This document shows positions 1 through 64,000 of a stretch of DNA of 64,000 nucleotides, piece by piece. Within the stretch, counting starts at the first letter, position 1. Every line of letters begins with the position of its first letter. Location of the stretch: the IMG/VR virus record IMGVR_UViG_3300008107_000012. One strand, given 5' to 3'. Below the pieces are notes generated by a model. It was not told the origin of the DNA, did not search any database, and saw only the letters and a list, made by a program, of their open reading frames with translations. Source of the stretch: a virus. The position numbers and the translations under genes are program-made.

Positions 1-1
1 A

Positions 2-130
2 GTCATTACAACTCAACAAGCACTCAACGAACAGTGTGGGACTAACTACAACTTCTTCCAAGTTGCTACTGCGGGTGATAATCTTTCCCGTCTTTGCCAA
101 ATCAAAAATCAAACGGTGACTATCAAATGA
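2..130 (+). CDS. 3' end of hypothetical protein (partial)
   Basis: Open frame VITTQQALNEQC...TVTIK*; stop overlaps next ATG (ATGA). Confidence 0.6.
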   Translation, partial: VITTQQALNEQCGTNYNFFQVATAGDNLSRLCQIKNQTVTIK

Positions 131-327
131 CTTACTCTATTACTCAAGAAATCCGTATTCATCACGACGATGGTTGGTTCTACCAATTTACTGATGATGG
201 TGAAGGTCTTGTAGAGATTACTCAATATACAACTCACGGAGTTGAAGAAACTAAAACAGGGGAACATTTTTATATTTCCAAAGATTGTATTGATACTTTT
301 ATTCGTGTTCTGGAGCAACTGAAATGA
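127..327 (+). CDS. hypothetical protein
   Basis: ORF track; ATG 127 coupled to upstream stop. Confidence 0.7.
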   Translation: MTYSITQEIRIHHDDGWFYQFTDDGEGLVEITQYTTHGVEETKTGEHFYISKDCIDTFIRVLEQLK

Positions 328-659
328 CTATCAAAACAACTGAACTTCTCAAACTCTTCACCAAAGTAGAAAAACTTGGATTGAGTGTTAATGTTCGTGA
401 AGACAAAGATGGTGATTATGTAATCAAAATCTTCAATATGTTTGAGTTTGATAGCAAATTTGAACCTTATAAGGTAGTTATTACTCAAACAGGTGAGAGT
501 GATTGGAATAAGGGAAATTTTTATTATTTTGATTGTATGATGGATATTCTTGATGAAATGTTAGAAAAACAAAAGCAAAAAGAAATCAAAGAACAAAAAC
601 GACAAGAATTGATTGCTAAACTTACTCCAGAGGAACGAGAACTTTTAAATCTAAACTAA
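324..659 (+). CDS. hypothetical protein, paralog of 6979..7365
   Basis: ORF; C-terminal ELIAKLTPEERELL shared with KVLAKLTQRERELL. Confidence 0.75.
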   Translation: MTIKTTELLKLFTKVEKLGLSVNVREDKDGDYVIKIFNMFEFDSKFEPYKVVITQTGESDWNKGNFYYFDCMMDILDEMLEKQKQKEIKEQKRQELIAKLTPEERELLNLN

Positions 660-666
660 ATAGAAA

Positions 667-725
667 TGTCTGTTGGTACGGCAATACTCTACGGACAGAT
701 TAGGTGCTCTTATGGGCACCTTTTC
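667..725 (+). ncRNA. candidate small RNA antisense to leader of downstream endonuclease (copy 1)
   Basis: TAAATA 657-662; stem 667-673/691-697; terminator 702-725; 669-683 pairs with 741-755. Confidence 0.6.
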
Positions 726-728
726 TAT

Positions 729-736
729 TATAAATA
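729..736 (+). promoter_or_regulatory. T4-type late promoter TATAAATA
   Basis: Exact gp55 consensus 25 nt before ATG 762. Confidence 0.8.
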
Positions 737-761
737 ATAATGCCGTACCAGTAGAATAGAA

Positions 762-1454
762 ATGACTTACCAAAGTCCAAGAATATATTTGTATAAAATT
801 ACCTTTGAAGAGGTTCCGTATTATTACTACGGAGTTCATAAGGAAAAATACTTTAATGAGGAATATTGGGGTTCTCCACAAACTCATAAATGGGTGTGGG
901 ATTTTTATACTCCAAAGAAACAAATACTTCAGGTGTTTTCTTATACTGATGAAGGTTGGTTGGAAGCAAATAATATTGAACGAAGAATAATAAAACCATT
1001 TCTTAATGATAATTTATGTTTAAATGAAGGATGTGCTGGTGCTTTTTCATTTAAAATTGCAAGTGATGCTGGTAAAATGGGAGGACAAAAAACCTATGAA
1101 ATGAAAGTTGGAGTTCACGGAAGAAATGAAGAACAACGAAAAATAGATGCTAAAAAAGGTGGAACTATAGGTGGAAAAATAGCATATAAAATGAAAGTTG
1201 GAGTTCACGGAAGAACCAAAGAACAAAGAAAGATTGATGCTAAAAAAGGTGGAAATGTTGGTGGAAAAATAGCAGTAGAACTTGGATTGGGTATTCACGC
1301 ACTTACTACAGAACAAAGAAGAGAAAATGCTAAAAAAGTTTCCTCACAGAAATGGATGTGTAAAGAAACTGGATTTATAAGTAATGCTGGGGCACTTACT
1401 CATTATCAAAGAAATAGAGGTATAGACACTTCCAAAAGAGTTAGAATAGAATAA
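762..1454 (+). CDS. GIY-YIG-like homing endonuclease with 30-aa tandem repeats
   Basis: N-terminal IYLYKI..YYYGVH, later E and N catalytic-like residues; 90-bp repeats at 1101 and 1191. Confidence 0.7.
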   Translation: MTYQSPRIYLYKITFEEVPYYYYGVHKEKYFNEEYWGSPQTHKWVWDFYTPKKQILQVFSYTDEGWLEANNIERRIIKPFLNDNLCLNEGCAGAFSFKIASDAGKMGGQKTYEMKVGVHGRNEEQRKIDAKKGGTIGGKIAYKMKVGVHGRTKEQRKIDAKKGGNVGGKIAVELGLGIHALTTEQRRENAKKVSSQKWMCKETGFISNAGALTHYQRNRGIDTSKRVRIE

Positions 1455-1455
1455 A

Positions 1456-1513
1456 GGACACTTCCCAAACTGGAACACAGGCACTTGAAAACGGGTGCCT
1501 GATGCCTTATAAT
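1456..1513 (+). promoter_or_regulatory. early promoter cassette (degenerate palindrome + TTGAAA-17-TATAAT)
   Basis: GGACACTTCCCAAACTGGAACA 1456-1477; -35 1485-1490; -10 1508-1513. Confidence 0.8.
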
Positions 1514-1535
1514 ACTCTCATAAGCAACCAAACCG

Positions 1536-1670
1536 ATGACTAACACACATATTCCAAGAGAGGCAAGGATTTATTTTGAGTTAGCAGAACGGGCATATCA
1601 AAACTTTGATTATAAAAAATCTATTGAATATAGAAAACTAGCACAAAAAGAAATTGAGAAACTGAAATGA
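1536..1670 (+). CDS. small hypothetical protein (44 aa)
   Basis: MTNTHIPREARIYF...; first ORF after promoter, coupled to next. Confidence 0.6.
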   Translation: MTNTHIPREARIYFELAERAYQNFDYKKSIEYRKLAQKEIEKLK

Positions 1671-1990
1671 CTGCCTTCACTTACAAAGGATACGGACGCA
1701 TTTACACCAATCCAGAGCACATTCAAGTTGTAGAGGATATTATCAAATTACTTGATGAGTTTGAGTGGGGTTATTATCCACAAGGACTTGTAGCATCTTG
1801 GGATAGGTATCCAAATGTTGAGTATGTTGGTAAGTTTGAACTGAATGGAGAAAAGTTCAAAGAGTTTTGTAAAAAAGCAGACATTCCTGTTTTTATCTTT
1901 GATGCTGGTATGAATGATTATCCTCGTGGTTATGTCAAAACTTTGAATAGAGAAGAAATCAAACAACTTTCTTATGGAGAACTGAAATGA
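1667..1990 (+). CDS. hypothetical protein
   Basis: ORF, ATGA coupling. Confidence 0.75.
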   Translation: MTAFTYKGYGRIYTNPEHIQVVEDIIKLLDEFEWGYYPQGLVASWDRYPNVEYVGKFELNGEKFKEFCKKADIPVFIFDAGMNDYPRGYVKTLNREEIKQLSYGELK

Positions 1991-2394
1991 CTAACCCAGA
2001 AATTATTGTAGAACGAAAAAAATATGGAAATTCTGATGCTATGGATTATACTATAAAAATGTTTCAACGACTTGATGAGAATACCGTGACGATTGATGGT
2101 GTGAAGTATAAGAGAGTAGAAGAACCAAAACCAAAAATGAATTTTCTATTTGATGGAAAGTTTGAGATTGTCTCTTATAATGGTGAGAATTATTATCGTC
2201 TTGAGTTTGATGATGAAAGTCATAGTTGGTATAAGAGAAGAGAGAAACTTGATGGTAATCTCCTGAAACAGATTACTGATGGTGAAACTCATCGTCTTCT
2301 TGAAGGTGTGTGGTTCAACGATGTGAAGAAGGGAAAGTATGATGATGTAGTTGATGAACCTTATAAAAATGTGAGAGCATATTGGAATGTCTGA
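1987..2394 (+). CDS. hypothetical protein
   Basis: ORF, ATGA coupling. Confidence 0.75.
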   Translation: MTNPEIIVERKKYGNSDAMDYTIKMFQRLDENTVTIDGVKYKRVEEPKPKMNFLFDGKFEIVSYNGENYYRLEFDDESHSWYKRREKLDGNLLKQITDGETHRLLEGVWFNDVKKGKYDDVVDEPYKNVRAYWNV

Positions 2395-2602
2395 CCTTGA
2401 AAAACTACTTGAAAAGTTTAATAATCGTCCAGCATCCTTATGGAATGTGATGAGATTTCAACTTGGTTTCTCTGTTGAGCAAAGTAATGAGATTGTATCA
2501 GCAGTAGAGGAATGGATGCCGAATGAGCACGACACGAACTCTTATGAATGGAACAAGTGTGTTAGAATGTTGAGAGAACGACTTTGGGACCAACCAGAAT
2601 GA
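2387..2602 (+). CDS. hypothetical protein
   Basis: ORF in operon. Confidence 0.7.
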   Translation: MSDLEKLLEKFNNRPASLWNVMRFQLGFSVEQSNEIVSAVEEWMPNEHDTNSYEWNKCVRMLRERLWDQPE

Positions 2603-3081
2603 ACGATGAAATGCCTTGGGTTAATCTCACACAAAAAGAAGTTGATGAACTCCGCAAACAAAAGCATACCCTTACTGAATACGGCAAAGAGAAACTTCGC
2701 AAGATGATGAACAACTGCATTCCTGATGATGATGTGATTGAAGAAATGGTGAATGTAAAACTCACCGAAGAGAAGAAAGAAGAACTTGAACGATTGAGAA
2801 GGAGAGAAACAGTTCTTTCACGATACAATCACTTCTATAATGATGAGTGTTCTGGTATGCCTCACGGCACACCAATCACACCAGAACATATGCAGGCACT
2901 CGCACTTGAATGTATGGTTGATGCTCTTATTTGTGAAAATATGAATGTAGAGTATAATGCCATTGCTATTGATGATATTAAGGATTTGATTGCACGATTG
3001 TATCAGCAGAGTAATGAGTATCTTAAAAGAGTACAAGAGAGAGTACAAGAGTTCAAAGATAGTGCTGATGGAGTAGCATAA
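2599..3081 (+). CDS. hypothetical protein
   Basis: ORF; ATG 2599 coupled. Confidence 0.7.
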   Translation: MNDEMPWVNLTQKEVDELRKQKHTLTEYGKEKLRKMMNNCIPDDDVIEEMVNVKLTEEKKEELERLRRRETVLSRYNHFYNDECSGMPHGTPITPEHMQALALECMVDALICENMNVEYNAIAIDDIKDLIARLYQQSNEYLKRVQERVQEFKDSADGVA

Positions 3082-3230
3082 TGAACCTTACTTACCGACA
3101 ACTTATTCTTTTGACGACTGCGATTACTGTGTTCTATGATGAGGTCGCAAAGACATCCACACCTGAAATGAAACAGGAACTAATGGAACTCTCACAGATT
3201 GTTCAAAATGCTGCTATGGAGGCAAAATGA
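3081..3230 (+). CDS. small hypothetical protein
   Basis: MNLTYRQLILL...; coupled both sides. Confidence 0.6.
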   Translation: MNLTYRQLILLTTAITVFYDEVAKTSTPEMKQELMELSQIVQNAAMEAK

Positions 3231-3421
3231 GTATAATGCCACGATTTATCAAAAATCCCGATGAGATTATTCTGGAAGATGTGAAGATGGTTCATTATGA
3301 GGTGATGGAACAAGGTCGTGCTGTGTGGTTGGGTATCTATCTCAACAACGGCAAGATTTATCATCTGAATATTGGTGGTGATAATCTTTATGTGAACTAT
3401 AGTGATGAGAGTATGGAATAA
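3227..3421 (+). CDS. hypothetical protein
   Basis: ORF in operon. Confidence 0.65.
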   Translation: MSIMPRFIKNPDEIILEDVKMVHYEVMEQGRAVWLGIYLNNGKIYHLNIGGDNLYVNYSDESME

Positions 3422-3450
3422 ATACTCTTATGTTTAGATAGTTATTATAA

Positions 3451-4143
3451 GTGGCATTAGCACACTCACCATCCATAGTTACTAATGGTTTGGTCTTATG
3501 TTTAGATGCTGGTAATAGAAAGAGTTATCCTGGTTCTGGAACCACTTGGACTGATTTGAGTGGTCGTGGGAATAATGGAACTCTTACGAATGGACCGACT
3601 TATAGTACTTCTAATGGTGGGAGTATAGTTTTTGATGGTGTTGATGATAAAGGAACTTTTACTTCACCAATAAATTCATCATCACCCCAAACTTATGAAG
3701 TATGGACGAATGCAATAGCATCTGCGACTGCTACCGATAACTATGCATATATTCTTCATAATAATAATGTTGCTAATACAATAGGTTCTTCTTACTTAAC
3801 AATAGGAATTAAACCGACACAACAATATTTTGGATGTTTTAATGGTGCTCTTGCTACTATGGATGCAGGAACAGTAGCAAGTACATCAAATATTGTTCAA
3901 ATCGTCTTAAGTTGGGATGGCTCAACTCAAAATTTATATGTAAATGGAGTTTTGAAAGATTTTGAAGCACTTTCAGTTACACCTCAAAATTTTTCAACCA
4001 CAACATCATTTGGTGATGATAAATCAACTACTTATAGAATGATACAAGGTAGTATCTACTCTATAAAAATATACAACAGAGCCCTCACAGCATCAGAAAT
4101 CCAACAAAACTTCAACGCATTAAGAGGGAGGTTTGGTATCTAA
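3451..4143 (+). CDS. LamG/concanavalin A-like lectin domain virion protein
   Basis: GLVLCLDAGN..SYPGSGTTWTDLSG, FDGVDD, IYNRALTASEIQQNF; late promoter TAAATA 3419-3424. Confidence 0.8.
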   Translation: MALAHSPSIVTNGLVLCLDAGNRKSYPGSGTTWTDLSGRGNNGTLTNGPTYSTSNGGSIVFDGVDDKGTFTSPINSSSPQTYEVWTNAIASATATDNYAYILHNNNVANTIGSSYLTIGIKPTQQYFGCFNGALATMDAGTVASTSNIVQIVLSWDGSTQNLYVNGVLKDFEALSVTPQNFSTTTSFGDDKSTTYRMIQGSIYSIKIYNRALTASEIQQNFNALRGRFGI

Positions 4144-4889
4144 TGGCAATAACTTATGGTGGTGATTTAGCAATTCTATTAAAAATCCCAATACAAGCAA
4201 GTTGTGCATATTCATTAAGAAAGATTGGTGCATATTCAGGAAGTCTTATAAAAGTTAGACGCAGTAGTGATAATACCGAACAAGATATTGGAATACTTAA
4301 TGGGTCACTTGATGAAACTTCTCTTTTGAATTTTTGTGGTTCTGGTGATGGATTTGTAAGTGTTTGGTACGATCAATCTGGTAATGCTAGAAATGCAACA
4401 CAAACAACAACATCTACACAACCAATAATAGTTAGTTCTGGAGTTATTGAAAAGAAAAACAATAGACCTGCTATTAAATTTACTGGAACACAATTATTAT
4501 CTTCTCCAACGATAGCATTTGGAACCACATTTACTGTTTTTCAAAGATCTACAACAAACCAAGTTATCTCAGAATTAGTTGGAGCAGCAAATAATAGAGG
4601 ATTGATTGCTGGTTCTAGTGGTAATTCTACATATTGGACTCACGATCAATATGCTGTAAATGGTGGAAGTCTTTCAGCAAATCAACCAAATGCTGCTGTT
4701 GGGTCTACGTTGTTTCAAGTAACGGGAGCAGGTCTCAAAGAAACATCTCGTTCGCATCAAATAGGTTTTGGTAGTCCATCTTGGGAATCTTTGATTGGGT
4801 ATTTACCTGAACTTATAATATATCCTACTGATATATCAAGTTTAAGAAGAGGAATTGAGATCAACCAAATGAGATATTACGGAATCTAA
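4143..4889 (+). CDS. ConA/LamG-like fold protein
   Basis: AYSLRK..VRRSSDN.EQDIG, VSVWYDQSGN, ELIIY. Confidence 0.7.
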   Translation: MAITYGGDLAILLKIPIQASCAYSLRKIGAYSGSLIKVRRSSDNTEQDIGILNGSLDETSLLNFCGSGDGFVSVWYDQSGNARNATQTTTSTQPIIVSSGVIEKKNNRPAIKFTGTQLLSSPTIAFGTTFTVFQRSTTNQVISELVGAANNRGLIAGSSGNSTYWTHDQYAVNGGSLSANQPNAAVGSTLFQVTGAGLKETSRSHQIGFGSPSWESLIGYLPELIIYPTDISSLRRGIEINQMRYYGI

Positions 4890-4911
4890 ATACCTAAAAA
4901 CAGAGAGTAAG

Positions 4912-5445
4912 ATGGGTGTTTTTGCTGGGCCTGCATCTCAAGGTGATTTTTTATATGATGCTGGATTGTTTGGAAAGAGATATAATGGATATTATGCGGA
5001 TAATGTTTCTTATTTTACTAAAGTAAGACAGCAAGGAGATACAAATACAACAACATCTATCAATAGTTTTACAAGTAGTGCTGATTCTTATAGTTGGATG
5101 TGGTTGGGATATTTTTTAGCACCTTCAACAGGAACTTATACATTTTACACATCGTCAGACGATGCAAGTCATCTGTGGATTGGTTCTAATGCTTTAGTTG
5201 GATTCACAACAACAAATGCTACAGTAAATAATGGTGGTTTGCACGGAGTTCTGGAGTTAAGTGGAACAACAACATTAACTGCTGGTGAATATTATCCTAT
5301 GAGAGTTGTGTTTGGAGAAAACGGTGGTGGAGATATTATTACGGTATCTTTTGCAGGTCCATCAATCACAAAAACCACAAATGGTTCTGGATATTATTTT
5401 GGTGGTAAAAGATTGTGGGAAATACTTGAAAAAGAAAATGTATGA
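4912..5445 (+). CDS. PA14/GLEYA-like carbohydrate-binding domain protein
   Basis: W.GYFLAP.TGTYTF.T.SDDASHLWIG, YYPMRVVFGENGGG; TAAATA 4887-4892. Confidence 0.8.
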   Translation: MGVFAGPASQGDFLYDAGLFGKRYNGYYADNVSYFTKVRQQGDTNTTTSINSFTSSADSYSWMWLGYFLAPSTGTYTFYTSSDDASHLWIGSNALVGFTTTNATVNNGGLHGVLELSGTTTLTAGEYYPMRVVFGENGGGDIITVSFAGPSITKTTNGSGYYFGGKRLWEILEKENV

Positions 5446-5499
5446 CACTTTCCAAACTGTCCACTGGGTGCCCACAAGGCACCTTTTTAATGCTATAAT
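5443..5499 (+). promoter_or_regulatory. early promoter cassette with embedded terminator hairpin
   Basis: TGACACTTTCCAAACTGTCCA; GGGTGCC-CACAA-GGCACC-TTTTT; TGcTATAAT 5494-5499. Confidence 0.75.
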
Positions 5500-5518
5500 A
5501 CTCTTATGAAACCCAAGA

Positions 5519-5821
5519 ATGATGAACCTTCTTCAACGATACAAGAACTACACACGCAAGCAGTATAATCGTTACTGTTATGATGGTGATTTTGAACCTC
5601 ATTTCAGGTGGAACCCATTTGATACAAACAACGATTGGGTGTATGATAATGATAAGTGGAGACACTTTATCTGGGGATTTCAAAATATAGCAAATGCTTG
5701 GGAGGCGTGGTCTTATTGGATGAGAGATAAGAAGTATTCTTATAAACTTCCTTATGCACTTTGGAGTGAGTTGAATGATGGTTATATGCAAATGGAAGTT
5801 TATTGTTGGACGAAGAAATGA
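5519..5821 (+). CDS. hypothetical Trp-rich protein
   Basis: ORF after promoter. Confidence 0.65.
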   Translation: MMNLLQRYKNYTRKQYNRYCYDGDFEPHFRWNPFDTNNDWVYDNDKWRHFIWGFQNIANAWEAWSYWMRDKKYSYKLPYALWSELNDGYMQMEVYCWTKK

Positions 5822-6150
5822 ACTTCCATAAACTCATCATAAACAATAGATTACTACGATACACAGCATTCTGGTGGTGGTTTCGTTTGATTTCTCATAA
5901 GGGTTTCAGGTTTGATGATTATCACATTTGGGGTTCATTCTGGAGTTCCTTGAATGGTGGTTGGTTAGATATGAACTACAAATGGGAGTTTGAGAAGTTT
6001 TTTGGTAAGGGAGCAAAACCAGAGAGGATTGTATTACCTGCAAAGGACTTTGACGCACTTGTGGATAGAATAAATGAACCCCCTCAGTATAATGAACGAC
6101 TTGCTGAAATCTTAAAAAAGGTTCCGCCTTGGGAAAGGACAGACGACTGA
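5818..6150 (+). CDS. hypothetical protein
   Basis: ORF coupled by ATGA. Confidence 0.65.
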   Translation: MNFHKLIINNRLLRYTAFWWWFRLISHKGFRFDDYHIWGSFWSSLNGGWLDMNYKWEFEKFFGKGAKPERIVLPAKDFDALVDRINEPPQYNERLAEILKKVPPWERTDD

Positions 6151-6194
6151 CTGGCACACTGAGCACTCTCTGAGACCTTCAGGGATGCTATGAT
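6137..6194 (+). promoter_or_regulatory. early promoter cassette
   Basis: GGACAG..ACTGGCACA 6137-6158; TGcTATGAT 6189-6194. Confidence 0.7.
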
Positions 6195-6217
6195 ACTCTT
6201 GAAAACACAAACACATT

Positions 6218-6661
6218 ATGGGTTATTACATCGCAATTGGAAATGCAGTTCCTCAATTCAGTAAGGAAGATGGATATCTTTATGCTGGTTGGGATGTAGA
6301 AAAAACCTCCAACGAAAACGCACCTGTTTTTCCTGGAGACCATGCCACAGGAAATAAGAATATTCGTCTTCCTTCTTATAGTGGGTGGTCGGACTTTTGT
6401 GATAAAGTAGGTTTGTATGATTTGTTCTATGATAGAAGTGAAGGATTGTTTTGTCAGCATCCTGGTTGTGTAATGATTACTCAAGAACACTACCAGACAG
6501 TTGCCGATGCTCTTGAAGAATATAAGAAACACGCAAAACGACCTCCTGGTTATGATGACTTTGGAAACTATGATTATGACCTTGCCCGACTGATGTGGTT
6601 GGAATATTGGATGAAATGGGCACTTGAAAACTGTGAAACTCCCGCAATCTACAATTCCTGA
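6218..6661 (+). CDS. hypothetical protein
   Basis: ORF after promoter. Confidence 0.8.
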   Translation: MGYYIAIGNAVPQFSKEDGYLYAGWDVEKTSNENAPVFPGDHATGNKNIRLPSYSGWSDFCDKVGLYDLFYDRSEGLFCQHPGCVMITQEHYQTVADALEEYKKHAKRPPGYDDFGNYDYDLARLMWLEYWMKWALENCETPAIYNS

Positions 6662-6670
6662 GGACACCTG

Positions 6671-6898
6671 ATGAACGAATCTAAACTCACAGATAAAGAC
6701 TTTATGCAAGCATATGGAGAGTCTGCTGGAATTGGTGGAAGGTTTCTTCTTCTCTTTTTGGGACTTTTTGTTGCTATTTTTGGATTTTTCTTTCCTGGAT
6801 ATACTATTCACCGAGTAATGCAAATCTTTAAGCAAGCATCAAATTATGGTGATGGTGCGGTAAAAGAAATGTTTTCTCTCACCAAAGAATATTTTTGA
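6671..6898 (+). CDS. hypothetical membrane protein
   Basis: One hydrophobic segment. Confidence 0.65.
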   Translation: MNESKLTDKDFMQAYGESAGIGGRFLLLFLGLFVAIFGFFFPGYTIHRVMQIFKQASNYGDGAVKEMFSLTKEYF

Positions 6899-6956
6899 GA
6901 CCCCTTGAGAAACTGGTACAAGGGCACTTGAAACCGAGTGCCTTTTGTCGTATAAT
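6899..6956 (+). promoter_or_regulatory. early promoter cassette (TTGAAA-17-TATAAT)
   Basis: AACTGGTACA; -35 6928-6933; -10 6951-6956. Confidence 0.75.
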
Positions 6957-6978
6957 GACTTTATGAATAAAAAATTTG

Positions 6979-7365
6979 ATGAACCTAACACAATTTTTTG
7001 ATGCTTTAATCAAACTTAAAAAATATGGATATAAAATCTATTCTATTGATGAAGGCAATAAATCCTATTATGTAAGATTTACTTGTGCTGATGTCTGCTC
7101 TGGACTTGCCTTTGGTGGAGTTCAGTATGATATTGAGTTTTATAAAGGTTCTACTCAACCATTTTTTCCTCATAAAGTTTATAAGATGGTAGTATCAAGA
7201 ATGGAATATGTTATGGATACTGCTAAAGATATTCATAGTATTGATGAGGCAGTTGATTTTATTATTGCTGATATTCAAAAACTTGAAGAAAAACTAAAAG
7301 AAAAAGAACGACAAAAAGTTCTTGCTAAACTTACTCAAAGAGAAAGAGAACTACTGGGTGTTTGA
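6979..7365 (+). CDS. hypothetical protein, paralog of 324..659
   Basis: Shared C-terminal LAKLT.RERELL. Confidence 0.75.
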   Translation: MNLTQFFDALIKLKKYGYKIYSIDEGNKSYYVRFTCADVCSGLAFGGVQYDIEFYKGSTQPFFPHKVYKMVVSRMEYVMDTAKDIHSIDEAVDFIIADIQKLEEKLKEKERQKVLAKLTQRERELLGV

Positions 7366-7367
7366 TT

Positions 7368-7568
7368 ATGAGGATTAGAGGATTTGTTATTTTCTTTGTA
7401 GGACTTGGAGTTCTTGCATTTCTTATGAATGGTGCTGCGAACTGGTTGGAAATGCAACCAACACCACAAGACGAAAGATTTAAGGTTGTGGATAAATATC
7501 GTGGTTGTGAGGTTGTGAGATATACACCTCAAAATGACGCAAAGTATCATTATCTAATGTATTGTTAA
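7368..7568 (+). CDS. hypothetical membrane-anchored protein
   Basis: N-terminal TM segment. Confidence 0.65.
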   Translation: MRIRGFVIFFVGLGVLAFLMNGAANWLEMQPTPQDERFKVVDKYRGCEVVRYTPQNDAKYHYLMYC

Positions 7569-7569
7569 A

Positions 7570-7788
7570 ATGACTGAAAAACGAACAGTAGAAGAGTTTA
7601 TTAAAGACCTTGAAGATTATTCATTTGAAGGTGATAGTATTGCTGTTGATGTAAATCTACTTCTTGAAGCAGTAGCAGAAGCACTAAATGGAAAACTTTA
7701 TACAGTTCTGGTGACTGATAAACACACCGAACATCGTAAGATTGTAATAGAATATGGAACTCACCGAAAAAGCAAAGATTTATCATAA
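7570..7788 (+). CDS. hypothetical protein
   Basis: ORF in operon. Confidence 0.65.
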   Translation: MTEKRTVEEFIKDLEDYSFEGDSIAVDVNLLLEAVAEALNGKLYTVLVTDKHTEHRKIVIEYGTHRKSKDLS

Positions 7789-7925
7789 TGTCTGGTGCTG
7801 TGCCTATCAACGCAGGCATATGTATCGTGGCACACTACGGGAATATGGAGAACACGATACAATACTGATGTGCCTAAAGATGAAAGATGCCAAATGGTGG
7901 CAATTTGATACGGAGAAACCTCATT

Positions 7926-8297
7926 ATGTTTAGCAAACCACTTTTAGGAACTGATAAGAATAAAGTTAAAATGAGTTGGTGGGATTATTGGGTTCTACAT
8001 TGCTGGATGACTGGATGGCAAAGTATTCGCAATAATTTCATTACTTGGATGGACTTGGTATGGTTTGAGGACAATCAAAAACATTATACTCTTCTAAAAG
8101 ATGATGTTCCATTTGAGCAGTGCTATACTGAATTCTGGTTTGTATTAAATGACGACGATGTATATCCAAAAGAGTTTCTTGAAAGTTTGATGCAAATGGC
8201 AGATGATGTAGAAACTGGTAAGGTAAAGGCAGTTCCTTTTGATATGAATATGGTCGATAGACTTAATGACCTTGTGGGAGATATGATTGATGAATGA
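7926..8297 (+). CDS. hypothetical protein
   Basis: ORF; likely start MFSKP. Confidence 0.7.
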   Translation: MFSKPLLGTDKNKVKMSWWDYWVLHCWMTGWQSIRNNFITWMDLVWFEDNQKHYTLLKDDVPFEQCYTEFWFVLNDDDVYPKEFLESLMQMADDVETGKVKAVPFDMNMVDRLNDLVGDMIDE

Positions 8298-8464
8298 AGC
8301 ACATTATGGGTATGTAATCAATACATACTGGGACCATCTTAATATGCTCTCAAAAATGAAAGATAAGAACCCACAACGATTTGAGGCATTTGAGTATTCG
8401 CAGACGCATATCTATGATATGATAGATAGACTACAACATCAGCAAAACTTGCAGGATTAGTGTT

Positions 8465-8878
8465 ATGGGGATGATGGATTTTTTTGTTTCCTCTTATAAT
8501 CTTGGGGAGCAATTTACGAATGTAGAACTCCAGACAAAGGAGATTGAGGATGGAATAGGAGGAACTCTTACAACTTATTGGTTGGACCCGAAAGGAGTGC
8601 TTTGGTATCCTGACTACAAAGGAACAAATACTTTTGAAATTATCCCCGAAGATGACCCACGATATGATGCTGATAGAAAGTTTCTAAACTTTGAATGGAT
8701 ACCGACAGGACAGAAAGGTAGGGTAAAACTTTGTGAGATTACAAAATATGTGACCGTATATTCATCAAATTGGAAAGGTGATTATAATGAATGGCCTGAA
8801 GTAAAGTTACATTTCCGCAGAGGAGTGTTACAAGATTATGAATACACTACAAAAAGTTGGAGACCCTCAACTACATAA
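8465..8878 (+). CDS. conserved phage hypothetical protein
   Basis: MGMMD..QTK motif, C-terminal HFRRGVL. Confidence 0.75.
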   Translation: MGMMDFFVSSYNLGEQFTNVELQTKEIEDGIGGTLTTYWLDPKGVLWYPDYKGTNTFEIIPEDDPRYDADRKFLNFEWIPTGQKGRVKLCEITKYVTVYSSNWKGDYNEWPEVKLHFRRGVLQDYEYTTKSWRPSTT

Positions 8879-9106
8879 GGTATAAAGTAATACGGAGGTT
8901 TGTGATGAGATTGTTTCTCGCAAATCTACTCCTAAAATATACAAAGTGTTATGCTTGCACTCAAGGCACATCAGTTTCTCTTATATGGAAGAGTGACTTA
9001 GATACATTCTCTTGGTCTCTTCACGCAAGCAGGGACAAACGTGTTATAATATCAAGGAACAACAAACTCATACAAGTCAAGCATCACCCAAAACATCACA
9101 AACATT

Positions 9107-9433
9107 ATGATTGATACCTCTTTGTTTCCTTATGAAAAGTTTCCTGTGCGATTGCAGTTTGGTGAAAAGAAAGAGATTTCAGTTTGCTGGTTTGAGTGTG
9201 ACGAGCACTTGCAAAAATACCTGAATCGGTATAAACTGGATAAGAGAACTATTAAGATTGATTATCGTGATGGAGAACCCGTTAAGTCTGGTAAAGCAAA
9301 CAAGAACAGTGTGGAATCGGGAACTAGAAAGACCAGTGGTAGAAGTACAGGTGGAAGTAAACGGAGCACCAAAAAGTTGGATACCCCTGGAACTTCTAGT
9401 CGCACTCGCAAATCTAAACCCAAATCAAAATGA
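9107..9433 (+). CDS. hypothetical protein with basic tail
   Basis: ORF. Confidence 0.65.
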   Translation: MIDTSLFPYEKFPVRLQFGEKKEISVCWFECDEHLQKYLNRYKLDKRTIKIDYRDGEPVKSGKANKNSVESGTRKTSGRSTGGSKRSTKKLDTPGTSSRTRKSKPKSK

Positions 9434-9571
9434 ACAAGAAGACAAAACTGCTGTTGGGACTACAACAAATTGATAATCTTGCCCGTCTTTTAGAGGGTAA
9501 TGAACAGAAACATTTTTTATATTCACATCTAAACTCACTAAACGTAGAACTCAAGAGGCAATTAAGTCATT

Positions 9572-9787
9572 ATGGAAAAGAAACTAATTGATGATGCGTT
9601 CTATATTGAAGCAAAATCTTGGGGAACGTGGCAATCTCATTATCCTGATGGGAAAGGTATTATAACTGCTCTCACAGAAGAGGAATGTGTAAGAGCAACA
9701 CGTTGGTATTTGAAAGCAAAACAAGAAGGTGAGTTTGACAAATCACCAGAAAAAACATATGATAGCACAGTTGGAGGAAAACTATGA
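9572..9787 (+). CDS. hypothetical cyanophage protein
   Basis: ORF ending YDSTVGGKL. Confidence 0.7.
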   Translation: MEKKLIDDAFYIEAKSWGTWQSHYPDGKGIITALTEEECVRATRWYLKAKQEGEFDKSPEKTYDSTVGGKL

Positions 9788-10065
9788 CATTACGCACTTT
9801 TGTTGATAAGAATGGTAATACCTGGGAGTGGAATGAAACTCCTGAAGTTCTTGAAGTTCTTAAGAACTTTCACGCAGGAAACTATGAAGGTCCTCTCTAT
9901 GCTCCTCATCCTGACCTAAAACAAACAAAAGATGAGTGATACTGACCCAACAAGTCCCTGGTACGAATTTCTTTCCTATTGTAGATGTTGTGAAAGTTTA
10001 GGTGTTCCTATTCGGGTTCAATCTTTTATGAGATACCAACGATATTTGAGAGAGATAGGTTTAGT

Positions 10066-10293
10066 ATGAAAAACTTTATTCGTTGGTTCTTTGGACCATC
10101 CAAGAAACCAATCGTAGAAGAGATTGACCTTTATGCAAAGATTTCTGAACTAGAACATCGTATTGTGAAACTAGAAGAAGAAAATGTAGAAACTACAAAC
10201 TGTCTTTATGAGTTAGGAAACTCTGTTAATGCAGTAGATGCACGAATTGATATTGTTCTAAATATTCCAAAACATTACGAAAACTTTAATTGA
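10066..10293 (+). CDS. hypothetical coiled-coil protein
   Basis: ORF. Confidence 0.65.
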
Positions 10294-10298
10294 CGATT

Positions 10299-10589
10299 AT
10301 GGCTTATTCTATTACTCTCCGTTCTGTTGATGGTACTGAAGATGTTATTCAGTGTGAAGAAGATCAGTATATTCTTGAAGCAGCACAAGATGCTGGTGTA
10401 GACCTTCCTTATTCTTGCCGTGCAGGTGCTTGTAGTGCTTGTGCTGGTAAAGTGATTGAGGGTGAGGTTGATAACAGCGAGCAAACTTTCCTTGATGACG
10501 ATCAAATGGACCAAGGATTTAGTCTTCTGTGTGTAGCATATCCTTTGAGTGATTGTGTAATTCTCACGGAACAAGAAGAGAACCTGTGA
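10299..10589 (+). CDS. petF: plant-type [2Fe-2S] ferredoxin (auxiliary metabolic gene)
   Basis: [16 protein letters not shown]...LLCVAYP. Confidence 0.97.
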
Positions 10590-10771
10590 TGTATGATGAC
10601 TTGAATAGTTTTGAGTCTGCATTAGCACACTTTGGAACTAGAGTTGATATCATCTGTGCCTTGGAACTTGGAGGAAAGATTGATGCTGAGACAGCTTATA
10701 AAAACATTAAAGACGAACTTAAAGACCTCAAAAAAGCACGAAAACGACAGAGAAAAGATGAGGAGGTGTGA
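10589..10771 (+). CDS. hypothetical cyanophage protein
   Basis: [16 protein letters not shown]..; coupled to petF. Confidence 0.7.
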   Translation: MYDDLNSFESALAHFGTRVDIICALELGGKIDAETAYKNIKDELKDLKKARKRQRKDEEV

Positions 10772-10886
10772 TAAGTGTGGTGAGGAGAAACCTCTTGACG
10801 AAAACCACTATCAGGTGGTAAAGTATTTTCGTCAGGGGTTCTCCTACTATTGTAACGATTGCTCTAAACCAAAACCCAAAGATTGA
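10758..10886 (+). CDS. small zinc-finger protein
   Basis: CDKC...CNDC. Confidence 0.6.
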   Translation: MRRCDKCGEEKPLDENHYQVVKYFRQGFSYYCNDCSKPKPKD

Positions 10887-10888
10887 TT

Positions 10889-11485
10889 ATGGACTTTGAT
10901 TACAAAAAATATTCACTTGAAAAACTGAATGAATGGATGCACGATGCAATCTCCTGCAGTGAAGCAACACCGCAGGAGATTTATGATGTGATTAAAGATG
11001 TAGTGAGTGAGAACTATTACACTTACAAGAATGAAACTGAAAAGTGTTATGAACTTCTGGCACTTTTGAATGGTAATGGCAAGGGTCACATTCAAGCATA
11101 TGATGATTATATTCGAGAGAATGAAGATGTGACATATGATTATCCCAATGAGAACGGCATTTATTTCTGCGAGAGTGATGACCCAGCACCTTATTGCAAA
11201 GGTTCTTGGAGTAGTTTCTGGAATGACGATCATACTGAAGCATTAACTTATGGAGAAATGGTTGACAAAGGTTATGAAATGACTGGTGATGGGTTTTGGA
11301 TTCCTCCACAAAAAGGTAAAGTAGTCAAGTGGCAACTTCCTGTAGAGGTTGATGGATTGTCTGGTGAATGTTATGTCAACTTTCCCGATGATTTGCTAGA
11401 AGCAGCAAATCTCAAAGAAGGTGATAAGGTAGAGTGGGTAGATAATAATGATGGTAGTTTTACACTGAGGAAAGTTAATAAATAA
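10889..11485 (+). CDS. hypothetical protein with C-terminal AbrB/MazE-like domain
   Basis: YVNFPDDLLEAANLKEGDKVEWVDNNDGSFTLRKV. Confidence 0.65.
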   Translation: MDFDYKKYSLEKLNEWMHDAISCSEATPQEIYDVIKDVVSENYYTYKNETEKCYELLALLNGNGKGHIQAYDDYIRENEDVTYDYPNENGIYFCESDDPAPYCKGSWSSFWNDDHTEALTYGEMVDKGYEMTGDGFWIPPQKGKVVKWQLPVEVDGLSGECYVNFPDDLLEAANLKEGDKVEWVDNNDGSFTLRKVNK

Positions 11486-11488
11486 CAA

Positions 11489-11538
11489 TACCTGAATGAC
11501 GGCAATCTTCAGGAGGAGGGTGAAAGTCCCTCCTTTTT
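11489..11538 (+). ncRNA. candidate antisense small RNA (copy 2)
   Basis: TAAATA 11479-11484; stem CCTGAA/TTCAGG; terminator AGGAGGG/CCCTCCT-TTTT; 11492-11504 pairs with 11553-11565; second TATAAATA 11541-11548. Confidence 0.6.
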
Positions 11539-11574
11539 ATTATAAATAATAATGCCGTCATTTAGAGTAGAGTT

Positions 11575-12411
11575 ATGGTAAATCCATATAGATTTTATAC
11601 TTATGCATATTTGCGTAAAGACAGAACTCCTTATTACATAGGTAAAGGTTCTGGATATAGAATTTATGATAAAGGTAGAAGAGAATTTAAACCGCCGAAA
11701 GATAAATCAAGAATAATATTCCTCAAGCAAAATCTCACCGAAGAAGACGCATTCAAGCACGAAAGATATATGATTGCGTTCTTTGGTAGAAAAGATTTAG
11801 GAACTGGTATTCTTCGTAATAGAACTGATGGTGGAGAAGGTGGTAGTGGATGTATTGCAAGTGAAGAAACTAGAAGAAAAAGAAGAGAGACGAGTATTGG
11901 AAGAATAGTATCTCAAAAAACTAGAGATAAAATAAGTAAAGCAAATACAGGTAAAACTCATTCTGAAGAAACTAAAAAGAAGTTAAGTGAAATTAACAAA
12001 GGTAAAAAAATAAGCAAGGAACATTTACAAAAATTACAAAAAGGAAGTTTAACAGAAGAAACTAGAAGAAAACTTAGTCAGGCACGCAAAGGAAAAAAAC
12101 TTTCAGATGAAACTAGAAAAAAATTGAGTGAATTACATAAAGGAAAAAAATTAAGTAAAGAACATATAGAAAAAATAAAACAAACAAAGATTAAAATCGG
12201 TGGTAAATATACATATGAAATAATTTCTCCACAAAATCAAATATTTAAATCTAACAATTTAAAACAATTTTGTAGAGAGCACAATTTGCATAGTAGTCAT
12301 ATGTCTGCTGTAAGTAGAGGTAAAATGCAGCACTATAAAGGATGGATAGTAACAAGAACTCTTAAATGCGAGTTGTTTGACAAAAATAAATTAAAATCGT
12401 ATAATATCTAA
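11575..12411 (+). CDS. GIY-YIG homing endonuclease with NUMOD3-like repeats
   Basis: FYTYAYLR..TPYYIGKG, LRNRTDGGEG, repeated (H)SEETRRKLS. Confidence 0.85.
   Translation: MVNPYRFYTYAYLRKDRTPYYIGKGSGYRIYDKGRREFKPPKDKSRIIFLKQNLTEEDAFKHERYMIAFFGRKDLGTGILRNRTDGGEGGSGCIASEETRRKRRETSIGRIVSQKTRDKISKANTGKTHSEETKKKLSEINKGKKISKEHLQKLQKGSLTEETRRKLSQARKGKKLSDETRKKLSELHKGKKLSKEHIEKIKQTKIKIGGKYTYEIISPQNQIFKSNNLKQFCREHNLHSSHMSAVSRGKMQHYKGWIVTRTLKCELFDKNKLKSYNI
12377..12405 (+). promoter_or_regulatory. consensus sigma70 promoter inside 3' end of endonuclease
   Basis: TTGACA 12377-12382, 17 bp, TATAAT 12400-12405. Confidence 0.8.
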
Positions 12412-12427
12412 GTATAAGGAGTTAAAA

Positions 12428-12655
12428 ATGGCATTATCGTCTGCTACTTTAGAGCACCTACTTGAGGCAGAAAGTCATCTGCGAGCAGCAATTAGAAATG
12501 CTGCTTCTTCGGAAAAACCTTTGGTTATTCAACAACTCTCTAAAATCCTTCTTGATATGGAACAATGCAAGAAGTTTGAGGAGATTATGGATATGCTTGA
12601 AGACCGCAAACCTGGAAGCAAAGGTAACTTTGGTTCTTTCTTTGATAATGATTAA
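12428..12655 (+). CDS. hypothetical cyanophage protein
   Basis: ORF with AGGAG SD. Confidence 0.75.
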   Translation: MALSSATLEHLLEAESHLRAAIRNAASSEKPLVIQQLSKILLDMEQCKKFEEIMDMLEDRKPGSKGNFGSFFDND

Positions 12656-12745
12656 GTTTTGTAACAACACTCTAAAGACATCATTAAGGAATCGCACTTC
12701 TCTCTTAAATACTGTTAGGATATGAAGATATATGGGAGCAAAACG

Positions 12746-12910
12746 ATGACTTATTCCAAGAAGAATACCAGTGAACTCACACAAACTGAATGGGATGAAA
12801 TGGTTGCTCTTAAGAAAGCTATAAACTACGATATTACTCAAGTTCATCCAGAAAAGATGGAACAGTTTACTGAGTATCTTGTTCGCAGTCTTAAAGAAAA
12901 GGGTGGTTGA
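12746..12910 (+). CDS. hypothetical protein
   Basis: ORF. Confidence 0.6.
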   Translation: MTYSKKNTSELTQTEWDEMVALKKAINYDITQVHPEKMEQFTEYLVRSLKEKGG

Positions 12911-12941
12911 TAAATAATAAAAGAGTGTTTAATGTATTCAA

Positions 12942-13739
12942 ATGCTAGATGAGGGAAGAAAGAGAGATGCTGCTGCAAATGCTGTTCTAGCATTATCATT
13001 TGCAGCAAATGCAGCACAATCACCACAATCACTAGTTTCATCAGGTAAAGTAGAAGCACCTGGAGTTGCAAATATGCAGAGATTGATGGACCCTCGTAAA
13101 AAAAGAAAGGATTTAGATTTACAAAGAGTTTCTCATTCTGCAAGAAATAAGACTTTTAGAGAATTTGTAGAAGAAGCATCTTTAATTGAAGCAAAAAAAC
13201 CATCATTTTCAAGTCGTGCAGAATTAGAAAAACATCACGGTGGAATTCCTAAAGGAATGTATGCAAATAATGCTGGTAGTACTGAAAAACCAAAGTGGAG
13301 ATTAAAACCAAAATCAGGTGGTGCTCAAGAAAGAAAATCAAGAGCAGAGAGAATTGCAAGTTTAAGTTCTCCAGAAGAAAGAAAGGCAGCAGATGTAAAA
13401 AAGAAAAAATTACAAAGAGCAGGATTAGAAGCACATCACATCACTCCAACACATTACTCTGCAAAGATTAAAGCATCTATGAGTGATGCTGAGTGGGAAG
13501 CAAGAAAGAAAAGAGATGCTGCAAGTGGAATATATCACGGGCATCATCATAAAAATGTAATGGGAGCAACTACAGAAAGAACTCCAGAAAGTAGAAGAAG
13601 AAGAGGAATTGCCCATAGAGCAGGTGGAGCACATGAACTTGAAGGAAAGACTAAAGATATTGCACACGTTGGACACAAAGGATTACTTGCGGCAGCACAT
13701 AAAGCAAAACTAAGAAAAGAAAAAGAAGCAAAGAAATAA
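12942..13739 (+). CDS. basic late protein with internal capsid-targeting-like motif and HNH-like C-terminus
   Basis: TAAATA 12911-12916; KTFREFVEE; EAHHITP...GHHHKN...H....H. Confidence 0.65.
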   Translation: MLDEGRKRDAAANAVLALSFAANAAQSPQSLVSSGKVEAPGVANMQRLMDPRKKRKDLDLQRVSHSARNKTFREFVEEASLIEAKKPSFSSRAELEKHHGGIPKGMYANNAGSTEKPKWRLKPKSGGAQERKSRAERIASLSSPEERKAADVKKKKLQRAGLEAHHITPTHYSAKIKASMSDAEWEARKKRDAASGIYHGHHHKNVMGATTERTPESRRRRGIAHRAGGAHELEGKTKDIAHVGHKGLLAAAHKAKLRKEKEAKK

Positions 13740-13758
13740 ATAACTAAAAAGTATAAAG

Positions 13759-14139
13759 ATGAAAACTTTTAGAAAGTTTCTAGAAGAAGCAAAGGCACCA
13801 AAACCTGATGCTCTAGAAACGATTCAAAGAAAAACAAAAGGAAGAACACCAGGAATGAAGTATGTTGTTCATACTACAAGTTCTGGTGATATTCGTGTAG
13901 ATAACATTGAAGTTCCAGAGAATCAAAGAGGCAAAGGAATTGCAAAAAGAACATTTAAAGGACTTCATAAATATGCAGATAAGATTGGTAAAAATGTTTC
14001 TTTGACCCCAGTTGCAAAACCAGGATATAAAGAAAAATTAGATAGGATGTATAGAAATCTAGGTTATCGAGACCGCACACCTTCGGATAAAATTGCTGGT
14101 GCAGATACAATGATTCGTACCCCCAAGGAGAAAAAATGA
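13759..14139 (+). CDS. GNAT-like acetyltransferase with capsid-targeting N-terminus
   Basis: MKTFRKFLEE; NIEVPENQRGKGIA; MYRNLGY; TAAATA 13737-13742. Confidence 0.7.
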   Translation: MKTFRKFLEEAKAPKPDALETIQRKTKGRTPGMKYVVHTTSSGDIRVDNIEVPENQRGKGIAKRTFKGLHKYADKIGKNVSLTPVAKPGYKEKLDRMYRNLGYRDRTPSDKIAGADTMIRTPKEKK

Positions 14140-14789
14140 AAACGTTTCAAGAGTTTGTTTTAGAATGTTATGAACTTGAAGAAAGTTCAGGTTCTGAATT
14201 AGGTAGAAGAAGATTATCTTCTCGTGGTCCCAGTTCAAATAGGTCTGATAGAAATAAACAAAGACAAGATAAATCAAATAGAGCAGCACTTTCAAAAGCT
14301 GGATTTAGTAGGTCTCCAAGGCCCGTAACTGGTAAAGGAGGACGCAAAACTAAATGGACGGAAACTTCTACATCATCTCATCACGATACGGAAACGGGAA
14401 CCTATGCAAATCAATCTGATTATGCGGCATCAAAGATTGGAAATCTAGGACCAAAAGGAAAGAAACCAACAAGTAAAAGAGCACTCCAAGCAAAACAAGT
14501 TAGAAAGCAACTTGGTGGAGATAGAACATCAAGACCAGTTCACGATGTTGCTGTGAACAAGAAAAGAACTTATGATGATGATAATTCTAGTACTATGACG
14601 AAAGGAAGAAGTTTTAGGAAAGAAGTTACTAAAGGAGTTTCTGATAATCTTAAAAAGGCAGGAGCAAAATCTGGAGATATTGTAACATCAACTCCTACTA
14701 GTGATTCTAGGTCTAGAATGTATGGAAAAACTCATAATACTAAAACCAGTAAGAGAACTGGCATTACTGTTAATAGAATTACGAAATAG
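14136..14789 (+). CDS. putative internal head protein (basic)
   Basis: MKTFQEFVLE resembles T4 CTS MKTYQEFIAE. Confidence 0.7.
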   Translation: MKTFQEFVLECYELEESSGSELGRRRLSSRGPSSNRSDRNKQRQDKSNRAALSKAGFSRSPRPVTGKGGRKTKWTETSTSSHHDTETGTYANQSDYAASKIGNLGPKGKKPTSKRALQAKQVRKQLGGDRTSRPVHDVAVNKKRTYDDDNSSTMTKGRSFRKEVTKGVSDNLKKAGAKSGDIVTSTPTSDSRSRMYGKTHNTKTSKRTGITVNRITK

Positions 14790-14799
14790 GCAAAATCAA

Positions 14800-15549
14800 A
14801 TGAAAACCTTTAAAGAGTTTATTTTAGAATGTTATGAACTTGAAGAAAGTTCAACTGGTGAAAGAAGTGGTAGAAGAACCAGAGGTAAAGTAACTCTTGC
14901 CCGTGGTCGTGGTGCTGATATGACCCGTCAAGAAAGAACTACTGCTTCTATCGCAAAGAAAGCAGGACTTAAAGGAACTGGTAAGTATTCCACTAAAGAC
15001 TTAAGAGCAAAGTCTAAAGATTATACAACTTATGATAGTGAAGATGATTTAGATGATATTGGAAGCACTAAACAGGACCACGTTATTCATAGTTATTCTT
15101 CTGCAAGAAAAGCAGCAAAAGGGGAAAATTTAATTTCTAAAAATAAAAGAGAAGGAAAAACACCATCTTCAAGTGATAGTGTAAGAAAAGTGAAAGATTT
15201 GAAAAAGAATATAATAAAAGCAGGTGCGAATAAAAGAGGAAAAGTTCATACTGTGGATATTTTGCCTCGTGATAGTAATTTCACTAAAAACGACCCTGAC
15301 CAACAAATGGAAAGAGGTAGAAACTATATTGCTGCAGTAAAAGACACTCCAAATCAATTAAAGAAAGCAGGAGCAAAAAAAGGTGAGGTAGTAACTGGCA
15401 GACCTGCTGCTGTTCTTCCTGGAGAAACAACTAATTTGAAGATGAAAAAAACTGGAGAATCAAAAAGGGCAAAACTATATAAAAAAGTATTTGGTAAAAA
15501 AAGTAGTGAATTATCAAACAAAACTGGACTTATGGTAGGTAAAGTGTAA
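14800..15549 (+). CDS. putative internal head protein, paralog of 14136..14789
   Basis: MKTFKEFILECYELEESS; shared LKKAGAK.G..VT..P. Confidence 0.7.
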   Translation: MKTFKEFILECYELEESSTGERSGRRTRGKVTLARGRGADMTRQERTTASIAKKAGLKGTGKYSTKDLRAKSKDYTTYDSEDDLDDIGSTKQDHVIHSYSSARKAAKGENLISKNKREGKTPSSSDSVRKVKDLKKNIIKAGANKRGKVHTVDILPRDSNFTKNDPDQQMERGRNYIAAVKDTPNQLKKAGAKKGEVVTGRPAAVLPGETTNLKMKKTGESKRAKLYKKVFGKKSSELSNKTGLMVGKV

Positions 15550-15851
15550 TGAAAACCTTTCAGCAGTTTATTTTAGAAGCATCTGCAACTGAAAGATTAA
15601 TTCGCAAGTCTGCTGAATTGATTAAAGCAAATAAAAATCCAGATATTTATAAAAACCTTCTAAAGAAAGCAACTGAAAGATTACGTCCAAAAGATAGTAT
15701 TGACTATCCTGGTAGAACTTCTGCTAGAAGAGATAAAACTCTCATTCCATCTCATAGAACCAGTAGTTTTCCAGAACTTGCTGGTATTTCTACAAAAACT
15801 AAAGACCCAAAGAAATTAAGAAAACAAAGAGCACTTGGAGAAATCTCTTGA
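15549..15851 (+). CDS. putative internal head protein
   Basis: MKTFQQFILE. Confidence 0.7.
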   Translation: MKTFQQFILEASATERLIRKSAELIKANKNPDIYKNLLKKATERLRPKDSIDYPGRTSARRDKTLIPSHRTSSFPELAGISTKTKDPKKLRKQRALGEIS

Positions 15852-15910
15852 TGTGCCAGTTCCAAAACTGTCCACCAGACCCCTCACGGGGTCTTTTTTT
15901 GTGCTATGAT
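15852..15910 (+). promoter_or_regulatory. early promoter cassette with embedded terminator
   Basis: TGTGCCAGTTCCAAAACTGTCCA; AGACCCC-TCAC-GGGGTCT-T6; TGcTATGAT. Confidence 0.75.
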
Positions 15911-15934
15911 TACGGAGTAATCGAAAGAGATGTG

Positions 15935-16168
15935 ATGACTAAACTTCTTGAGTTTGCTGATTCCAGTGCAATCTCCAAGATTTCTCTGGACAATGATAAT
16001 AATGAGGTTGGAATTTCTTTTACTTCCAAACCTGATAACTTTTATCTCTTTGAGTGTGATGATGTGAGTGAGTTTGAGACTAAGGTGAATGAAGTTGTGA
16101 ATGTAAAGGGAAGTCTTGGGAAGTTTATTGCATCTTCCCGTAAAGATGGAACTCTGACTGCTGTGTGA
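15935..16168 (+). CDS. KTSC-like domain protein
   Basis: SSAISKISLD..VGISF..FYLF..GSLGKF. Confidence 0.55.
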   Translation: MTKLLEFADSSAISKISLDNDNNEVGISFTSKPDNFYLFECDDVSEFETKVNEVVNVKGSLGKFIASSRKDGTLTAV

Positions 16169-16210
16169 GAAGTTGACCATTATGACTTTTTGAGTTATAA
16201 TGGTTTTATT

Positions 16211-16295
16211 GTTACCTTGTTGAAACTGGCAGACAAATCAGATTTTAATATCTGATGGGTAGACACCCGTGCAGGTTCGACCCCTGCAGGTAACT
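16211..16295 (+). tRNA. atypical class II (Leu-like) tRNA with 8-nt anticodon loop; possibly pseudo
   Basis: Acceptor GTTACCT/AGGTAAC, D-loop GG, stem TCAGA/TCTGA with loop TTTTAATA, variable arm GGGT/ACCC, T-arm GCAGG-TTCGACC-CCTGC; no CCA. Confidence 0.75.
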
Positions 16296-16346
16296 ATTGC
16301 CCGAAAGGGCAAATCGTACAATCTAACTTACAGGATTACCTAACTT

Positions 16347-16928
16347 ATGATTACGACAGAACAATTTAAGCAAATTTGCGAAACTGAATTTGATTGGAAT
16401 ATGATCTTTGGTGCAGTCAAAGATGCATATTCAGATAAAGGGTTTAAGAGCAATTCTGATAACTTTCTGCGAGCAAAAGTATTTGAACTTGCTATTGCTT
16501 GCTACTCTCAAGTTGAATATGTTGACAAAGACGGAGTTGATTTTCTCCTAAAAGTTCTTGGTGAATGTGTTCGCATTGAAGCAAAGTTCCTCAAAGGATT
16601 CTTCAAAAAAGATGGAACTTGCAAAGAAGTAAAAATGAAAAATTATCGGGGTGATGTGACCGAAGTTGCATTTAACCGATATAAAACTGAAGACAAGTTT
16701 GATTATGTAATGATTATTGACCGTGATTCATATAAGGTTGCTATTGCTTCTCGTGAAACGGCACAAAAGTATTATGTAAGCAAAGGTGATGGAGTAATGG
16801 TCCAATTCCCAATCAATGAACTTTCAGTTCTTGATCTGGATATTGCAAACTTTACTTTCCCAGCATCCCCTGATAGACTGTCTGATCTCCTTCGAGAAAC
16901 AATGATTAACTGGATTAAGAATAGATGA
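16347..16928 (+). CDS. putative PD-(D/E)xK restriction-like endonuclease
   Basis: FE...GVDF...IEAK motif; overlaps methylase start. Confidence 0.6.
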   Translation: MITTEQFKQICETEFDWNMIFGAVKDAYSDKGFKSNSDNFLRAKVFELAIACYSQVEYVDKDGVDFLLKVLGECVRIEAKFLKGFFKKDGTCKEVKMKNYRGDVTEVAFNRYKTEDKFDYVMIIDRDSYKVAIASRETAQKYYVSKGDGVMVQFPINELSVLDLDIANFTFPASPDRLSDLLRETMINWIKNR

Positions 16929-17779
16929 AACAATTCCCTTTGAAAACAGCATTACGTTATCCGGGAGGTAAGAGTAAAGCACTTAAAACTCTTGCCCCTT
17001 GGTTTCCTAGTGATTTCAAAGAATATAGAGAACCATTTATTGGTGGTGGAAGTGTTGCTTTGATGGTTTCCCAAAACTATCCAACACTTCCCGTTTGGAT
17101 TAACGACAAGTATTTTTATCTTTATAATTTCTGGGTTCAACTTCGTGATAATGGAACTGAACTTGCAGAAAGACTAAAGAAGATTAAAACAGATATTCTT
17201 GGAGACGATGATGCTCATAAAGAACTGTTTAATGATTATGCTCAAACTATTGGTGATTTAGAACCAATAGAGAAAGCAGTTGCATTCTTTGTAATGAATA
17301 AGTGTTCTTATTCTGGTCTTACAGAGAATTCAACATTCTCAGTACAGGCATCACGTTCTAATTTTTCTCTGGTTGGTATTGATAAACTCCCACAGTATTC
17401 TCATATCATTCGCAACTGGAAGATTACTAATCTTGACTATGCAGAGGTAATGAATGCTGATGGTGATAATGCATTTGTATTCCTAGACCCACCATACGAT
17501 ATTAAAGATTTCTTGTATGGAACTGGAAGACAACTGCATTCTTCATTCTCTCATCAACGATTTGCAGATGATGTAGATAAGTGTCCTCATCGGGTTATGA
17601 TTACCTATAATATCAACGATTGGATTGTAGAGAGATATAAGAATTACCATCAAAGAGAGTGGGAACTTCGATATTCTATGGTTCATCGTGGAGAAAAAGG
17701 AACAAAAGATAATGTAAAGAAAGAACTTCTAATTACAAACTACGATACAAATAATCTTTATAACTTGTTTGGAGAATAA
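16925..17779 (+). CDS. dam: Dam-family (D12 class) N6-adenine DNA methyltransferase
   Basis: LRYPGGKS, EPFIGGGS, FLDPPY, ELLITNY. Confidence 0.92.
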   Translation: MKQFPLKTALRYPGGKSKALKTLAPWFPSDFKEYREPFIGGGSVALMVSQNYPTLPVWINDKYFYLYNFWVQLRDNGTELAERLKKIKTDILGDDDAHKELFNDYAQTIGDLEPIEKAVAFFVMNKCSYSGLTENSTFSVQASRSNFSLVGIDKLPQYSHIIRNWKITNLDYAEVMNADGDNAFVFLDPPYDIKDFLYGTGRQLHSSFSHQRFADDVDKCPHRVMITYNINDWIVERYKNYHQREWELRYSMVHRGEKGTKDNVKKELLITNYDTNNLYNLFGE

Positions 17780-17960
17780 TATGGAAGGATTTGTGGTTGG
17801 GAAAGGAATGGAATACGCTGCCATTCCTTTTGGTGAAGAATTGATGATTGTTTATAAAGGTCAGCAACTTAAAGTTTGTAAAACTGAAGATGCTGCTAGA
17901 AAGTTTATTGACAATCACAAGAAAGGTAAAAGTGTAGCAAAACTCCCCCTGGACGGTTGA
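17769..17960 (+). CDS. hypothetical protein
   Basis: ORF. Confidence 0.65.
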   Translation: MENNMEGFVVGKGMEYAAIPFGEELMIVYKGQQLKVCKTEDAARKFIDNHKKGKSVAKLPLDG

Positions 17961-18007
17961 AGAACTGGCACACAGGTCTCCCAAACCGAGACCTGATGCT
18001 CTATGAT
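17951..18007 (+). promoter_or_regulatory. early promoter cassette
   Basis: GGACGGTTGAAGAACTGGCACA; inner stem CAGGTCTC/GAGACCTG; TATGAT 18002-18007. Confidence 0.75.
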
Positions 18008-18032
18008 AACTAGGTAATCAAGAAAACCACTG

Positions 18033-18449
18033 ATGTCTACCCGTTCCCGAATTGGTCTTGAACTTGCTGATGGTTCTATTCTTTCTGCATATCATCATTA
18101 TGATGGTTATCCCGAATGGTTGGGTCGCATCCTGAATACTCACTACAACACCAAAGAGAAAGTCGCAGAGTTGATTGACGGTGGTGATATGTCTTGCTGC
18201 TGGACAAATATGCGATGGACTAAAGAAGGTGCTAAAGAAGTTGAGGAGTACGGTGCAGAGTATTACTCTGGTCGTGGTGATGATTGCCCTCCTCGACTTG
18301 ATAAAGATATGGATGAGTTCTTTGCTGATAATGAAGAGTATTCTTATATCTTCCGTAACGGCAACTGGTATGCTTATGATATGCACCAGTTTGAGGATAT
18401 GGTTGCACCCGAACCAATCGAAATTCCATCTGCCCCTCTTCACGTTTGA
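18033..18449 (+). CDS. conserved phage early protein
   Basis: MSTRSRIG..YHHYDGYP..LG. Confidence 0.8.
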   Translation: MSTRSRIGLELADGSILSAYHHYDGYPEWLGRILNTHYNTKEKVAELIDGGDMSCCWTNMRWTKEGAKEVEEYGAEYYSGRGDDCPPRLDKDMDEFFADNEEYSYIFRNGNWYAYDMHQFEDMVAPEPIEIPSAPLHV

Positions 18450-18764
18450 GTTATGAAACCAAAGTATCTTGCTGCTGGACTGATTGCTTTCTCTGCTGTG
18501 ATTGGATGGAATGTCTTTCTAGTTCAACGTGATGATGCGATGTATAAAGAATACTATCGTCGTCAAGCAATAGAGAACATTAAACATCCACCCAGTAATC
18601 AAATCAAATGAGTTTATCACTTGCAATCGCAATCTATGCTGCTATTGTTGCCGTGGTCTCATCTATCTTAACTTATTATTTTAAGGTGATGAGACCAAGG
18701 GAAGAGGAGGAACTTAGGAATAAGTAAGTCTATTTTTATAAATACCTAAAAAAGTATTTGTAAA

Positions 18765-19469
18765 ATGGAAGCAAAAGACATTCTCAATCTTCAAGAGGCA
18801 TACTTAGAGATGTATTCTCCTGAGCAGTTAGATGAGATTTCTGCAGATACTGCATTAGCAGCATCAAAAGAAGCAGGTAAAAGGTCAGGTATTCTTGCTG
18901 GTCTAAGTGGTGGAGACCCTAAAGTAAAAGCAAAGGCAGTAAAAAAGAGAGAACAAGCAGAAAGACTTTATACTGCATCTGCAAAGAGAAGACTAAAAGC
19001 AAAGATTACCCCAGTAAAAATCACAAGAGAAGAGTATGATTTTATCCTCTCTCATCTTATTGATGAAGGATATACAAATACTCTTGAAGGTGCAGAAGTC
19101 ATCGCATCGAATATGAGTGATGATTGGACACTCAGTATCCTTGAAGCAACTGCGATGGCAAAACGGGGTCTTAATGAACCCGAAATTCGTCAAAGAATTG
19201 CTTCTCAAACTGGTGGTGGTGCTGCTGCTGATAGAGCAACTGCACTTGCAAATAGACCAACTTATGGTCAAAGAGGAGTAAATCCACAAGCAAGGCAAAG
19301 ACTTGCCGCAACACAGAGAGGTGATTTCCGTAAGACAACTTCATCATCTCCTGGTCTTCATGGATATGGTCACAAACCACAAAATGCTCAACAACAAGCA
19401 TTACAAGTAGCAAGAGGAGCACAAAGAGGTGTTTTAACTCCTGCTGAGAAGAAACAACTTGGTAGATGA
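18765..19469 (+). CDS. putative virion/internal protein
   Basis: TATAAATA 18737-18744; NLQEAY, LDEIS, ILSHLIDEGY..MSDDW..SILE segments typical of cyanophage head-processed proteins. Confidence 0.65.
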   Translation: MEAKDILNLQEAYLEMYSPEQLDEISADTALAASKEAGKRSGILAGLSGGDPKVKAKAVKKREQAERLYTASAKRRLKAKITPVKITREEYDFILSHLIDEGYTNTLEGAEVIASNMSDDWTLSILEATAMAKRGLNEPEIRQRIASQTGGGAAADRATALANRPTYGQRGVNPQARQRLAATQRGDFRKTTSSSPGLHGYGHKPQNAQQQALQVARGAQRGVLTPAEKKQLGR

Positions 19470-19526
19470 GGACACTTCCCGAACTGTCCACCAGACCCCC
19501 TACGGGGTCTTTTTTTGTGCTATATT
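19470..19526 (+). promoter_or_regulatory. early promoter cassette with embedded terminator
   Basis: GGACACTTCCCGAACTGTCCA; AGACCCC-CTAC-GGGGTCT-T6; TGcTATATT. Confidence 0.75.
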
Positions 19527-19549
19527 AACAAAGTAAAGTCAAGAACCAA

Positions 19550-19693
19550 ATGAAATTCATCGTTGACCTGTACGTTGGTGGTAAAGTCTTCAAGGAAGAA
19601 GTTTATGCTAACAACCCTAAAGATGCCCGTGAGACTGCACTTGCCCGCAATCCTAAAGCAAAGGTCGTTGGTGTGAACGCAACATTTAAGTGA
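19550..19693 (+). CDS. small hypothetical protein
   Basis: MKFIVDLYVGGKVFKEEV..ARNPKAKVVGVN. Confidence 0.7.
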   Translation: MKFIVDLYVGGKVFKEEVYANNPKDARETALARNPKAKVVGVNATFK

Positions 19694-19725
19694 GTTCATA
19701 GATATTCTGTAAGTTTTATCGAACA

Positions 19726-20133
19726 ATGAAACAATTACTGTGGGGAATTACATTCTCCTTGCTTACTGCATCACTTCCAGTCAAAGCACAGCAAACAAAT
19801 GTTTATTCAGTTTGCACTAACTATCAGGAGAACTATTCTCCTGGATATTATGATGCTTATGGGAATTATGTTCAAGGAAATGTGAACACTCAACGGTATA
19901 ATGTTCAGTGTGGAACTGGAACTTACTATCGACCGAATGGTGGTGCAGTTTATCAAGCACCTGTAGCACAACCTGGATACGGTAGGGGTTATTGTTCTCC
20001 TGCAAGAACAACTCTTGGTGGATTGCTTGGTGGTGGAATTGGTGCAGCAGTCTCTAAAAAGAGTTCTTGGAGTTGGGCAATTCCTCTAGGTGCAGTTCTT
20101 GGTGCTGGTGCTGCTAATGCAACTTGCTATTGA
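19726..20133 (+). CDS. signal-peptide protein with glycine-zipper C-terminus
   Basis: N-terminal signal-like segment; LGGLLGGGIGAAV..LGAVLGAG. Confidence 0.75.
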   Translation: MKQLLWGITFSLLTASLPVKAQQTNVYSVCTNYQENYSPGYYDAYGNYVQGNVNTQRYNVQCGTGTYYRPNGGAVYQAPVAQPGYGRGYCSPARTTLGGLLGGGIGAAVSKKSSWSWAIPLGAVLGAGAANATCY

Positions 20134-20158
20134 CTTAAAACTGACTACTAAATACTAA

Positions 20159-20215
20159 TGCCTTAGTTGACCGCAATCTGTAAGGTAGGAGAGGAGCAGA
20201 AATGCTCCTTTTCTT
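20159..20215 (+). ncRNA. candidate antisense small RNA (copy 3)
   Basis: TAAATA 20149-20154; stem GCCTTA/TAAGGT; terminator GGAGCA-GAAA-TGCTCC-TTTT; 20165-20175 pairs with 20229-20239; TATAAATA 20217-20224. Confidence 0.6.
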
Positions 20216-20250
20216 GTATAAATACTACTGCGGTTAACTTAAGAGCAGTT

Positions 20251-20946
20251 ATGTCTAATCAAGGCAAGATTTATTGTGCTCACTGTATTTTTACAGGGAA
20301 GAAATACATTGGACAAACAGTTAAAAAATATTTGAATTATAGAATAACAGAGCATTTTGCAGACTGTGTAAATTATAATCATAAGTTTGCAAATGCAATC
20401 AAAAAATATGGTAGAAATGGATTTATTTGGGGAATAGTTGAAGAATGTGATATTTCAATCTTAAATGATAGAGAGGTTTATTGGATAGAAAAATACGATA
20501 CATTTAATAATGGATATAATACAACTACTGGTGGAAATCAGGGAAGAGAATATTGCATAAAAGAATACCTTGTAGAAAAACCTAATGGGAACAGAGAGGA
20601 AATTAAAAATCTTTCTCAATATTGTAGAGATAATGACTTAAATATTGCACATATTCACGAAACACTTTATGGTAAGAGAGTTCAGCATAAAGGGTATAAA
20701 CTTATTCCAAGAACTGATTATGAAATTGAAAAATATGAAAATGAAAGAAGAATACGAAAAGATACCAGTAGAAAAAGATTGCCTGGAGAAAGAAATGGTA
20801 GAGCAATTCTTGATTGGAACAAAGTTAGTGAAATAAGAAGATTGCACTCAAGTAAGAAATATAAAAACCAGGAAATAGCAGATATGTTTGGAATTAAAAA
20901 GGTTACACTTGAAAAGATAGTTGCAAATAAACTGTGGACAGTTTGA
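20251..20946 (+). CDS. GIY-YIG homing endonuclease with C-terminal HTH
   Basis: GKIYC..KKYIGQT, RE..WI..Y..GYN.T.GG; start re-set to ATG 20251 after late promoter. Confidence 0.85.
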   Translation: MSNQGKIYCAHCIFTGKKYIGQTVKKYLNYRITEHFADCVNYNHKFANAIKKYGRNGFIWGIVEECDISILNDREVYWIEKYDTFNNGYNTTTGGNQGREYCIKEYLVEKPNGNREEIKNLSQYCRDNDLNIAHIHETLYGKRVQHKGYKLIPRTDYEIEKYENERRIRKDTSRKRLPGERNGRAILDWNKVSEIRRLHSSKKYKNQEIADMFGIKKVTLEKIVANKLWTV

Positions 20947-20986
20947 GAACTGCACACTTGACTTTTGGAAGAAAAGTTCTTATGAT
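20936..20986 (+). promoter_or_regulatory. early promoter cassette overlapping endonuclease stop
   Basis: GGACAGTTTGAGAACTGCACA; TTGACT-17-TATGAT. Confidence 0.7.
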
Positions 20987-21010
20987 GTATCTGTTAAACA
21001 AATGAGGTTA

Positions 21011-21250
21011 ATGTCACAAAAATTCTTGTATATCGTAGATCACTTTTGCAACTTTCCCCGTTCAGAATATGGGGGAATTTGGAATGTGATTGCAAAAGAT
21101 GATGATGAGTGTTTTGATTTAATTAAAGAATATGATGAAGGTCTTAATGAAGATTTTTATGTAAATCTACGGGAAAAAGTAGTTAATGCAAGGACTTATG
21201 CACTTGCTGAAGATGTTCAATCCTCCGTTCTTGAGGCATTTACGACCTGA
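21011..21250 (+). CDS. hypothetical protein
   Basis: ORF after promoter. Confidence 0.7.
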   Translation: MSQKFLYIVDHFCNFPRSEYGGIWNVIAKDDDECFDLIKEYDEGLNEDFYVNLREKVVNARTYALAEDVQSSVLEAFTT

Positions 21251-21591
21251 TGAGCAATCCTGAAATGAATCGTCTTGCTTTTGACCTGAAGCAACAGTAT
21301 CAAGAACGAATCACAGAACTGCAAAGTAAAATTACAGAGCAACAAAAAGAAATTCTACAACTTCAGGAACAGATTAAATACCTAACGTATCCAAAAGAAT
21401 ACGATTGTTGAGTTTATGATTTTCGCAGAAGGAACAGCAGTTATCTACAAGGGAATGTCTGGTGTGATTGATTTTGTGTGCGACCAGTATGTCGTGATAC
21501 AACTTCCAGCACAAGTAAGTCGAAATTCTCCAAGACTGCTGGTTTTTAGAGAATATTATAAACAAATTTCAATTTCAAAAGAATCAACCAA

Positions 21592-21849
21592 ATGAAGAAG
21601 AAAAATGCCTGGAGATGGTGGGCAAAATCTTTAGGTGAAAAAGCAAGTAAATGTGATAAAGAGTCTGATAAGATTGCTCTTATCAGAACTTTTATTTTTG
21701 CGACATATCTAATCACTAACTGTTTTATTGTTGCTGGAGTAATTCGTCATTGGAATGATAAAACAGTTGTGAATGTAGAAGTGAAAATGGATAATCCTAC
21801 ACCACCCATGGTTAAAACAAGACTCAATCGCACTGGTGAGTTTGAATAG
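21592..21849 (+). CDS. hypothetical membrane protein
   Basis: WRWWAKSLGEKA..NCFIVAGVIRHW. Confidence 0.7.
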   Translation: MKKKNAWRWWAKSLGEKASKCDKESDKIALIRTFIFATYLITNCFIVAGVIRHWNDKTVVNVEVKMDNPTPPMVKTRLNRTGEFE

Positions 21850-21875
21850 ATAAATATCTAAAAACTCAAAGTGCG

Positions 21876-22076
21876 ATGAAAACGTTTCAACAATTCAACG
21901 AAGATATTGATAGACTCACCCAGAGAAGACAACAACTTCGTCAAAGACAGTTGAAACAAATGGCGGCACATAAAGAGAAAGTTGCTGCTCATCGAGAAGC
22001 ACAAAGTAGAAAAAGACAGAAACAAGCAGAAAGAGAAGAATTAAAAAAAGAAATTAAGAGAGAGTTGCAATCATAA
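21876..22076 (+). CDS. putative internal head protein
   Basis: TAAATA 21851-21856; MKTFQQFNED. Confidence 0.65.
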   Translation: MKTFQQFNEDIDRLTQRRQQLRQRQLKQMAAHKEKVAAHREAQSRKRQKQAEREELKKEIKRELQS

Positions 22077-22089
22077 TAAAACTCAGGAT

Positions 22090-22147
22090 GGACACCTTGA
22101 GAACTGGCACAAGACCCCTTGTGCTCCCTGCCCTGATGGGTTATAGT
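22090..22147 (+). promoter_or_regulatory. early promoter cassette
   Basis: GGACACCTTGAGAACTGGCACA; TATAGT 22142-22147. Confidence 0.7.
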
Positions 22148-22172
22148 ACCTTTGTTGATGAGACGACCCCTG

Positions 22173-22439
22173 ATGTCCCGTTTCCTGACTATTCTTTTTG
22201 GTGAGAATGAGCACGGGTTCTGGAATGAACCAACCTATCACTCCACTCAACGTGCCGCAACTAAATGGGGAATGAGTATGTGGAATGTGGGTGAAGTGCT
22301 TGGTTATGTGGTTGTAAAGATTGACCATGAGACCTGGCAAGTTGTTGATGAAGAATCCCGCATCCCTGACTATAGTGTTTCTTGGGATGGATTTGGATTT
22401 GTGAAAGTCAAACGTGCCCCTAAACTGGTGATGGTGTGA
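22173..22439 (+). CDS. hypothetical protein
   Basis: ORF after promoter. Confidence 0.65.
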   Translation: MSRFLTILFGENEHGFWNEPTYHSTQRAATKWGMSMWNVGEVLGYVVVKIDHETWQVVDEESRIPDYSVSWDGFGFVKVKRAPKLVMV

Positions 22440-22486
22440 CAACTGGCACACCGACCACCTGACATCCCCCCATTTTCCCCTACAAT
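22429..22486 (+). promoter_or_regulatory. early promoter cassette (half site)
   Basis: AACTGGCACA ends 22450; TACAAT 22481-22486. Confidence 0.6.
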
Positions 22487-22511
22487 AACAAAGTAATTCA
22501 CGGAGCATCTC

Positions 22512-22982
22512 ATGGGTCTTGACATGTATCTCTATGCGAAGCAGTTTGTTGCTTCTTCTGCCTGGTCTAAGGAAGAAGATTGCAAGAAAGTGAAATCTAT
22601 TGCACGATTGATGAAAGGAACCAAGTTCTTGGATTCTGATGATCTGCAATTTGCTGAAGTGAAATTGCAACTTGCCTATTGGCGAAAAGCAAATCAAATT
22701 CACAAGTATTTTGTGGATAAGTGTGGTGGTGGTAAAGATGAATGTCAAGACATCTATGTGCCTCAAGATGCTCTTGTAGATCTTCTGTGGAGGTGTGAAA
22801 CCATCCTGAAAGATAAGAGTCGAGCAGAAGAACTGCTGCCTCCTCAATCTGGTTTCTTCTTCGGTGGCACTGAACTTGATGAGTATTATTATCGGGATCT
22901 GGAGCATACGATTCCTGTACTTCAAAAGATTCTCAAGAATGCTCAAGAATCTTGGGAGTTTGAGTACAAAGCAAGTTGGTAA
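22512..22982 (+). CDS. conserved phage protein (MGLDMYL family)
   Basis: MGLDMYL, YWRKANQIH, LLP..SGFFFG, YKASW. Confidence 0.8.
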   Translation: MGLDMYLYAKQFVASSAWSKEEDCKKVKSIARLMKGTKFLDSDDLQFAEVKLQLAYWRKANQIHKYFVDKCGGGKDECQDIYVPQDALVDLLWRCETILKDKSRAEELLPPQSGFFFGGTELDEYYYRDLEHTIPVLQKILKNAQESWEFEYKASW

Positions 22983-23040
22983 GGACACTTTGAGAACTGG
23001 CACAAGGGCACTTGAGTTTCCTTGAGTGCCCTGCTATACT
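22983..23040 (+). promoter_or_regulatory. early promoter cassette
   Basis: GGACACTTTGAGAACTGGCACA; AGGGCACT/AGTGCCCT stem; TGcTATACT. Confidence 0.75.
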
Positions 23041-23197
23041 ACATTTGCTCTTGAGATTTTTATGACCCCCGACACTTACACTTTTAGTGGTGATGCTGTT
23101 ACCTTCTTTGGTGCTGTTGCCCTATTTGCGACTCCTGTTCTTCTCTACTGGATTTTCCGTTCTTATTGGAACTCTCCTTATCGTAAATAAATAATAA

Positions 23198-23249
23198 TGC
23201 CTTAACTGACCGCAATCTGTAAGGTGGGAGGAGAGAAATCTCCTCCTTT
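23198..23249 (+). ncRNA. candidate antisense small RNA (copy 4)
   Basis: TAAATA 23188-23193; stem GCCTTA/TAAGGT; terminator GGAGGAGA-GAAA-TCTCCTCC-TTT; 23204-23214 pairs with 23266-23276; TATAAATA 23254-23261. Confidence 0.6.
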
Positions 23250-23289
23250 GTATTATAAATACTAATGCGGTTAGTTTAAGAGTGGAACT

Positions 23290-23889
23290 ATGGTAAATCC
23301 ATATAGATTTTATACCTATGCGTATTTGCGTGAGGATGGAACTCCTTATTACATAGGTAAAGGTCAAACAAATAGAATGTATTATAAATGTAAAATTGGT
23401 GATATTAGACCACCAGTAGATAAAACTAAAATTATTTTTCTCAAACAAAATTTAACTGAAGAGGAAGCATTTAAGCACGAAAAATATATGATTTCTATTC
23501 TTGGTAGAAAAGATTTGGGAAATGGTATTCTAAGAAATAGAACTAATGGTGGAGATGGAGTTTCTGGAAAAATATGGTCTGCGGAGGAAAGAAAATTAAA
23601 ATCTCAATCTTATCAGGGAATTAACAATCCATTTTATAACAAAACTCACACTAAAGAATCTAGAAGTAAAATAAAAGAAAGTAGGTCAAAAGAGTATATA
23701 ATTTATAGTCCAACATCAAAAGTATATAAAATTAAAAATTTAAAAGATTTTTGTATGCAGAACAACTTGGATTATACCAATATGAATAAACTTTCAAATA
23801 AAAGGTATAAATTTGGAAGTTCTTATAAGGGATGGACAGTTGAGAAACTGGAACAAACACTTCCCGCAGAGGCACCAAATACCCTATAA
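23290..23889 (+). CDS. GIY-YIG homing endonuclease, paralog of 11575..12411
   Basis: Near-identical N-terminus MVNPYRFYTYAYLR..YYIGKG; NPFYNKTHT NUMOD3-like motif. Confidence 0.85.
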   Translation: MVNPYRFYTYAYLREDGTPYYIGKGQTNRMYYKCKIGDIRPPVDKTKIIFLKQNLTEEEAFKHEKYMISILGRKDLGNGILRNRTNGGDGVSGKIWSAEERKLKSQSYQGINNPFYNKTHTKESRSKIKESRSKEYIIYSPTSKVYKIKNLKDFCMQNNLDYTNMNKLSNKRYKFGSSYKGWTVEKLEQTLPAEAPNTL

Positions 23890-23890
23890 T
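23834..23890 (+). promoter_or_regulatory. early promoter cassette inside endonuclease 3' end
   Basis: GGACAGTTGAGAAACTGGAACA; TATAAT 23885-23890. Confidence 0.7.
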
Positions 23891-23927
23891 ACAAAGGTCT
23901 CGCAACAAACCACTACGGAAACTAACA

Positions 23928-24116
23928 ATGACTGATACTGTTGATGTTCTTCCTCACCTCAGGGAACTTCGTGATACCTGGAGGAAACAGGATTTTTCTT
24001 TCACTAAACAACAGCAGCAAGAGTATGAAATGCTAATTGCTGCTCGTCGAGAACGTGTGAAGTATTTTTATGAGGCAGGACTTGTCTCAAAAGGTCGCAC
24101 AAAAGCAGATTCCTGA
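23928..24116 (+). CDS. hypothetical protein
   Basis: ORF after promoter. Confidence 0.7.
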   Translation: MTDTVDVLPHLRELRDTWRKQDFSFTKQQQQEYEMLIAARRERVKYFYEAGLVSKGRTKADS

Positions 24117-24138
24117 TTAAATCATTTCAATTATCAAA

Positions 24139-24534
24139 ATGAACTCTCAAGTCAAAGAAAAGTGGATTGCTGCTCTCCGTTCTGGTGAGTATGCCCAAGC
24201 ATCAGAGAGACTTCGTTCTAATGACGGTTTCTGCTGTCTTGGAGTTCTTTGTGATTTGTATGCACAAGAACCTTTTACGCAAGGTTGGAAGTTTAATGGA
24301 GAGTATGAGGAAAGTCCTCTCCCGATGGATTATTGGTATTTCGATGGTGAAAGTGAGTTTCTTCCTCAATCTGTAATGGAATGGGCAGGTCTTTCTCTTC
24401 CCAATCCTCTTGTAAAACTTGACTTTGAAGAAGAGGATGAAATGTCTTGGTCTTATCGGGATGAAATTTCTAACCTGAATGACTCAGGTTATAGTTTCAC
24501 CGAACTCGCAGACATTATCGAAGAACAACTCTAA
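24139..24534 (+). CDS. conserved phage protein
   Basis: KWIAALRSGEY.Q..CCLGVLCDL..LND..SF.E.AD.IE. Confidence 0.8.
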   Translation: MNSQVKEKWIAALRSGEYAQASERLRSNDGFCCLGVLCDLYAQEPFTQGWKFNGEYEESPLPMDYWYFDGESEFLPQSVMEWAGLSLPNPLVKLDFEEEDEMSWSYRDEISNLNDSGYSFTELADIIEEQL

Positions 24535-24550
24535 ATAAGACTCAAGAGAC

Positions 24551-24610
24551 TGTGCCACCTTCAAGAGTGGCACAGCACACCCCCCCAAACTGCGGGTCAG
24601 GTGCTATGAT
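24551..24610 (+). promoter_or_regulatory. early promoter cassette (full palindrome)
   Basis: TGTGCCACCTTCAAGAGTGGCACA; TGcTATGAT. Confidence 0.8.
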
Positions 24611-24637
24611 GTATTCATCAAGTCAAGGGAGGTTTCA

Positions 24638-24781
24638 ATGAAAGAACTGATGCTTCACGAAGATTACGAATCATTTGCTGAGAATTATCTTGGTGTTGAT
24701 TATGAGGATTATGTGGAACTCCTGAGTGATTTTGAGATTCCTGATGAGGAGTTTGACCTTGAGAATGGTTTGAGTTTCTAG
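24638..24781 (+). CDS. small acidic protein (47 aa)
   Basis: GGAGG SD; MKELMLHEDYESFAENYLGVDYED.. Confidence 0.65.
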   Translation: MKELMLHEDYESFAENYLGVDYEDYVELLSDFEIPDEEFDLENGLSF

Positions 24782-24928
24782 TTCTTATGGGAATGGTAGT
24801 TGCCCTAAAGTTCTCCATCGTCGTGGTCCAAATCTCTTAATAAAATCCAGTGGGGCATTTATTAAAAAGGTTTGGTTTAGATTCACACTCACACGACATC
24901 CATTTTACATTTACTTGATTTCTTAATT

Positions 24929-25114
24929 ATGTCCACCAAACTGCTTGCTCTTGCTTCTGAACTGTCTGACACCAATCCTGCTGGTGCTCAACTGATTGTT
25001 AGTCTCAATAGTGCAGAAACTGCTACTGAGATTGTGGAAGCACTTGATGCTTATGATGTTGCAGTTGCTGATGTGAATACTGCTCAACCGACTCTGGAAC
25101 CTGTTGCTTTCTGA
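24929..25114 (+). CDS. hypothetical protein
   Basis: ORF. Confidence 0.65.
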   Translation: MSTKLLALASELSDTNPAGAQLIVSLNSAETATEIVEALDAYDVAVADVNTAQPTLEPVAF

Positions 25115-25262
25115 CCTTTAATTCTTATTCCTCTGGGACAATGACTACTCCAAATTGGGTTCACAATTCTGGTAAGCATAAAAATCCCAGAGGAATCTCC
25201 AAAGGGAAAATTAAATCCAGAAAACAAGCACTTCAAGCACTCAAACTCAAACTGAACGTAAA

Positions 25263-25661
25263 ATGAACAAAGTTCTTGATTATGCACAGTTGCTGTGTGA
25301 AGTTCTGCGGACTAATTATCAATCCTATGCGATTGAAAGTCACCGAAATGCTATTTACGCAGCAGATGCTGGTGATACATGGTCTGTGAATTATCACAAG
25401 CAGCAGATTGATAAACTGTGTGAGGGTGAGGGTGTGTATGAATTTTACATCGACACTCTACGCAAATACTATAAAGTTGTGATGAAGGATGAGAACCAAA
25501 GTCATTCTCATTGCTTTATTGATAAAGAAACTGGGGATGTATTCAAGTCTGCATCTTGGAAATCTCCTGCTAAAGGTGTAAGATTCAATCTGCTTGATGA
25601 TAATTCCCGTGAGGAATGTTATAGGAGAGCAGATTGGGCATCATCTTATTTGTATAAATGA
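25263..25661 (+). CDS. conserved phage protein
   Basis: HCFIDKETGDVFKSASWKSPAKGVRFNL. Confidence 0.8.
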   Translation: MNKVLDYAQLLCEVLRTNYQSYAIESHRNAIYAADAGDTWSVNYHKQQIDKLCEGEGVYEFYIDTLRKYYKVVMKDENQSHSHCFIDKETGDVFKSASWKSPAKGVRFNLLDDNSREECYRRADWASSYLYK

Positions 25662-25667
25662 TAGCAG

Positions 25668-25726
25668 TGTGCCACTTCTTTTGGTGGCACACTATTTTTG
25701 CATAGGTGCCCTGAACCTGCTATGAT
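25668..25726 (+). promoter_or_regulatory. early promoter cassette
   Basis: TGTGCCACTTCTTTTGGTGGCACA; TGcTATGAT. Confidence 0.8.
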
Positions 25727-25938
25727 GAACGGAGTTCACAAGGAAAAATGACTCTTACTTCCCTGACTTTTGAGGAGATTGATGCTCTCCTTGCTCTAAT
25801 TGAGTTTCACGATGACTGGGAGTTTGTGAGTGAACGTGTGGGTACAGATGTTAATGCTCTGTATGAAAAACTCTCAGAAATGAGAGATGAAGTTTGATTG
25901 ATTATACCCTGAAGTTTCTTAATTTTTAATTTCTTATT

Positions 25939-27171
25939 ATGCAGTTTTATCCCTACCAGCAACGTGCGATTGATGCAATCAAGCAGCACAGTAAAGGTTG
26001 CTGCTACATTCCCACTGGTGGTGGTAAATCGGTTGTGATGATGCAAGATGCAAAGGACCGAATCCTTGCTTCTCAACAACCTATGACTGTTGTTGTAGTC
26101 TCTCCCCGTATTCTTCTCACCAATCAACTCTGTGCAGAGTTTGAGGAATACCTGAAAGACTTTGATATTCAATATACCGAAGTTCATAGTGGAGAAACTC
26201 ACAATTTCTCTACTACCAAACCTTATGCAATTTACCAACGTAATCAGGAAGTAATCGCATCAGGTTCTCATCACTTTATCTTCACAACTTACAACTCCAT
26301 TCATCGCATCAATGAATCGCAGATTGATGTGAATGTTGTGTACTTTGATGAGGCACATCATTGTGTGAAGAAGTCGAACTTTGTTGGTATTGCTCACACT
26401 TCGCAGAACGCAGATAATGCTTATTTCTTCACTGCAACTCCTAAGATTGATAACTCTCAGCAGTCGATGAATAATACTGCTGTGTATGGACAGAAAATTA
26501 TTTCTGTGCCTGCATCAGAACTGATTGCTGCTGGTAGTATCATTCCTCCTAAGGTGATTTCTTATGAGGCAGAGTCTATCCGTACAAAGGAAAATGCACA
26601 CTTTGTCGATGCAGAGAACATTCTTGGTATCCTGAATGAGATTGAGGATGATGTAACTCCCAAAGTTCTTATTGCTTCTCCTAGCACCAAAGTGATTTGG
26701 AATATGTTTACTGAGAGTGACCTACTCAATGAACTTGATGCAATGGGATTTGCTGTGTTTCATATCACTGCAAAGCACGGTGCTTATGTAAACAAAAAGA
26801 AAGTCTCCCGTGAGAAGTTCTTTGAGTTGCTGAATGAGTATGGAAATGACCCTGACCAAAAGATGGTCGTGTTTCATTACTCTATTCTCAGTGAGGGTAT
26901 CAATGTTCATGGATTGACTCACTGCATTATGCTTCGCAATCTGCCTTGGATTGAAATGTGCCAAACGATTGGTCGAGTTGTGCGTATGCACCGTGATGAC
27001 CGTAAAGCAATTCAAGAAGGTAAGATTGCAGCAGGTAGTTATCAGTTCTACAAGAAGTCCTTTGGTAAGATTGTTGTTCCTGTAAACAACAACTATGGTG
27101 ATAAGATTGCCAATCAACTGCAGAATGTGGTTAATGCCGTCTTCGTGAAAGGAGAACTGTCTGCTACATAA
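25939..27171 (+). CDS. superfamily 2 (DEAH, ResIII-like) helicase
   Basis: PTGGGKS, DEAHH, TAT, LSEGI, QTIGRVVR. Confidence 0.9.
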   Translation: MQFYPYQQRAIDAIKQHSKGCCYIPTGGGKSVVMMQDAKDRILASQQPMTVVVVSPRILLTNQLCAEFEEYLKDFDIQYTEVHSGETHNFSTTKPYAIYQRNQEVIASGSHHFIFTTYNSIHRINESQIDVNVVYFDEAHHCVKKSNFVGIAHTSQNADNAYFFTATPKIDNSQQSMNNTAVYGQKIISVPASELIAAGSIIPPKVISYEAESIRTKENAHFVDAENILGILNEIEDDVTPKVLIASPSTKVIWNMFTESDLLNELDAMGFAVFHITAKHGAYVNKKKVSREKFFELLNEYGNDPDQKMVVFHYSILSEGINVHGLTHCIMLRNLPWIEMCQTIGRVVRMHRDDRKAIQEGKIAAGSYQFYKKSFGKIVVPVNNNYGDKIANQLQNVVNAVFVKGELSAT

Positions 27172-27197
27172 TATCAATATGTGACAAATGAATACTA

Positions 27198-27362
27198 ATG
27201 CCTTTCACAAAGAAGTTTCCTAAGTCAGGAGACACAACACACATAAGAGTTCCTAAAGTCTATGCAGACTTGGTTCTAGAGTTAATGGTACTCTTAGACC
27301 AAAAGTTTGAGGTAGACAAAGGAACTCATCTATTAAGAAAGTTCATAAGCAATCTTTCTTGA
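27198..27362 (+). CDS. small ribbon-helix-helix-like protein (54 aa)
   Basis: MPFTKKFPKSGDTTHIRVPKVYADLVLELM.. Confidence 0.5.
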   Translation: MPFTKKFPKSGDTTHIRVPKVYADLVLELMVLLDQKFEVDKGTHLLRKFISNLS

Positions 27363-27376
27363 GACTACTGTGAGAC

Positions 27377-27435
27377 TGTGCCACTTGTAGAGGTGGCACA
27401 GTAAAGTCCCGCAGACCCCCCAGATGCCCTATAAT
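27377..27435 (+). promoter_or_regulatory. early promoter cassette
   Basis: TGTGCCACTTGTAGAGGTGGCACA; TATAAT 27430-27435. Confidence 0.8.
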
Positions 27436-27459
27436 ACAGGGACACAAGCAAAGGAAACG

Positions 27460-27660
27460 ATGCACACTCTCATTCCTAACTTCACTTATGTTGAGGAGAC
27501 TGACCTTATCTGTGCTGCATTTCACTCTGTTGCTTTTATGAAGCAACTTGCTGATGAGAGTGTTGATAATAAAGGTTATTGGTTGCAACGTGCAGAGCAA
27601 CTTGAAAATGTTGCAAACAAACTGAACGAAGAAGTCCGCAATTTCTACTACAACAAATGA
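27460..27660 (+). CDS. hypothetical protein
   Basis: AAGGA SD. Confidence 0.7.
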   Translation: MHTLIPNFTYVEETDLICAAFHSVAFMKQLADESVDNKGYWLQRAEQLENVANKLNEEVRNFYYNK

Positions 27661-27860
27661 CTACCATTTCATTTACATCAGGGCAGATTCTAGACATTAT
27701 CTCTGCCCTTGAAGAAAAAGAAGATGCACTCTATGCTGCAGATGATAAACATCTTGCTGCCTACTACATGCAAATGGGGGCACAATTCCAACGTGTTTAT
27801 GATAGGTTGCAGGATGTAGTTCCTGAGAAACGTGTTGCTAACCTTGTTCTTGCTGCTTGA
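27657..27860 (+). CDS. hypothetical protein
   Basis: ATGA-coupled. Confidence 0.7.
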   Translation: MTTISFTSGQILDIISALEEKEDALYAADDKHLAAYYMQMGAQFQRVYDRLQDVVPEKRVANLVLAA

Positions 27861-27862
27861 TT

Positions 27863-28126
27863 ATGACGACTTCTAACCTTTCTAAAATCAAACCCAAACT
27901 TCGCACTCAAGGTGTTGTTTCTGGAAACTTTGGTCGTGCGAAGGTAAAATCAGGTTCTCCTCTCAAAGAGATTGGTGTAACCAAAGCAAAAGTAGTCAAA
28001 TGCACCACACAAGATGATTATCTCAATCGTCTTTATGTTGCATTTGATGAGACTGATGATAAGAAATTGAAGCAGTTTATCTATCAGCAAATTCGCAACA
28101 TTCACATTCAACGGGGAACTTGGTGA
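27863..28126 (+). CDS. hypothetical protein
   Basis: ORF. Confidence 0.7.
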   Translation: MTTSNLSKIKPKLRTQGVVSGNFGRAKVKSGSPLKEIGVTKAKVVKCTTQDDYLNRLYVAFDETDDKKLKQFIYQQIRNIHIQRGTW

Positions 28127-28271
28127 TGACTGTTCCTAATCTCACAAGTCAACACATAGATTTTAATGCTTGGTTGGAGCAGTGTCCTGTTGAATGGTTC
28201 AAGAGTGCAAAACCAAGTGTAAATGGTTCTGCAACTTATGAGTTCTTTTTTGATTCTGTAAAAGAGGAAGA

Positions 28272-28529
28272 ATGAAACCCTATCAGTACAACCTAAAAGT
28301 TTGGGAAGGTGGTGAAACTTCACGCACTTGGCAGTTTGGTATCTTCAAAAATCATTCACTCCTGTGGGTGAATTATGAAAATCCCAGTAGTCAAGTTTGG
28401 ATGTCTGGTGGGCTTCATATCTCATTCTCATTCTTTGGTTCTTCTCTGTTTGGTGTAGATTTTGAGACCAATAGTTGGTCTTTTTCATTTAACTTTTTTA
28501 CTGAATACTTTGAGGGGTGGAATAACTGA
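28272..28529 (+). CDS. hypothetical protein
   Basis: ORF. Confidence 0.6.
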   Translation: MKPYQYNLKVWEGGETSRTWQFGIFKNHSLLWVNYENPSSQVWMSGGLHISFSFFGSSLFGVDFETNSWSFSFNFFTEYFEGWNN

Positions 28530-28696
28530 TGGTAGGAATGGAACATGAGTGCTACATCCAAAAAGCAGTAAAGCAACATCTGCTTGATTGTATGCAACGA
28601 CCAGAGTACATTAACTATCCTCACTGCGACCTGATAGCAGATTACACGGCAAAGATTAAAAAGATAGATGAGTTCCTAGAGGAGTTTGATAGGTGA

Positions 28697-28755
28697 TGTG
28701 CCACTTGTTCTAGTGGCACAGTAAAAGAGCACGGGGGCACTGGATGCCCTATAAT
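28697..28755 (+). promoter_or_regulatory. early promoter cassette
   Basis: TGTGCCACTTGTTCTAGTGGCACA; TATAAT 28750-28755. Confidence 0.8.
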
Positions 28756-28776
28756 ACCAAAACACAAGCAAAGGAA

Positions 28777-29043
28777 ATGTCTATTCTCTCAATCGAAAGT
28801 ATCAATCTCAGTGAAGACTATGTGACAGTTACTGCTGTTATTGAAGATGTAGTTCTTACCTATGCTGGAAGTTATTTTGACCCACCAGAGTATGGACCTG
28901 CACGGTGTAGTTCTACTTTTGAGTTGGGAGAAGATGAAACACTCCCAACCGATGAAAATGAACTACTGAAATATATTGAGTCTCGTGATTTGTATTGGGA
29001 AGTGATGGAAGATGATGATTATAATTACGATGATTATGCTTGA
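28777..29043 (+). CDS. acidic hypothetical protein
   Basis: DPPEYGPARC motif. Confidence 0.7.
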   Translation: MSILSIESINLSEDYVTVTAVIEDVVLTYAGSYFDPPEYGPARCSSTFELGEDETLPTDENELLKYIESRDLYWEVMEDDDYNYDDYA

Positions 29044-29055
29044 TTCTTGATGCCA

Positions 29056-29125
29056 TGTGCCACTTGTTCTTGTGGCACACTAAAAGAGCACGGATCCCAA
29101 AATGTGGTATTCTTAAAGGGTGGTG
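29056..29125 (+). repeat. long promoter-cassette repeat, copy A
   Basis: TGTGCCACTTGTTCTTGTGGCACACTAAA.GAGCACGG..AAATGTGGTATT.TTAAAGGGTGG also at 29802 and 31365. Confidence 0.85.
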
Positions 29126-29226
29126 AGGGAGGCAATAAGACCACCTCGATAACGTCAACTGACATCTTGGCAAGTATGCTGTTATCTAACCTCATCACTT
29201 TTAAGTTTACAAGCAAAGGAAACTAA

Positions 29227-29448
29227 ATGACTGAAGCATCCCTTGTTCCTAATACTTTCGCACGACAGTGGATTGAAGACCATTATGTATGTGCAGGTAG
29301 TTCTGGTGCTAATCTTGTGCAACTTGCAGAAGATGGTGTAATTCAATGGGAAGACATTGCACGGGCATTTATCTATGATGCAGATGAGACTGCATCGCAT
29401 AATGCTTGGGTGCGAGTCGCAGAATGGATGCAATACACTCCTGTGTGA
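29227..29448 (+). CDS. hypothetical protein
   Basis: AAGGA SD. Confidence 0.7.
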   Translation: MTEASLVPNTFARQWIEDHYVCAGSSGANLVQLAEDGVIQWEDIARAFIYDADETASHNAWVRVAEWMQYTPV

Positions 29449-29591
29449 ATGGCAAAAACACTTACATTCAAGAAACCAAATAAAATGCGATTGATTCTCT
29501 TTTGTTTCATTATTGCTTTTATTTGTTCTCCAGGTGTGAGGAATCTCACAGCAAACACACTTTACACTGTCGCAGACATTATTTCTACTAA

Positions 29592-29777
29592 ATGAAAACT
29601 ATGCTTGATAAAGTCCTGATGGTTGAAGAACTACTGAACGAAAAGCAACTTAATGCTCTTCGTGACATGCTTGATGTGTATAAAGAGTTGCAAAAAGAAG
29701 TTCATAATTATCCCCCAGAGGATACCTTGTTTACTCAAACTCAACGTGAAATCTTTGAGATTTTTGATGTTGACTGA
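29592..29777 (+). CDS. hypothetical protein
   Basis: ORF. Confidence 0.65.
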   Translation: MKTMLDKVLMVEELLNEKQLNALRDMLDVYKELQKEVHNYPPEDTLFTQTQREIFEIFDVD

Positions 29778-29801
29778 ATGTTGGTGAGTCCAGTGTTGAG
29801 A

Positions 29802-29892
29802 TGTGCCACTTGTTCTTGTGGCACACTAAATGAGCACGGGGTCTCAAATGTGGTATTCTTAAAGGGTGGGAGGAGCAAGTCCCACTCAAGTC
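29802..29892 (+). repeat. long promoter-cassette repeat, copy B
   Basis: See copy A; leader hairpin GGGTGGGA/TCCCACTC. Confidence 0.85.
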
Positions 29893-29910
29893 TCATTCAT
29901 TATTCTTATT

Positions 29911-30585
29911 ATGGACCGTCAGCAAGTTATTGCTAAAATCCAGTCGATTCTCAAACTGCAGAATGGAACTGACTTTGAGGGTGAAGCATCTGCTGCTGCA
30001 CGGATGATTGATAAACTGTGCAAACAGTATGGAATCACCGTTGATGAAGCAACAGAAACTCAAGTTCTTGATGAGTCTTTTGTCTCTTTCAAGAGGTTGA
30101 ATGTTGCTCTCACCACTCTTGCTAATGCGATTGCTAAGTTCTACGATGCTTCTGCTTACCTGAAGAACGGAGATACTAAGTCTTTGCAAATCATCGGTAG
30201 TGAAGCACAACAAATCCAAGTGCGTCTCTATTATGATTACCTGGTTCAGGTGATGGAGAAAGAGGCAGAAGTTGCACATAAAGCAGAGAAAGTTCTTGCT
30301 GAAACTCTGGGCACTTCTGTATCCCGTTCCTTTAAGTTGAACTTCCGCAAGGCATTTGCAGATAAAGTTGCAGAACGTCTGCGTGAAATGAAACTTGAAG
30401 AGAATCGAGTGCATGATGATGCAGAGGCAGTGAAGAACAAACTCTCCACGATGCGATTTGGTCGTGCCAAGAAAATGAATGGTGCTAGTGGTGCTGGTGC
30501 TTATTCTGGTGCAAACGTAGGTGCTGGTGTATCTCTAAACCGTCAAGCATCGGGTTCTGTTGCCAAGCAACTCTGCGGGGTGTGA
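29911..30585 (+). CDS. DUF2786-like protein
   Basis: IAKIQSILKL....EGEASAA..KLCKQYGI; C-terminal G...G..VSLNRQ. Confidence 0.7.
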   Translation: MDRQQVIAKIQSILKLQNGTDFEGEASAAARMIDKLCKQYGITVDEATETQVLDESFVSFKRLNVALTTLANAIAKFYDASAYLKNGDTKSLQIIGSEAQQIQVRLYYDYLVQVMEKEAEVAHKAEKVLAETLGTSVSRSFKLNFRKAFADKVAERLREMKLEENRVHDDAEAVKNKLSTMRFGRAKKMNGASGAGAYSGANVGAGVSLNRQASGSVAKQLCGV

Positions 30586-30607
30586 GTTAATCTCACCCCT
30601 TTTTTTA
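30578..30607 (+). terminator. intrinsic terminator
   Basis: GGGTG(T)GAG-TTAAT-CTCACCC followed by T-run. Confidence 0.65.
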
Positions 30608-30821
30608 TTCTTTTCTTCCTACGATTATGATTAACACCACTATCACTCTTGAAGAAGTCCTCAAAGAAATGGAAATCAAAGCATTTATTGATAGTGTAGA
30701 ATCTTCTAATCGACTTGAAGGCATTATTGTTTCTCGTGAAAAAATTGAAGAAATTTGCATAGGAACTTTTGATGTTGAATAGTTACTTCTTTACAAACTC
30801 TTACATTATTTCTTTTTGATT

Positions 30822-31151
30822 ATGATTTCTAATTTTTCTCTTGGTCAGTGCAAAGTTCTCTGGGTCATCGGTGCTCTCGAACGTCTTGCAACTCTTGGTA
30901 TGTTGAATAGTGACATTCCTCTCAAAATTGCTGCAGATGTAATTGACGATTATCTTGAAATTGATAATGACCGTCAGTATCTGTTTGAGAGTGATTTTGA
31001 GATTGCACAAATCTTCCGTTGTATTGCTAATGAGCATAATGACGGAGAGGAAAATGAGGAAGACATTTGTAGTGTGATTGAACTTCTGCTGAACTATAAG
31101 AATGACCGTGAAGAACTTGTGAAGTATGCTCTTTCCACATCATTTGTTTGA
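30822..31151 (+). CDS. acidic hypothetical protein
   Basis: ORF. Confidence 0.7.
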   Translation: MISNFSLGQCKVLWVIGALERLATLGMLNSDIPLKIAADVIDDYLEIDNDRQYLFESDFEIAQIFRCIANEHNDGEENEEDICSVIELLLNYKNDREELVKYALSTSFV

Positions 31152-31364
31152 TGTGCTAGAATTGTCCTGTTATGGAGAATCAAATGATTGACATTCAACT
31201 TACACAGGAAGAAGTGAATACTATTCTTCAAGGTCTTTTTCTTCTTGAAGACCAAGAATGGTTCAGGGGTCATAGTAAAACAGAACCACTGATTGAGAAA
31301 TTTAATCAATTTCTGCCTGAGGAGGAGTGAACTTACCCCAATCTCACTGAGTCCAATGATGCCG

Positions 31365-31456
31365 TGTGCCACTTGTTCTTGTGGCACACTAAATGAGCAC
31401 GGACCCCAAAATGTGGTATTATTAAAGGGTGGAGGGAGCAAGTCCCACCCGAGTCC
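31365..31456 (+). repeat. long promoter-cassette repeat, copy C
   Basis: See copy A/B. Confidence 0.85.
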
Positions 31457-31477
31457 AATTCCCAATTCTCTACAACA

Positions 31478-31819
31478 ATGGAACTGACTAAATCTTTCCC
31501 CCCTCTTGATGGTCTTGTTGAGTTTAGCAACAAGAAACTCAAAGAGTTTGATTATGTTCAATTTGGTCAAGATGTAATTCAATTTGCCGCAACTTTTGCT
31601 GCTATTGTTGTTGGTGTTGTTTCCTATGTGTGGACTGCACTGCAACTGTGGTGGGAAGATAATGGTGAAGCAACGCAAGTTAATTTCATTCGATTTGTTG
31701 TGAATGTAATTGATTTCATCGGTGCTGTTGTGATTGCAACTCCCAAAGTTTATCGTTGGGTGAAACTGAACAGCAACCGACTGATTGATTCTCTGTTCTT
31801 CCAAGTTGCTTTTAACTGA
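31478..31819 (+). CDS. hypothetical membrane protein
   Basis: Two hydrophobic segments. Confidence 0.7.
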   Translation: MELTKSFPPLDGLVEFSNKKLKEFDYVQFGQDVIQFAATFAAIVVGVVSYVWTALQLWWEDNGEATQVNFIRFVVNVIDFIGAVVIATPKVYRWVKLNSNRLIDSLFFQVAFN

Positions 31820-31974
31820 ATCTAACTGATGATTGACGTTCTTCTTGCTTCAACGATTATCGGTCAGGTTGTAATTGGACCGAATCAAATCCAAACAGAA
31901 TACATTACTGACCGTAATCAAGTGATTACGATTGTCGAGACCATTCAAGAAACTTACAACTATCCCAACTGATT

Positions 31975-32148
31975 ATGAATCGCACTGAACTGATTGAAGC
32001 ATACGTTGACCGTATCCTTGATAACATGAGCACCAAAGATTTGATGCGAATTGTTGGAGACCAACTGGATGAAAACTTCAGTTCTTATAGTGATGAAGAA
32101 CTGATTGCTGAAATTACTGAATACTACCCTGAATTGCTTGAGGAGTGA
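31975..32148 (+). CDS. small acidic protein, paralog of 34230..34457
   Basis: Y.DRILDNM.TKDL..YSDEELIAEI. Confidence 0.7.
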   Translation: MNRTELIEAYVDRILDNMSTKDLMRIVGDQLDENFSSYSDEELIAEITEYYPELLEE

Positions 32149-32155
32149 GAACTGA

Positions 32156-32215
32156 TGTGCCAGTAATTCTTCTGGCACATTACACTCCCCAAACCCCACC
32201 TGTCCCTGCTATACT
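32156..32215 (+). promoter_or_regulatory. early promoter cassette
   Basis: TGTGCCAGTAATTCTTCTGGCACA; TGcTATACT. Confidence 0.8.
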
Positions 32216-32237
32216 GAACACAGTTCAACAAACGACC

Positions 32238-32654
32238 ATGCCTGTGACTTTCACCGACAACTACAAAGAAGTTTTCGCAACCGAAACTGTTGAGAAAATT
32301 GAAGAACTGCTGGAAGATAACTATTGCCTGGAAGACATCCTTGAGTTTATTGACCAAAATACGGAAGAAGATTTCCGTGACTATTATGAAGAGTATGTGA
32401 CTGCTGGTGAGGATTATGGTTACAGTGCAGTCGATGCTTTCATTGAAGAGTTTGGACTTGATTGTGTTTCTTCCTTTACCGAATCTTACCAAGGTGAGTA
32501 TTCGAGTGAGGCACAGTTTGCAGAACAGTTCTGCGAAGACATGGGTTATGAAGTTCCTTCCTTTGTAATTGTTGATTGGCAAGAAACTTTTGATTACAAC
32601 CTGCAGTATGACTATTCCTATGTGAATGGTTATGTCTTCAACAAAAACTTCTGA
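32238..32654 (+). CDS. ArdA-like antirestriction / DNA-mimic protein
   Basis: Very acidic; YQGEYSSEAQFAEQ..VIVDWQ..DY..NGYVF resembles ArdA C-terminus. Confidence 0.65.
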   Translation: MPVTFTDNYKEVFATETVEKIEELLEDNYCLEDILEFIDQNTEEDFRDYYEEYVTAGEDYGYSAVDAFIEEFGLDCVSSFTESYQGEYSSEAQFAEQFCEDMGYEVPSFVIVDWQETFDYNLQYDYSYVNGYVFNKNF

Positions 32655-32661
32655 GTGAAGT

Positions 32662-32703
32662 GAATCAGCACCTTATTTCTTTGAGGTGCTGATTCTTATT
32701 TTT
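32662..32703 (+). terminator. hairpin/terminator
   Basis: GAATCAGCACCT/AGGTGCTGATTC then TTATTTTT. Confidence 0.6.
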
Positions 32704-32722
32704 CCACATTCCTCTTCTTTTA

Positions 32723-32971
32723 ATGTTTAATCAACTTACATTTGTCCCGCATTGTATTCCAAATGCAGTGCAAGGAAAGTACAAGTTTTCCAATGGTTGG
32801 GAGATTAGTGTAGTCTCTGGTGATGCTAAGTCTGGTCTATACGGTCGAATTGCTGAGTTTACTTATGAAGTTGCAATCTTTCGACCGAATGGAAACATGA
32901 CTGAAGATGTAAGTGGTTGGAATACTAAAGAAGAAGTATCTGCGATGATGTGGGTACTGTCTCAACTCTAG
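32723..32971 (+). CDS. conserved phage protein
   Basis: FSNGWEISVV..GLYG..YEVAI..DV.GW. Confidence 0.75.
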   Translation: MFNQLTFVPHCIPNAVQGKYKFSNGWEISVVSGDAKSGLYGRIAEFTYEVAIFRPNGNMTEDVSGWNTKEEVSAMMWVLSQL

Positions 32972-32983
32972 TCTCTTATACCG

Positions 32984-33043
32984 TGTGCCACTTGTTGAAG
33001 TGGCACAGTCAACCCCCCAGACCCCCCTCCCCCGTGGTAGACT
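32984..33043 (+). promoter_or_regulatory. early promoter cassette (most perfect palindrome)
   Basis: TGTGCCACTTGTTGAAGTGGCACA; TGgTAGACT. Confidence 0.8.
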
Positions 33044-33267
33044 GAACGGAGTTCAGGGATGAGAGATGACCACTGCTCAACGGATGGAAAGGCAATTCTT
33101 CCTCAAAATGATTGCTCTTGTGAATGAAGTGCAAAGTGATAAAACCATTCTCAAGTCGCAATCTGGTTCTTATCGCAAATCTGCTTGGTGCAAGACGATT
33201 AAGAATCCCAAGCAAGATCAATCTGCACTTGCTTCTGTCTGAGTTCTTTCTTTAACAACAAACCAAA

Positions 33268-33456
33268 ATGTGCTGCTTTCACACTGAACAAGAACCTGCA
33301 TTTGGACACTACACTTTTCGACACTACACTTTTCAGGTGTCGCAAGTATCCCGTGAAGATGCAATCGAACTGGCAAATGTTCTGAGGCAATCTGATTCTG
33401 AGTTCATCCGTAGGTTCGGACTTGAGATTGAATCTGAACTGATGGAACTGACATAG
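33268..33456 (+). CDS. hypothetical protein
   Basis: ORF. Confidence 0.6.
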   Translation: MCCFHTEQEPAFGHYTFRHYTFQVSQVSREDAIELANVLRQSDSEFIRRFGLEIESELMELT

Positions 33457-33487
33457 ATTGTTTCTTTCTAACTCTTTTCTTCTACCA

Positions 33488-33673
33488 ATGATGAAACTCA
33501 CTAAAGCACAAAAAGAGATTCTTCTCACTCTTGAAAATGGTGATGAAGTTCTTAATTATGCACAACGTATGCGAGCACTTCAACCACTCATTGATGCTGG
33601 TATTGTTTACATTAAGGTGACGAATGATAAAAATGGTATCACAGAAGATGTAAGAGTTGCACTGGTTGATTAA
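33488..33673 (+). CDS. hypothetical protein (winged-helix-like)
   Basis: KLTKAQKEILL..LQPLIDAGIV. Confidence 0.6.
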   Translation: MMKLTKAQKEILLTLENGDEVLNYAQRMRALQPLIDAGIVYIKVTNDKNGITEDVRVALVD

Positions 33674-33707
33674 ATCTTTCTTCCATCTGTCCCACATAAA
33701 CAATTTC

Positions 33708-33827
33708 ATGAACGATTCCACACTCGATCTCTTCACTGAACATGAAGATACACAAGATGCAACAATCGAAGAACTTGCTGCAGAACTTGAAATCACCGTT
33801 GATTATTACATCGCAGAGTTTATGTGA
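33708..33827 (+). CDS. tiny acidic protein
   Basis: ..IEELAAELEITVDYYIAEFM. Confidence 0.6.
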   Translation: MNDSTLDLFTEHEDTQDATIEELAAELEITVDYYIAEFM

Positions 33828-33897
33828 TGATGTATGTGATGATGAGTATGATTCGATTCTAGAATCCTCTCCCACTGATTGGTTCTCTTTTTCTTCA

Positions 33898-34080
33898 ATG
33901 ACTCAAATGGACATCAACAACGCAATCTCTGCTGCACTTGCAAATCTCTCCAATCTGAATGAGCAAGTTTATGACTACTGGGTCACTGAACTTTATACTG
34001 ATGATGGTGAAATGATTGATGAGATGTGGAATGAGCAAACACTTTGTGAAATGGAAAAGGATGTGATGTATAACTTCTGA
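33898..34080 (+). CDS. acidic hypothetical protein
   Basis: ORF from MTQMDIN. Confidence 0.6.
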   Translation: MTQMDINNAISAALANLSNLNEQVYDYWVTELYTDDGEMIDEMWNEQTLCEMEKDVMYNF

Positions 34081-34229
34081 AATCCAAATTAACTTCATTT
34101 CATTATGATTAAGTACACTTTCGACATTCACACTCAACAACCAGTTTATGTTGTGTGTGATGTGAATCATCAAGCACTGATGATTACAACCAACATCTGC
34201 ACTGCAATCAACAAACTTCAACAATCCAA

Positions 34230-34457
34230 ATGACTCTAACTCCTCAACAATTTGATGATCTTGTTTCTCTTTATGCTGAGAAACTTGTCGATGGAATGGA
34301 CATGAAAACTATGGAACAATTTGTCTATGACACTATTGTTCATAATGTGGAATGTATGTCAGAAGGTGATCTAATCAATGAGGTTGCTAATTATTTTGAT
34401 GATGAATTGCCCGAAATGATTAAATCTATTGGTGCTGATCCTGATACTATTCTCTGA
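34230..34457 (+). CDS. acidic hypothetical protein
   Basis: Paralog of 31975..32148. Confidence 0.7.
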   Translation: MTLTPQQFDDLVSLYAEKLVDGMDMKTMEQFVYDTIVHNVECMSEGDLINEVANYFDDELPEMIKSIGADPDTIL

Positions 34458-34462
34458 CGATT

Positions 34463-34669
34463 ATGATTTTTCAAGTTACTGAAATTGAGTTTGATTTCAC
34501 TGATGATCTTGATGAAGAAGCATTAGATCAAGAAACACAAGATGAGATTTATGATGAAGTTATCGGTCAAATCTGGGAAGCAGATGATGAAGATGATCTA
34601 GTTGAAGAGATTACTTGTGCTACAGGTTGGTGCATTAAATTCATTGATTATCGACACATTCTAGAATGA
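34463..34669 (+). CDS. highly acidic hypothetical protein
   Basis: WEADDEDDLVEEITCATGWCI. Confidence 0.7.
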   Translation: MIFQVTEIEFDFTDDLDEEALDQETQDEIYDEVIGQIWEADDEDDLVEEITCATGWCIKFIDYRHILE

Positions 34670-34872
34670 CACTCTCAAATCAAACATTTCATAAACTCTC
34701 ATCTGCACTTAAAGATGAAGTTGTTGAGTTCATTATTTCAGATGAACGTTATGCAGAGTTCATGCTTCAAGAGATGATTCCTGAAGCAATTCAATCAAAA
34801 CTTGGTCCTGTAGATGATGAAGTATTGATGCAACTTTCCTTCTGTATTTTCGACCTGATTATCCTTCAATGA
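34666..34872 (+). CDS. hypothetical protein
   Basis: ATGA-coupled. Confidence 0.65.
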   Translation: MTLSNQTFHKLSSALKDEVVEFIISDERYAEFMLQEMIPEAIQSKLGPVDDEVLMQLSFCIFDLIILQ

Positions 34873-35118
34873 CACAATACACTTATACTGTTATTGGTGG
34901 TACAAATGAGTATGAATGTGATGTTGCATCACTTCAACTGTTTGATCGAAAATCACAAGCACAACAGTATGCAGAAGATATAGAAAAGATGTGGGGTTAT
35001 GAGTATGTTTCTATTTCTGTAAAGGAGATTCAATGAAGAAGAAAAAGAAAGAAAAGATTGAACTACTGTCTAAAGCACAAGATGGTAATGAACTTCTTAT
35101 TATTCTCAAAGCACTGAA

Positions 35119-35358
35119 ATGAATCTTTATATCATCAATGATGTTCTTTATGATTACACTGCAGGAATGTGTGTAATTGCTGCTGAATCTCTACAACGTT
35201 GCGAACAAGTTTTTATGAAAGAATTTACATGTGATGATGACAGTAATTATACTAAACAGGAAAGGCAAAATGAGTTTGATGTTGCAGGAATTAAAGTGAT
35301 TGAGAATGTTCCTTACGAGAAGGAAGAAGTTGTATCCTATGTTTATGGTGGAGGTTGA
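35119..35358 (+). CDS. hypothetical protein
   Basis: ORF ending VVSYVYGGG. Confidence 0.7.
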   Translation: MNLYIINDVLYDYTAGMCVIAAESLQRCEQVFMKEFTCDDDSNYTKQERQNEFDVAGIKVIENVPYEKEEVVSYVYGGG

Positions 35359-35362
35359 TAAA

Positions 35363-35560
35363 ATGACTCTTCCATCTTACAATGCAATCTCTTTTCATTC
35401 TGAAGAAGAACATCAAGCAGCACTGTATGATGCTTGTCTGTTGATTGTGAATACTTACAACCAAACAGATATGCTGGATGGTTATGATGATCGTGCTTTA
35501 ACTTCATACGACTTTATGAAGTTTGCTCGTCGTATTATTAACAATTACGATTGCAACTGA
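35363..35560 (+). CDS. hypothetical protein
   Basis: GGAGG SD. Confidence 0.65.
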   Translation: MTLPSYNAISFHSEEEHQAALYDACLLIVNTYNQTDMLDGYDDRALTSYDFMKFARRIINNYDCN

Positions 35561-35561
35561 A

Positions 35562-35720
35562 ATGACTACTACCTACCAACTGATTGAGATTCTTCAAGAA
35601 AAGTGTCTTGAAGATAATGATTTAATGTTTACAATCATTGATGAGTATGTTTCCTCTATGAATGAAGATGAATTAAAGACGTTGGAAGATTTTGTTGTGA
35701 ACAATTTTGGAGATGATTGA
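35562..35720 (+). CDS. small acidic protein
   Basis: ORF. Confidence 0.6.
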   Translation: MTTTYQLIEILQEKCLEDNDLMFTIIDEYVSSMNEDELKTLEDFVVNNFGDD

Positions 35721-35905
35721 ATGAAAGTATAACAATAACGTTATATTAAAAAACGTATTAAAAAACATATATTACTGTTTTATCTCTTTGTGTTGATTTG
35801 ATGACTAATGCCTTCTAGGTCTTGATTCTTATGTTCTATAAACCCTTCTAGACCTTGATTCTTATAATCAATTAAATGCGTCTGGGTCTTGTGATCTTAG
35901 CCCGC

Positions 35906-35934
35906 ACTCTATCACATCTCCGCACAAAAGTCAA
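35906..35934 (-). promoter_or_regulatory. leftward sigma70-like promoter
   Basis: Minus strand TTGACT-17-TAGAGT with TG extension. Confidence 0.45.
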
Positions 35935-36108
35935 GTACCCCCAGGACACATAAAAAACCCCCACACCCCACATTATAACAATATCACACTTCTGTTATAT
36001 CTTATAACACACTCCCAGACATTCATATAACACTTCACCAGACACTTCTGTATGCCCCTGTAAGGCACTCATAAACTCTCTCAGGGGTCATAGTACTGAA
36101 TTGCCATC

Positions 36109-36681
36109 CTAAAGTATAAAGTTAGAAAAGTCCGGTAGTTTCTTATCATCCTTAAGATTACTTTTTTGATTTTTTACTTGTGCCCTTATATTCTCTTTTC
36201 TTTTCTCTAAGTTGATTTCGTTAATGCTTTTATTTTCAATTACTTTGTTTTGACATAGTTTTTCTTCTAATTCACAGTCCATAGAACTAATAAAATCAAT
36301 AAAACTTTCTCTAATCTTTTTATATTCACTTAAAGGAAGTTTTTCAAGTTTCTTTATCTGTGTGTTTTTCCATTCTAAATGAGTTAGAAGATTGCTTTGT
36401 TGTTTTAATAACTCAGCAAAAGTATTATCAATCCATTCATTTATAGAATTGATGGTATTATCTTTAGTTTTCTCTTTTTGATAGATTATATCTTCAGTAT
36501 CACTTTTTGATATTTTTAATATTTCTGTTTTATTTTTAATAATATCTCCAATTCCTTTTTTACGATTGAGATTGAAAGTGGAGATTGAATTGAATTCTTT
36601 TTTAATGTCCTCTATTTGGATATAATCTAATCCATCAACATTAAAGACTTCATTTAACTTTTTACAGTTAAAGTGTTCCAT
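36109..36681 (-). CDS. hypothetical coiled-coil protein; the only credible minus-strand gene
   Basis: 190-aa ORF preceded by TATAAATA (36708-36715, minus). Confidence 0.7.
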   Translation of the reverse strand: MEHFNCKKLNEVFNVDGLDYIQIEDIKKEFNSISTFNLNRKKGIGDIIKNKTEILKISKSDTEDIIYQKEKTKDNTINSINEWIDNTFAELLKQQSNLLTHLEWKNTQIKKLEKLPLSEYKKIRESFIDFISSMDCELEEKLCQNKVIENKSINEINLEKRKENIRAQVKNQKSNLKDDKKLPDFSNFIL

Positions 36682-36717
36682 ATCTGTTCTGTTTGGGTTG
36701 CAGAAGTTATTTATATT

Positions 36718-36777
36718 AAAGGGAGCAGAGAGAATCTAACTCTGCTCCCCGTCTGTAAAGTGCAACCCAAACAGACA
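36718..36777 (-). ncRNA. candidate antisense small RNA (copy 5)
   Basis: TAAATA 36781-36786 (minus); stem GTCTGT/ACAGAC; terminator GGGAGCAGAG/CTCTGCTCCC-TTT; 15-nt perfect complement 36761-36775 vs 36688-36702. Confidence 0.6.
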
Positions 36778-37013
36778 TTATATTTATCAAATACCCAGTA
36801 TTGATAAATATCATAAAACCCTGATAATTGTATATAATTGAATATTAAGTATATAAATAACCGAGTATGAAATACAATAATTAGGATTGAACTTAAAGTA
36901 AATTTCTATTCCAAGAGAGCACAATAGGCAGTTCACCTGATGAGATAAGTCTTTCGCACAGGACAAATAGAAATCTCTGCTACTTTCAGTAATGATTATT
37001 GTTTATAGTATAA

Positions 37014-37176
37014 AAAGTTCATTCGTTATTAGATAATTGATGTATAATATTATCACATAATCATTATATTATAAATTGAATTAAAAGTTCATTCGTGATT
37101 AGATAGATTTCGTATGCTTTCTTATAATAGAAGAGCACTACGCATTATCATCACAAAGTTCATTCGTGATTAGATA
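37014..37176 (+). repeat. three 22-bp direct repeats at 70-71 bp period
   Basis: AAAGTTCATTCGT(T/G)ATTAGATA at 37014, 37084, 37155. Confidence 0.9.
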
Positions 37177-37216
37177 TGCTTCGTATGAGATTTTCACATA
37201 TAAGCATAGAACAAGA

Positions 37217-37370
37217 TTGACTTTTGTGATTGATTCGTGTATAATAGAATTCGTTTATAAGAATAGACTTTGACCTTTTATAAAGAAGTGTTTATAAGGG
37301 GTTGATTCGTTGTGTCTATGAGTTCGTGTAAGATATAACACTTGACAGGGGATATAATTCCTGGTAGGAT
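37217..37370 (+). promoter_or_regulatory. tandem sigma70 promoters
   Basis: TTGACT-17-TATAAT (37217-37245); TTGACC-17-TATAAG (37270-37298); TTGACA-17-TAGGAT (37342-37370). Confidence 0.7.
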
Positions 37371-37402
37371 AACGTTAAGCAGTTAGTTCTTCTCATCGAC
37401 TT

Positions 37403-37570
37403 ATGGCTAGTTCGTACCTCTTAGCACAAAAGAATAAGTATCGTATCACGTTAGAACTTGACGTTCTGGGTGATTTCGACCCTCATCAGATTGATTGGAA
37501 GAAACTCTTTGAACTTGAGCATAATGAATCAGTCAAGAGTTATGTAGAAGACCTCTCTGTGCCCTGGTAA
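37403..37570 (+). CDS. small hypothetical protein (55 aa)
   Basis: MASSYLLAQKNKYRITLELDVLGDFDPHQIDWKKLFEL.. Confidence 0.65.
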   Translation: MASSYLLAQKNKYRITLELDVLGDFDPHQIDWKKLFELEHNESVKSYVEDLSVPW

Positions 37571-37983
37571 TAGTAATACTATCAGTACTTTCAGTTGATA
37601 TAATTATACTTTGCGTCGTTCTTTATACATTCTTCGTGTCAGTTGTTTAGATTTTATCGACAATGTGCTGGCAGTTGATATAAAGAATGGTGTAAAATAT
37701 AATTATATCGTGGAAATGTTCGTGTTGGCAGTATAAACAACTGCACTGATGTATTATAATACACTAGAAGATGGGGGCAGTTGATGTAAAATAGACGAAT
37801 AACTATACTTTATTCGTTGTCAGTTTGTTATTCGTTATAGCAGTTATTTGATGTTGTTTGTTATTGTTTATATTTTGCGTTGCCGTTGCCCCCCGTATAT
37901 AAAAACCCAAACTACCCTAACCTACAGAGGTGACAAATCGACCTCTAAATATCACTCTCATAAAATTTTTCCGGACCTATAAG

Positions 37984-38127
37984 ATGAAAAGAAAACCCCC
38001 CTATTGGAATTTCTGGAAGGTAGTCTTTGCGGGATGGTTAATACGATATCCTGGAAAAATGTTTAGAATTATCGGAGTCCCCCTCGGAATTCTCATAGTG
38101 GTAATATATAATGCATTGACGAAATAA
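37984..38127 (+). CDS. small membrane protein
   Basis: YWNFWKVVFAGWLIRYP + TM. Confidence 0.6.
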   Translation: MKRKPPYWNFWKVVFAGWLIRYPGKMFRIIGVPLGILIVVIYNALTK

Positions 38128-38148
38128 AAAAATTCCGGAAAAAATTTT

Positions 38149-38349
38149 ATGGAAAATACTGAAAAATTATATCACATCTACGCAAAGGATCGGTGCATTT
38201 ATCACAGTTTACCAGAGAACAAATTCTCTGAGACCTGGGATATGCTGCACAGAATGGTTGACTTATTAGGTGCGAATATTTCAAAGGAAGATTTACAATA
38301 TGAAGAAGTGACTGTCAATAGACTCATAGCACAAAATGCCTCATATTGA
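38149..38349 (+). CDS. hypothetical cyanophage protein
   Basis: ORF. Confidence 0.7.
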   Translation: MENTEKLYHIYAKDRCIYHSLPENKFSETWDMLHRMVDLLGANISKEDLQYEEVTVNRLIAQNASY

Positions 38350-38374
38350 CAAATACTAAATAGGACGATAAAAT
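38346..38374 (+). promoter_or_regulatory. sigma70 promoter with nested TAAATA
   Basis: TTGACA-17-TAAAAT; TAAATA 38357-38362. Confidence 0.65.
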
Positions 38375-38397
38375 TGATCTGAAGGTTAATTTAACTT

Positions 38398-39165
38398 ATG
38401 GCAAAAGGATTTACAGTAAAAGCAACAGCACCAAAACCCAAAGAACAAGAATGGGATATTGATGCAATCAAAGAAAGAATGAAAGGGAAGTCAATTGTAT
38501 TCTGTCTTCCAGGTCGTGGTTGTTCTTTCATTTTTCTCAAAGCATTTGTACAACTCTGTTTTGACCTTGTACAAAACGGAATGAGTATTCAGATTTCTCA
38601 AGATTACTCATCAATGGTGAACTTTGCCCGTTGTAAGGTTCTTGGGGCAAATGTACTTCGTGGTCCCAAACAAATTCCTTGGGATGGTAAACTAAACTAT
38701 GATTATCAACTCTGGATTGATAGTGACATTGTTTTTGATTCTAACAAATTCTGGCAACTCTGTGATGTTGCTCTTCCTGCTGAAGGAGATGAGAAAGAAA
38801 TTGTTGCAGGTTGGTATGCAACCGAAGATGGTGTCACAACATCTGTCGCACATTGGTTAGAGGAAGATGATTTCCGTAAAAACGGTGGTGTGATGAATCA
38901 TGAAACCGTGGAATCAATCTCCAAGCGTAGAAAGCCTTTCACAGTTGACTACACTGGTTTTGGTTGGGTTCTGATTAAGAACGGTGTCTTTGAGAATCTT
39001 GAATATCCTTGGTTTGCTCCTAAGATGCAAGTCTTTGAATCTGGTGCAGTTCAGGATATGTGCGGAGAAGATGTATCATTCTGTCTTGATGCAAAAGAGG
39101 CAGGTTTTGAAATCTGGTGCGATCCTCGTATCAGAGTTGGACATGAGAAAACTCGTATTATTTGA
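38398..39165 (+). CDS. GT-A fold (family 2-like) glycosyltransferase
   Basis: WIDSDIVF DxD, TGFGWVLIK, GEDVSFC, RVGHEK. Confidence 0.75.
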   Translation: MAKGFTVKATAPKPKEQEWDIDAIKERMKGKSIVFCLPGRGCSFIFLKAFVQLCFDLVQNGMSIQISQDYSSMVNFARCKVLGANVLRGPKQIPWDGKLNYDYQLWIDSDIVFDSNKFWQLCDVALPAEGDEKEIVAGWYATEDGVTTSVAHWLEEDDFRKNGGVMNHETVESISKRRKPFTVDYTGFGWVLIKNGVFENLEYPWFAPKMQVFESGAVQDMCGEDVSFCLDAKEAGFEIWCDPRIRVGHEKTRII

Positions 39166-39185
39166 TTTTATTTTGGAGGTAATTT

Positions 39186-39326
39186 ATGGCTAAAGGTGGA
39201 TCTAATAAGACTCTGTTTGAACCCGGAGCACCTAAGAAAACTCGTCAAGGACGTTCTCCTCGTACATTACTCAGTGCTACTTCTCGTAATGGACGTAAGA
39301 AGAAATATAGGGGACAAGGTAAATAA
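39186..39326 (+). CDS. small basic protein (46 aa)
   Basis: GGAGG SD; PKKTRQG..KKKYRGQGK. Confidence 0.7.
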   Translation: MAKGGSNKTLFEPGAPKKTRQGRSPRTLLSATSRNGRKKKYRGQGK

Positions 39327-39332
39327 TCCTTT

Positions 39333-39560
39333 ATGATACAATTAAATCCTCAAATCCCAGTTATTACTCCAAAGGGTAATGGTTGGGCTTTTTTTGTAAT
39401 TGATAGATCTCAAGAACATGATCTTGAATGGGTTGTTTTTCTAGATAGTAATGGTGAATGTTGGACATTTAAAAATTCCGACATACGAATTCAAAAAAAT
39501 TATACATTACATAGAAACAACCCATCAGGATTCAACTCATGTACTACTCAGATCCAGTAG
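39333..39560 (+). CDS. hypothetical protein
   Basis: QLNP.IPV.TPKG.G.A..ID.SQEHDL.W. Confidence 0.7.
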   Translation: MIQLNPQIPVITPKGNGWAFFVIDRSQEHDLEWVVFLDSNGECWTFKNSDIRIQKNYTLHRNNPSGFNSCTTQIQ

Positions 39561-40186
39561 ATGAATGGAATTCAATTCTCGAAGAAGATCTATGGGTTTA
39601 CAATAAACTATTTCTAAATCGTCGTTTGGGGCATCTCTGTGGACCTACAGGATGCCCCGTTCCACATCCAGGTCATTATATAGTTCGACCAAGTATCAAT
39701 TTACTCGGTATGAGTCGATTTTCTCGTATAGAATGGATTGATAAATCTACAGATCATTTACATCCATCAGAATTTTGGTGTGAAATTTTTGTTGGAGAGC
39801 ATTTAAGTGTCGATTTTTTTCAAAAAATACCAAGATTAGTTGTTTTAGGTGAAAGAAACTCTCAAGATCCATTGTATAAATGGAAAAAATGGTCCAAAAT
39901 TGATCGAGACATCAACTTTCCTTCAATATTAAATAGTTTAAAAGGTAATTATGAGTGGATTAATTGCGAATTTATTAATAATAACCTCATAGAGGTGCAT
40001 TTTAGACAAAATCCTGACTTTAGATTCGGAAATTCTGTTGCTTTTCCTCTTTGGAAAGGAGAAAATCAAATAAAAACTGATGATTTGGAGTTTATAACTG
40101 ATGAAGATTACTTAAGAAAGGGATTTTACATTGATAAACGGGATAGGAACCCCGTAAAAAGTTCTGATTTAACGAATCAGGAGTAA
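39539..40186 (+). CDS. hypothetical protein, possibly ATP-grasp-like
   Basis: YIVRP..G, CE.F.GEHLSVD, NCEF..IEVHFR. Confidence 0.55.
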   Translation: MYYSDPVDEWNSILEEDLWVYNKLFLNRRLGHLCGPTGCPVPHPGHYIVRPSINLLGMSRFSRIEWIDKSTDHLHPSEFWCEIFVGEHLSVDFFQKIPRLVVLGERNSQDPLYKWKKWSKIDRDINFPSILNSLKGNYEWINCEFINNNLIEVHFRQNPDFRFGNSVAFPLWKGENQIKTDDLEFITDEDYLRKGFYIDKRDRNPVKSSDLTNQE

Positions 40187-40189
40187 AAA

Positions 40190-40351
40190 ATGGATCAAAA
40201 AATGCTTAGAGAAATCTTTAATGATGATTTAACACCAAAAAAGCATAATTTTGAAGTTCAAAACGAAATTCACGAGAAAATTCGTAATGATGATGACTAT
40301 GATGATTGGGAGTATGGAACTGAACCTCTTTATGAATCAAAAAAACCATAA
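40190..40351 (+). CDS. small acidic protein
   Basis: AGGAG SD. Confidence 0.65.
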   Translation: MDQKMLREIFNDDLTPKKHNFEVQNEIHEKIRNDDDYDDWEYGTEPLYESKKP

Positions 40352-40378
40352 TAAATAAGATAGATTTATTAATTTTTT

Positions 40379-40780
40379 ATGCCTGTAGAACGGGTAAGTA
40401 AGGGTTTCAAAGACATAAGTATGACTTTTCAGGTTAACCCTGTAAATTATGACCTTATTGGTCTTAAAAATGAAACCGCTATTTCCCGTTCTATTCGCAA
40501 TTTAGTCTTTACTCTTCCTGGTGAAAGATTTTTTAATCCAAACCTAGGTTCAAGAGTAAGTAGACAACTTTTTGAAAATATGGATGCAGTTTCCGCATCA
40601 ATTATTGAGGATGAAATTAGAGATACTATTAATAAGTATGAGCCAAGAGTTAGACTTATTAATGTAGAAGTAACACCAAATTATGATGAAAATGAATTTA
40701 ATGTAACAATTACATATAGAATAGTTGGAATTGATGTTTTACCTCAACAACTAACATTTGCACTACAGCCAACACGATAA
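40379..40780 (+). CDS. gp25: baseplate wedge subunit gp25
   Basis: AI.RSIRNL..T.PGER.F.P.LGS, YEPRV; TAAATA 40352-40357. Confidence 0.92.
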   Translation: MPVERVSKGFKDISMTFQVNPVNYDLIGLKNETAISRSIRNLVFTLPGERFFNPNLGSRVSRQLFENMDAVSASIIEDEIRDTINKYEPRVRLINVEVTPNYDENEFNVTITYRIVGIDVLPQQLTFALQPTR

Positions 40781-42697
40781 ATGGCATTAGTTAATTTTAC
40801 CAATTTAGATTTCGATCAAATAAAAAGTTCTCTTAGAGAATATCTAAGATCTAATTCAAATTTTACTGACTATGACTTTGAAGGTTCAAATCTTTCAACA
40901 ATCATAGACCTTCTTGCATATAATACATATATTTCCTCATACAATGCTAATATGATTAGCAATGAGGTCTTTATTGATAGTGCAACTCTTAGAGAAAACG
41001 TTGTTTCTCTTGCAGGACATATTGGTTATGTTCCAAGATCTAAAACATCAGCAAAGGCAAATATATCATTTTTTATAGATACCTCGAATTTCACTACAAA
41101 TCCAAAAACAATTACTTTACAGAGAGGTACAGTGTGTTCCTCTTCAAATAATTTTGGGTCTCAGAGTTACACATTTTCAATTTTAAACGATATTACAGTT
41201 CCAGTTACAAATAATATTGCTTTTTTTGAAAATATTGATGTATATGAAGGAACTTATTTACTTGAGAGATTTGTTGTAGACAGCAATAATAAAAATCAAA
41301 GATTTATTCTTTCAAATGCAAATATTGACACATCATCAATAGTTGTTGAAGTAAGAAATTCTTTTGAAAGTACTGTAATTAGAAAATTTAACATTTGTAC
41401 GGATTTTTGTGCTGTAGATGCTGAATCTAGAGTTTTCTTTATCAAAGAAATAGAAGATCAAAGATATGAGATTGTTTTTGGTGATGGAATTTTTGGTAAG
41501 AAATTAGATAACAATAATATCGTTGAAGTATATCACGTAGTAAGTAATGGTGGTGAAAGTGCCAATGGAATAACATCATTCAATTTTAGTGGTAGATTAT
41601 TTGATAATAATGGTAGAATTGTTTCCACTGGAATATCATTAATTACTTCAAATTCTCCTTCTCAGGGAGGAAGAGAAATTGAATCCGTAGAGTCTATTCG
41701 TAAGTTTGCTCCTCGTTTATACTCCTCACAGAAAAGAGCAGTAACAACCGAAGATTATGAAACCATTGTTGCTTCTTTATATCCAGAAGCAGAGTCTGTT
41801 TCTGTATTTGGGGGAGAGGAACTTGATCCTCCTAAATATGGAAAAGTTTTCATCGCAATAAAACCAATTTCCGGAGATTTTCTTGCAAATTCTATTAAGG
41901 AAAATCTAAAAAATCTACTAAGAAAATACAGTGTTGCTGGTATTGTAACTGAAATAGTAGATTTAAAATATCTCTATATTGAATTTGACTCTTCAGTCTA
42001 CTATAATACTAATCTATCACAATCTTCAAGTAAACTTCAAACAAGAGTCATTAACAATATAATTAAATACTCGGATTCATCAGAGTTAAATAAATATGGT
42101 GCTAGATTTAAATATAGTAAATTCTTAAAAGTAATTGATGAGACTGATAGATCAATAACATCAAACATTACTAATATAGTAATGAGAAGAGATCTAAGAG
42201 CAGTTTTAGGTCAATTCTCAGAATATGAAATTTGTTTTGGAAACCAATTTAATATTAATGATTCGAAGGGTTATAATATAAAATCTTCTGGATTTAGATT
42301 GAATGGATATAATTATGACTTATATCTTTCTGATATTCCAAATTCAAATTTAAAGAACGGAACTATAATATTTTTCCGTATTGATACAGAGACATCAACT
42401 CCAATAATTGTAAATAACAATGCAGGGACAATAAATTATGAAAAAGGAGAAATTATAATCTTTCCAACAAATCTAATATCAACTTCAAAACAAAAATCAA
42501 ATGAACCAATTATAGAAATATCAGTTACTCCGTATTCAAATGATATTATTGGTCTTCAGGACCTATATTTGCAATTAGATATTGAAAATAGTAATGTAGA
42601 TATGATTGTGGATACTATTTCTTCCGGATCGGATGTTTCTGGGTCAATATATAAAACATCATCTAGTTATACTACACGGGAATTTATAAGAAAGTAA
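40781..42697 (+). CDS. gp6: baseplate wedge subunit gp6
   Basis: LDFDQIK..FTDYDFEGSNLS..LLAYN, FGDG, QKRAVT..DY. Confidence 0.93.
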   Translation: MALVNFTNLDFDQIKSSLREYLRSNSNFTDYDFEGSNLSTIIDLLAYNTYISSYNANMISNEVFIDSATLRENVVSLAGHIGYVPRSKTSAKANISFFIDTSNFTTNPKTITLQRGTVCSSSNNFGSQSYTFSILNDITVPVTNNIAFFENIDVYEGTYLLERFVVDSNNKNQRFILSNANIDTSSIVVEVRNSFESTVIRKFNICTDFCAVDAESRVFFIKEIEDQRYEIVFGDGIFGKKLDNNNIVEVYHVVSNGGESANGITSFNFSGRLFDNNGRIVSTGISLITSNSPSQGGREIESVESIRKFAPRLYSSQKRAVTTEDYETIVASLYPEAESVSVFGGEELDPPKYGKVFIAIKPISGDFLANSIKENLKNLLRKYSVAGIVTEIVDLKYLYIEFDSSVYYNTNLSQSSSKLQTRVINNIIKYSDSSELNKYGARFKYSKFLKVIDETDRSITSNITNIVMRRDLRAVLGQFSEYEICFGNQFNINDSKGYNIKSSGFRLNGYNYDLYLSDIPNSNLKNGTIIFFRIDTETSTPIIVNNNAGTINYEKGEIIIFPTNLISTSKQKSNEPIIEISVTPYSNDIIGLQDLYLQLDIENSNVDMIVDTISSGSDVSGSIYKTSSSYTTREFIRK

Positions 42698-42698
42698 T

Positions 42699-45600
42699 AT
42701 GAAGAACTCAATTAAATTCTATTCAATTGTAGAAAGTCTCGTACCAGAGTACGTTAAAATAGAATTTCCGTTAGTTATAGAGTTTTTATCACAATATTAT
42801 AAATCTCAAGAAAATCAAAGTGCTGCTCTTGATATAATTCATAATATTGACAAGTATGTTCAAATTGATAGTGTTACAAATTTAGATTTAACAACGACAC
42901 TCACATACCCATTAGACTTTGAAAATGAAGTTTTTATATACTCAAGTAAAGATCTTCCAAAAAATTATGGATTAATTAAAATTGATAACGAAATTATTTG
43001 GTATGAAAGATTAGTAGAAGATACTATAACAACGGCAACATTTACAATAGAAGTAGGGTCAACTTCTATTGTTTCTTCAGATGTTAATGAGGATTGGATA
43101 GGAAAGATACTTATTATTAAAGACAATCAAGGAAATATTGTAAATACTACAAAAATTTTATCCATCGAAGATGGATTAAGTGTTCTTACAGATTCTCCTT
43201 TAATTATTGATACTGAAGTTAGTGTTTATAATTCATCAAATACATATACCTGCGAAATTAATGGAAATAAACTTACAAATTGTACTAGAGGATTTAATGC
43301 TACTGTAGCATATGATTCAGATAATACAACAGATGAACTTGTCTATGAAGAAACTTCAATTGACAGTCACGTATTAGGGTCAGAAATAACCAATTTAAGC
43401 ATAATATTTCTTACAGAATTCTTCAAAAAAATCAAAATTCAACTTGCTCCAGGATTTGAAGATGAAGAATTTTATGACCAAATCAATGAAGCAACATTTA
43501 TTCGCAATATAAAGCAATTTTACCAATCAAAGGGATCTGATTGCTCCTTTGAACTTCTTTTCAGAGCACTCTTTGGTGAAGATGTAAGTATCATTAGACC
43601 AAGAGATTTTGTTATTCAGTCTTCAGATGCTCAGTATAATGTTTTTAGAGATTTAGTTGTTGAACAATTTGAAGGAGACCCAGAAGATCTAGAAAACTTA
43701 ACTTTATATCAAGACGAATATCTTAACATCCCACAATCAAAGGGAACAATTGCTAAGGTAGAAAAAATTCAAAGAGGAAGTAACTTTTACTATACTATAA
43801 GTTTAGATCAAACAAAAGAAAATACTTATAGTTCAAATCTAGGGGAATTTACTATCCATCCAAAATCAAAAACTACAATAGATATCAGTTCTGGTAGTGA
43901 TTTTATTGATGTAGATTCAACTATAGGATTTCCAGACTCTGGTGAACTGTTAATTCAAAAAATAGATGGAACAACTTTTGTAGTATCTTACTTATCAAGA
44001 ACATCTACTCAATTTTTAGATTGCAGTGGTATAGTTCAAGATATTAGTGTAAATTCTACTATTAGATTAAATACTTTCGCTTATGGATACAATGGTTCTG
44101 AGCAGATTAAAGTTTTTGTAGGTGGGGTTTTATCTTCAGTAAATATTGAATCAACTCCATATTATTCATCCATAAATGAAAGAATAAAAATTAAAACTCT
44201 AGGCAAGAATTTAGAAACTGTAAAGTCTGAAAATTGGTTTTATAACATAACAACAAAATATAAATTAGAAAAAATTTCTTTAGTTGATACTGCTAATTTA
44301 GTTTATGAAGTTGTTTTATATGATGACAATATTTTAAAAGTAGGAGATTCTGTTACTTTATTATACAGTGAAGGATCTCCAAAAAATGGAACCATAGTAG
44401 GGCAATCAAACAAAAAAACATTTTTTGTTGTCGGATTTGAAGATGTAAATGAATCTATTAGTTATACATTAAGAAAAAATATTTTAAAAGTTAATTCGAT
44501 AAATTACCCAGAACTTTCAAAATATTCTACAAATGTTCAAAACGTTTATATTGATAAAGAGCAAAATATTTTTGTAAATTCGCAATCATTGCCAAATTAT
44601 ATTTTTGAACCATTATTAATAACTGATAGATCAGTGACTTTTTCTGGTTCATATATTGAATCTGAAATAATTAATGCAATTTCTCATAGATTTTACACTG
44701 GTGATGCTGTTGTTTATGTGCCAGGAGATAATAACAATAAGTTAGATCTTAAAAAAGGAATTTATTTTGTTTATGCTGTAGATCAAAATAATATTAAACT
44801 TGCTAGAAGTAGAGAAAATATCTACACGCAAAACTTTGTTAAAGTGACCGGTAGTGTTACAAATAATAAATTTGTGTTAGAATCATTTACAAATTCAACT
44901 CTTGACACTAAAAAATTACTACCTCAAAATATTTTTAGAGAACTATCAACTCCTAAAATTCCTGATAACAATTCTAACGTAGAAACTTTTCCAGGAACAA
45001 CTGGAATTTTTGTGAATGGAGTTGAGTTATTGAATTATAAATCTAAAGATGTTTTATATTATGGAGAAATAGAAGACATTTTTCCAACCGCATCAGGGAG
45101 TGGATATGATATTATTAATCCACCAGTATTAAGTATTGAAGATGATAATGGTTTTGGTGCAAATGGATACTTATCAATCAATGGATCTTTAGAAAGAGTT
45201 GATATTATTGATCCAGGTTTTGATTTCACAGAAACTCCTACTGTTATTATATCCGGTGGTAATGGAAAAGAAGCACAAGTTTCTTTGAACTTAGTATCAA
45301 TAGATTATTCAGCATCTTTTAATGCAAAGACAGGAATCAATACAGTAACTAATACTGTAGGTTTTACTACCTACCATAAATTTAGAAATAATGAAGTTGT
45401 TCTTTATGATCCACAAGGGCAAACTAAAATATCAGGGTTAAGTACAAATTCTCAATACTATGCATCTGTTATTGATGCATTTACGGTTAAATTATATAAT
45501 AATTTAGATGATGCTTCTATTGGAATCAATACTGTTAATTTGATTGGTATAGGTACTGGTAGACATTTGTTTAAATCTCTTTCAAAGAAAAAACAAATTG

Positions 45601-48600
45601 GGTCGGCACAAGTAATTAATTCTGGTTACGGATATGAGACAAAAAAAAGAACCGTTTCTCCTGTGGGAATTAATACATTTTCTGGAATAATTACTATAAA
45701 AAATCACGATTACCGTGAAGGAGAAATAGTAACTTATACTTCGTCAAATACTGATATTGGAGGTCTTGTATCAAATTCCTCATATTACGTAACAGTTGTT
45801 GATAAAAATAATTTTAAATTATCCAACGTTGCTTTAGGAACTACTGAAAAGGATTTCTTCTATAAAACTAAAAATTATATTAATTTTAACTCCACCGGTT
45901 TAGGGACTCATTCGTTTAACTATGAACCAATAACAATAACGGTAATTGGCAAAACAGGAATAGGTAGTACCTATTCAAATCAAGTAGATTTAAGACCAAT
46001 ATTTACGGGAAAGATTACTTCGGTCCACTTAGAAAACAAAGGATCTTCATATGGATCTGAGATTCTCAATTATAATAGACAACCTGTTATAACTGCATTA
46101 ACTGGCAAAAATGCCCAGGTAAAACCAATAGTATCAAATGGGAAAATAGTAGATGTTATAGTAATCAATAGTGGGACTCAATATTATTCGACACCAAAGA
46201 TAAGTATTGTTGGAACTGGATCAGGTGCTGTTCTAACTCCAATTATAGAAAACAATTCTTTAAAAAGAGTAAAAGTAATTTATGGTGGTGGAGGATACGA
46301 AGAAAATACTTTAATTAATATAGTTCCTGCAGGAGCAGAATCTAAATTTGAGGCAAAAATTAAAACTTGGAGATTTAATTTCTTTGAAAGACTTTTTACA
46401 AATAATCAAATACCTCCTGATGATGGTGTTCTTTATGAAGGAAAAAATGATAAAAATGGATTAGAATATACCCATTTATATGCTCCAAGAAAATTAAGAT
46501 CTTCAGTTCTTGGACAGAGAAGTCTTAATGGAAAATTAGTTTATAATTCAGATTTAGAATTAATCAATGGTGTAGAATCAACATCATTAACACATTCTCC
46601 AATCATTGGTTGGGCATACGACGGAAATCCAATTTATGGACCTTATGGTTATGCCTCTATTACTGGTGGTTCAGTTAAGCAAATGATTTCTGGTTATGAA
46701 CTTACCAATAATTTATTAAATAGACCAAATTATCCATCAGGTTCTTTTGTAGAAGATTATTCTTTTACAAATAGTGGTGACTTAGATGAGCATAATGGAA
46801 GATTCTGCGTAACTCCAGAATTCCCAAATGGAGTATATGCATATTTCTGTACTGTTGATGACGGTCTTCCTCAAAATAATGAACCATTTCTTAATTATAA
46901 AAAACCACAATTCCCTTATGTAATAGGAAATACTTATAAGTCAGTTCCTATAAAATTTAATTTCTTATCCACATCGAATTTAAATAAATTTAATCTAAAT
47001 GAATCTTCTCTATTGAGAAATACTTCTCCATATGGATTATTAAAAAAATATACAACCTATGATCAATTAACTAATCCAAATGAAATTAAATCCCAAATAT
47101 CAAGAATAAAATCAATTTCTTCAGGAAAAATTAATTCTATTGGGATTGTGACAGGAGGCAATTCATACTATGTTGGAGAAAAAATTAACTTTTCTGACGG
47201 TAAGACAAGTGCGTTTGTAACTCAAATAGAAGGAAAACCTGTTGATTTTATTAACGCATCCACAACTACTATTTCTGATGTAGAATTTATTAATAATTCC
47301 GACAACTATACGGGATTTTCATCTATTCCCCATAACTTAATTGATAATGATTTAGTGGTCTTAACTTCATTGGTTGACTACAATATATTTGGAAATATAT
47401 CAGTAAAAAATCATTCTTTGGTCCTTAGATCTGGTATAGAATCATCTTCAATAACGGGGATTGTTACTTATTTGAATGTTTCCGGATCTCTTGAAGAATC
47501 AAAAATAAGAGAAAATGATATATATTATCTTGGAAATGAGCAAATAAAGATTTTAAATATAGATCCACAAAAATCTCAATTAAGAATATTAAGAAACCAA
47601 TATGGAACAATAGGGGTTTCTTCTATTCCTGTAGGTACTGCTATAACAGAAAATCCAAGAAAGTTTGAAATTAACTTTGGAATTACGACTTCATATAACT
47701 ATATTTCCAATAAAGAATTATATTTTAATCCCATATTATCCGTAGGTTTGGGAACTACTGCTGGTGTTGGAATTAATTCTACACTATTTTTAAGTACAAA
47801 TAATTTTAAACACCCAGTATCAATAGGGACTGGTAGCACTACGTTTTTATATTTCTCTGATATTAAGGATATTCAAGAGTATACTGGTGGAGGATACGTT
47901 GATTTAGTAGATTCAACCAATCCATCATTTGATATATCTAAGAAAAAAATAGTTTCCATAGGAGAAACTTCAATTGGAATTGATTTTAATAGTTCTGCCT
48001 TATCTGGAATTGGAGTAACTTCATATGTAAACAAATGGGTTATTAAACAGATTCCAACTCAATCAATTTATCTACAAAATCACAATTTAAATACAGGAGA
48101 CTCTTTAAGTTACTCATCAAATGGAGGAACCAGAGTTTCAGTTTCTACTAATGGTATTTCTAATTTCCAATTGAACGAAAACTCAACTGTTTATGTTGCA
48201 AAAATTTCCAATGATTTAATTGGGATTTCTACAATAAAAGTTGGTTTAGGATCTACAGGAACTTTTGTTGGTGTTGGTTCAATTTCTTCTTCAATTTTAT
48301 ATTTTACTTCAGTTGGAACAGGAGATACTCATAGTTTTACTACTAATTATGAAAACATTTTAGTTGCCGATATATCAAAAAATGTTGTAACTGTACAAAC
48401 AAAAGATCTCCACGGTTTGACTAGAAATGATATTATAGATATTTCTGTTTTTTCGGGAGTAAGTACTTCTATCAAGTTAATATATAATAAAAAACATAGA
48501 AGAGTTTTAGTTAATCCAAGAAACTTTGTTGCATCTGATGTTGATTTAATAAAAAATACAATAACAATTTATGGTCATAACTTAAAAACAGGACAAAAGG

Positions 48601-51600
48601 TAATTCACACTTGCACTGGATCTCCTACAGGAGGGTTACTAAATGATAATATTTACTATGCGATTGTTATAGATCAAAATAAAATCAGATTGTCAAATAC
48701 TTTATATGATTCGATAAAGTCTTTACCAAATTATATTAAATTTACTTCAACATCCTCTGGAACTATATCAAAGATTAATTCTGAAATTAATGTGACAGGG
48801 AATTCTGAAATATCTTTTGATCTTTCGGATTCATCATTATCTTTTACTAATAATTCAAAAAATTATCCAGCATTTGAGTTAGATTTCTATACTGATCCTT
48901 TATTTACAGATAAATATGAAAATTCTGGATTAACAAAAATATTTGATGTTACTAGATCTGGAGTAGTTGGAATTGATACTTCAGCAAAAGTATCTTTAAA
49001 CTTAAAAAATTCACCTCAAATTCTATATTATAAACTCAATCCAATTAACACTAAAATTAATTCAAAAGAAAATTTAGAAATAATTATTGATAGTGATGTA
49101 ACAAACTTTAATAAAATTATTATAAATCAAAGTTTGTATAATGGAATTCAAAAAATAGTTGGAGTTGGTAGCACAACATTTACATTTAATCTAAACAAAA
49201 ATCCAGAATCTTCTTTATATTCATCAAATTCTTCAGATATTAAGTATTATGTTAATTCCCCCACAAGTGCAGATGGTCCAATTTCTAAAATTCAAATTGA
49301 ATCTTCAACTAAAAAATTAACTTCTTTACCAAAAATTTTAGATGTTCAAAATAAAGGTGCAATATTATATGCTGATGGAAAAGAAATAGGATCGGTTAAT
49401 GAAAAAAATATAGAGATAATAGATATTGGATTTAATTATTCTTCAGATTTTTCAATTAGACCTACAGCAAAATTCTCTTCTATATTTGAAATAGATTCAT
49501 ATTCAACTATAGAAAATATTCTTGTTACTTCTACTGGCAAAAAATACTCAGTAAAACCAGATTTAATTCTTTTTGATACATTTACAAAAACTCAAATTGA
49601 TGATGTAGTTCTTGATTATGATATCAATAGACATACAGTATCAATACTTAAAAATACTAATAAAATTACAGGAAATTATACTCCAAAAATCATTCCAATA
49701 AACAATAGTAATGGAATTGGAATCAATTCAATTTCTTATAATTCTACAAATAAAACAGTAACTGTTGGACTTGCAAAATCTTACAGTGATATAGATGATT
49801 TTCCTTTTGTTACTGGAGATAATGTAATTATTGAAAATGTAAGTGTTGGTATTGGGTCAACATTAAAAGGGTATAACTCATCAGAATATGAATATAATTC
49901 ATTTGAAATTATAAGTATAGATCCAAATATTGGTGGATTTGGAGGTACTGTAACTTACAGTATGAGTAAGTATCTTGAAAATGGAGTTATCTTAGGTACT
50001 TATGATTTATTAAATTCTTCCGCAAGGATAATCAATTCGAAAGATTTACCTTCTTTTGAATTAAAAATCAAGAAAAAACAATTCTTGAAAGATGAAAAAA
50101 TAGTGTCTAATGGTTCTATAGGTATAATTGAAAATCATGATGTTGATAGAGATATTATCAAAGTATCTACCGTTGATGATTTTTATGTTGGTAGAACAAT
50201 TAGAGGTTCTTCTTCAAATACTATAGCAAAAATAAAAAAAATACAAGAGTTTGATTTAAACTACAATGTATCTTCTTCATCTATAGTCAACAAAGGTTGG
50301 TCTAAAGAAACTGGATTTTTAAATTACAATACACAGAGAATACACGATAGTGATTATTATCAGTATTTTTCATATTCAATTCAATCAAAAGTTGAGTATG
50401 ATAAATGGAATGAAAATGTTAGTAAGTTAACTCATACATCAGGATTTAAAAAATTTAGTGATTTAATCATAGATTCAAATTCAAATTATTCTGGTATGAA
50501 TAAAGACCAGAACTCTAGTAATATAACAGGAATATCTGATGTTTATAATATTGCAAATGTGAATTGTTACTATGACTTTGATCTAGTCAAAGAAAATAGT
50601 ATTGAAACCAATTTAAAAATGGGATCTAATGAAATAACATTTAATTCAAAAATACTTCAAGATTACATAGAATCTATTGGCAATCGAGTCTTAAATATTG
50701 ATGACATCTCAAAGTCTTTCAACAGCACTTCAAGAATAGATAAATTTAGTGTTGTTGATAGTTTTGATATTTCGTCCGATCCATTTCTTTCTACAAGGTA
50801 TAAAAAGTATTTCTTTAGTATACAGGACAAAGTATTTTTAGACCCTGTTGAGGTTGGTTTAGTATCACTTTTACACGATGACAATTTTGGATATTTAAAT
50901 CAATATGGATTTGTTCACACTGAACAACCTTTAGGAAGTTTTGACTTTTCAATTAGTTCCGGATTTGGACAGTTGAAGTTTTTCCCATATAATTTTTCAG
51001 ATAATATTTACGAAGTAAAATTATTTTCTATTGATTTCCCCAATATTGCTTCTGGATTAGGAAGTACTAGTATAGGTAACATTGTTAATATAACTTCAGA
51101 TTATTCCAAAGTAAGTACTGCAACTACAACTTCTATAGTCAGCATTGCCTCTACATATAGATCGTCAAAAGTTTTAGTTCAAATTGGATCTACTGATGGA
51201 AATTACTATGAAATAAATGAATTTACATTATTGAATGATGGTACTAATGTAAATTCATTAGAATATGGAATGTTGAATACAAATTCATTAAATTCATATT
51301 CTACTACAGGAATAACAACTTTTAATTTCAGTCTTTCTGGAGGAAATTTAAATGTTGAGTTAAATCCAGTAATTGGATATGGATCTAGTTTAAATGTGAA
51401 TACTTTTGTAGTTTCCATAGGGAACAGTGCTTCTACAGGAATTGCTACAGAACGTTATTCTGCTGGGTATATTAATTCTAAATTAAAAACAATATCATCA
51501 TCTCCATCTCCAACAGCAAATGTAGTTTCAAGTTTTGAAAGTGATTCAATTGGAGCTTATTACATAGCTTCAGTTGAGGACTTGACTAATAATGAATATC

Positions 51601-54600
51601 AGACTTGTGAACTTATAATTTCCAGAAGTGATACTAATTCTTCAATTTCCGAATTTGCTGTTATTCAAACTAATGATAGTCTTGGAGAATTTACTTCTGA
51701 TATTTCCGGATCAAATTGCAGATTATTGTTTACTCCTTCTCCAAATATTGAAGTTCAAGTTAGAGTTTGTGAATTTTTAATCACAGAATTAGACGAAGTT
51801 TATCCCACAGATCTTGATTTTGGAAACGGGTTTAATATAATTTATTCATCATCAGAATACTTGGGCACAAATATAGATGTAAGAAAGTCTTTTGATTTAA
51901 CATATAAGCAAAATCCAATTTTCCAAAAAACTTTTAGTGGGGTATCTACTAGTGTAATTTCTATCTTAGATAACACTATAGAAATACCTGGACACTATTT
52001 TGTAACTGGAGAAGAAGTTGAATACTCTTATTTAAATTCAGATGAATCCACTCAAAATGCAATTGGAATAGCAACGACTTCTATTATTGGTATAGGCAAT
52101 ACTAACAAATTACCAAACACTCTTTATATTGTAAAAGTAAATGATTTAAAAGTTAAAGTTTCTGCTTCTGCATCAGAAGCACTTCTTACTATACCAAAAG
52201 TATTAGATATAACTTCTGTTGGAGTGGGAACTAATCACAAATTCACATCTAAAAAACAAAATTCAAAGTGTTTGATTTCTATAGACAATATCATACAATC
52301 ACCAATTGTTTCTACATCCGTTACAACTGGAGTAACAACTTCTTTATCCAAAACTACAAATATAATAAAAATTTCAAGTACTGATGATTTATATGGAGGT
52401 GATTTTATTAAAATTAATGATGAGATTATGAAAATTAAATCTGTAGGTTTTGGTAGTACAAATTCAATTTTGGTACAAAGACCTCTTTTAGGAACTATTG
52501 TACAAAGTCATAATTTAAATGATACGGTTACAAAAATCTCAGGTAATTACAACATAATTGATAATACTTTACATTTTTCAGAAGCACCTTTTGGAAACAT
52601 AGAATTTTTGAATTCAAACAATAGAGGTGACGAGCAAGATTATTATAAAATAGACAGTAGATCTAAGTTTAATGGAAGAGTTTTTATAAGATCTGGTGTA
52701 GAAAATTCTTTAGAAGAAACTTATGCAAAAAATTATATTTTTGATAGTATATCTCTAAGTTTTACTGGATTTACAACTGCCTTTACATTATCTTCAAATA
52801 ATTCTAATGTTAGTGGAATTGTGACATCAAATGGAATTGTTTTAATTAATAATGTTTTTCAATTGCCAAATAAAATTACAGGAACTATTGAAGAAAATCA
52901 ATATACATTAACTGAGTCTTCTGGTATTACAACTATTGTCTTTGAACCAAGCACTTTAATTAATTATGATTCTGATATTAATAAAACTAGTTTACCCAGA
53001 GGTGGAATTATACTTTCTGTTGCTTCTACTGAAGGATTTGGATATCAACCTCTTGTTGCTGCTGGTGGAACTGCTGTTGTGTCTTTAGCAGGAACTATTC
53101 AATCTATAAGTATCGGGAATAGTGGTTCTGGTTATAGATCTGGAATACAAACAACCGTCAATGTTAGTGTAGCAACATCAAGTACAGGAATAATTAATAT
53201 TAATAAAATAGGTACTGCTACTGTAAGTAATGGAAATATTGTAAGTGTTGCTATTACAAATCCAGGAACAGGATATACTTCTACAAATCCTCCTATTGTT
53301 GTATTTGAATCCCCTTTACCTTATTACAATATTCCTTTGATTTATAGTTCACTTTCTTCTGGCATTGGTACTGGGGCAAAAGTCAATATTATCGTTGGAC
53401 AAGGTTCTAGTGTTATTAACTTTGAAATTTCTAACTATGGATTTGGATATCAAATTGGTGACATATTGACCATAAATGTTGGAGGATCAACAGGAATTCC
53501 TACAAATACATCTTTACCATTTAAAGAATTCAATCTTACAATAGATCAAATTTATAATGATACTTTCTATGGGTGGTCTATCGGAACTCTTCAGGTTTTA
53601 GATTCAGTAGAAAACTTAATAGATGGAAATCGTAAATTATTTCCAATTAAAGTTGATGGACAACAAATTTCTATTAGAGCAAGAAAAGGATCTAGTATAG
53701 ATATTCAATCAACATTATTAGTGTTTATAAATGATGTTCTGCAAGTTCCCGGAGAAGGATATACTTTTAATGGAGGAAGTATTATTGAAATTAGTGAACC
53801 TCCAAAAGAAGGAGATAAATTAAAGATTCTTTTCTATAAAGGAACGGGAGATGTTGATACTCAAAGTATAGATATATTAGAACCAGTAGAAACAGGTGAT
53901 ATAGTAAATATAAATTCAACAGATTTACTTCTTGATCAAACAGATAGGTTAGTTGAACAAATTAATAATAGTGATTTAATAGTAACAAATTCTTATTTTG
54001 GAGTGGGAGTTTCATCAAATACAATACTGAAGAGACCAATTACATTATGCAGACAAACAGAGGATAGATTTGTTGATGGAAGATATGTTTCTAAAGATAG
54101 AAACATATATGAACCATTGATTTTCCCAATAACAAATATTATTGAAAACGTTAGTACGTCTTCAACAACAATTTTTGTTGAAGGGGTAAAAACTTTCTTT
54201 GATAACGCAAAAGAATATGTACAAAATAATGTCGATAATGTTCCACAAAAATCTATAAGGATTTTATCTCAAACAACAACATCTGCCGCAATTGCTACAG
54301 CAGTAGTTTCTGCTGCTGGCAGCATATCCTCAATAATAATTTCAGATGGTGGTGTTGGATATTCAACAAATCCTTCAGTAATTGTACAAAATCCAGTAGG
54401 ATCTGGGGTAACAGTTGGCATTGGAACAACGGCATTGGCATCTTCTGTAATATCAATTGGAGGAACAGTTTCATCAATAATCATTACAGATTCCGGAATT
54501 GGTTACACAACAGCAAATCCACCAGTAGTAATAATAGAACCACCATCTGCAACATATGAAGATATTACTAATGTCTCATATACTGGAGACTTTGGAATTA

Positions 54601-55127
54601 TAGTTGGTGTTGCTACTACATCTATTGCAGGAGTAGCTTTGACTGGTATAACTTTTGACTTATTTGTACCTACATCATCTGCTCTTAGAAATACATCAAT
54701 AAATGTAGGTATTGCTACTACTGGAATAAGTGGTATTCAAACAAATTATCTTTTTGTTGTAAATAATTCTAATATTGGGAACGGTGTAACTTCATTGAAT
54801 TCTTCAGGTTCTATTGTTGGGGTAGGTTCTACTTTCTTAGATGGGATTTATAGTGCGGTTAAAGTTTCCACAGCACAAACATCAGTTCCTGGAATTGGAA
54901 TTACAAATGTTTCTAGAGTTGTTGTAAGTGTTCAAAGTTATAATGGATTAACTGGAACTGGTTATAGTGAATTCTTTGGAAATTATTCTTGGGGATTAAT
55001 CTCAAATTTAACAAGAAAAACTCCACAATCATTTGCTGCAAACATAAATGGGTACTCTGGAATTGTTACATCTCCAATTGTTATTAGATCCAAATCTCTT
55101 AAATATATTGGTTACTCTACCACATAA
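42699..55127 (+). CDS. gp7: giant baseplate wedge initiator gp7-like (4142 aa)
   Basis: Position between gp6 and gp8; FYQSKGS..LFR.LFGE, HSPIIGWAYDGNPIYGPY, DSDYYQYFSY. Confidence 0.85.
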   Translation: MKNSIKFYSIVESLVPEYVKIEFPLVIEFLSQYYKSQENQSAALDIIHNIDKYVQIDSVTNLDLTTTLTYPLDFENEVFIYSSKDLPKNYGLIKIDNEIIWYERLVEDTITTATFTIEVGSTSIVSSDVNEDWIGKILIIKDNQGNIVNTTKILSIEDGLSVLTDSPLIIDTEVSVYNSSNTYTCEINGNKLTNCTRGFNATVAYDSDNTTDELVYEETSIDSHVLGSEITNLSIIFLTEFFKKIKIQLAPGFEDEEFYDQINEATFIRNIKQFYQSKGSDCSFELLFRALFGEDVSIIRPRDFVIQSSDAQYNVFRDLVVEQFEGDPEDLENLTLYQDEYLNIPQSKGTIAKVEKIQRGSNFYYTISLDQTKENTYSSNLGEFTIHPKSKTTIDISSGSDFIDVDSTIGFPDSGELLIQKIDGTTFVVSYLSRTSTQFLDCSGIVQDISVNSTIRLNTFAYGYNGSEQIKVFVGGVLSSVNIESTPYYSSINERIKIKTLGKNLETVKSENWFYNITTKYKLEKISLVDTANLVYEVVLYDDNILKVGDSVTLLYSEGSPKNGTIVGQSNKKTFFVVGFEDVNESISYTLRKNILKVNSINYPELSKYSTNVQNVYIDKEQNIFVNSQSLPNYIFEPLLITDRSVTFSGSYIESEIINAISHRFYTGDAVVYVPGDNNNKLDLKKGIYFVYAVDQNNIKLARSRENIYTQNFVKVTGSVTNNKFVLESFTNSTLDTKKLLPQNIFRELSTPKIPDNNSNVETFPGTTGIFVNGVELLNYKSKDVLYYGEIEDIFPTASGSGYDIINPPVLSIEDDNGFGANGYLSINGSLERVDIIDPGFDFTETPTVIISGGNGKEAQVSLNLVSIDYSASFNAKTGINTVTNTVGFTTYHKFRNNEVVLYDPQGQTKISGLSTNSQYYASVIDAFTVKLYNNLDDASIGINTVNLIGIGTGRHLFKSLSKKKQIGSAQVINSGYGYETKKRTVSPVGINTFSGIITIKNHDYREGEIVTYTSSNTDIGGLVSNSSYYVTVVDKNNFKLSNVALGTTEKDFFYKTKNYINFNSTGLGTHSFNYEPITITVIGKTGIGSTYSNQVDLRPIFTGKITSVHLENKGSSYGSEILNYNRQPVITALTGKNAQVKPIVSNGKIVDVIVINSGTQYYSTPKISIVGTGSGAVLTPIIENNSLKRVKVIYGGGGYEENTLINIVPAGAESKFEAKIKTWRFNFFERLFTNNQIPPDDGVLYEGKNDKNGLEYTHLYAPRKLRSSVLGQRSLNGKLVYNSDLELINGVESTSLTHSPIIGWAYDGNPIYGPYGYASITGGSVKQMISGYELTNNLLNRPNYPSGSFVEDYSFTNSGDLDEHNGRFCVTPEFPNGVYAYFCTVDDGLPQNNEPFLNYKKPQFPYVIGNTYKSVPIKFNFLSTSNLNKFNLNESSLLRNTSPYGLLKKYTTYDQLTNPNEIKSQISRIKSISSGKINSIGIVTGGNSYYVGEKINFSDGKTSAFVTQIEGKPVDFINASTTTISDVEFINNSDNYTGFSSIPHNLIDNDLVVLTSLVDYNIFGNISVKNHSLVLRSGIESSSITGIVTYLNVSGSLEESKIRENDIYYLGNEQIKILNIDPQKSQLRILRNQYGTIGVSSIPVGTAITENPRKFEINFGITTSYNYISNKELYFNPILSVGLGTTAGVGINSTLFLSTNNFKHPVSIGTGSTTFLYFSDIKDIQEYTGGGYVDLVDSTNPSFDISKKKIVSIGETSIGIDFNSSALSGIGVTSYVNKWVIKQIPTQSIYLQNHNLNTGDSLSYSSNGGTRVSVSTNGISNFQLNENSTVYVAKISNDLIGISTIKVGLGSTGTFVGVGSISSSILYFTSVGTGDTHSFTTNYENILVADISKNVVTVQTKDLHGLTRNDIIDISVFSGVSTSIKLIYNKKHRRVLVNPRNFVASDVDLIKNTITIYGHNLKTGQKVIHTCTGSPTGGLLNDNIYYAIVIDQNKIRLSNTLYDSIKSLPNYIKFTSTSSGTISKINSEINVTGNSEISFDLSDSSLSFTNNSKNYPAFELDFYTDPLFTDKYENSGLTKIFDVTRSGVVGIDTSAKVSLNLKNSPQILYYKLNPINTKINSKENLEIIIDSDVTNFNKIIINQSLYNGIQKIVGVGSTTFTFNLNKNPESSLYSSNSSDIKYYVNSPTSADGPISKIQIESSTKKLTSLPKILDVQNKGAILYADGKEIGSVNEKNIEIIDIGFNYSSDFSIRPTAKFSSIFEIDSYSTIENILVTSTGKKYSVKPDLILFDTFTKTQIDDVVLDYDINRHTVSILKNTNKITGNYTPKIIPINNSNGIGINSISYNSTNKTVTVGLAKSYSDIDDFPFVTGDNVIIENVSVGIGSTLKGYNSSEYEYNSFEIISIDPNIGGFGGTVTYSMSKYLENGVILGTYDLLNSSARIINSKDLPSFELKIKKKQFLKDEKIVSNGSIGIIENHDVDRDIIKVSTVDDFYVGRTIRGSSSNTIAKIKKIQEFDLNYNVSSSSIVNKGWSKETGFLNYNTQRIHDSDYYQYFSYSIQSKVEYDKWNENVSKLTHTSGFKKFSDLIIDSNSNYSGMNKDQNSSNITGISDVYNIANVNCYYDFDLVKENSIETNLKMGSNEITFNSKILQDYIESIGNRVLNIDDISKSFNSTSRIDKFSVVDSFDISSDPFLSTRYKKYFFSIQDKVFLDPVEVGLVSLLHDDNFGYLNQYGFVHTEQPLGSFDFSISSGFGQLKFFPYNFSDNIYEVKLFSIDFPNIASGLGSTSIGNIVNITSDYSKVSTATTTSIVSIASTYRSSKVLVQIGSTDGNYYEINEFTLLNDGTNVNSLEYGMLNTNSLNSYSTTGITTFNFSLSGGNLNVELNPVIGYGSSLNVNTFVVSIGNSASTGIATERYSAGYINSKLKTISSSPSPTANVVSSFESDSIGAYYIASVEDLTNNEYQTCELIISRSDTNSSISEFAVIQTNDSLGEFTSDISGSNCRLLFTPSPNIEVQVRVCEFLITELDEVYPTDLDFGNGFNIIYSSSEYLGTNIDVRKSFDLTYKQNPIFQKTFSGVSTSVISILDNTIEIPGHYFVTGEEVEYSYLNSDESTQNAIGIATTSIIGIGNTNKLPNTLYIVKVNDLKVKVSASASEALLTIPKVLDITSVGVGTNHKFTSKKQNSKCLISIDNIIQSPIVSTSVTTGVTTSLSKTTNIIKISSTDDLYGGDFIKINDEIMKIKSVGFGSTNSILVQRPLLGTIVQSHNLNDTVTKISGNYNIIDNTLHFSEAPFGNIEFLNSNNRGDEQDYYKIDSRSKFNGRVFIRSGVENSLEETYAKNYIFDSISLSFTGFTTAFTLSSNNSNVSGIVTSNGIVLINNVFQLPNKITGTIEENQYTLTESSGITTIVFEPSTLINYDSDINKTSLPRGGIILSVASTEGFGYQPLVAAGGTAVVSLAGTIQSISIGNSGSGYRSGIQTTVNVSVATSSTGIININKIGTATVSNGNIVSVAITNPGTGYTSTNPPIVVFESPLPYYNIPLIYSSLSSGIGTGAKVNIIVGQGSSVINFEISNYGFGYQIGDILTINVGGSTGIPTNTSLPFKEFNLTIDQIYNDTFYGWSIGTLQVLDSVENLIDGNRKLFPIKVDGQQISIRARKGSSIDIQSTLLVFINDVLQVPGEGYTFNGGSIIEISEPPKEGDKLKILFYKGTGDVDTQSIDILEPVETGDIVNINSTDLLLDQTDRLVEQINNSDLIVTNSYFGVGVSSNTILKRPITLCRQTEDRFVDGRYVSKDRNIYEPLIFPITNIIENVSTSSTTIFVEGVKTFFDNAKEYVQNNVDNVPQKSIRILSQTTTSAAIATAVVSAAGSISSIIISDGGVGYSTNPSVIVQNPVGSGVTVGIGTTALASSVISIGGTVSSIIITDSGIGYTTANPPVVIIEPPSATYEDITNVSYTGDFGIIVGVATTSIAGVALTGITFDLFVPTSSALRNTSINVGIATTGISGIQTNYLFVVNNSNIGNGVTSLNSSGSIVGVGSTFLDGIYSAVKVSTAQTSVPGIGITNVSRVVVSVQSYNGLTGTGYSEFFGNYSWGLISNLTRKTPQSFAANINGYSGIVTSPIVIRSKSLKYIGYSTT

Positions 55128-55146
55128 ATAGATAAAAAACCGTAAA

Positions 55147-56718
55147 ATGTCTGCAATTATAACTGATCAATTAAGAATATTGAATGCGAAGAATTTTGTT
55201 TCCTCGGCAACAACTTCTTCTAATTCATATTATGCTTTTATCGGTCTCCCAAATGCAACTGAATATGATGCTAATTGGGATAAAAACCCACCTGCACCAA
55301 AAGATAGTTTTGATGATGAAAATGATTATTGGGATAGTATAATTGCATTAAAAAAAATTAATTCGGAAGATGTTAAGCAGGTAATTAGAAAAGTTTCTTG
55401 GCAATCTGGAATTACTTATGATATGTACCGTCATAAGATTTCTAGAGACAATTTATCATTACCCTCTCAAGCAACTAACTTATATTCAGCAAATTATTAT
55501 ATAGTTAATAGTGAATACAAAGTTTATATTTGTATTCATAATGGAGCAGATCCAGAAAATCCCGAAGGAAGACCGTCATTAGATGAACCAACATTTGTCG
55601 ATTTAGAACCAAGACCAGCTGGAACAAGTGGGGATGGATATATTTGGAAATATTTGTATACTATTTCTCCAAGTGATATTATAAAATTTGACGGAATTAA
55701 CTACATTCCTGTTCCTAAAAATTGGGGTGAAGATTCTTCAACGTCAATTATTAAAGAAAATGCAAAAACAAGTACTCAAATTAAAAATATAATTATAAGA
55801 AGCAGAGGAGATAATCTTGGTTCTCCGGGAATTTATTCTAATGTTCCAATTAAAGGAGACGGAACTGGAGCAGAGGCAACTATTGTTATTAATGATAATT
55901 TTCAAGTCGAATCAATTACCGTATCTAATGGTGGATCTGGTTATACATATGCATCAGTTGACATTGAATCAAGTGATATATCAACTACAGAAGTTGGGTT
56001 TTCTTCACCACTTTTTGAAGTTGTAATTCCACCTGTAGGAGGTCACGGATATGATATCTATAGAGAACTTGGAGCTTACAACGTTTTAGTTTATTCCAGA
56101 GTTGAAAATGATTTGGAAAATCCAGATTTTATTTTAGGGAATCAAGTAGCAAGATTTGGAATTTTAAAAAATCCCATTGCATATGGGTCGGAAGAAATTT
56201 TAAATGAAGACAAAGTTAGTGCAGTATATGCAATAAAACTTTCTGGAAATTTTCAAGACGCAGAATATACATCAGATAGTTTAATTACTCAAACAATTTC
56301 AACCGGAACAACGGCAATTGGAAAGGTTATTTCATATGATTCAAATACTGGAGTTTTGAAATATTGGCAAGATAGAACATTATATGGATTTAATTTTGAT
56401 GGTACTGATAATTTGAATCCAACTTATGGATTTCAGAATATTTCATTTACTTCTTCACCGGGAACTGGTGGAAATTTATCTATAGTTGGAGATCAATATT
56501 CATTATCTATAGATACATCTTTTGGCAGTGAGTCTTCACCTGCATCAAGTACAACTATAAATAATAAAACATACTATCTTGGACAAGAGTTTGTAGAGGG
56601 ATTATCAAATCCCGAAGTAAAAAAACATTCTGGAGATATTATTTACGTTGACAATAGACCCTCAATTACCAGGTCTCAAAATCAAAAAGAAGATATCAAA
56701 GTCATTTTGCAATTTTAA
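55147..56718 (+). CDS. gp8: baseplate wedge subunit gp8
   Basis: MSAIITDQ.RI.NA, W.SG..YDMY, DGYIWKYLY, SGDIIYVDNR; TAAATA 55125-55130. Confidence 0.9.
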   Translation: MSAIITDQLRILNAKNFVSSATTSSNSYYAFIGLPNATEYDANWDKNPPAPKDSFDDENDYWDSIIALKKINSEDVKQVIRKVSWQSGITYDMYRHKISRDNLSLPSQATNLYSANYYIVNSEYKVYICIHNGADPENPEGRPSLDEPTFVDLEPRPAGTSGDGYIWKYLYTISPSDIIKFDGINYIPVPKNWGEDSSTSIIKENAKTSTQIKNIIIRSRGDNLGSPGIYSNVPIKGDGTGAEATIVINDNFQVESITVSNGGSGYTYASVDIESSDISTTEVGFSSPLFEVVIPPVGGHGYDIYRELGAYNVLVYSRVENDLENPDFILGNQVARFGILKNPIAYGSEEILNEDKVSAVYAIKLSGNFQDAEYTSDSLITQTISTGTTAIGKVISYDSNTGVLKYWQDRTLYGFNFDGTDNLNPTYGFQNISFTSSPGTGGNLSIVGDQYSLSIDTSFGSESSPASSTTINNKTYYLGQEFVEGLSNPEVKKHSGDIIYVDNRPSITRSQNQKEDIKVILQF

Positions 56719-56724
56719 AGAATT

Positions 56725-59700
56725 ATGCCACAGGAAACTAACCTCAACGTATCACCATATTTTGATGATTTTGATCCAGAAAAAAATTATCATAAGGTTC
56801 TTTTCAAACCAGGGTATCCAATCCAGGCTAGAGAATTAACCACATTACAATCAATTCTCCAAAATCAAATTGAGCAACAAGGAAAACATTTATTTCAAGA
56901 AGGATCTGTTGTAATTCCGGGAAAAGTTAGAATTGACAGTCCTTTATCCGCAGTAGAAATTGAAAGTACTTATATAGGAACACCAGTATCTTTGTATTTT
57001 GATAAACTTTTAGGAAAAAAACTAAAAGGATCATCAAGTGGAGTTTTGGCTGAAGTTGTTTATACGTTAAGGTCAGTTGATTCTCAAAGAAATAACTTTA
57101 CTTTATATTTAAAGTATCTTGAGTGTGGTGGTCCTCAATTAGAAAATAAGACTTTTTTTGATGGAGAGACTTTAATTTTACAATCTTCTTTGACTTACGG
57201 AGAATTAGGATTTACTATTCAATCTGGAGAAGGAATTTGTAATACTATAAGCAATAATTCAAATTCGTTTGGATCATCAGCAATAGTTTCTGATGGTGTT
57301 TATTTTGCTCGTGGACATTTTGTATCTGTAAAAGAACAAAGAATATTATTAGATCAATATAGTTCTTCACCATCTTATAAAATAGGTTTTAATGTAGTAG
57401 AAAGTATAGTCTCTTCAGACGATGATTCTTCACTTTTAGATAATGCAAAAGGTTTCTCAAATTACACTGCTCCTGGAGCAGATAGATTAAAAATTGAACT
57501 AATCCTTGAGAAAAAAGGTATATTAGAATCCTCCGACAATTTTATTGAAATTATTAGAATTGAAAACGGAAATCCAATTTTTAAAAAAGAATCAACTCAA
57601 TATAGTTTAATCAGAGATGAGTTGGCAAGAAGAACATATGATGAGTCCGGTGACTATTTTGTAAGACCATTTACAGTTTTTGTTAGAGATACTTTAAATG
57701 ATAGAACTAGAACTGATGGATTATATTATAAAAATCAATTAACTTCTACAGGTGTTGCTCCATCCGACGATTTGATGATTTATCAAATTGGACCAGGAAA
57801 AGCTTATGTAAATGGTTACGATATTGAAAAAATATCTTCAACAGAAGTTATAGTAGAAAAACCAAGAACCACAAAAACTATAGAAAATGAAGTTCTTAGG
57901 TATGATGCCGGAACTTCATTGGTTTTGAATAGAGGGTATGGATCTCCGGTTGTTGGTTTAGGAACAACATCATATGTCGAATTAAAAGATTCTAGAATTG
58001 GTGTATCTTCTCATAGTGCTTCAGGAAATACTATTGGTGTTGCTAGAGTATATGATTTTGTTCCAGAAACGGATTATGTTAATAACACAAGTAGACTTAA
58101 TGTAAGATTATTTGATATTCAAACTTATACAAAAGTTGGATTAACTACTAATATTTCTTCATTATCAACTCCAGCTTTAATTAGAGGTAAAAAAAGTAAA
58201 GCTTCTGGATACTTGTCTTCAAGTATAAGTAATTCAAGAATTTTAACACTTTATAATGTTTCTGGTTCATTTTTAGAGAATGAACCAATTTCAATTAATG
58301 GAATTGATGATGGTAGACTTATTAATGAAGTAATCGACTATAATATAACAGATATAAAATCAATATACTCCACAACTGGAATTTCAACATTTAATGCGGA
58401 TGTTGTATTATCACAGAAAACTCCAATTGCACCCCTCGGAACCAAGTTTAAAATAACAGGTTCTTCTTCTGGCATCAGTACCGTATCTGCCGGAATTGAC
58501 GTTGTTTTTACTAATCAAATTAAAGTTGGAGATATAGTTTCATATGCTAGCACCACATTAACTGGAGACACTATATACAATAAAGTTGAAAGTGTTTCTA
58601 ATGATGGTCTTTCTTTCAATATTTCAGGAATTACAACGATATCTGGAATATGCAATGGTTCTCTACCATCATCTACCGTAGAAGTCAACAATATCATTAA
58701 GGTATTTGGATTATCAGATTCTACAAATTCATCTTTAATGACTAAATTGAGATTTGAAAATATTTCAAATGTAAATTTAGAAAATCAAGAAATTTTACAA
58801 AGAAGATCATTTAATAATATATCTTTTTCTGGCAATTTTATTAGGTTAACTATCACCGAACCAGATTTATATTTTGCATCCTTCGATGAGGATAGATTTA
58901 TTATTACATACTCAGATGGTATTATTGAACCAATGAGAATTGATAAGTATGATTTGGACACAACTGGCAAAATATTAACCTTCTATGGTTTGACAAAAGC
59001 AAGTGGCACTGCAAATGTAATTACTACGGTAAGAAATGTAAAACCAAGTTATAAGATTAAAAAATTAAACAAGGCATCAACTTTAGTTGTAAATAAATCA
59101 ATTAAAACTTCATCTGGAATAGGAACAACAACTTTAAATGATGGATTGACTTATAGTAATGTTTATGGTCTACGAGTTCAAGATCAAGAAATTTGCCTCA
59201 ATGTTCCAGATGTAGTAAGAGTTGTTGCTGTTTTTGAATCTACTAATAGTCAAGATCCAACTTTACCAAAAATTCAACTCACTGGATTTACAGGATCGTT
59301 TAACAGCAATCAAGACTTTATAATAGGTGAGCAAATAATTGGGGAAAGTAGTGGAGCAGTTGCATTAGTTGTAAATCGTTCGGCATCCGATTCTTTAGAA
59401 TATGTCTATCTAAACGATAGTCAGTTTACTGTGGAAGAAAGAATTACTGGAGAACAATCAAGTAATAGTGCCATAATTACTAGTGTAATTCTAACATCAT
59501 CTAAAGATATAACTCAGAATTTTTATCTTGATGATGGTCAAAGACCATCATTCTATGATTATGGCAGAATAATTAGAAAAGAGAATACTGAAAATCCAAT
59601 AGGAAAACTCAAAATAGTATTTCAAAATTATACTATTGATTCTGGAGACACTGGAGAGTTAATAATAGTAAATAGCTATCCTGCAGATGGATTTAAATAT

Positions 59701-62700
59701 GATATACCAAGTTATGGAAATTCCAGATCATCCGATTATATTGATTTAAGACCTAGAGTTTCCGCCTTTACTTCTAGTTCGTATTCACCATTTGAATTTT
59801 CAGCAAGACGTTTTGATGGAGAAGGTCAATATTCAAAATATACATTATGTCCAGATGAAAATATTATAATATCATATTCCTATTACTTGCCTAGAACTGA
59901 TTTATTATACTTAACTCCGGGAGGAAACTTTGAGGTTGCCAAGGGAACTCCAAATGAAATTCCAGTTGCTCCAAATCTACCAACAAATACTTTAGATATC
60001 GCAAGAATAACTATTCCACCATATCTATTTAATGTTGAAAATATAAAAGTCGATATATCTCAGCATAAGAGGTATAGAATGAGTGATATATCACTTTTAG
60101 AGGATAGGGTTGATAGACTAGAAAAATATACTACTTTATCAATGTTGGAATCTAAAACTGAAAGTTATTTAATAAAAGATGCTGCAACTGGATTAGATAG
60201 ATTTAAGAGTGGTTTCTTTGTTGATAATTTTAGCTCTCACGTATATCACGATTTAGAAAATCCATTATTTAGATGTTCTATTGACACTAGTTCAAATACT
60301 CTTAGACCTCCACATTATACCACATCATTAGATCTTCAACTCGGTACAGAATCTATTAATGGATTTACTGATGAATATTCTTCAAATTCCGATCAAAGTT
60401 ATCCAACTAACTTAGGATCAACTCAGGTTAGAAAAACCGGAGATTTAATCACTCTAAATTATAATGAAATATTATATTCATATCAGAATCTTGCATCAAC
60501 TACTGAAAATGTAAACCCTTATATTGTTGGTTATTGGGAGGGATCTATTACACTTAGACCCAGTTTTGAAAATTGGATTGAAGAAAAACTGGTTACCATA
60601 GAAAGTAAAGTAGATAAAACTTATACAAATGGAGTTACTATTCCCGGATCAAATACTGGTTTAAATAACTCTGATAATATACCAGTTTATAACAATTCAC
60701 CAAGTCATAATCAAGGAATTCCTGCTTTTGATTGGATTGCAAATGCCAAAGATGTGTTTGGAGATACACTTTTATTAGGAAGACATTCTAAACTTAATAG
60801 AAAGGGTAGTTCAATCTATACAGCATGGAAGCGTAATAAGCATCTTGGAATTGGAAGTAAATACAATAGAAAATCAATAGAACTAATTTCTCGTGATTTG
60901 GTTGATAGGAAATTAAGTTCCGGAATCGTGAATGGAAATACCATTCATATGGAATGGAACAAAAAAGTTCGCAATGCTGATGCTTTCTTTGATATTGTAA
61001 ATAAAGTTTTTCCACCAGATATAGCAAAAGATTTTCGTAGAAGAATTGAGACCTCTAGGACAAAGAAAAAACAAATTATTTCTGCAGAATATACTCCAAA
61101 TCAAGGTACTGGAATTAATCCTAATACCAATATAGGTGCAGGTAATGGTACTGGATCCGGATCAAACTCTGGTGGAGGATCTATCGCAAATGATGGAATA
61201 ACTATTATTGAAACAACGGAAACTACAGAATCAAATTACACCGAACAAATCAATTATTTGAGAAGTAGAAATATTGAATTTGATATTACTGCATTAAAGC
61301 CAAGAACCAAATTTACCCCATTCTTTGAGTATGTGGATGTTTCTAGTTACATTATACCAAAGCTTCTTGAAATTAAAATGGTTTCTGGAGCATTCCAAAT
61401 TGGAGAAACTGTAGAGAGTGACCCTCATTTTACTAGTTCTTTTATTAAGTTTAAGTTATGTGTACCTAATCATAAAACTGGAGCACATAACTTACCCCAG
61501 GAAACATACACATTAAATCCATATAATCAAACTTTATTCGAGACTGCATATTCACAATCTTCAACAGTATTAAATGTTGATACAAGATCTTTACAATTAA
61601 CTACTGAAGATTTTTATGGATCGGTCTCACCTGGAATGACTTTAAGAGGAAAATCTTCTGGTGCGGTTGCAAAAATTACTGAGGTTCGTCTAATTTCAGA
61701 TAATTCGGGAAGATTAATAGGTTCTCTCTTCATTCCAGATCCATCTGTAGTTGGAAATCCAAAATGGACTAATGGAGAAAACACTTTTAATGTAGTTGAC
61801 ACTGATAGTAGTGCATCTACACAGTTTACTTCTTCAGGAAGACTTGATGTTACTGAAAGAAATATTGTTACTACTAGAAATATTATTATAAGACCAACTC
61901 CACCCCCACCCCCAACTCCTACACCTACCCCAACTCCTACACCTACCCCAAGACCAACTCCTACACCAATAACTCCAGTTATTCCTGATACTCCTACTCC
62001 TGTTATTCCTGTCGAACCAGAACCACCAATACCTCCAGTAGGTCCTACTGTATCAAATATTGATGCTTATTGGGATATTAGTAGCCCAAGCTCCGGTAGA
62101 TATACTGTTGATCTTGTTGTAACAGGAACAGGAACTGCTAGAATTTCTATTAGGCAAAAAATTGATGACGATCCAAATGTTGCAGGTCAAATATATAGAA
62201 ATCCACTCAGAATACCTTCACCAATATCCGATACCCTCTCATTCCCATGGAAATCTTCTGAAGATGTAACTAAGGATGCTAAATTTACCCCAGGTAGATA
62301 TAGAATATTTACTATCAATGCAAAAGGAGAAAAAATAACAGAAATTCCATTTCAAAAATCACCGCAATATGGTAGAACTGATGATGGTGATAGGAATAAA
62401 AGAGTATTGATACTTAGAGATGGTTCTGGTAATGATACTAATGGAAGTTTTAGAATTACACGTATAGAACAACTTCCAATTAGTCAAAATGCAAATCCTA
62501 ATTTCTGTAGAACTGATCCTCTCGCACAATCATTCTTTGTTGATGATGAAACTGGAATATTTGTAACTTCTGTTGATGTATTTTTTGAAACTAAGGATGA
62601 AAGTGTTCCTGTTACTTTACAACTTCGTCCAATGATTGCTGGTGTTCCAAGTAATGTAGTAATTCCATTCTCTGAGGTTACTTTAGATCCTGATGCGGTG

Positions 62701-64000
62701 ACTGTATCTGCAGATGGAAGCATTGCGACTAGATTTGAATTCCCATCTCCAGTATATCTTTCCGGTCCACAAAAACAGGTCACTAGATTTGGAGATTTTG
62801 AAAAGGACCAGTCTTCAGAATATTCTATTGTTTTACTGTCTAATAGTCCAAATTATAGAGTTTTCATTTCCCGTCTAGGTGAAGTAGATATTTCTACGCA
62901 AAATAGAATATCTACTCAACCAACACTAGGAAGTTTATTTAAATCCCAAAATGCTACTACTTGGACTCCTTCTCAGTTAGAAGATCTTAAATATAACCTA
63001 TATCGTGCTTCCTTTGGCACTGAAGGTCTTGTCAGATTCTTTAATCCAAAACTCTCTGTAGGAAATCAAAAATCTACGGTGACTTCTGTAAACAGTTTTA
63101 TCCCACTATCAAAGACAATTATTGTTGGATTGGGATCTACTGGATATAACACCACCAATGTAATCCCTGGAGTTACCCTATCTCAGGGATCAGCAACAGG
63201 AAAACTTATTGGAATTGGTGCAAGTGCTAATCAAGCAATAGTATCAAATGTTGGAATTGGTTATAGTATTGGAACTTACACCAGCATTTCACTTGAAACT
63301 GAGACAGGTTATGGAAGAGGAGCATTAGCAACAATTGGAATTACTACTGTAGGAATATCTACTGTTACTATTACTTCGGGTGGATTTGGATACAGAATTG
63401 GAGACAGTGTAAAAATTCCAAGAATTCAAAATCTTGGGTATGGTGGTAGAGCAACTATTACATCAATAGGATCAAGCAACACATTCATTATTGATGAAGT
63501 TCAGGGAACATTTAATTCTGGAATTTCAACAATTAATTATATTGATTCTTCCGGAATTACAACTCAAACAGGAATTGGTGTTACAATATCTTCCATATTT
63601 GAAGATCAATACAATGATGGTCTTCATATGAAAGTTCTTCATATGAATCATGGAATGCATTCTACGGAGAATTATGTTAAAATTGACCAATTTAGACCAA
63701 CTTCAGATGAAGTTAATTCTGCCTTACTTGAAGAAGTTTTAGTTGATGATACTACAATTACATTACAATCTGGTGCGGGGATTGGATTTACTTATTTTGA
63801 AGGATCTGCGGTAAGTGCATCAAATCCTGGATATGTAATTATTGGCAATGAGATTATTGGATATACTTCAGTTTCTGGAGATATTCTCGTTTCTTCTTCC
63901 ACATTAAGAGGAATTGATGAAACATCAATCGAGTCATATGCTATTGGTTCTCCTGTATTTAAATATGAATTTAATGGAATCTCTTTGAGAAGAATTAATA
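56725..64000 (+). CDS. large virion structural protein (VrlC/DUF4815-like), partial, runs off window
   Basis: MPQETNLNVSPYFDDF..VLFKPGYPIQARELT.LQS; APGADR; DPLAQSF; frame appears open to window end (absent from ORF track because no stop). Confidence 0.85.
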   Translation, partial: MPQETNLNVSPYFDDFDPEKNYHKVLFKPGYPIQARELTTLQSILQNQIEQQGKHLFQEGSVVIPGKVRIDSPLSAVEIESTYIGTPVSLYFDKLLGKKLKGSSSGVLAEVVYTLRSVDSQRNNFTLYLKYLECGGPQLENKTFFDGETLILQSSLTYGELGFTIQSGEGICNTISNNSNSFGSSAIVSDGVYFARGHFVSVKEQRILLDQYSSSPSYKIGFNVVESIVSSDDDSSLLDNAKGFSNYTAPGADRLKIELILEKKGILESSDNFIEIIRIENGNPIFKKESTQYSLIRDELARRTYDESGDYFVRPFTVFVRDTLNDRTRTDGLYYKNQLTSTGVAPSDDLMIYQIGPGKAYVNGYDIEKISSTEVIVEKPRTTKTIENEVLRYDAGTSLVLNRGYGSPVVGLGTTSYVELKDSRIGVSSHSASGNTIGVARVYDFVPETDYVNNTSRLNVRLFDIQTYTKVGLTTNISSLSTPALIRGKKSKASGYLSSSISNSRILTLYNVSGSFLENEPISINGIDDGRLINEVIDYNITDIKSIYSTTGISTFNADVVLSQKTPIAPLGTKFKITGSSSGISTVSAGIDVVFTNQIKVGDIVSYASTTLTGDTIYNKVESVSNDGLSFNISGITTISGICNGSLPSSTVEVNNIIKVFGLSDSTNSSLMTKLRFENISNVNLENQEILQRRSFNNISFSGNFIRLTITEPDLYFASFDEDRFIITYSDGIIEPMRIDKYDLDTTGKILTFYGLTKASGTANVITTVRNVKPSYKIKKLNKASTLVVNKSIKTSSGIGTTTLNDGLTYSNVYGLRVQDQEICLNVPDVVRVVAVFESTNSQDPTLPKIQLTGFTGSFNSNQDFIIGEQIIGESSGAVALVVNRSASDSLEYVYLNDSQFTVEERITGEQSSNSAIITSVILTSSKDITQNFYLDDGQRPSFYDYGRIIRKENTENPIGKLKIVFQNYTIDSGDTGELIIVNSYPADGFKYDIPSYGNSRSSDYIDLRPRVSAFTSSSYSPFEFSARRFDGEGQYSKYTLCPDENIIISYSYYLPRTDLLYLTPGGNFEVAKGTPNEIPVAPNLPTNTLDIARITIPPYLFNVENIKVDISQHKRYRMSDISLLEDRVDRLEKYTTLSMLESKTESYLIKDAATGLDRFKSGFFVDNFSSHVYHDLENPLFRCSIDTSSNTLRPPHYTTSLDLQLGTESINGFTDEYSSNSDQSYPTNLGSTQVRKTGDLITLNYNEILYSYQNLASTTENVNPYIVGYWEGSITLRPSFENWIEEKLVTIESKVDKTYTNGVTIPGSNTGLNNSDNIPVYNNSPSHNQGIPAFDWIANAKDVFGDTLLLGRHSKLNRKGSSIYTAWKRNKHLGIGSKYNRKSIELISRDLVDRKLSSGIVNGNTIHMEWNKKVRNADAFFDIVNKVFPPDIAKDFRRRIETSRTKKKQIISAEYTPNQGTGINPNTNIGAGNGTGSGSNSGGGSIANDGITIIETTETTESNYTEQINYLRSRNIEFDITALKPRTKFTPFFEYVDVSSYIIPKLLEIKMVSGAFQIGETVESDPHFTSSFIKFKLCVPNHKTGAHNLPQETYTLNPYNQTLFETAYSQSSTVLNVDTRSLQLTTEDFYGSVSPGMTLRGKSSGAVAKITEVRLISDNSGRLIGSLFIPDPSVVGNPKWTNGENTFNVVDTDSSASTQFTSSGRLDVTERNIVTTRNIIIRPTPPPPPTPTPTPTPTPTPRPTPTPITPVIPDTPTPVIPVEPEPPIPPVGPTVSNIDAYWDISSPSSGRYTVDLVVTGTGTARISIRQKIDDDPNVAGQIYRNPLRIPSPISDTLSFPWKSSEDVTKDAKFTPGRYRIFTINAKGEKITEIPFQKSPQYGRTDDGDRNKRVLILRDGSGNDTNGSFRITRIEQLPISQNANPNFCRTDPLAQSFFVDDETGIFVTSVDVFFETKDESVPVTLQLRPMIAGVPSNVVIPFSEVTLDPDAVTVSADGSIATRFEFPSPVYLSGPQKQVTRFGDFEKDQSSEYSIVLLSNSPNYRVFISRLGEVDISTQNRISTQPTLGSLFKSQNATTWTPSQLEDLKYNLYRASFGTEGLVRFFNPKLSVGNQKSTVTSVNSFIPLSKTIIVGLGSTGYNTTNVIPGVTLSQGSATGKLIGIGASANQAIVSNVGIGYSIGTYTSISLETETGYGRGALATIGITTVGISTVTITSGGFGYRIGDSVKIPRIQNLGYGGRATITSIGSSNTFIIDEVQGTFNSGISTINYIDSSGITTQTGIGVTISSIFEDQYNDGLHMKVLHMNHGMHSTENYVKIDQFRPTSDEVNSALLEEVLVDDTTITLQSGAGIGFTYFEGSAVSASNPGYVIIGNEIIGYTSVSGDILVSSSTLRGIDETSIESYAIGSPVFKYEFNGISLRRIN

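Follow-up and report, generated by a model that had tools for sequence, protein, structure and literature searches.

A mobile cassette with a terminator, a predicted late promoter and leader-complementary arms, mostly upstream of homing-endonuclease genes in a freshwater T4-like cyanophage

Five cassettes and the genes they precede

The stretch of DNA analysed here (the window, 64,000 nt) comes from a freshwater T4-like cyanophage and carries, at five loci, a small regulatory cassette that mostly lies 5' of selfish homing-endonuclease genes (HEGs). The order is the same in all five: a TAAATA box, 4-5 nt, a 5' arm, the partner of that arm in a local stem (SL1), a GC-rich hairpin with a T tract, TATAAATA, 5 nt, a leader complementary to the 5' arm, and the ATG.

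Copy 1
657..662, plus strand: upstream late-promoter-like box, ACTAAATA context; its TAA doubles as stop codon of ORF 324-659
668..696, plus: SL1; 5' arm 668-683, seed in loop
697..728, plus: intrinsic terminator with T tract; core stem 702-721
729..736, plus: TATAAATA, predicted late promoter
741..761, plus: leader; 3' arm 741-755 pairs with 668-683
762..1454, plus: gene, 230 aa; weak homing-endonuclease match (phrog_314)

Copy 2
11479..11484, plus: upstream box, AATAAATA, at the cassette's left junction relative to the HEG-less allele L082
11490..11513, plus: 5' arm (11490-11504) and SL1 (11491-11513)
11514..11540, plus: terminator hairpin (11514-11534) with T tract
11541..11548, plus: TATAAATA, predicted late promoter
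11553..11574, plus: leader; 3' arm 11553-11569
11575..12411, plus: GIY-YIG/NUMOD3 homing endonuclease, 278 aa

Copy 3
20149..20154, plus: upstream box, ACTAAATA; stop of the upstream ORF 16 nt earlier
20160..20186, plus: SL1; 5' arm 20160-20175
20187..20216, plus: terminator hairpin with T tract
20217..20224, plus: TATAAATA, predicted late promoter
20229..20250, plus: leader; 3' arm 20229-20246
20251..20946, plus: GIY-YIG homing endonuclease, 231 aa

Copy 4
23188..23193, plus: upstream box, AATAAATA
23199..23225, plus: SL1; 5' arm 23199-23214; two compensated pairs differ from copy 3
23226..23253, plus: terminator hairpin (23226-23247) with T tract
23254..23261, plus: TATAAATA, predicted late promoter
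23266..23289, plus: leader; 3' arm 23266-23285
23290..23889, plus: GIY-YIG/NUMOD3 homing endonuclease, 199 aa, paralogous to that of copy 2

Copy 5
36781..36786, minus strand: upstream box, GATAAATA; in orthologues TATAAATA or GATAAATA, between flanks that cannot be aligned
36751..36776, minus: SL1; 5' arm 36761-36776
36716..36750, minus: terminator hairpin (36720-36750) with short T tract
36708..36715, minus: TATAAATA, predicted late promoter
36682..36702, minus: leader; perfect 15-nt 3' arm 36688-36702
36109..36681, minus: gene for a 190-aa orphan without family match, the region's only clear reverse-strand gene

The five-locus architecture claimed in an earlier note on this DNA was present in the order given there at every locus, with two of its dimensions to be corrected: the box-to-arm spacer measures 4-5 nt rather than 3-4 nt, and the local stem 5-8 bp rather than 6-7 bp. 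The note had also called the downstream genes nucleases, which fits four of the five, the copy 5 gene not being recognisable as one.

TAAATA-like words are common in this genome of 35% GC, with 116 sites in the 95.5-kb contig, and when these sites are ranked by the energy of the duplex between upstream and downstream sequence the five modules take the top five places. TATAAATA occurs at 12 sites in the contig, five of which belong to modules. A covariance-model search of the contig, which had been proposed earlier along with a covariation check, returned exactly these five at E<=1 (E values of 1e-8 to 1e-13), and the pairing covaries among related modules. In each of the five copies the MFE structure predicted for the read-through RNA contains the long-range stem between the arms (-35 to -44.5 kcal/mol), with folding z of -4.1 to -7.0 against dinucleotide shuffles. 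TATAAATA lies inside this hairpin in 5/5 copies and in 33/39 modules of the wider set described below.

Long-range pairing and mobility

Related modules in further cyanophages, among them the isolates S-SRM01, B23 and S-B68, were collected into sets of 19-39. Among 19 aligned modules, 95.5% of cells are paired (slid controls, 29-48%), double changes are found at 12 of 14 pairs, and the observed covariation score was reached in none of 500 shuffles. The long-range stem is real and under selection. Across 39 modules it comprises 587 Watson-Crick and 31 G-U pairs and takes in the whole leader of 13-26 nt, the AUG itself being mostly unpaired. The complementarity reported for the cores was confirmed, but copies 3 and 4, for which none had been listed, each have one core G-U pair. 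Pairing had been said to reach within 3-6 nt of the ATG; with bulges, the actual distance is 0-5 nt in 38/39 modules. The claim that pairing operates on RNA rather than DNA stood up well, since the changes are compensatory, G-U pairs are many, A-C mismatches are few (about four A-C cells among the unpaired alignment cells) and the pairing is specific to the sense strand, a pattern that RNA but not DNA would be expected to show. Cognate duplexes have energies of -18 to -26 kcal/mol versus -4 to -17 kcal/mol for non-cognate ones.

Comparison of alleles indicates that the cassette is mobile. In HEG-less alleles genes A and B overlap (GTTAATGG), and in the window the whole cassette is inserted at that place. 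The inserted cassette of copy 2 carries a predicted early promoter and a Shine-Dalgarno that would serve gene B: within the 3' end of its HEG, positions 12377-12405 match a sigma-70-type promoter perfectly, and after it comes AAGGAG, the Shine-Dalgarno of the gene starting at ATG 12428. Metagenome contigs skip roughly the cassette segment, with imprecise ends, and in metagenome contigs the conserved terminator-promoter core is also found combined with differing arms. The module lies in front of GIY-YIG genes, members of other HEG families and orphan genes alike, and modules 3 and 4, whose genes are unrelated, are 81% identical.

Silencing in cis and the upstream box

In copies 1-4 the cassette begins 0-18 nt after the end of a co-directional ORF, and transcription arriving from upstream is plausible there; sigma-70-like promoter matches in this region are no more frequent than in shuffled sequence. 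At copy 5 and its orthologues a co-directional upstream gene is absent, and the adjacent promoter array faces the opposite way.

We consider it likely that this is a portable cassette which travels with free-standing homing-endonuclease genes, and occasionally others, in T4-like cyanophages (Kyanoviridae), insulating the inserted gene and delaying its expression much as the T4 I-TevI, segB and Aeh1 mobE hairpins do. The promoter motifs match this phage's promoter class; the transcription and translation of the cassette we infer throughout from sequence. Incoming upstream transcription would mostly be halted at the GC-rich terminator, and any RNA that read through would contain the 5' arm, which would pair along the full length of the short leader, up to 0-5 nt from the AUG, and thereby keep ribosomes from binding. 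The predicted gp55-type late promoter, TATAAATA, is placed between terminator and leader, and therefore a late mRNA would have the start of the 3' arm as its first base, lack the 5' arm and be translatable. At copy 2 at least, the 3' end of the cassette would give the downstream host gene a new early promoter and Shine-Dalgarno.

Three observations count against this cis mechanism. At copy 5, with no co-directional upstream gene, there would be little read-through to silence; the AUG is usually left unpaired; and the invariant TAAATA box and the covarying SL1 are conserved although the mechanism does not need them.

The box is invariant in 25/25 modules at a fixed 4-5 nt from the 5' arm, and the 25 nt upstream of it hold 0-0.4 bits per position. 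Copy 5 orthologues vary in their flanks and in the 4-nt spacer and retain the box as GATAAATA or TATAAATA. It is not a mere stop codon, since the stop of the upstream ORF falls within it in only 11/25 modules; nor a nuclease recognition site, the module being common to unrelated genes; nor a pre-existing promoter, since the HEG-less allele places it within the mobile cassette. As 8-mers, the variants AATAAATA, GATAAATA and ACTAAATA are found elsewhere in the contig 8-35 nt before large ORFs; the NATAAATA and NCTAAATA forms are the sole inner promoter of some modules, and NATAAATA is the published late motif of cyanophages (PMC2984593). In 23/23 modules tested SL1 begins right at the predicted +1 and presents the seed in a loop of 10-16 nt; real spacers fold better than shuffled ones (mean z -2.3), and pairing in the outer helix reaches 96%, all four of its pairs showing double changes. 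The earlier idea of an upstream unit with its own promoter, stem and terminator is supported to this extent: the unit does resemble a self-contained gene, the box, the 5'-flush stem-loop with its seed and the terminator being kept in every related module examined.

Such a unit may act in addition to cis silencing, and not in its place. The box would then be an active late promoter, and transcripts beginning at the SL1 base and mostly stopping at the terminator would form a compact two-hairpin RNA of ~50-75 nt. Its SL1 loop would nucleate on the late mRNA from the second promoter, at the 5' end, and the pairing would zip through the Shine-Dalgarno region and throttle translation in trans. We put this forward tentatively, as somewhat short of an even chance. 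A discrete anti-leader RNA is plausible because copy 5 keeps box, arms and terminator although no co-directional gene lies upstream, leaving its 5' arm without another obvious route to transcription, and because the box belongs to the mobile cassette. The selection on the box, the failure of the other explanations for it and the resemblance of its variants to working promoters all favour this reading, as do the specificity of cognate pairing and a predicted shape (SL1 at +1, loop seed, covarying helix) typical of antisense RNA. However, making repressor and target simultaneously from adjacent promoters is not an obvious design, and 'type C' relatives, with the anti-leader in the hairpin loop and no upstream box, indicate that the family does not require a dedicated promoter. 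SL1 might have another role, safeguarding either the folding of the terminator or the 3' ends of mRNAs from upstream, and the box does supply stop codons in some modules. No second target of any seed was found in the contig, and the proposed immunity against co-infecting phage is unsupported; a comparison with type I antitoxins also fails, a small toxin and an antisense overlap both being absent.

It is very unlikely that the inverted repeat and boxes act as DNA, whether as a cruciform, a cassette-shuffling recombination hot spot (as PeSLs) or an endonuclease operator. Modules are shared by unrelated genes, the joining of one core to different arms fits recombination at the module, and I-TevI binds to an operator that covers its own late promoter (PMC2988022), but the excess of G-U pairs over A-C cells and the strand specificity are RNA-like, the arms diverge freely and are always compensated, and boxes common to unrelated endonuclease families cannot form a specific operator. 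Chance resemblance in AT-rich intergenic DNA, for all the abundance of TAAATA-like words, is negligible and already refuted by the ranking of the 116 sites, the folding and covariance-model scores, and covariation across 39 modules from many phages.

Relation to known systems

The putative anti-leader RNA recalls IS10 RNA-OUT/RNA-IN, a loop-to-5'-end antisense control, and IstR-1/tisB, with its adjacent-encoded type I antitoxin RNA: both types share a short two-hairpin RNA with a loop seed, aimed at the extreme 5' end and ribosome-binding region of a neighbour's mRNA for a potentially harmful protein. Unlike these, it would be encoded in tandem on the same strand, neither antisense nor divergent, and the cassette's targets are proteins of 190-278 aa, not small membrane toxins. 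In cyanophage S-PM2, too, a non-coding RNA, CfrI, is associated with a homing endonuclease gene (Millard et al. 2010, cited in PMC2984593), but it is a true antisense transcript of ~225 nt, opposite to the endonuclease gene and psbA, with no architectural similarity to the modules.

PeSLs, the composite terminator/early-promoter cassettes of T4-like phages (PMC2839356, PMC4122927), are also small portable terminator-plus-promoter units that flank accessory genes, are common to unrelated genes and are associated with indels. Their promoter is of the sigma-70 early type and they lack anti-leader pairing, whereas the promoter of the present cassette is late-type and lies between complementary arms.

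Closer are the hairpins with TATAAATA upstream of free-standing endonucleases at fractured-gene loci in GOS marine metagenomes (Dassa et al. 2009, PMC2677866). As described there, they occur in environmental cyanophage-like sequences and combine two mutually complementary conserved motifs with a T4/Aeh1-type late promoter before the HEG start; by that description they are probably the same or a sister family. The account of the hairpins in that paper is of a cis hairpin only and does not mention an upstream box or local stem, and the word 'terminator' is absent from the text of PMC2677866.

Cis silencing with a late-promoter bypass, the reading we prefer, has its model in the T4/Aeh1 hairpins with an internal late promoter at I-TevI, I-TevII, I-TevIII, segB and Aeh1 mobE, and also at T4 e, soc and 49 (reviewed in PMC2988022). 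There too an inverted repeat hides the ribosome-binding region of read-through transcripts, TATAAATA within the hairpin yields a late mRNA without the 5' arm, most of the genes under control encode homing endonucleases, and promoters of the next host gene are embedded in the end of the endonuclease gene. The core mechanism is already known, and the novelty is much smaller than the earlier note claimed. The cassette differs from the T4-type hairpins in that its 3' arm is the entire leader from the predicted +1, and it goes beyond their design in the strong intrinsic terminator within the hairpin loop, the conserved second late-promoter box before the 5' arm, and the pre-folding of that arm into a covarying local stem-loop that presents the anti-leader in its loop.

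Five copies of one module and their relatives

The module is present at five places in the window, listed here together with the gene of the fifth copy.

657-761, plus strand: regulatory module, copy 1
11479-11574, plus strand: regulatory module, copy 2
20149-20250, plus strand: regulatory module, copy 3
23188-23289, plus strand: regulatory module, copy 4
36786-36682, minus strand: regulatory module, copy 5
36109-36681, minus strand: copy 5 gene, an orphan of 190 aa that has a few metagenomic homologues

All five loci are built in the same order. A TAAATA box is followed by a spacer of 4-5 nt, an anti-leader segment of 15-16 nt (the 5' arm), a short segment that pairs back with the first 5-8 nt of the 5' arm to form a local stem-loop (SL1), and a GC-rich hairpin with a T tract; after these come a perfect TATAAATA, a 5-nt spacer, a leader complementary to the 5' arm and the ATG. 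The perfect TATAAATA, here called the inner promoter, is found in all five copies and in 33 of 39 modules, where it lies 5 nt ahead of the predicted start, the first base of the part of the leader that pairs with the 5' arm (the 3' arm). Five of the 12 TATAAATA sites in the contig belong to the five modules, and when the 116 TAAATA sites of the contig were ranked by pairing between upstream and downstream sequence, the best five were again these loci. Furthermore, a covariance model made from relatives and run on the contig returned exactly five matches, namely copies 1-5. The common architecture that the earlier note had described for the five loci is therefore confirmed by the order of elements, the ranking and the covariance model, as well as by the folding z-scores (see below). 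TAAATA sites with moderate duplex scores elsewhere (7493 and 5225, and 12247 and 25357 on the minus strand) had no terminator or module anatomy and are not further copies. In Rfam, where a match to an existing family would by the earlier note have removed the novelty, the whole window gave zero matches at gathering score; at E<=1, the sole match in 20100-23320 was HrrF (22908-23034), which at 22 bits against a threshold of 77 is unrelated. Under-representation of TATAAATA was rejected as a sign of function, since 12 sites were observed against 10.2 expected under a first-order Markov model.

The 64-kb window originates from freshwater metagenomes, and its contig (95.5 kb, GC 35%) has as its closest cultured relative Synechococcus phage S-SRM01 (Kyanoviridae, T4-like), the matches being patchy, at 84%. 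Bases 1-36,000 hold a run of small ORFs, most of them on the plus strand, with sigma-70-like promoter matches all along it at a frequency not above that of shuffled sequence; this is the usual look of the early, hyperplastic region of a T4-like phage. A tRNA-like gene called by ARAGORN at 16211-16295 (plus strand), with a four-letter anticodon (ttaa) and no identity assigned by the call, stands directly after a sigma-70-like promoter at 16173-16201. Two near-identical terminators at 15877-15894 and 19493-19510 (plus strand; AGACCCC..GGGGTCT, then TTTTTTTGTGC) may represent another repeated regulatory unit of the early region. The plus strand also has one open reading frame of 4142 aa at 42699-55127.

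Four of the five module genes are free-standing homing endonuclease genes (HEGs), with matches to GIY-YIG/NUMOD3 or PHROG homing-endonuclease families, and the products are endonuclease-like proteins of 199-278 aa plus the 190-aa orphan. The word nucleases in the earlier note is thus right for four of the five and not for the copy 5 gene, whose product had no family, feature or fold match in Pfam, PHROGs, a homology search or the protein atlas. Copies 2 and 4 have paralogous genes, and those of copies 1 and 3 come from other lineages.

Relatives were gathered from viral contigs, with the copy 2 protein as the first query and its neighbour on the upstream side as the second; many contigs had the same architecture, and 39 distinct modules were collected in all. 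The cultured carriers are S-SRM01 with six copies, B23 with three and the marine phage S-B68 with one, and the sites in cultured phages lie between core genes (for example gp59-side gene DUF1825/gp32, gp46/neighbour, PhoH/dexA and gp43/uvsX). Modules stand ahead of GIY-YIG genes, of genes from a different endonuclease family (phrog_655) and of unknown genes, and modules 3 and 4 are 81% identical despite their unrelated genes. In HEG-less relatives of the copy 2 locus, the upstream gene and the next gene overlap (GTTAATGG), and this overlap is the precise point at which the window carries the complete unit as an insertion. The insertion has the box at one end; at the other, the last part of the endonuclease gene contains a perfect TTGACA-17-TATAAT promoter, after which comes an AAGGAG Shine-Dalgarno that serves the downstream gene. 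Metagenome contigs omit approximately the copy 2 cassette segment, with imprecise ends, and other contigs have the same terminator-promoter core on different, mutually compensated arms (loose ends near 11510/11557 and 20192/20224). These comparisons indicate that the cassette is mobile.

Some annotated gene starts fall inside the regulatory module, namely those of L081 2953-3654 (S-SRM01 QPX48040.1) and of the 218-aa call for P0006 in L135/L136 (L-numbers denote other viral contigs or genomes compared), so these annotations are probably over-extended. Several of these endonucleases are also wrongly labelled "translation initiation factor 2" in GenBank records. Modules of a "type B" (L012-L018, L031-L033, L038, L078) were seen about 100 nt ahead of the endonuclease start. 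In them a TAAATA box and a conserved TTGAA(C)TATCGTCGGCGC segment precede a hairpin that is long and bipartite and has a T tract, and TATAAATA and a leader come next; no consistent arm-leader complementarity was found in these type B modules. "Type C" modules (L011, L024, L025, L045, L047, L050, L051, L056 and L134, Synechococcus phage Sf-CH5) hold an anti-leader of 11-15 nt in the apical loop of a terminator-like hairpin; a late promoter comes next, then a leader that stops 0-1 nt short of the ATG, and the upstream box is absent.

Long-range stem, terminator and local stem-loop

Read-through RNA of copies 1-5 folds into a long-range stem that encloses the terminator and the promoter, with minimum free energies of -35 to -44.5 kcal/mol and z-scores of -4.1 to -7.0 against dinucleotide shuffles. 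In a MAFFT alignment of 19 modules, RNAalifold gave a 14-bp stem with compensatory double changes at 12 pairs and 95.5% of stem cells paired. Its covariation score of 0.79, compared with 0.29 in shuffles, was reached by 0 of 500 shuffles, and sliding the partner by 1-3 columns in the same alignment reduced pairing to 29-48%. Covariation of the stem, which the earlier note had proposed as a check, was thus found among relatives. Across the 39 modules there were 587 Watson-Crick and 31 G-U pairs, and A-C mismatches numbered only about four among the unpaired cells of the 19-module alignment. This asymmetry between G-U and A-C fits a helix of sense-strand RNA and does not fit a DNA cruciform. From the alignments we infer that the long-range stem is selected and acts as RNA.

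The arm-leader duplex has a predicted energy of -18 to -26 kcal/mol, and its 3' arm spans the ribosome-binding region. The gap between duplex and ATG is 0-5 nt in 38 of 39 modules, and the AUG itself is mostly unpaired. Since the leader (13-26 nt in the 39 modules) is paired along its whole length, the 3' arm is in effect the whole 5' UTR of the predicted late mRNA.

Inside the loop of the long-range hairpin, all modules have an intrinsic terminator, a GC-rich hairpin of 7-12 bp with a U tract, and its helix covaries at five of five tested pairs. This is a convincing intrinsic terminator, which would give a candidate small RNA a defined 3' end. An RNA ending there is predicted to fold SL1 and then the terminator, with the seed (the anti-leader sequence so presented) in a loop of 10-16 nt (23 of 23 modules). 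When the spacer only was shuffled and the arm kept fixed, SL1 folding was weaker in every case (mean z of the real spacers, -2.3), and the outer SL1 helix of four pairs is 96% paired, each of the four showing double changes. SL1 and the outer long-range stem are mutually exclusive, which means that the first 5-8 nt of the 5' arm have two covarying partners. Seeds form duplexes of -18 to -26 kcal/mol with their cognate leaders, compared with -4 to -17 kcal/mol for non-cognate pairs, with some cross-talk between copies 3 and 4. Besides the cognate leaders, no second seed target of at least 10 nt was found in the contig.

The upstream box and the mode of action

The TAAATA box is unchanged in 25 of 25 modules, at fixed spacing and with a preceding A in 21, and the 25 nt on its 5' side hold 0-0.4 bits per position in the same modules. 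In four copy 5 orthologues, in which the flanks cannot be aligned and the spacer of 4 nt is different, the box is still GATAAATA or TATAAATA. Box-type 8-mers are found 8-35 nt ahead of large ORFs elsewhere in the contig, on the coding strand in almost all cases, and the NATAAATA and NCTAAATA forms are the sole inner promoter of some modules; NATAAATA is the cyanophage late motif as published (PMC2984593). By sequence, the box matches this phage's promoter class. Other readings of the box were rejected: the junction in HEG-less alleles has no motif that could have been a pre-existing promoter of the interrupted host gene, the box is not a mere stop-codon cluster, as no more than 11 of 25 cases have the upstream stop inside it, a sigma-70 -10 element does not agree with the lack of a conserved -35 and of information in the flanks, and a nuclease-specific operator would not be shared by unrelated genes. 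T4 late promoters start transcription about 6 nt after the motif. If this usual spacing applies, the upstream transcript would start at the base of SL1 and the mRNA at the first base of the 3' arm.

It is likely that the modules operate by insulation and delay in cis, which is the T4 strategy. The stable hairpin would hide the ribosome-binding site on read-through transcripts, and the late mRNA from the inner TATAAATA would lack the inhibitory 5' arm. Copies 1-4 are preceded by co-directional ORFs, with the terminator intervening before the module gene.

In addition to this cis mechanism, a discrete late RNA from the box might repress in trans, which we regard as possible rather than probable. 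The invariance of a box of the phage's own promoter class between non-conserved flanks, the covariation of SL1 with the seed presented in its loop, the conservation of the terminator within the long-range hairpin and the clearly stronger cognate duplexes all point in this direction. However, SL1 could serve terminator folding or the stability of an mRNA 3' end, no further seed targets are present in the contig, and the type C sister architecture lacks the upstream box, so that the family does not depend on a dedicated promoter.

Among the five copies, copy 5 is the most informative. Its gene is the only clear minus-strand gene of its area, the 1.6-kb space upstream holds a sigma-70-like promoter array pointing entirely the opposite way, and no co-directional gene was found upstream in orthologous contigs. 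Read-through silencing therefore has little to act on, yet copy 5 keeps the box, a perfect 15-nt arm, SL1 and the terminator; transcription from the box would be the simplest way to produce its 5' arm. In the divergent intergenic region beside copy 5, 37010-37370 (plus strand) is an array of roughly 70-bp units, all rightward, each with a conserved AAAGTTCATTCGTGATTAGATA-like word and then a sigma-70-type -10. The word is repeated several times in the orthologous contigs L135, L137 and L138, and the array looks like an early-promoter or iteron array.

More tentatively, we propose that the HEG cassettes of T4-like cyanophages may carry their own repressor gene. The second late promoter would fire a sense-strand, tandem-encoded RNA of ~50-75 nt (SL1 and terminator), the loop of which would capture the mRNA of the endonuclease, made 70 nt further downstream, at its 5' end and limit its translation in trans. 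Such an RNA would also act on identical cassettes in co-infecting genomes, and seed and leader would co-evolve as the private address of each cassette.

Relation to known systems

Homing endonucleases are selfish nucleases that a phage has to control tightly, and the hairpin with a late promoter found in T4 is the textbook way of doing so. For I-TevI, I-TevII, I-TevIII, segB and Aeh1 mobE, the ribosome-binding site of early and middle transcripts that read through is concealed in a stable hairpin, and a late promoter is placed such that late transcripts are without the inhibitory arm (PMC2988022). Promoters for downstream host genes are also embedded in endonuclease genes (PMC2988022). In their treatment of GOS metagenomes, Dassa et al. 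describe TATAAATA hairpins with two mutually complementary motifs ahead of free-standing endonucleases (PMC2677866). The core of our finding therefore belongs to a known design, and the earlier note had acknowledged the I-TevI-type background.

The earlier note had gone further and likened the upstream RNA to a type I antitoxin that might confer immunity. The parts of its interpretation that are supported are the RNA-level pairing, the accessible seed and the terminator. The likeness to an antitoxin fails, since the targets are of 190-278 aa and not small (under about 60 aa) toxic, usually membrane-active peptides, and since the putative RNA would be encoded in tandem with its target, 5' of the target promoter and on the same strand, rather than antisense or divergent. 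Immunity against nucleases of co-infecting phages also found no support. The modules differ too from the PeSL cassette, in which a sigma-70 early promoter stands directly behind a stem-loop terminator, in having the late TATAAATA after the terminator; in copy 2 an early-type promoter is instead at the 3' end of the cassette. The S-CREM1 "ncRNA" paper gives only Rfam matches, which are unrelated to these modules.

With the T4-type silencer, the modules share the hairpin over the ribosome-binding region and the late promoter within it; beyond that design they have a terminator in the loop, a covarying SL1 and a conserved upstream box. They form a silencer cassette of T4 kinship that is both widespread and portable; it carries a second, conserved late-promoter-like box and presents its anti-leader in a loop. 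Freshwater and marine cyanophages have a more elaborate version in which terminator, silencer and late promoter travel in one cassette, and at least that of copy 2 also carries a replacement early promoter. Such an all-in-one cassette explains how these genes can land harmlessly between essential genes. We know of no earlier case in which a phage late promoter is reserved for a small regulatory RNA that is encoded in tandem with its target. If the box fires, this would be the first, and it would offer a seed/leader design that is compact and orthogonal and exists in dozens of natural variants.

Follow-up and report, generated by a model that had tools for sequence, protein, structure and literature searches.

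From phage T4, a handful of genes are known whose ribosome site stays masked up to the late phase of infection, and the masks of this family (I-TevI, I-TevII, I-TevIII, segB and Aeh1 mobE; genes e, soc and 49) are among the closest known systems to the elements described here. A hairpin that sequesters the ribosome-binding site and holds a nested late promoter was reported for I-TevI, I-TevII, I-TevIII, segB and mobE, and the cis logic of the masking was shown for T4 I-TevI and for mobE of the Aeromonas phage Aeh1 (PMC2988022). Dassa et al. (2009) described, in connection with "fractured genes" in metagenomes from oceans and lakes, hairpins that precede free-standing endonucleases of the GIY-YIG and Vsr-like types; of 16 loci, 15 had a hairpin ahead of the start codon, TATAAATA was present in 10, two mutually complementary motifs were recognized, and the hairpins were not confined to one host gene or one type of nuclease (PMC2677866).

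The phage analyzed in this work (a stretch of 64,000 nt, hereafter the window) is a T4-like cyanophage with five selfish nuclease genes, each equipped with the same portable RNA control module of ~100 bases. This module, or cassette, is a more elaborate form of the ribosome-site masking known from T4. As in the T4 family, RNA from upstream of the nuclease gene pairs with its ribosome-binding region, a late promoter, TATAAATA, sits in the hairpin so that late transcripts would lack the inhibitory arm, and the region of the gene is covered earlier by transcription that starts upstream (PMC2988022). Unlike in the T4 family, the loop of the cassette also carries a hairpin resembling a strong terminator, the 5′ arm folds into a small covarying hairpin of its own (hp1), which makes the design bistable, another late-type box (P1) stands at a constant distance before the arm, and the whole is a portable module of ~100 nt with 85–97% identity across unrelated nuclease families and insertion sites. 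Some type I toxin-antitoxin systems, e.g., zor-orz and tisB-istR, have adjacent, non-overlapping antisense RNAs. With these, the cassette shares a small putative RNA that lies beside the gene of a potentially harmful protein and can pair with the 5′ UTR or ribosome site of this gene. In contrast to them, its units are tandem and co-oriented, so that the pairing would work in cis on the read-through RNA, and the cargo is a homing nuclease instead of a small membrane toxin. The hairpins of Dassa et al. (2009), which also come from environmental T4-like phage loci and are likened here by their description, very probably belong to one element family with the cassette; P1 and hp1, the terminator inside the loop, the quantified covariation, the module borders and a cross-pairing test go beyond that account (PMC2677866).

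The five copies and their parts are listed in Table 1. The order of the parts is fixed: P1, hp1, terminator, TATAAATA (P2) and leader, whereby the 5′ half and loop of hp1 are complementary to the first 11–15 nt of the leader and to the Shine-Dalgarno (SD) sequence. The minimum-energy fold is the arm-leader helix in all five copies (z = −5.0 to −7.8), and this long helix encloses the terminator and P2 each time. The covariance model R1 found only these five cassettes in the whole window, and no Rfam family was matched there at gathering thresholds. A terminator scan with a strict T-run rule listed the hairpin of copy 4 alone among the cassette terminators, and the SD is weak in copies 1 and 5. 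The window also contains T4-like baseplate wedge genes, and the contig is ~44% complete.

Table 1. Positions of the cassettes, their parts and the cargo genes in the window.
Feature	Position	Strand	Details
Cassette copy 1	655..764	+	R1 90.8 bits; 15-bp helix with 2 G.U
Copy 1 P1	655-662	+	
Copy 1 arm	669-683	+	
Copy 1 terminator	~703-728	+	
Copy 1 P2	729-736	+	
Copy 1 leader	741-755	+	
Cargo 1 ORF	762-1454	+	cluster N4; phrog_314
Cassette copy 2	11477..11577	+	fold and R1 model
Copy 2 P1	11477-11484	+	
Copy 2 arm	11491-11504	+	
Copy 2 terminator	~11514-11540	+	
Copy 2 P2	11541-11548	+	
Copy 2 leader	11553-11565	+	
Cargo 2 ORF	11575-12411	+	cluster N1; NUMOD3 repeats
Cassette copy 3, P1 box to ATG	20147..20253	+	R1 102.7 bits; z = −5.0
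Copy 3 P1, late-promoter-like box ACTAAATA	20147..20154	+	first paired base 5 nt downstream
Copy 3 hp1 (GCCTTA...TAAGGT)	20160..20186	+	
Copy 3 arm GCCTTAGTTGACCGCA	20160-20175	+	5′ half and loop of hp1; pairs with leader; variable GT at 20166-20167
Copy 3 intrinsic-terminator-like hairpin	20187..20216	+	GC-rich with T-run; folds
Copy 3 P2 TATAAATA	20217..20224	+	T4-type late promoter in loop of long helix
Copy 3 leader	20229..20245	+	includes SD
Copy 3 leader arm TGCGGTTAACT	20229-20239	+	AC at 20237-20238
Copy 3 SD AAGAG	20241-20245	+	preceded by a bulged T after the leader arm
Cargo 3, putative GIY-YIG-type homing endonuclease	20251..20946	+	231 aa; cluster N2; phrog_7168, phrog_5123, phrog_314
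Cassette copy 4	23186..23292	+	R1 98.1 bits; fold
Copy 4 P1	23186-23193	+	
Copy 4 arm GCCTTAACTGACCGCA	23199-23214	+	AC at 23205-23206; hp1 ends at 23225
Copy 4 terminator	23226-23253	+	top match of terminator scan
Copy 4 P2	23254-23261	+	
Copy 4 leader	23266-23282	+	GT at 23274-23275; SD 23278-23282
Copy 4 leader arm TGCGGTTAGTT	23266-23276	+	
Cargo 4, homing endonuclease	23290..23889	+	199 aa; cluster N1; NUMOD3
Cassette copy 5	36679..36788	−	fold and R1 model
Copy 5 P1	36788-36781	−	
Copy 5 arm	36775-36761	−	
Copy 5 terminator	36750-36718	−	
Copy 5 P2	36715-36708	−	
Copy 5 leader	36702-36688	−	
Cargo 5 ORF	36681-36109	−	190 aa; no family

Copies 3 and 4 had been described in the initial annotation as having almost identical upstream units. 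This is true of the first ~30 nt and of the leader, but the terminator hairpins differ substantially. The sole differences within the 30-nt upstream unit are GT in copy 3 versus AC in copy 4, and the leaders mirror them with AC versus GT, i.e., two base pairs are exchanged on both sides (G-C/U-A vs A-U/C-G) and the pairing is preserved, just as that annotation had it. All four changes are transitions with possible G.U intermediates, and the window contains exactly two occurrences of the 18-mer TGACCGCAATCTGTAAGG, versus 0.04 expected. The exchange is ordinary RNA-level compensatory evolution of the arm-leader helix.

Selection on the pairing, proposed earlier from the window, was corroborated in a larger and independently aligned sample. 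A scan of IMG/VR with a pattern leaving the seed unspecified gave 117 matches, 74 of which extend to 9–15 contiguous pairs, with helix lengths distributed bimodally (3–7 vs 9–15). For 77 distinct cassettes, all related and taken from viral contigs, RNAalifold recovered the arm-leader helix from a plain MAFFT alignment, with compensatory change in 11 of the 14 pairs. Arm-leader cells were paired in 98.4% of cases, compared to 78.1% in shuffles (0 of 500 shuffles) and 26–37% with slid partners, and the covariation score of the helix was 0.578 vs 0.186. The covariation in this sample is massive. Among cultured phages, BLAST of copy 4 gave no match; the sole find with copy 1 was Synechococcus phage S-SRM01, in which the covariance model gave 6 cassettes.

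P2 reads TATAAATA and is located between the arms in every one of the 88 cassettes. The SD region is predicted to be more open in transcripts from P2 in 76 of the 77 cassettes, with an unpaired probability of 0.27 with the 5′ arm versus 0.62 from P2; the AUG is predicted to be no more open from P2 (0.51 vs 0.46). We consider the cassette to be probably a cis mask of the ribosome site, of the type of T4 I-TevI, segB and mobE, with a nested late promoter. Most transcripts entering from upstream would be halted at the embedded terminator, whereas in those reading through, the leader would displace the 3′ arm of hp1 to form a long-range helix of 14–17 bp, which would bury the ribosome site and leave the nuclease untranslated from this RNA. 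Transcripts started at P2, inside the loop of the helix, would be free of the 5′ arm and translatable, and the nuclease would be made only late because only these transcripts escape the mask. The anatomy, covariation and borders of the module and a predicted change in accessibility are documented here; promoter and terminator activity, masking and the translational effect are predictions. In copies 1 and 5, with their weak SD, the exact target of the mask is less clear. Strong sigma-70-like promoters are present downstream of the nuclease ORFs, as would be expected of an insulating cassette terminator.

The upstream part of the cassette has features of its own. P1 contains an invariant TAAATA in 77 of 77 aligned cassettes (86 of 88 in the wider set), its variants being NATAAATA (63) and NCTAAATA (23), and it is placed constantly 5 nt from the first paired base, which is the first base of hp1. 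These variants agree with the cyanophage late consensus, NATAAATA (PMC2984593). A mask of the T4 type presupposes T4-type late transcription (gp55/gp33); all cyanomyoviruses have g55 (PMC2984593). Boxes of the same type also precede other genes of the window, e.g., at 55123 before a baseplate gene. The stem of hp1, counted per sequence as its 3′ arm falls out of register in the MAFFT alignment, is conserved and covaries on its own (72 of 72). Moreover, the stretch from P1 to the terminator is always predicted to fold as a two-hairpin RNA of 51–69 nt with the seed in a loop, unpaired with a probability of 0.67. The invariant P1, the covarying hp1 and the two-hairpin RNA are not explained by the cis model alone; if P1 fires late, an RNA bearing the arm would be produced concurrently with the P2 mRNA, which fits an added trans or dosage role.

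One form of such a role is a trans-acting antisense sRNA, a late product of P1 of ~55 nt (hp1 plus terminator), whose loop seed would pair with the 5′ end and SD of the P2 mRNA and throttle its translation like a type I antitoxin, possibly in addition to the cis mask. The box, the covarying stem and the exposed seed all suit it, and so do the duplex energies of the five pairs of the window, which are −20 to −27 kcal/mol for cognates and −5 to −13 kcal/mol for most non-cognates. However, P1 also supplies the gene before it with a stop codon in 47 of 78 cases (60%), another reason for the conservation of P1, and the cis model needs or tolerates every structural feature equally, hp1 possibly acting as a folding guard or toehold. 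In 1.2 Mb of sequence, furthermore, the upstream unit always came together with P2 and leader (63 linked, 2 doubtful), and there was no convincing orphan unit of P1, hp1 and terminator. For the five arms of the window, the 95-kb contig has full matches only at the cognate leaders and no additional strong target was found in it; G.U-tolerant matching (~23 chance matches per arm) is too noisy for this search to be informative. A literature search found no publication on an sRNA of a phage homing endonuclease. Altogether, we hold the antisense sRNA for possible but rather doubtful, and have the same reserve toward a two-gene RNA circuit in which it would titrate the P2 nuclease mRNA together with the cis mask. 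Seed diversification into orthogonal specificities, by which selection would drive the seeds apart and let several sRNA/leader pairs work in one genome without cross-talk, had also been claimed and was not supported by the comparison. In its favor, the five seeds of the window differ, as do those of most multi-cassette contigs, and the cognate/non-cognate energy matrix has a dominant diagonal, a feature that either a cis mask or a trans sRNA gives. Against it, copies 3 and 4 cross-pair almost like cognates (−16.1 and −18.9 vs −23.1 and −19.9 kcal/mol). Moreover, in contig G004 two cassettes in front of diverged nucleases are identical, and two others differ by 1 nt, with a cross energy of −20.2. 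Strong non-cognate duplexes made up 4.7% within genomes versus 6.9% between them (permutation p = 0.28), and non-cognate pairing within genomes was overall no weaker than between genomes (permutation p = 0.16–0.28). Varying stems with fixed loops and boxes are normal for any conserved RNA helix. Orthogonal addressing is thus very improbable, which argues that seed diversity is drift under a pairing constraint and not address diversification.

Transcripts of Aeh1 mobE are processed internally (PMC2988022), as was reportedly also described by Gibb and Edgell in 2007. The 14–17-bp helix of the read-through RNA, long and nearly perfect in all copies, could similarly be an RNase III-type substrate, either in addition to masking or in place of it, whereby cleavage would part the nuclease message from the one upstream and also ruin the leader. 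The helix falls short of the length of classical phage RNase III sites, and we regard a processing site as improbable despite the precedent of mobE. Least credible is a purely DNA-level function, in which the arms, an inverted repeat around ~55 bp, would be a recombination or cruciform site marking nuclease insertion, with no RNA structure involved. Mobile modules with sharp borders would agree with it, but the helix is strand-specific: 28 G.U versus 3 A.C were counted at positions unused for selection, and G is found 35 times in the 5′ arm versus 6 in the leader. This asymmetry means that the repeat is read on one strand only, as RNA. In addition, the SD is part of the helix and a pair within it covaries (CG 56, UA 18).

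The cargo of copies 1–4 matches PHROG homing-endonuclease families and Pfam NUMOD3, and GIY/YIG-like motifs are visible by eye at the N-termini, with all Pfam GIY-YIG models below cut-off (LEM-3_GIY-YIG, 18.1 vs 27). The cargo 5 protein has no relative in Pfam, PHROG or PDB. As the initial annotation stated, the near-same arms of copies 3 and 4 stand before differing nucleases, whose N-termini show no similarity and which share a C-terminal stretch of 55 aa with 27% identity; it was equally right that the nucleases at 11575 and 23290 are alike (56% identity over 140 aa, E = 3e-51) and their arms different. Its further claim, that the cassette recombines independently of its cargo, agrees with the sharp borders found in 89 pairs with an identical 16-nt arm and different cargo: identity is 90% within the cassette but only 59% for the flank upstream of it and 62% for the CDS, compared to a background of 58% and 62%, respectively. 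Judged by sequence identity, the cassette forms a discrete unit that reaches from P1 to the start codon, and the comparison supports its exchange by recombination between insertion sites and between nuclease genes from several families. On the tree of N1 nucleases, seed labels change 15 times (minimum 13, shuffles 16–20); the tree is poorly resolved, with 1 starred branch, so that independent assortment rests on the border identity.

Homing endonucleases must stay harmless to the phage that carries them. The cassette presents the masking logic of T4 as a standardized, portable module of ~100 nt with hundreds of natural variants, and these provide covariation data on a bistable RNA from a large natural sample. 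The cassette is also a clear case of a regulatory element moving independently of the selfish gene under its control, and offers a concrete candidate for a phage-encoded late antisense RNA. If the two-gene circuit were true, every homing endonuclease would bring along an RNA "antitoxin" of its own, and GIY-YIG, HNH and other nucleases would share the module by exchange, as a safeguard that comes ready for use.

The window belongs to a T4-like cyanomyovirus: it carries baseplate wedge genes of the T4 type, and its sole DNA neighbours are the Synechococcus phages S-T4 and S-SRM01. One architecture of about 100 nt, the cassette, occurs in it in five copies, each preceding a cargo gene. Neither a covariance model search of the window, which returned exactly these five, nor a scan of the entire 95-kb contig yielded a further cassette. 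The 5′ stem half and loop of hp1 (the arm, or seed) have their complement in the first 11–15 nt of the leader and part of the Shine-Dalgarno sequence, and in all five copies the minimum-energy fold is the arm-leader helix closed around the terminator and P2 (z-scores −5.0 to −7.8). The cargo ORFs of four copies are homing endonucleases, apparently of the GIY-YIG type, with NUMOD3 tails. The fifth cargo (190 aa) has no relative in Pfam, PHROG or PDB and may be either a nuclease of a new type or some non-nuclease gene with a captured cassette.

Parts of the cassette, its copies and other features of the window
Feature	Position	Description
P1	5′-most part of each copy	late-promoter-like box, ACTAAATA, AATAAATA or GATAAATA
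hp1	starts 5 nt after P1	small hairpin, stem 5–6 bp, loop 13–15 nt
Terminator-like element	3′ of hp1	GC-rich hairpin, then T-run
P2	3′ of T-run	perfect TATAAATA
Leader	4–5 nt after P2	starts TGC; runs to ATG
Copy 1	655-764 (+)	
Copy 2	11477-11577 (+)	
Copy 3	20147-20253 (+)	
Copy 4	23186-23292 (+)	
Copy 5	36679-36788 (−)	
Cargo of copy 5	36109-36681 (−)	190 aa
Direct repeats	37014-37204	divergent intergenic region adjoining copy 5; three ~70-bp spaced direct repeats, start AAAGTTCATTCGTGATTAGATA
Sigma-70-like promoters	12377-12405, 20958-20986, ~1480-1513	at nuclease ORF ends or just after
Sigma-70-like promoter	12377-12405 (from the row above), within end of ORF 11575-12411	TTGACA-17-TATAAT, 12/12 matches
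Further late-type boxes	4885, 13735, 18737, 21849, 55123	N[A/C]TAAATA
Repeat family D1	25666-33023	palindromes GTGCCAC-N-GTGGCAC + GAGAACTGGCACAAG motif
Repeat family D15	22090-22163 / 22983-23056	as D1

The 30-nt upstream units of copies 3 and 4 differ solely by GT (20166-20167) versus AC (23205-23206), and their leaders by AC (20237-20238) versus GT (23274-23275), whereby the helix pairs G-C/U-A are exchanged for A-U/C-G and the pairing is kept, as the initial annotation had described. Judged from the sequences, this is a textbook compensatory change, consisting of two double transitions, each with a possible G·U intermediate. The likeness of the two copies holds for the upstream unit and the leader and does not extend to the terminator hairpins, which are of different types, so that the cassette itself is mosaic. 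As also noted earlier, the nucleases of copies 3 and 4 differ and those of copies 2 and 4 are related behind unlike arms (CCTGAATGACGGCA vs GCCTTAACTGACCGCA); the former two have no N-terminal similarity, the latter two 56% identity over 140 aa. The hp1 stems of copies 2 and 4 show a compensated change, CCTGA/TCAGG vs CCTTA/TAAGG.

In IMG/VR, a pattern with GCAATCT, TATAAATA and TGC fixed and the seed free matched at least 116 loci; in 74 of the 117 matches listed, GCA/TGC extends to 9–15 contiguous pairs, the others ending, chance-like, at 3–7. When the search was relaxed, 88 cassettes were obtained, in which arm and leader occur in 55 different combinations and most helix positions show 4–6 pair types, and in some cassettes found by the model even the GCA/TGC helix top is swapped for other complementary pairs. 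Given 77 distinct cassettes in a plain MAFFT alignment, RNAalifold unaided recovered the long-range helix, with compensatory changes in 11 of 14 pairs. Paired cells made up 98.4%, compared to 78.1% in column shuffles (0/500) and 26–37% with slid partners, and the covariation score was 0.578 against 0.186. Seed and leader changes are thus clearly correlated in the larger alignment, and the proposal that the pairing is under selection stands. One covarying pair (CG 56, UA 18) lies within the Shine-Dalgarno, making the ribosome site part of the helix. At positions outside the sample selection, G·U was found 28 times and A·C only 3 times, an excess that places the constraint on the sense-strand RNA, not the DNA. 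Among the 55 unique arm-leader pairs, G·U in the long helix is lopsided (G in the 5′ arm and U in the leader 35, reverse 6); this may reflect a leader kept poor in C or a strand mutation bias.

By their N-termini, the cargo proteins sort into five main clusters and some singletons, and GIY-YIG-like proteins make up four of the clusters. The NUMOD3-bearing homing-endonuclease family phrog_655, HNH endonucleases and one weak PD-(D/E)XK-like case are also represented. Of 33 distinct 13-nt arms, ten are shared by two or more cargo clusters, one of them by four, and each main cluster is associated with 5–14 arms. Where the 16-nt arm is identical and the cargo different (89 pairs), cassette identity was 90% (85–97%), with flanks at background: 59% over 100 nt upstream and 62% over the initial 150 nt of the gene (background 58% and 62%, respectively). 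In 246 pairs with gene starts at least 75% identical and different seeds, cassettes shared 73% identity vs a background of 71%. Similarity in the alignments runs from the P1 box to the start codon. Together, border alignments and identity profile define the cassette as a discrete unit assorting independently of cargo and insertion site, which bears out its suspected recombination apart from the cargo; a tree-based seed label test agrees, albeit with a poorly resolved tree. The cassette 5′ edge frequently adjoins or replaces the upstream gene's end (47 of 78 cassettes), the stop codon being the TAA of TAAATA (24), the TAA of TAAATAA (16) or the codon just before the box (7). Two loci of one IMG/VR contig, L128:1501-1605 and L131:1501-1605, have identical cassettes and clearly diverged same-family nucleases (231 and 298 aa), which suggests cassette conversion or swapping inside one genome. 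At L032:1354-1560 (−) and L116:998-1200 (−), the copy 2 arm occurs with HNH cargo, and the conserved GC-rich, structured-looking flank directly 5′ may be a group I intron core; the cassette may also serve intron-encoded nucleases.

The proposed diversification of seeds into orthogonal specificities fared differently. The five-pair duplex matrix is diagonal-dominant, with cognate energies of −20 to −27 and non-cognate ones mostly of −5 to −13 kcal/mol, which simply restates the upkeep of each helix. Copies 3 and 4 depart from this pattern and cross-pair strongly (−16.1 and −18.9 vs cognate −23.1 and −19.9 kcal/mol), the copy 3 arm reaching the copy 4 leader via two G·U pairs. Five large records searched with the model held 5, 3, 1, 9 and 6 cassettes. 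In the nine-cassette contig, two are identical despite diverged nucleases, and another pair is one seed base apart (cross energy −20.2). Strong non-cognate duplexes amounted to 4.7% within vs 6.9% between genomes (permutation p = 0.28), with mean non-cognate energies of −9.4 vs −9.8 (p = 0.16), and these 29 cassettes thus give no indication that orthogonality within a genome is selected for. Since the sample is small, this is a failure to support orthogonality, not a disproof.

Among known systems, the cassette comes closest to the translational mask of the T4-family homing endonuclease genes I-TevI, II, III, segB and Aeh1 mobE, where the ribosome site is hairpin-sequestered on early and middle read-through RNA and a late promoter within the hairpin gives RNA without the inhibitory arm (PMC2988022). 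The cassette shares its two structural hallmarks: the helix takes in the Shine-Dalgarno, and all of 88 cassettes have P2 placed between the arms. For RNA initiated at P2, the Shine-Dalgarno region is predicted to be more accessible (0.62, up from 0.27), with a rise in 76 of 77 cassettes. The same 5′-arm bases are contested by hp1 and the leader, and this competition, with three-way covariation in 72 of 72 unique cassettes, argues for a bistable RNA: terminated RNA would form hp1 and the terminator, and read-through RNA the long helix. Most transcription entering from upstream would end at the embedded terminator, and strong sigma-70-like promoters 3′ of nuclease ORFs are consistent with such insulation. 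From these predictions, a cis gate is probably the main function of the cassette.

This cis model leaves the P1 core conservation and fixed spacing unexplained: TAAATA is as conserved as P2 (86 of 88 cassettes), and the first paired base follows 5 nt after P1, which corresponds to the cyanophage late consensus NATAAATA in 63 cassettes and NCTAAATA in 23. The stretch from P1 to the T-run resembles a small antisense RNA gene, its predicted RNA of 51–69 nt always having two hairpins and a largely unpaired seed, and the upstream unit might therefore act in trans, presumably beside a cis mask. We regard this as rather unlikely, as the P1 box provides the upstream gene's stop codon, in the box or just before it, in 47 of 78 cases, and the upstream unit was never convincingly found apart from its leader in 1.2 Mb of sequence (63 linked, 2 doubtful).

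Both P1 variants also lie 5′ of other window genes, a baseplate gene among them. The further late-type boxes have a common leader c/tCTAAAAA with an ATG 15–25 nt on, one of them before a baseplate wedge gene, and look like the ordinary late promoter/leader of the phage. The D1/D15 palindromes and GAGAACTGGCACAAG motif, just 5′ of −35/−10-like boxes, are probably its early promoter/operator architecture. At L001:3123-3239, L034:1337-1455, L063:2872-2987 and L136:1501-1620, an extra degenerate box (TATAAAC + ~4 nt) stands directly before P2, which suggests a partial duplication of the promoter. With the promoters at ORF ends, the inserted module seems to restore downstream-gene transcription, as described for T4 seg/mob genes.

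Dassa et al. (PMC2677866) described hairpins before metagenomic GIY-YIG and Vsr-like nucleases that contain TATAAATA and a pair of motifs complementary to each other; these are very probably the present element. Overall, the cassette is probably a more elaborate, portable variant of an already known control, and it is the variant that is new.
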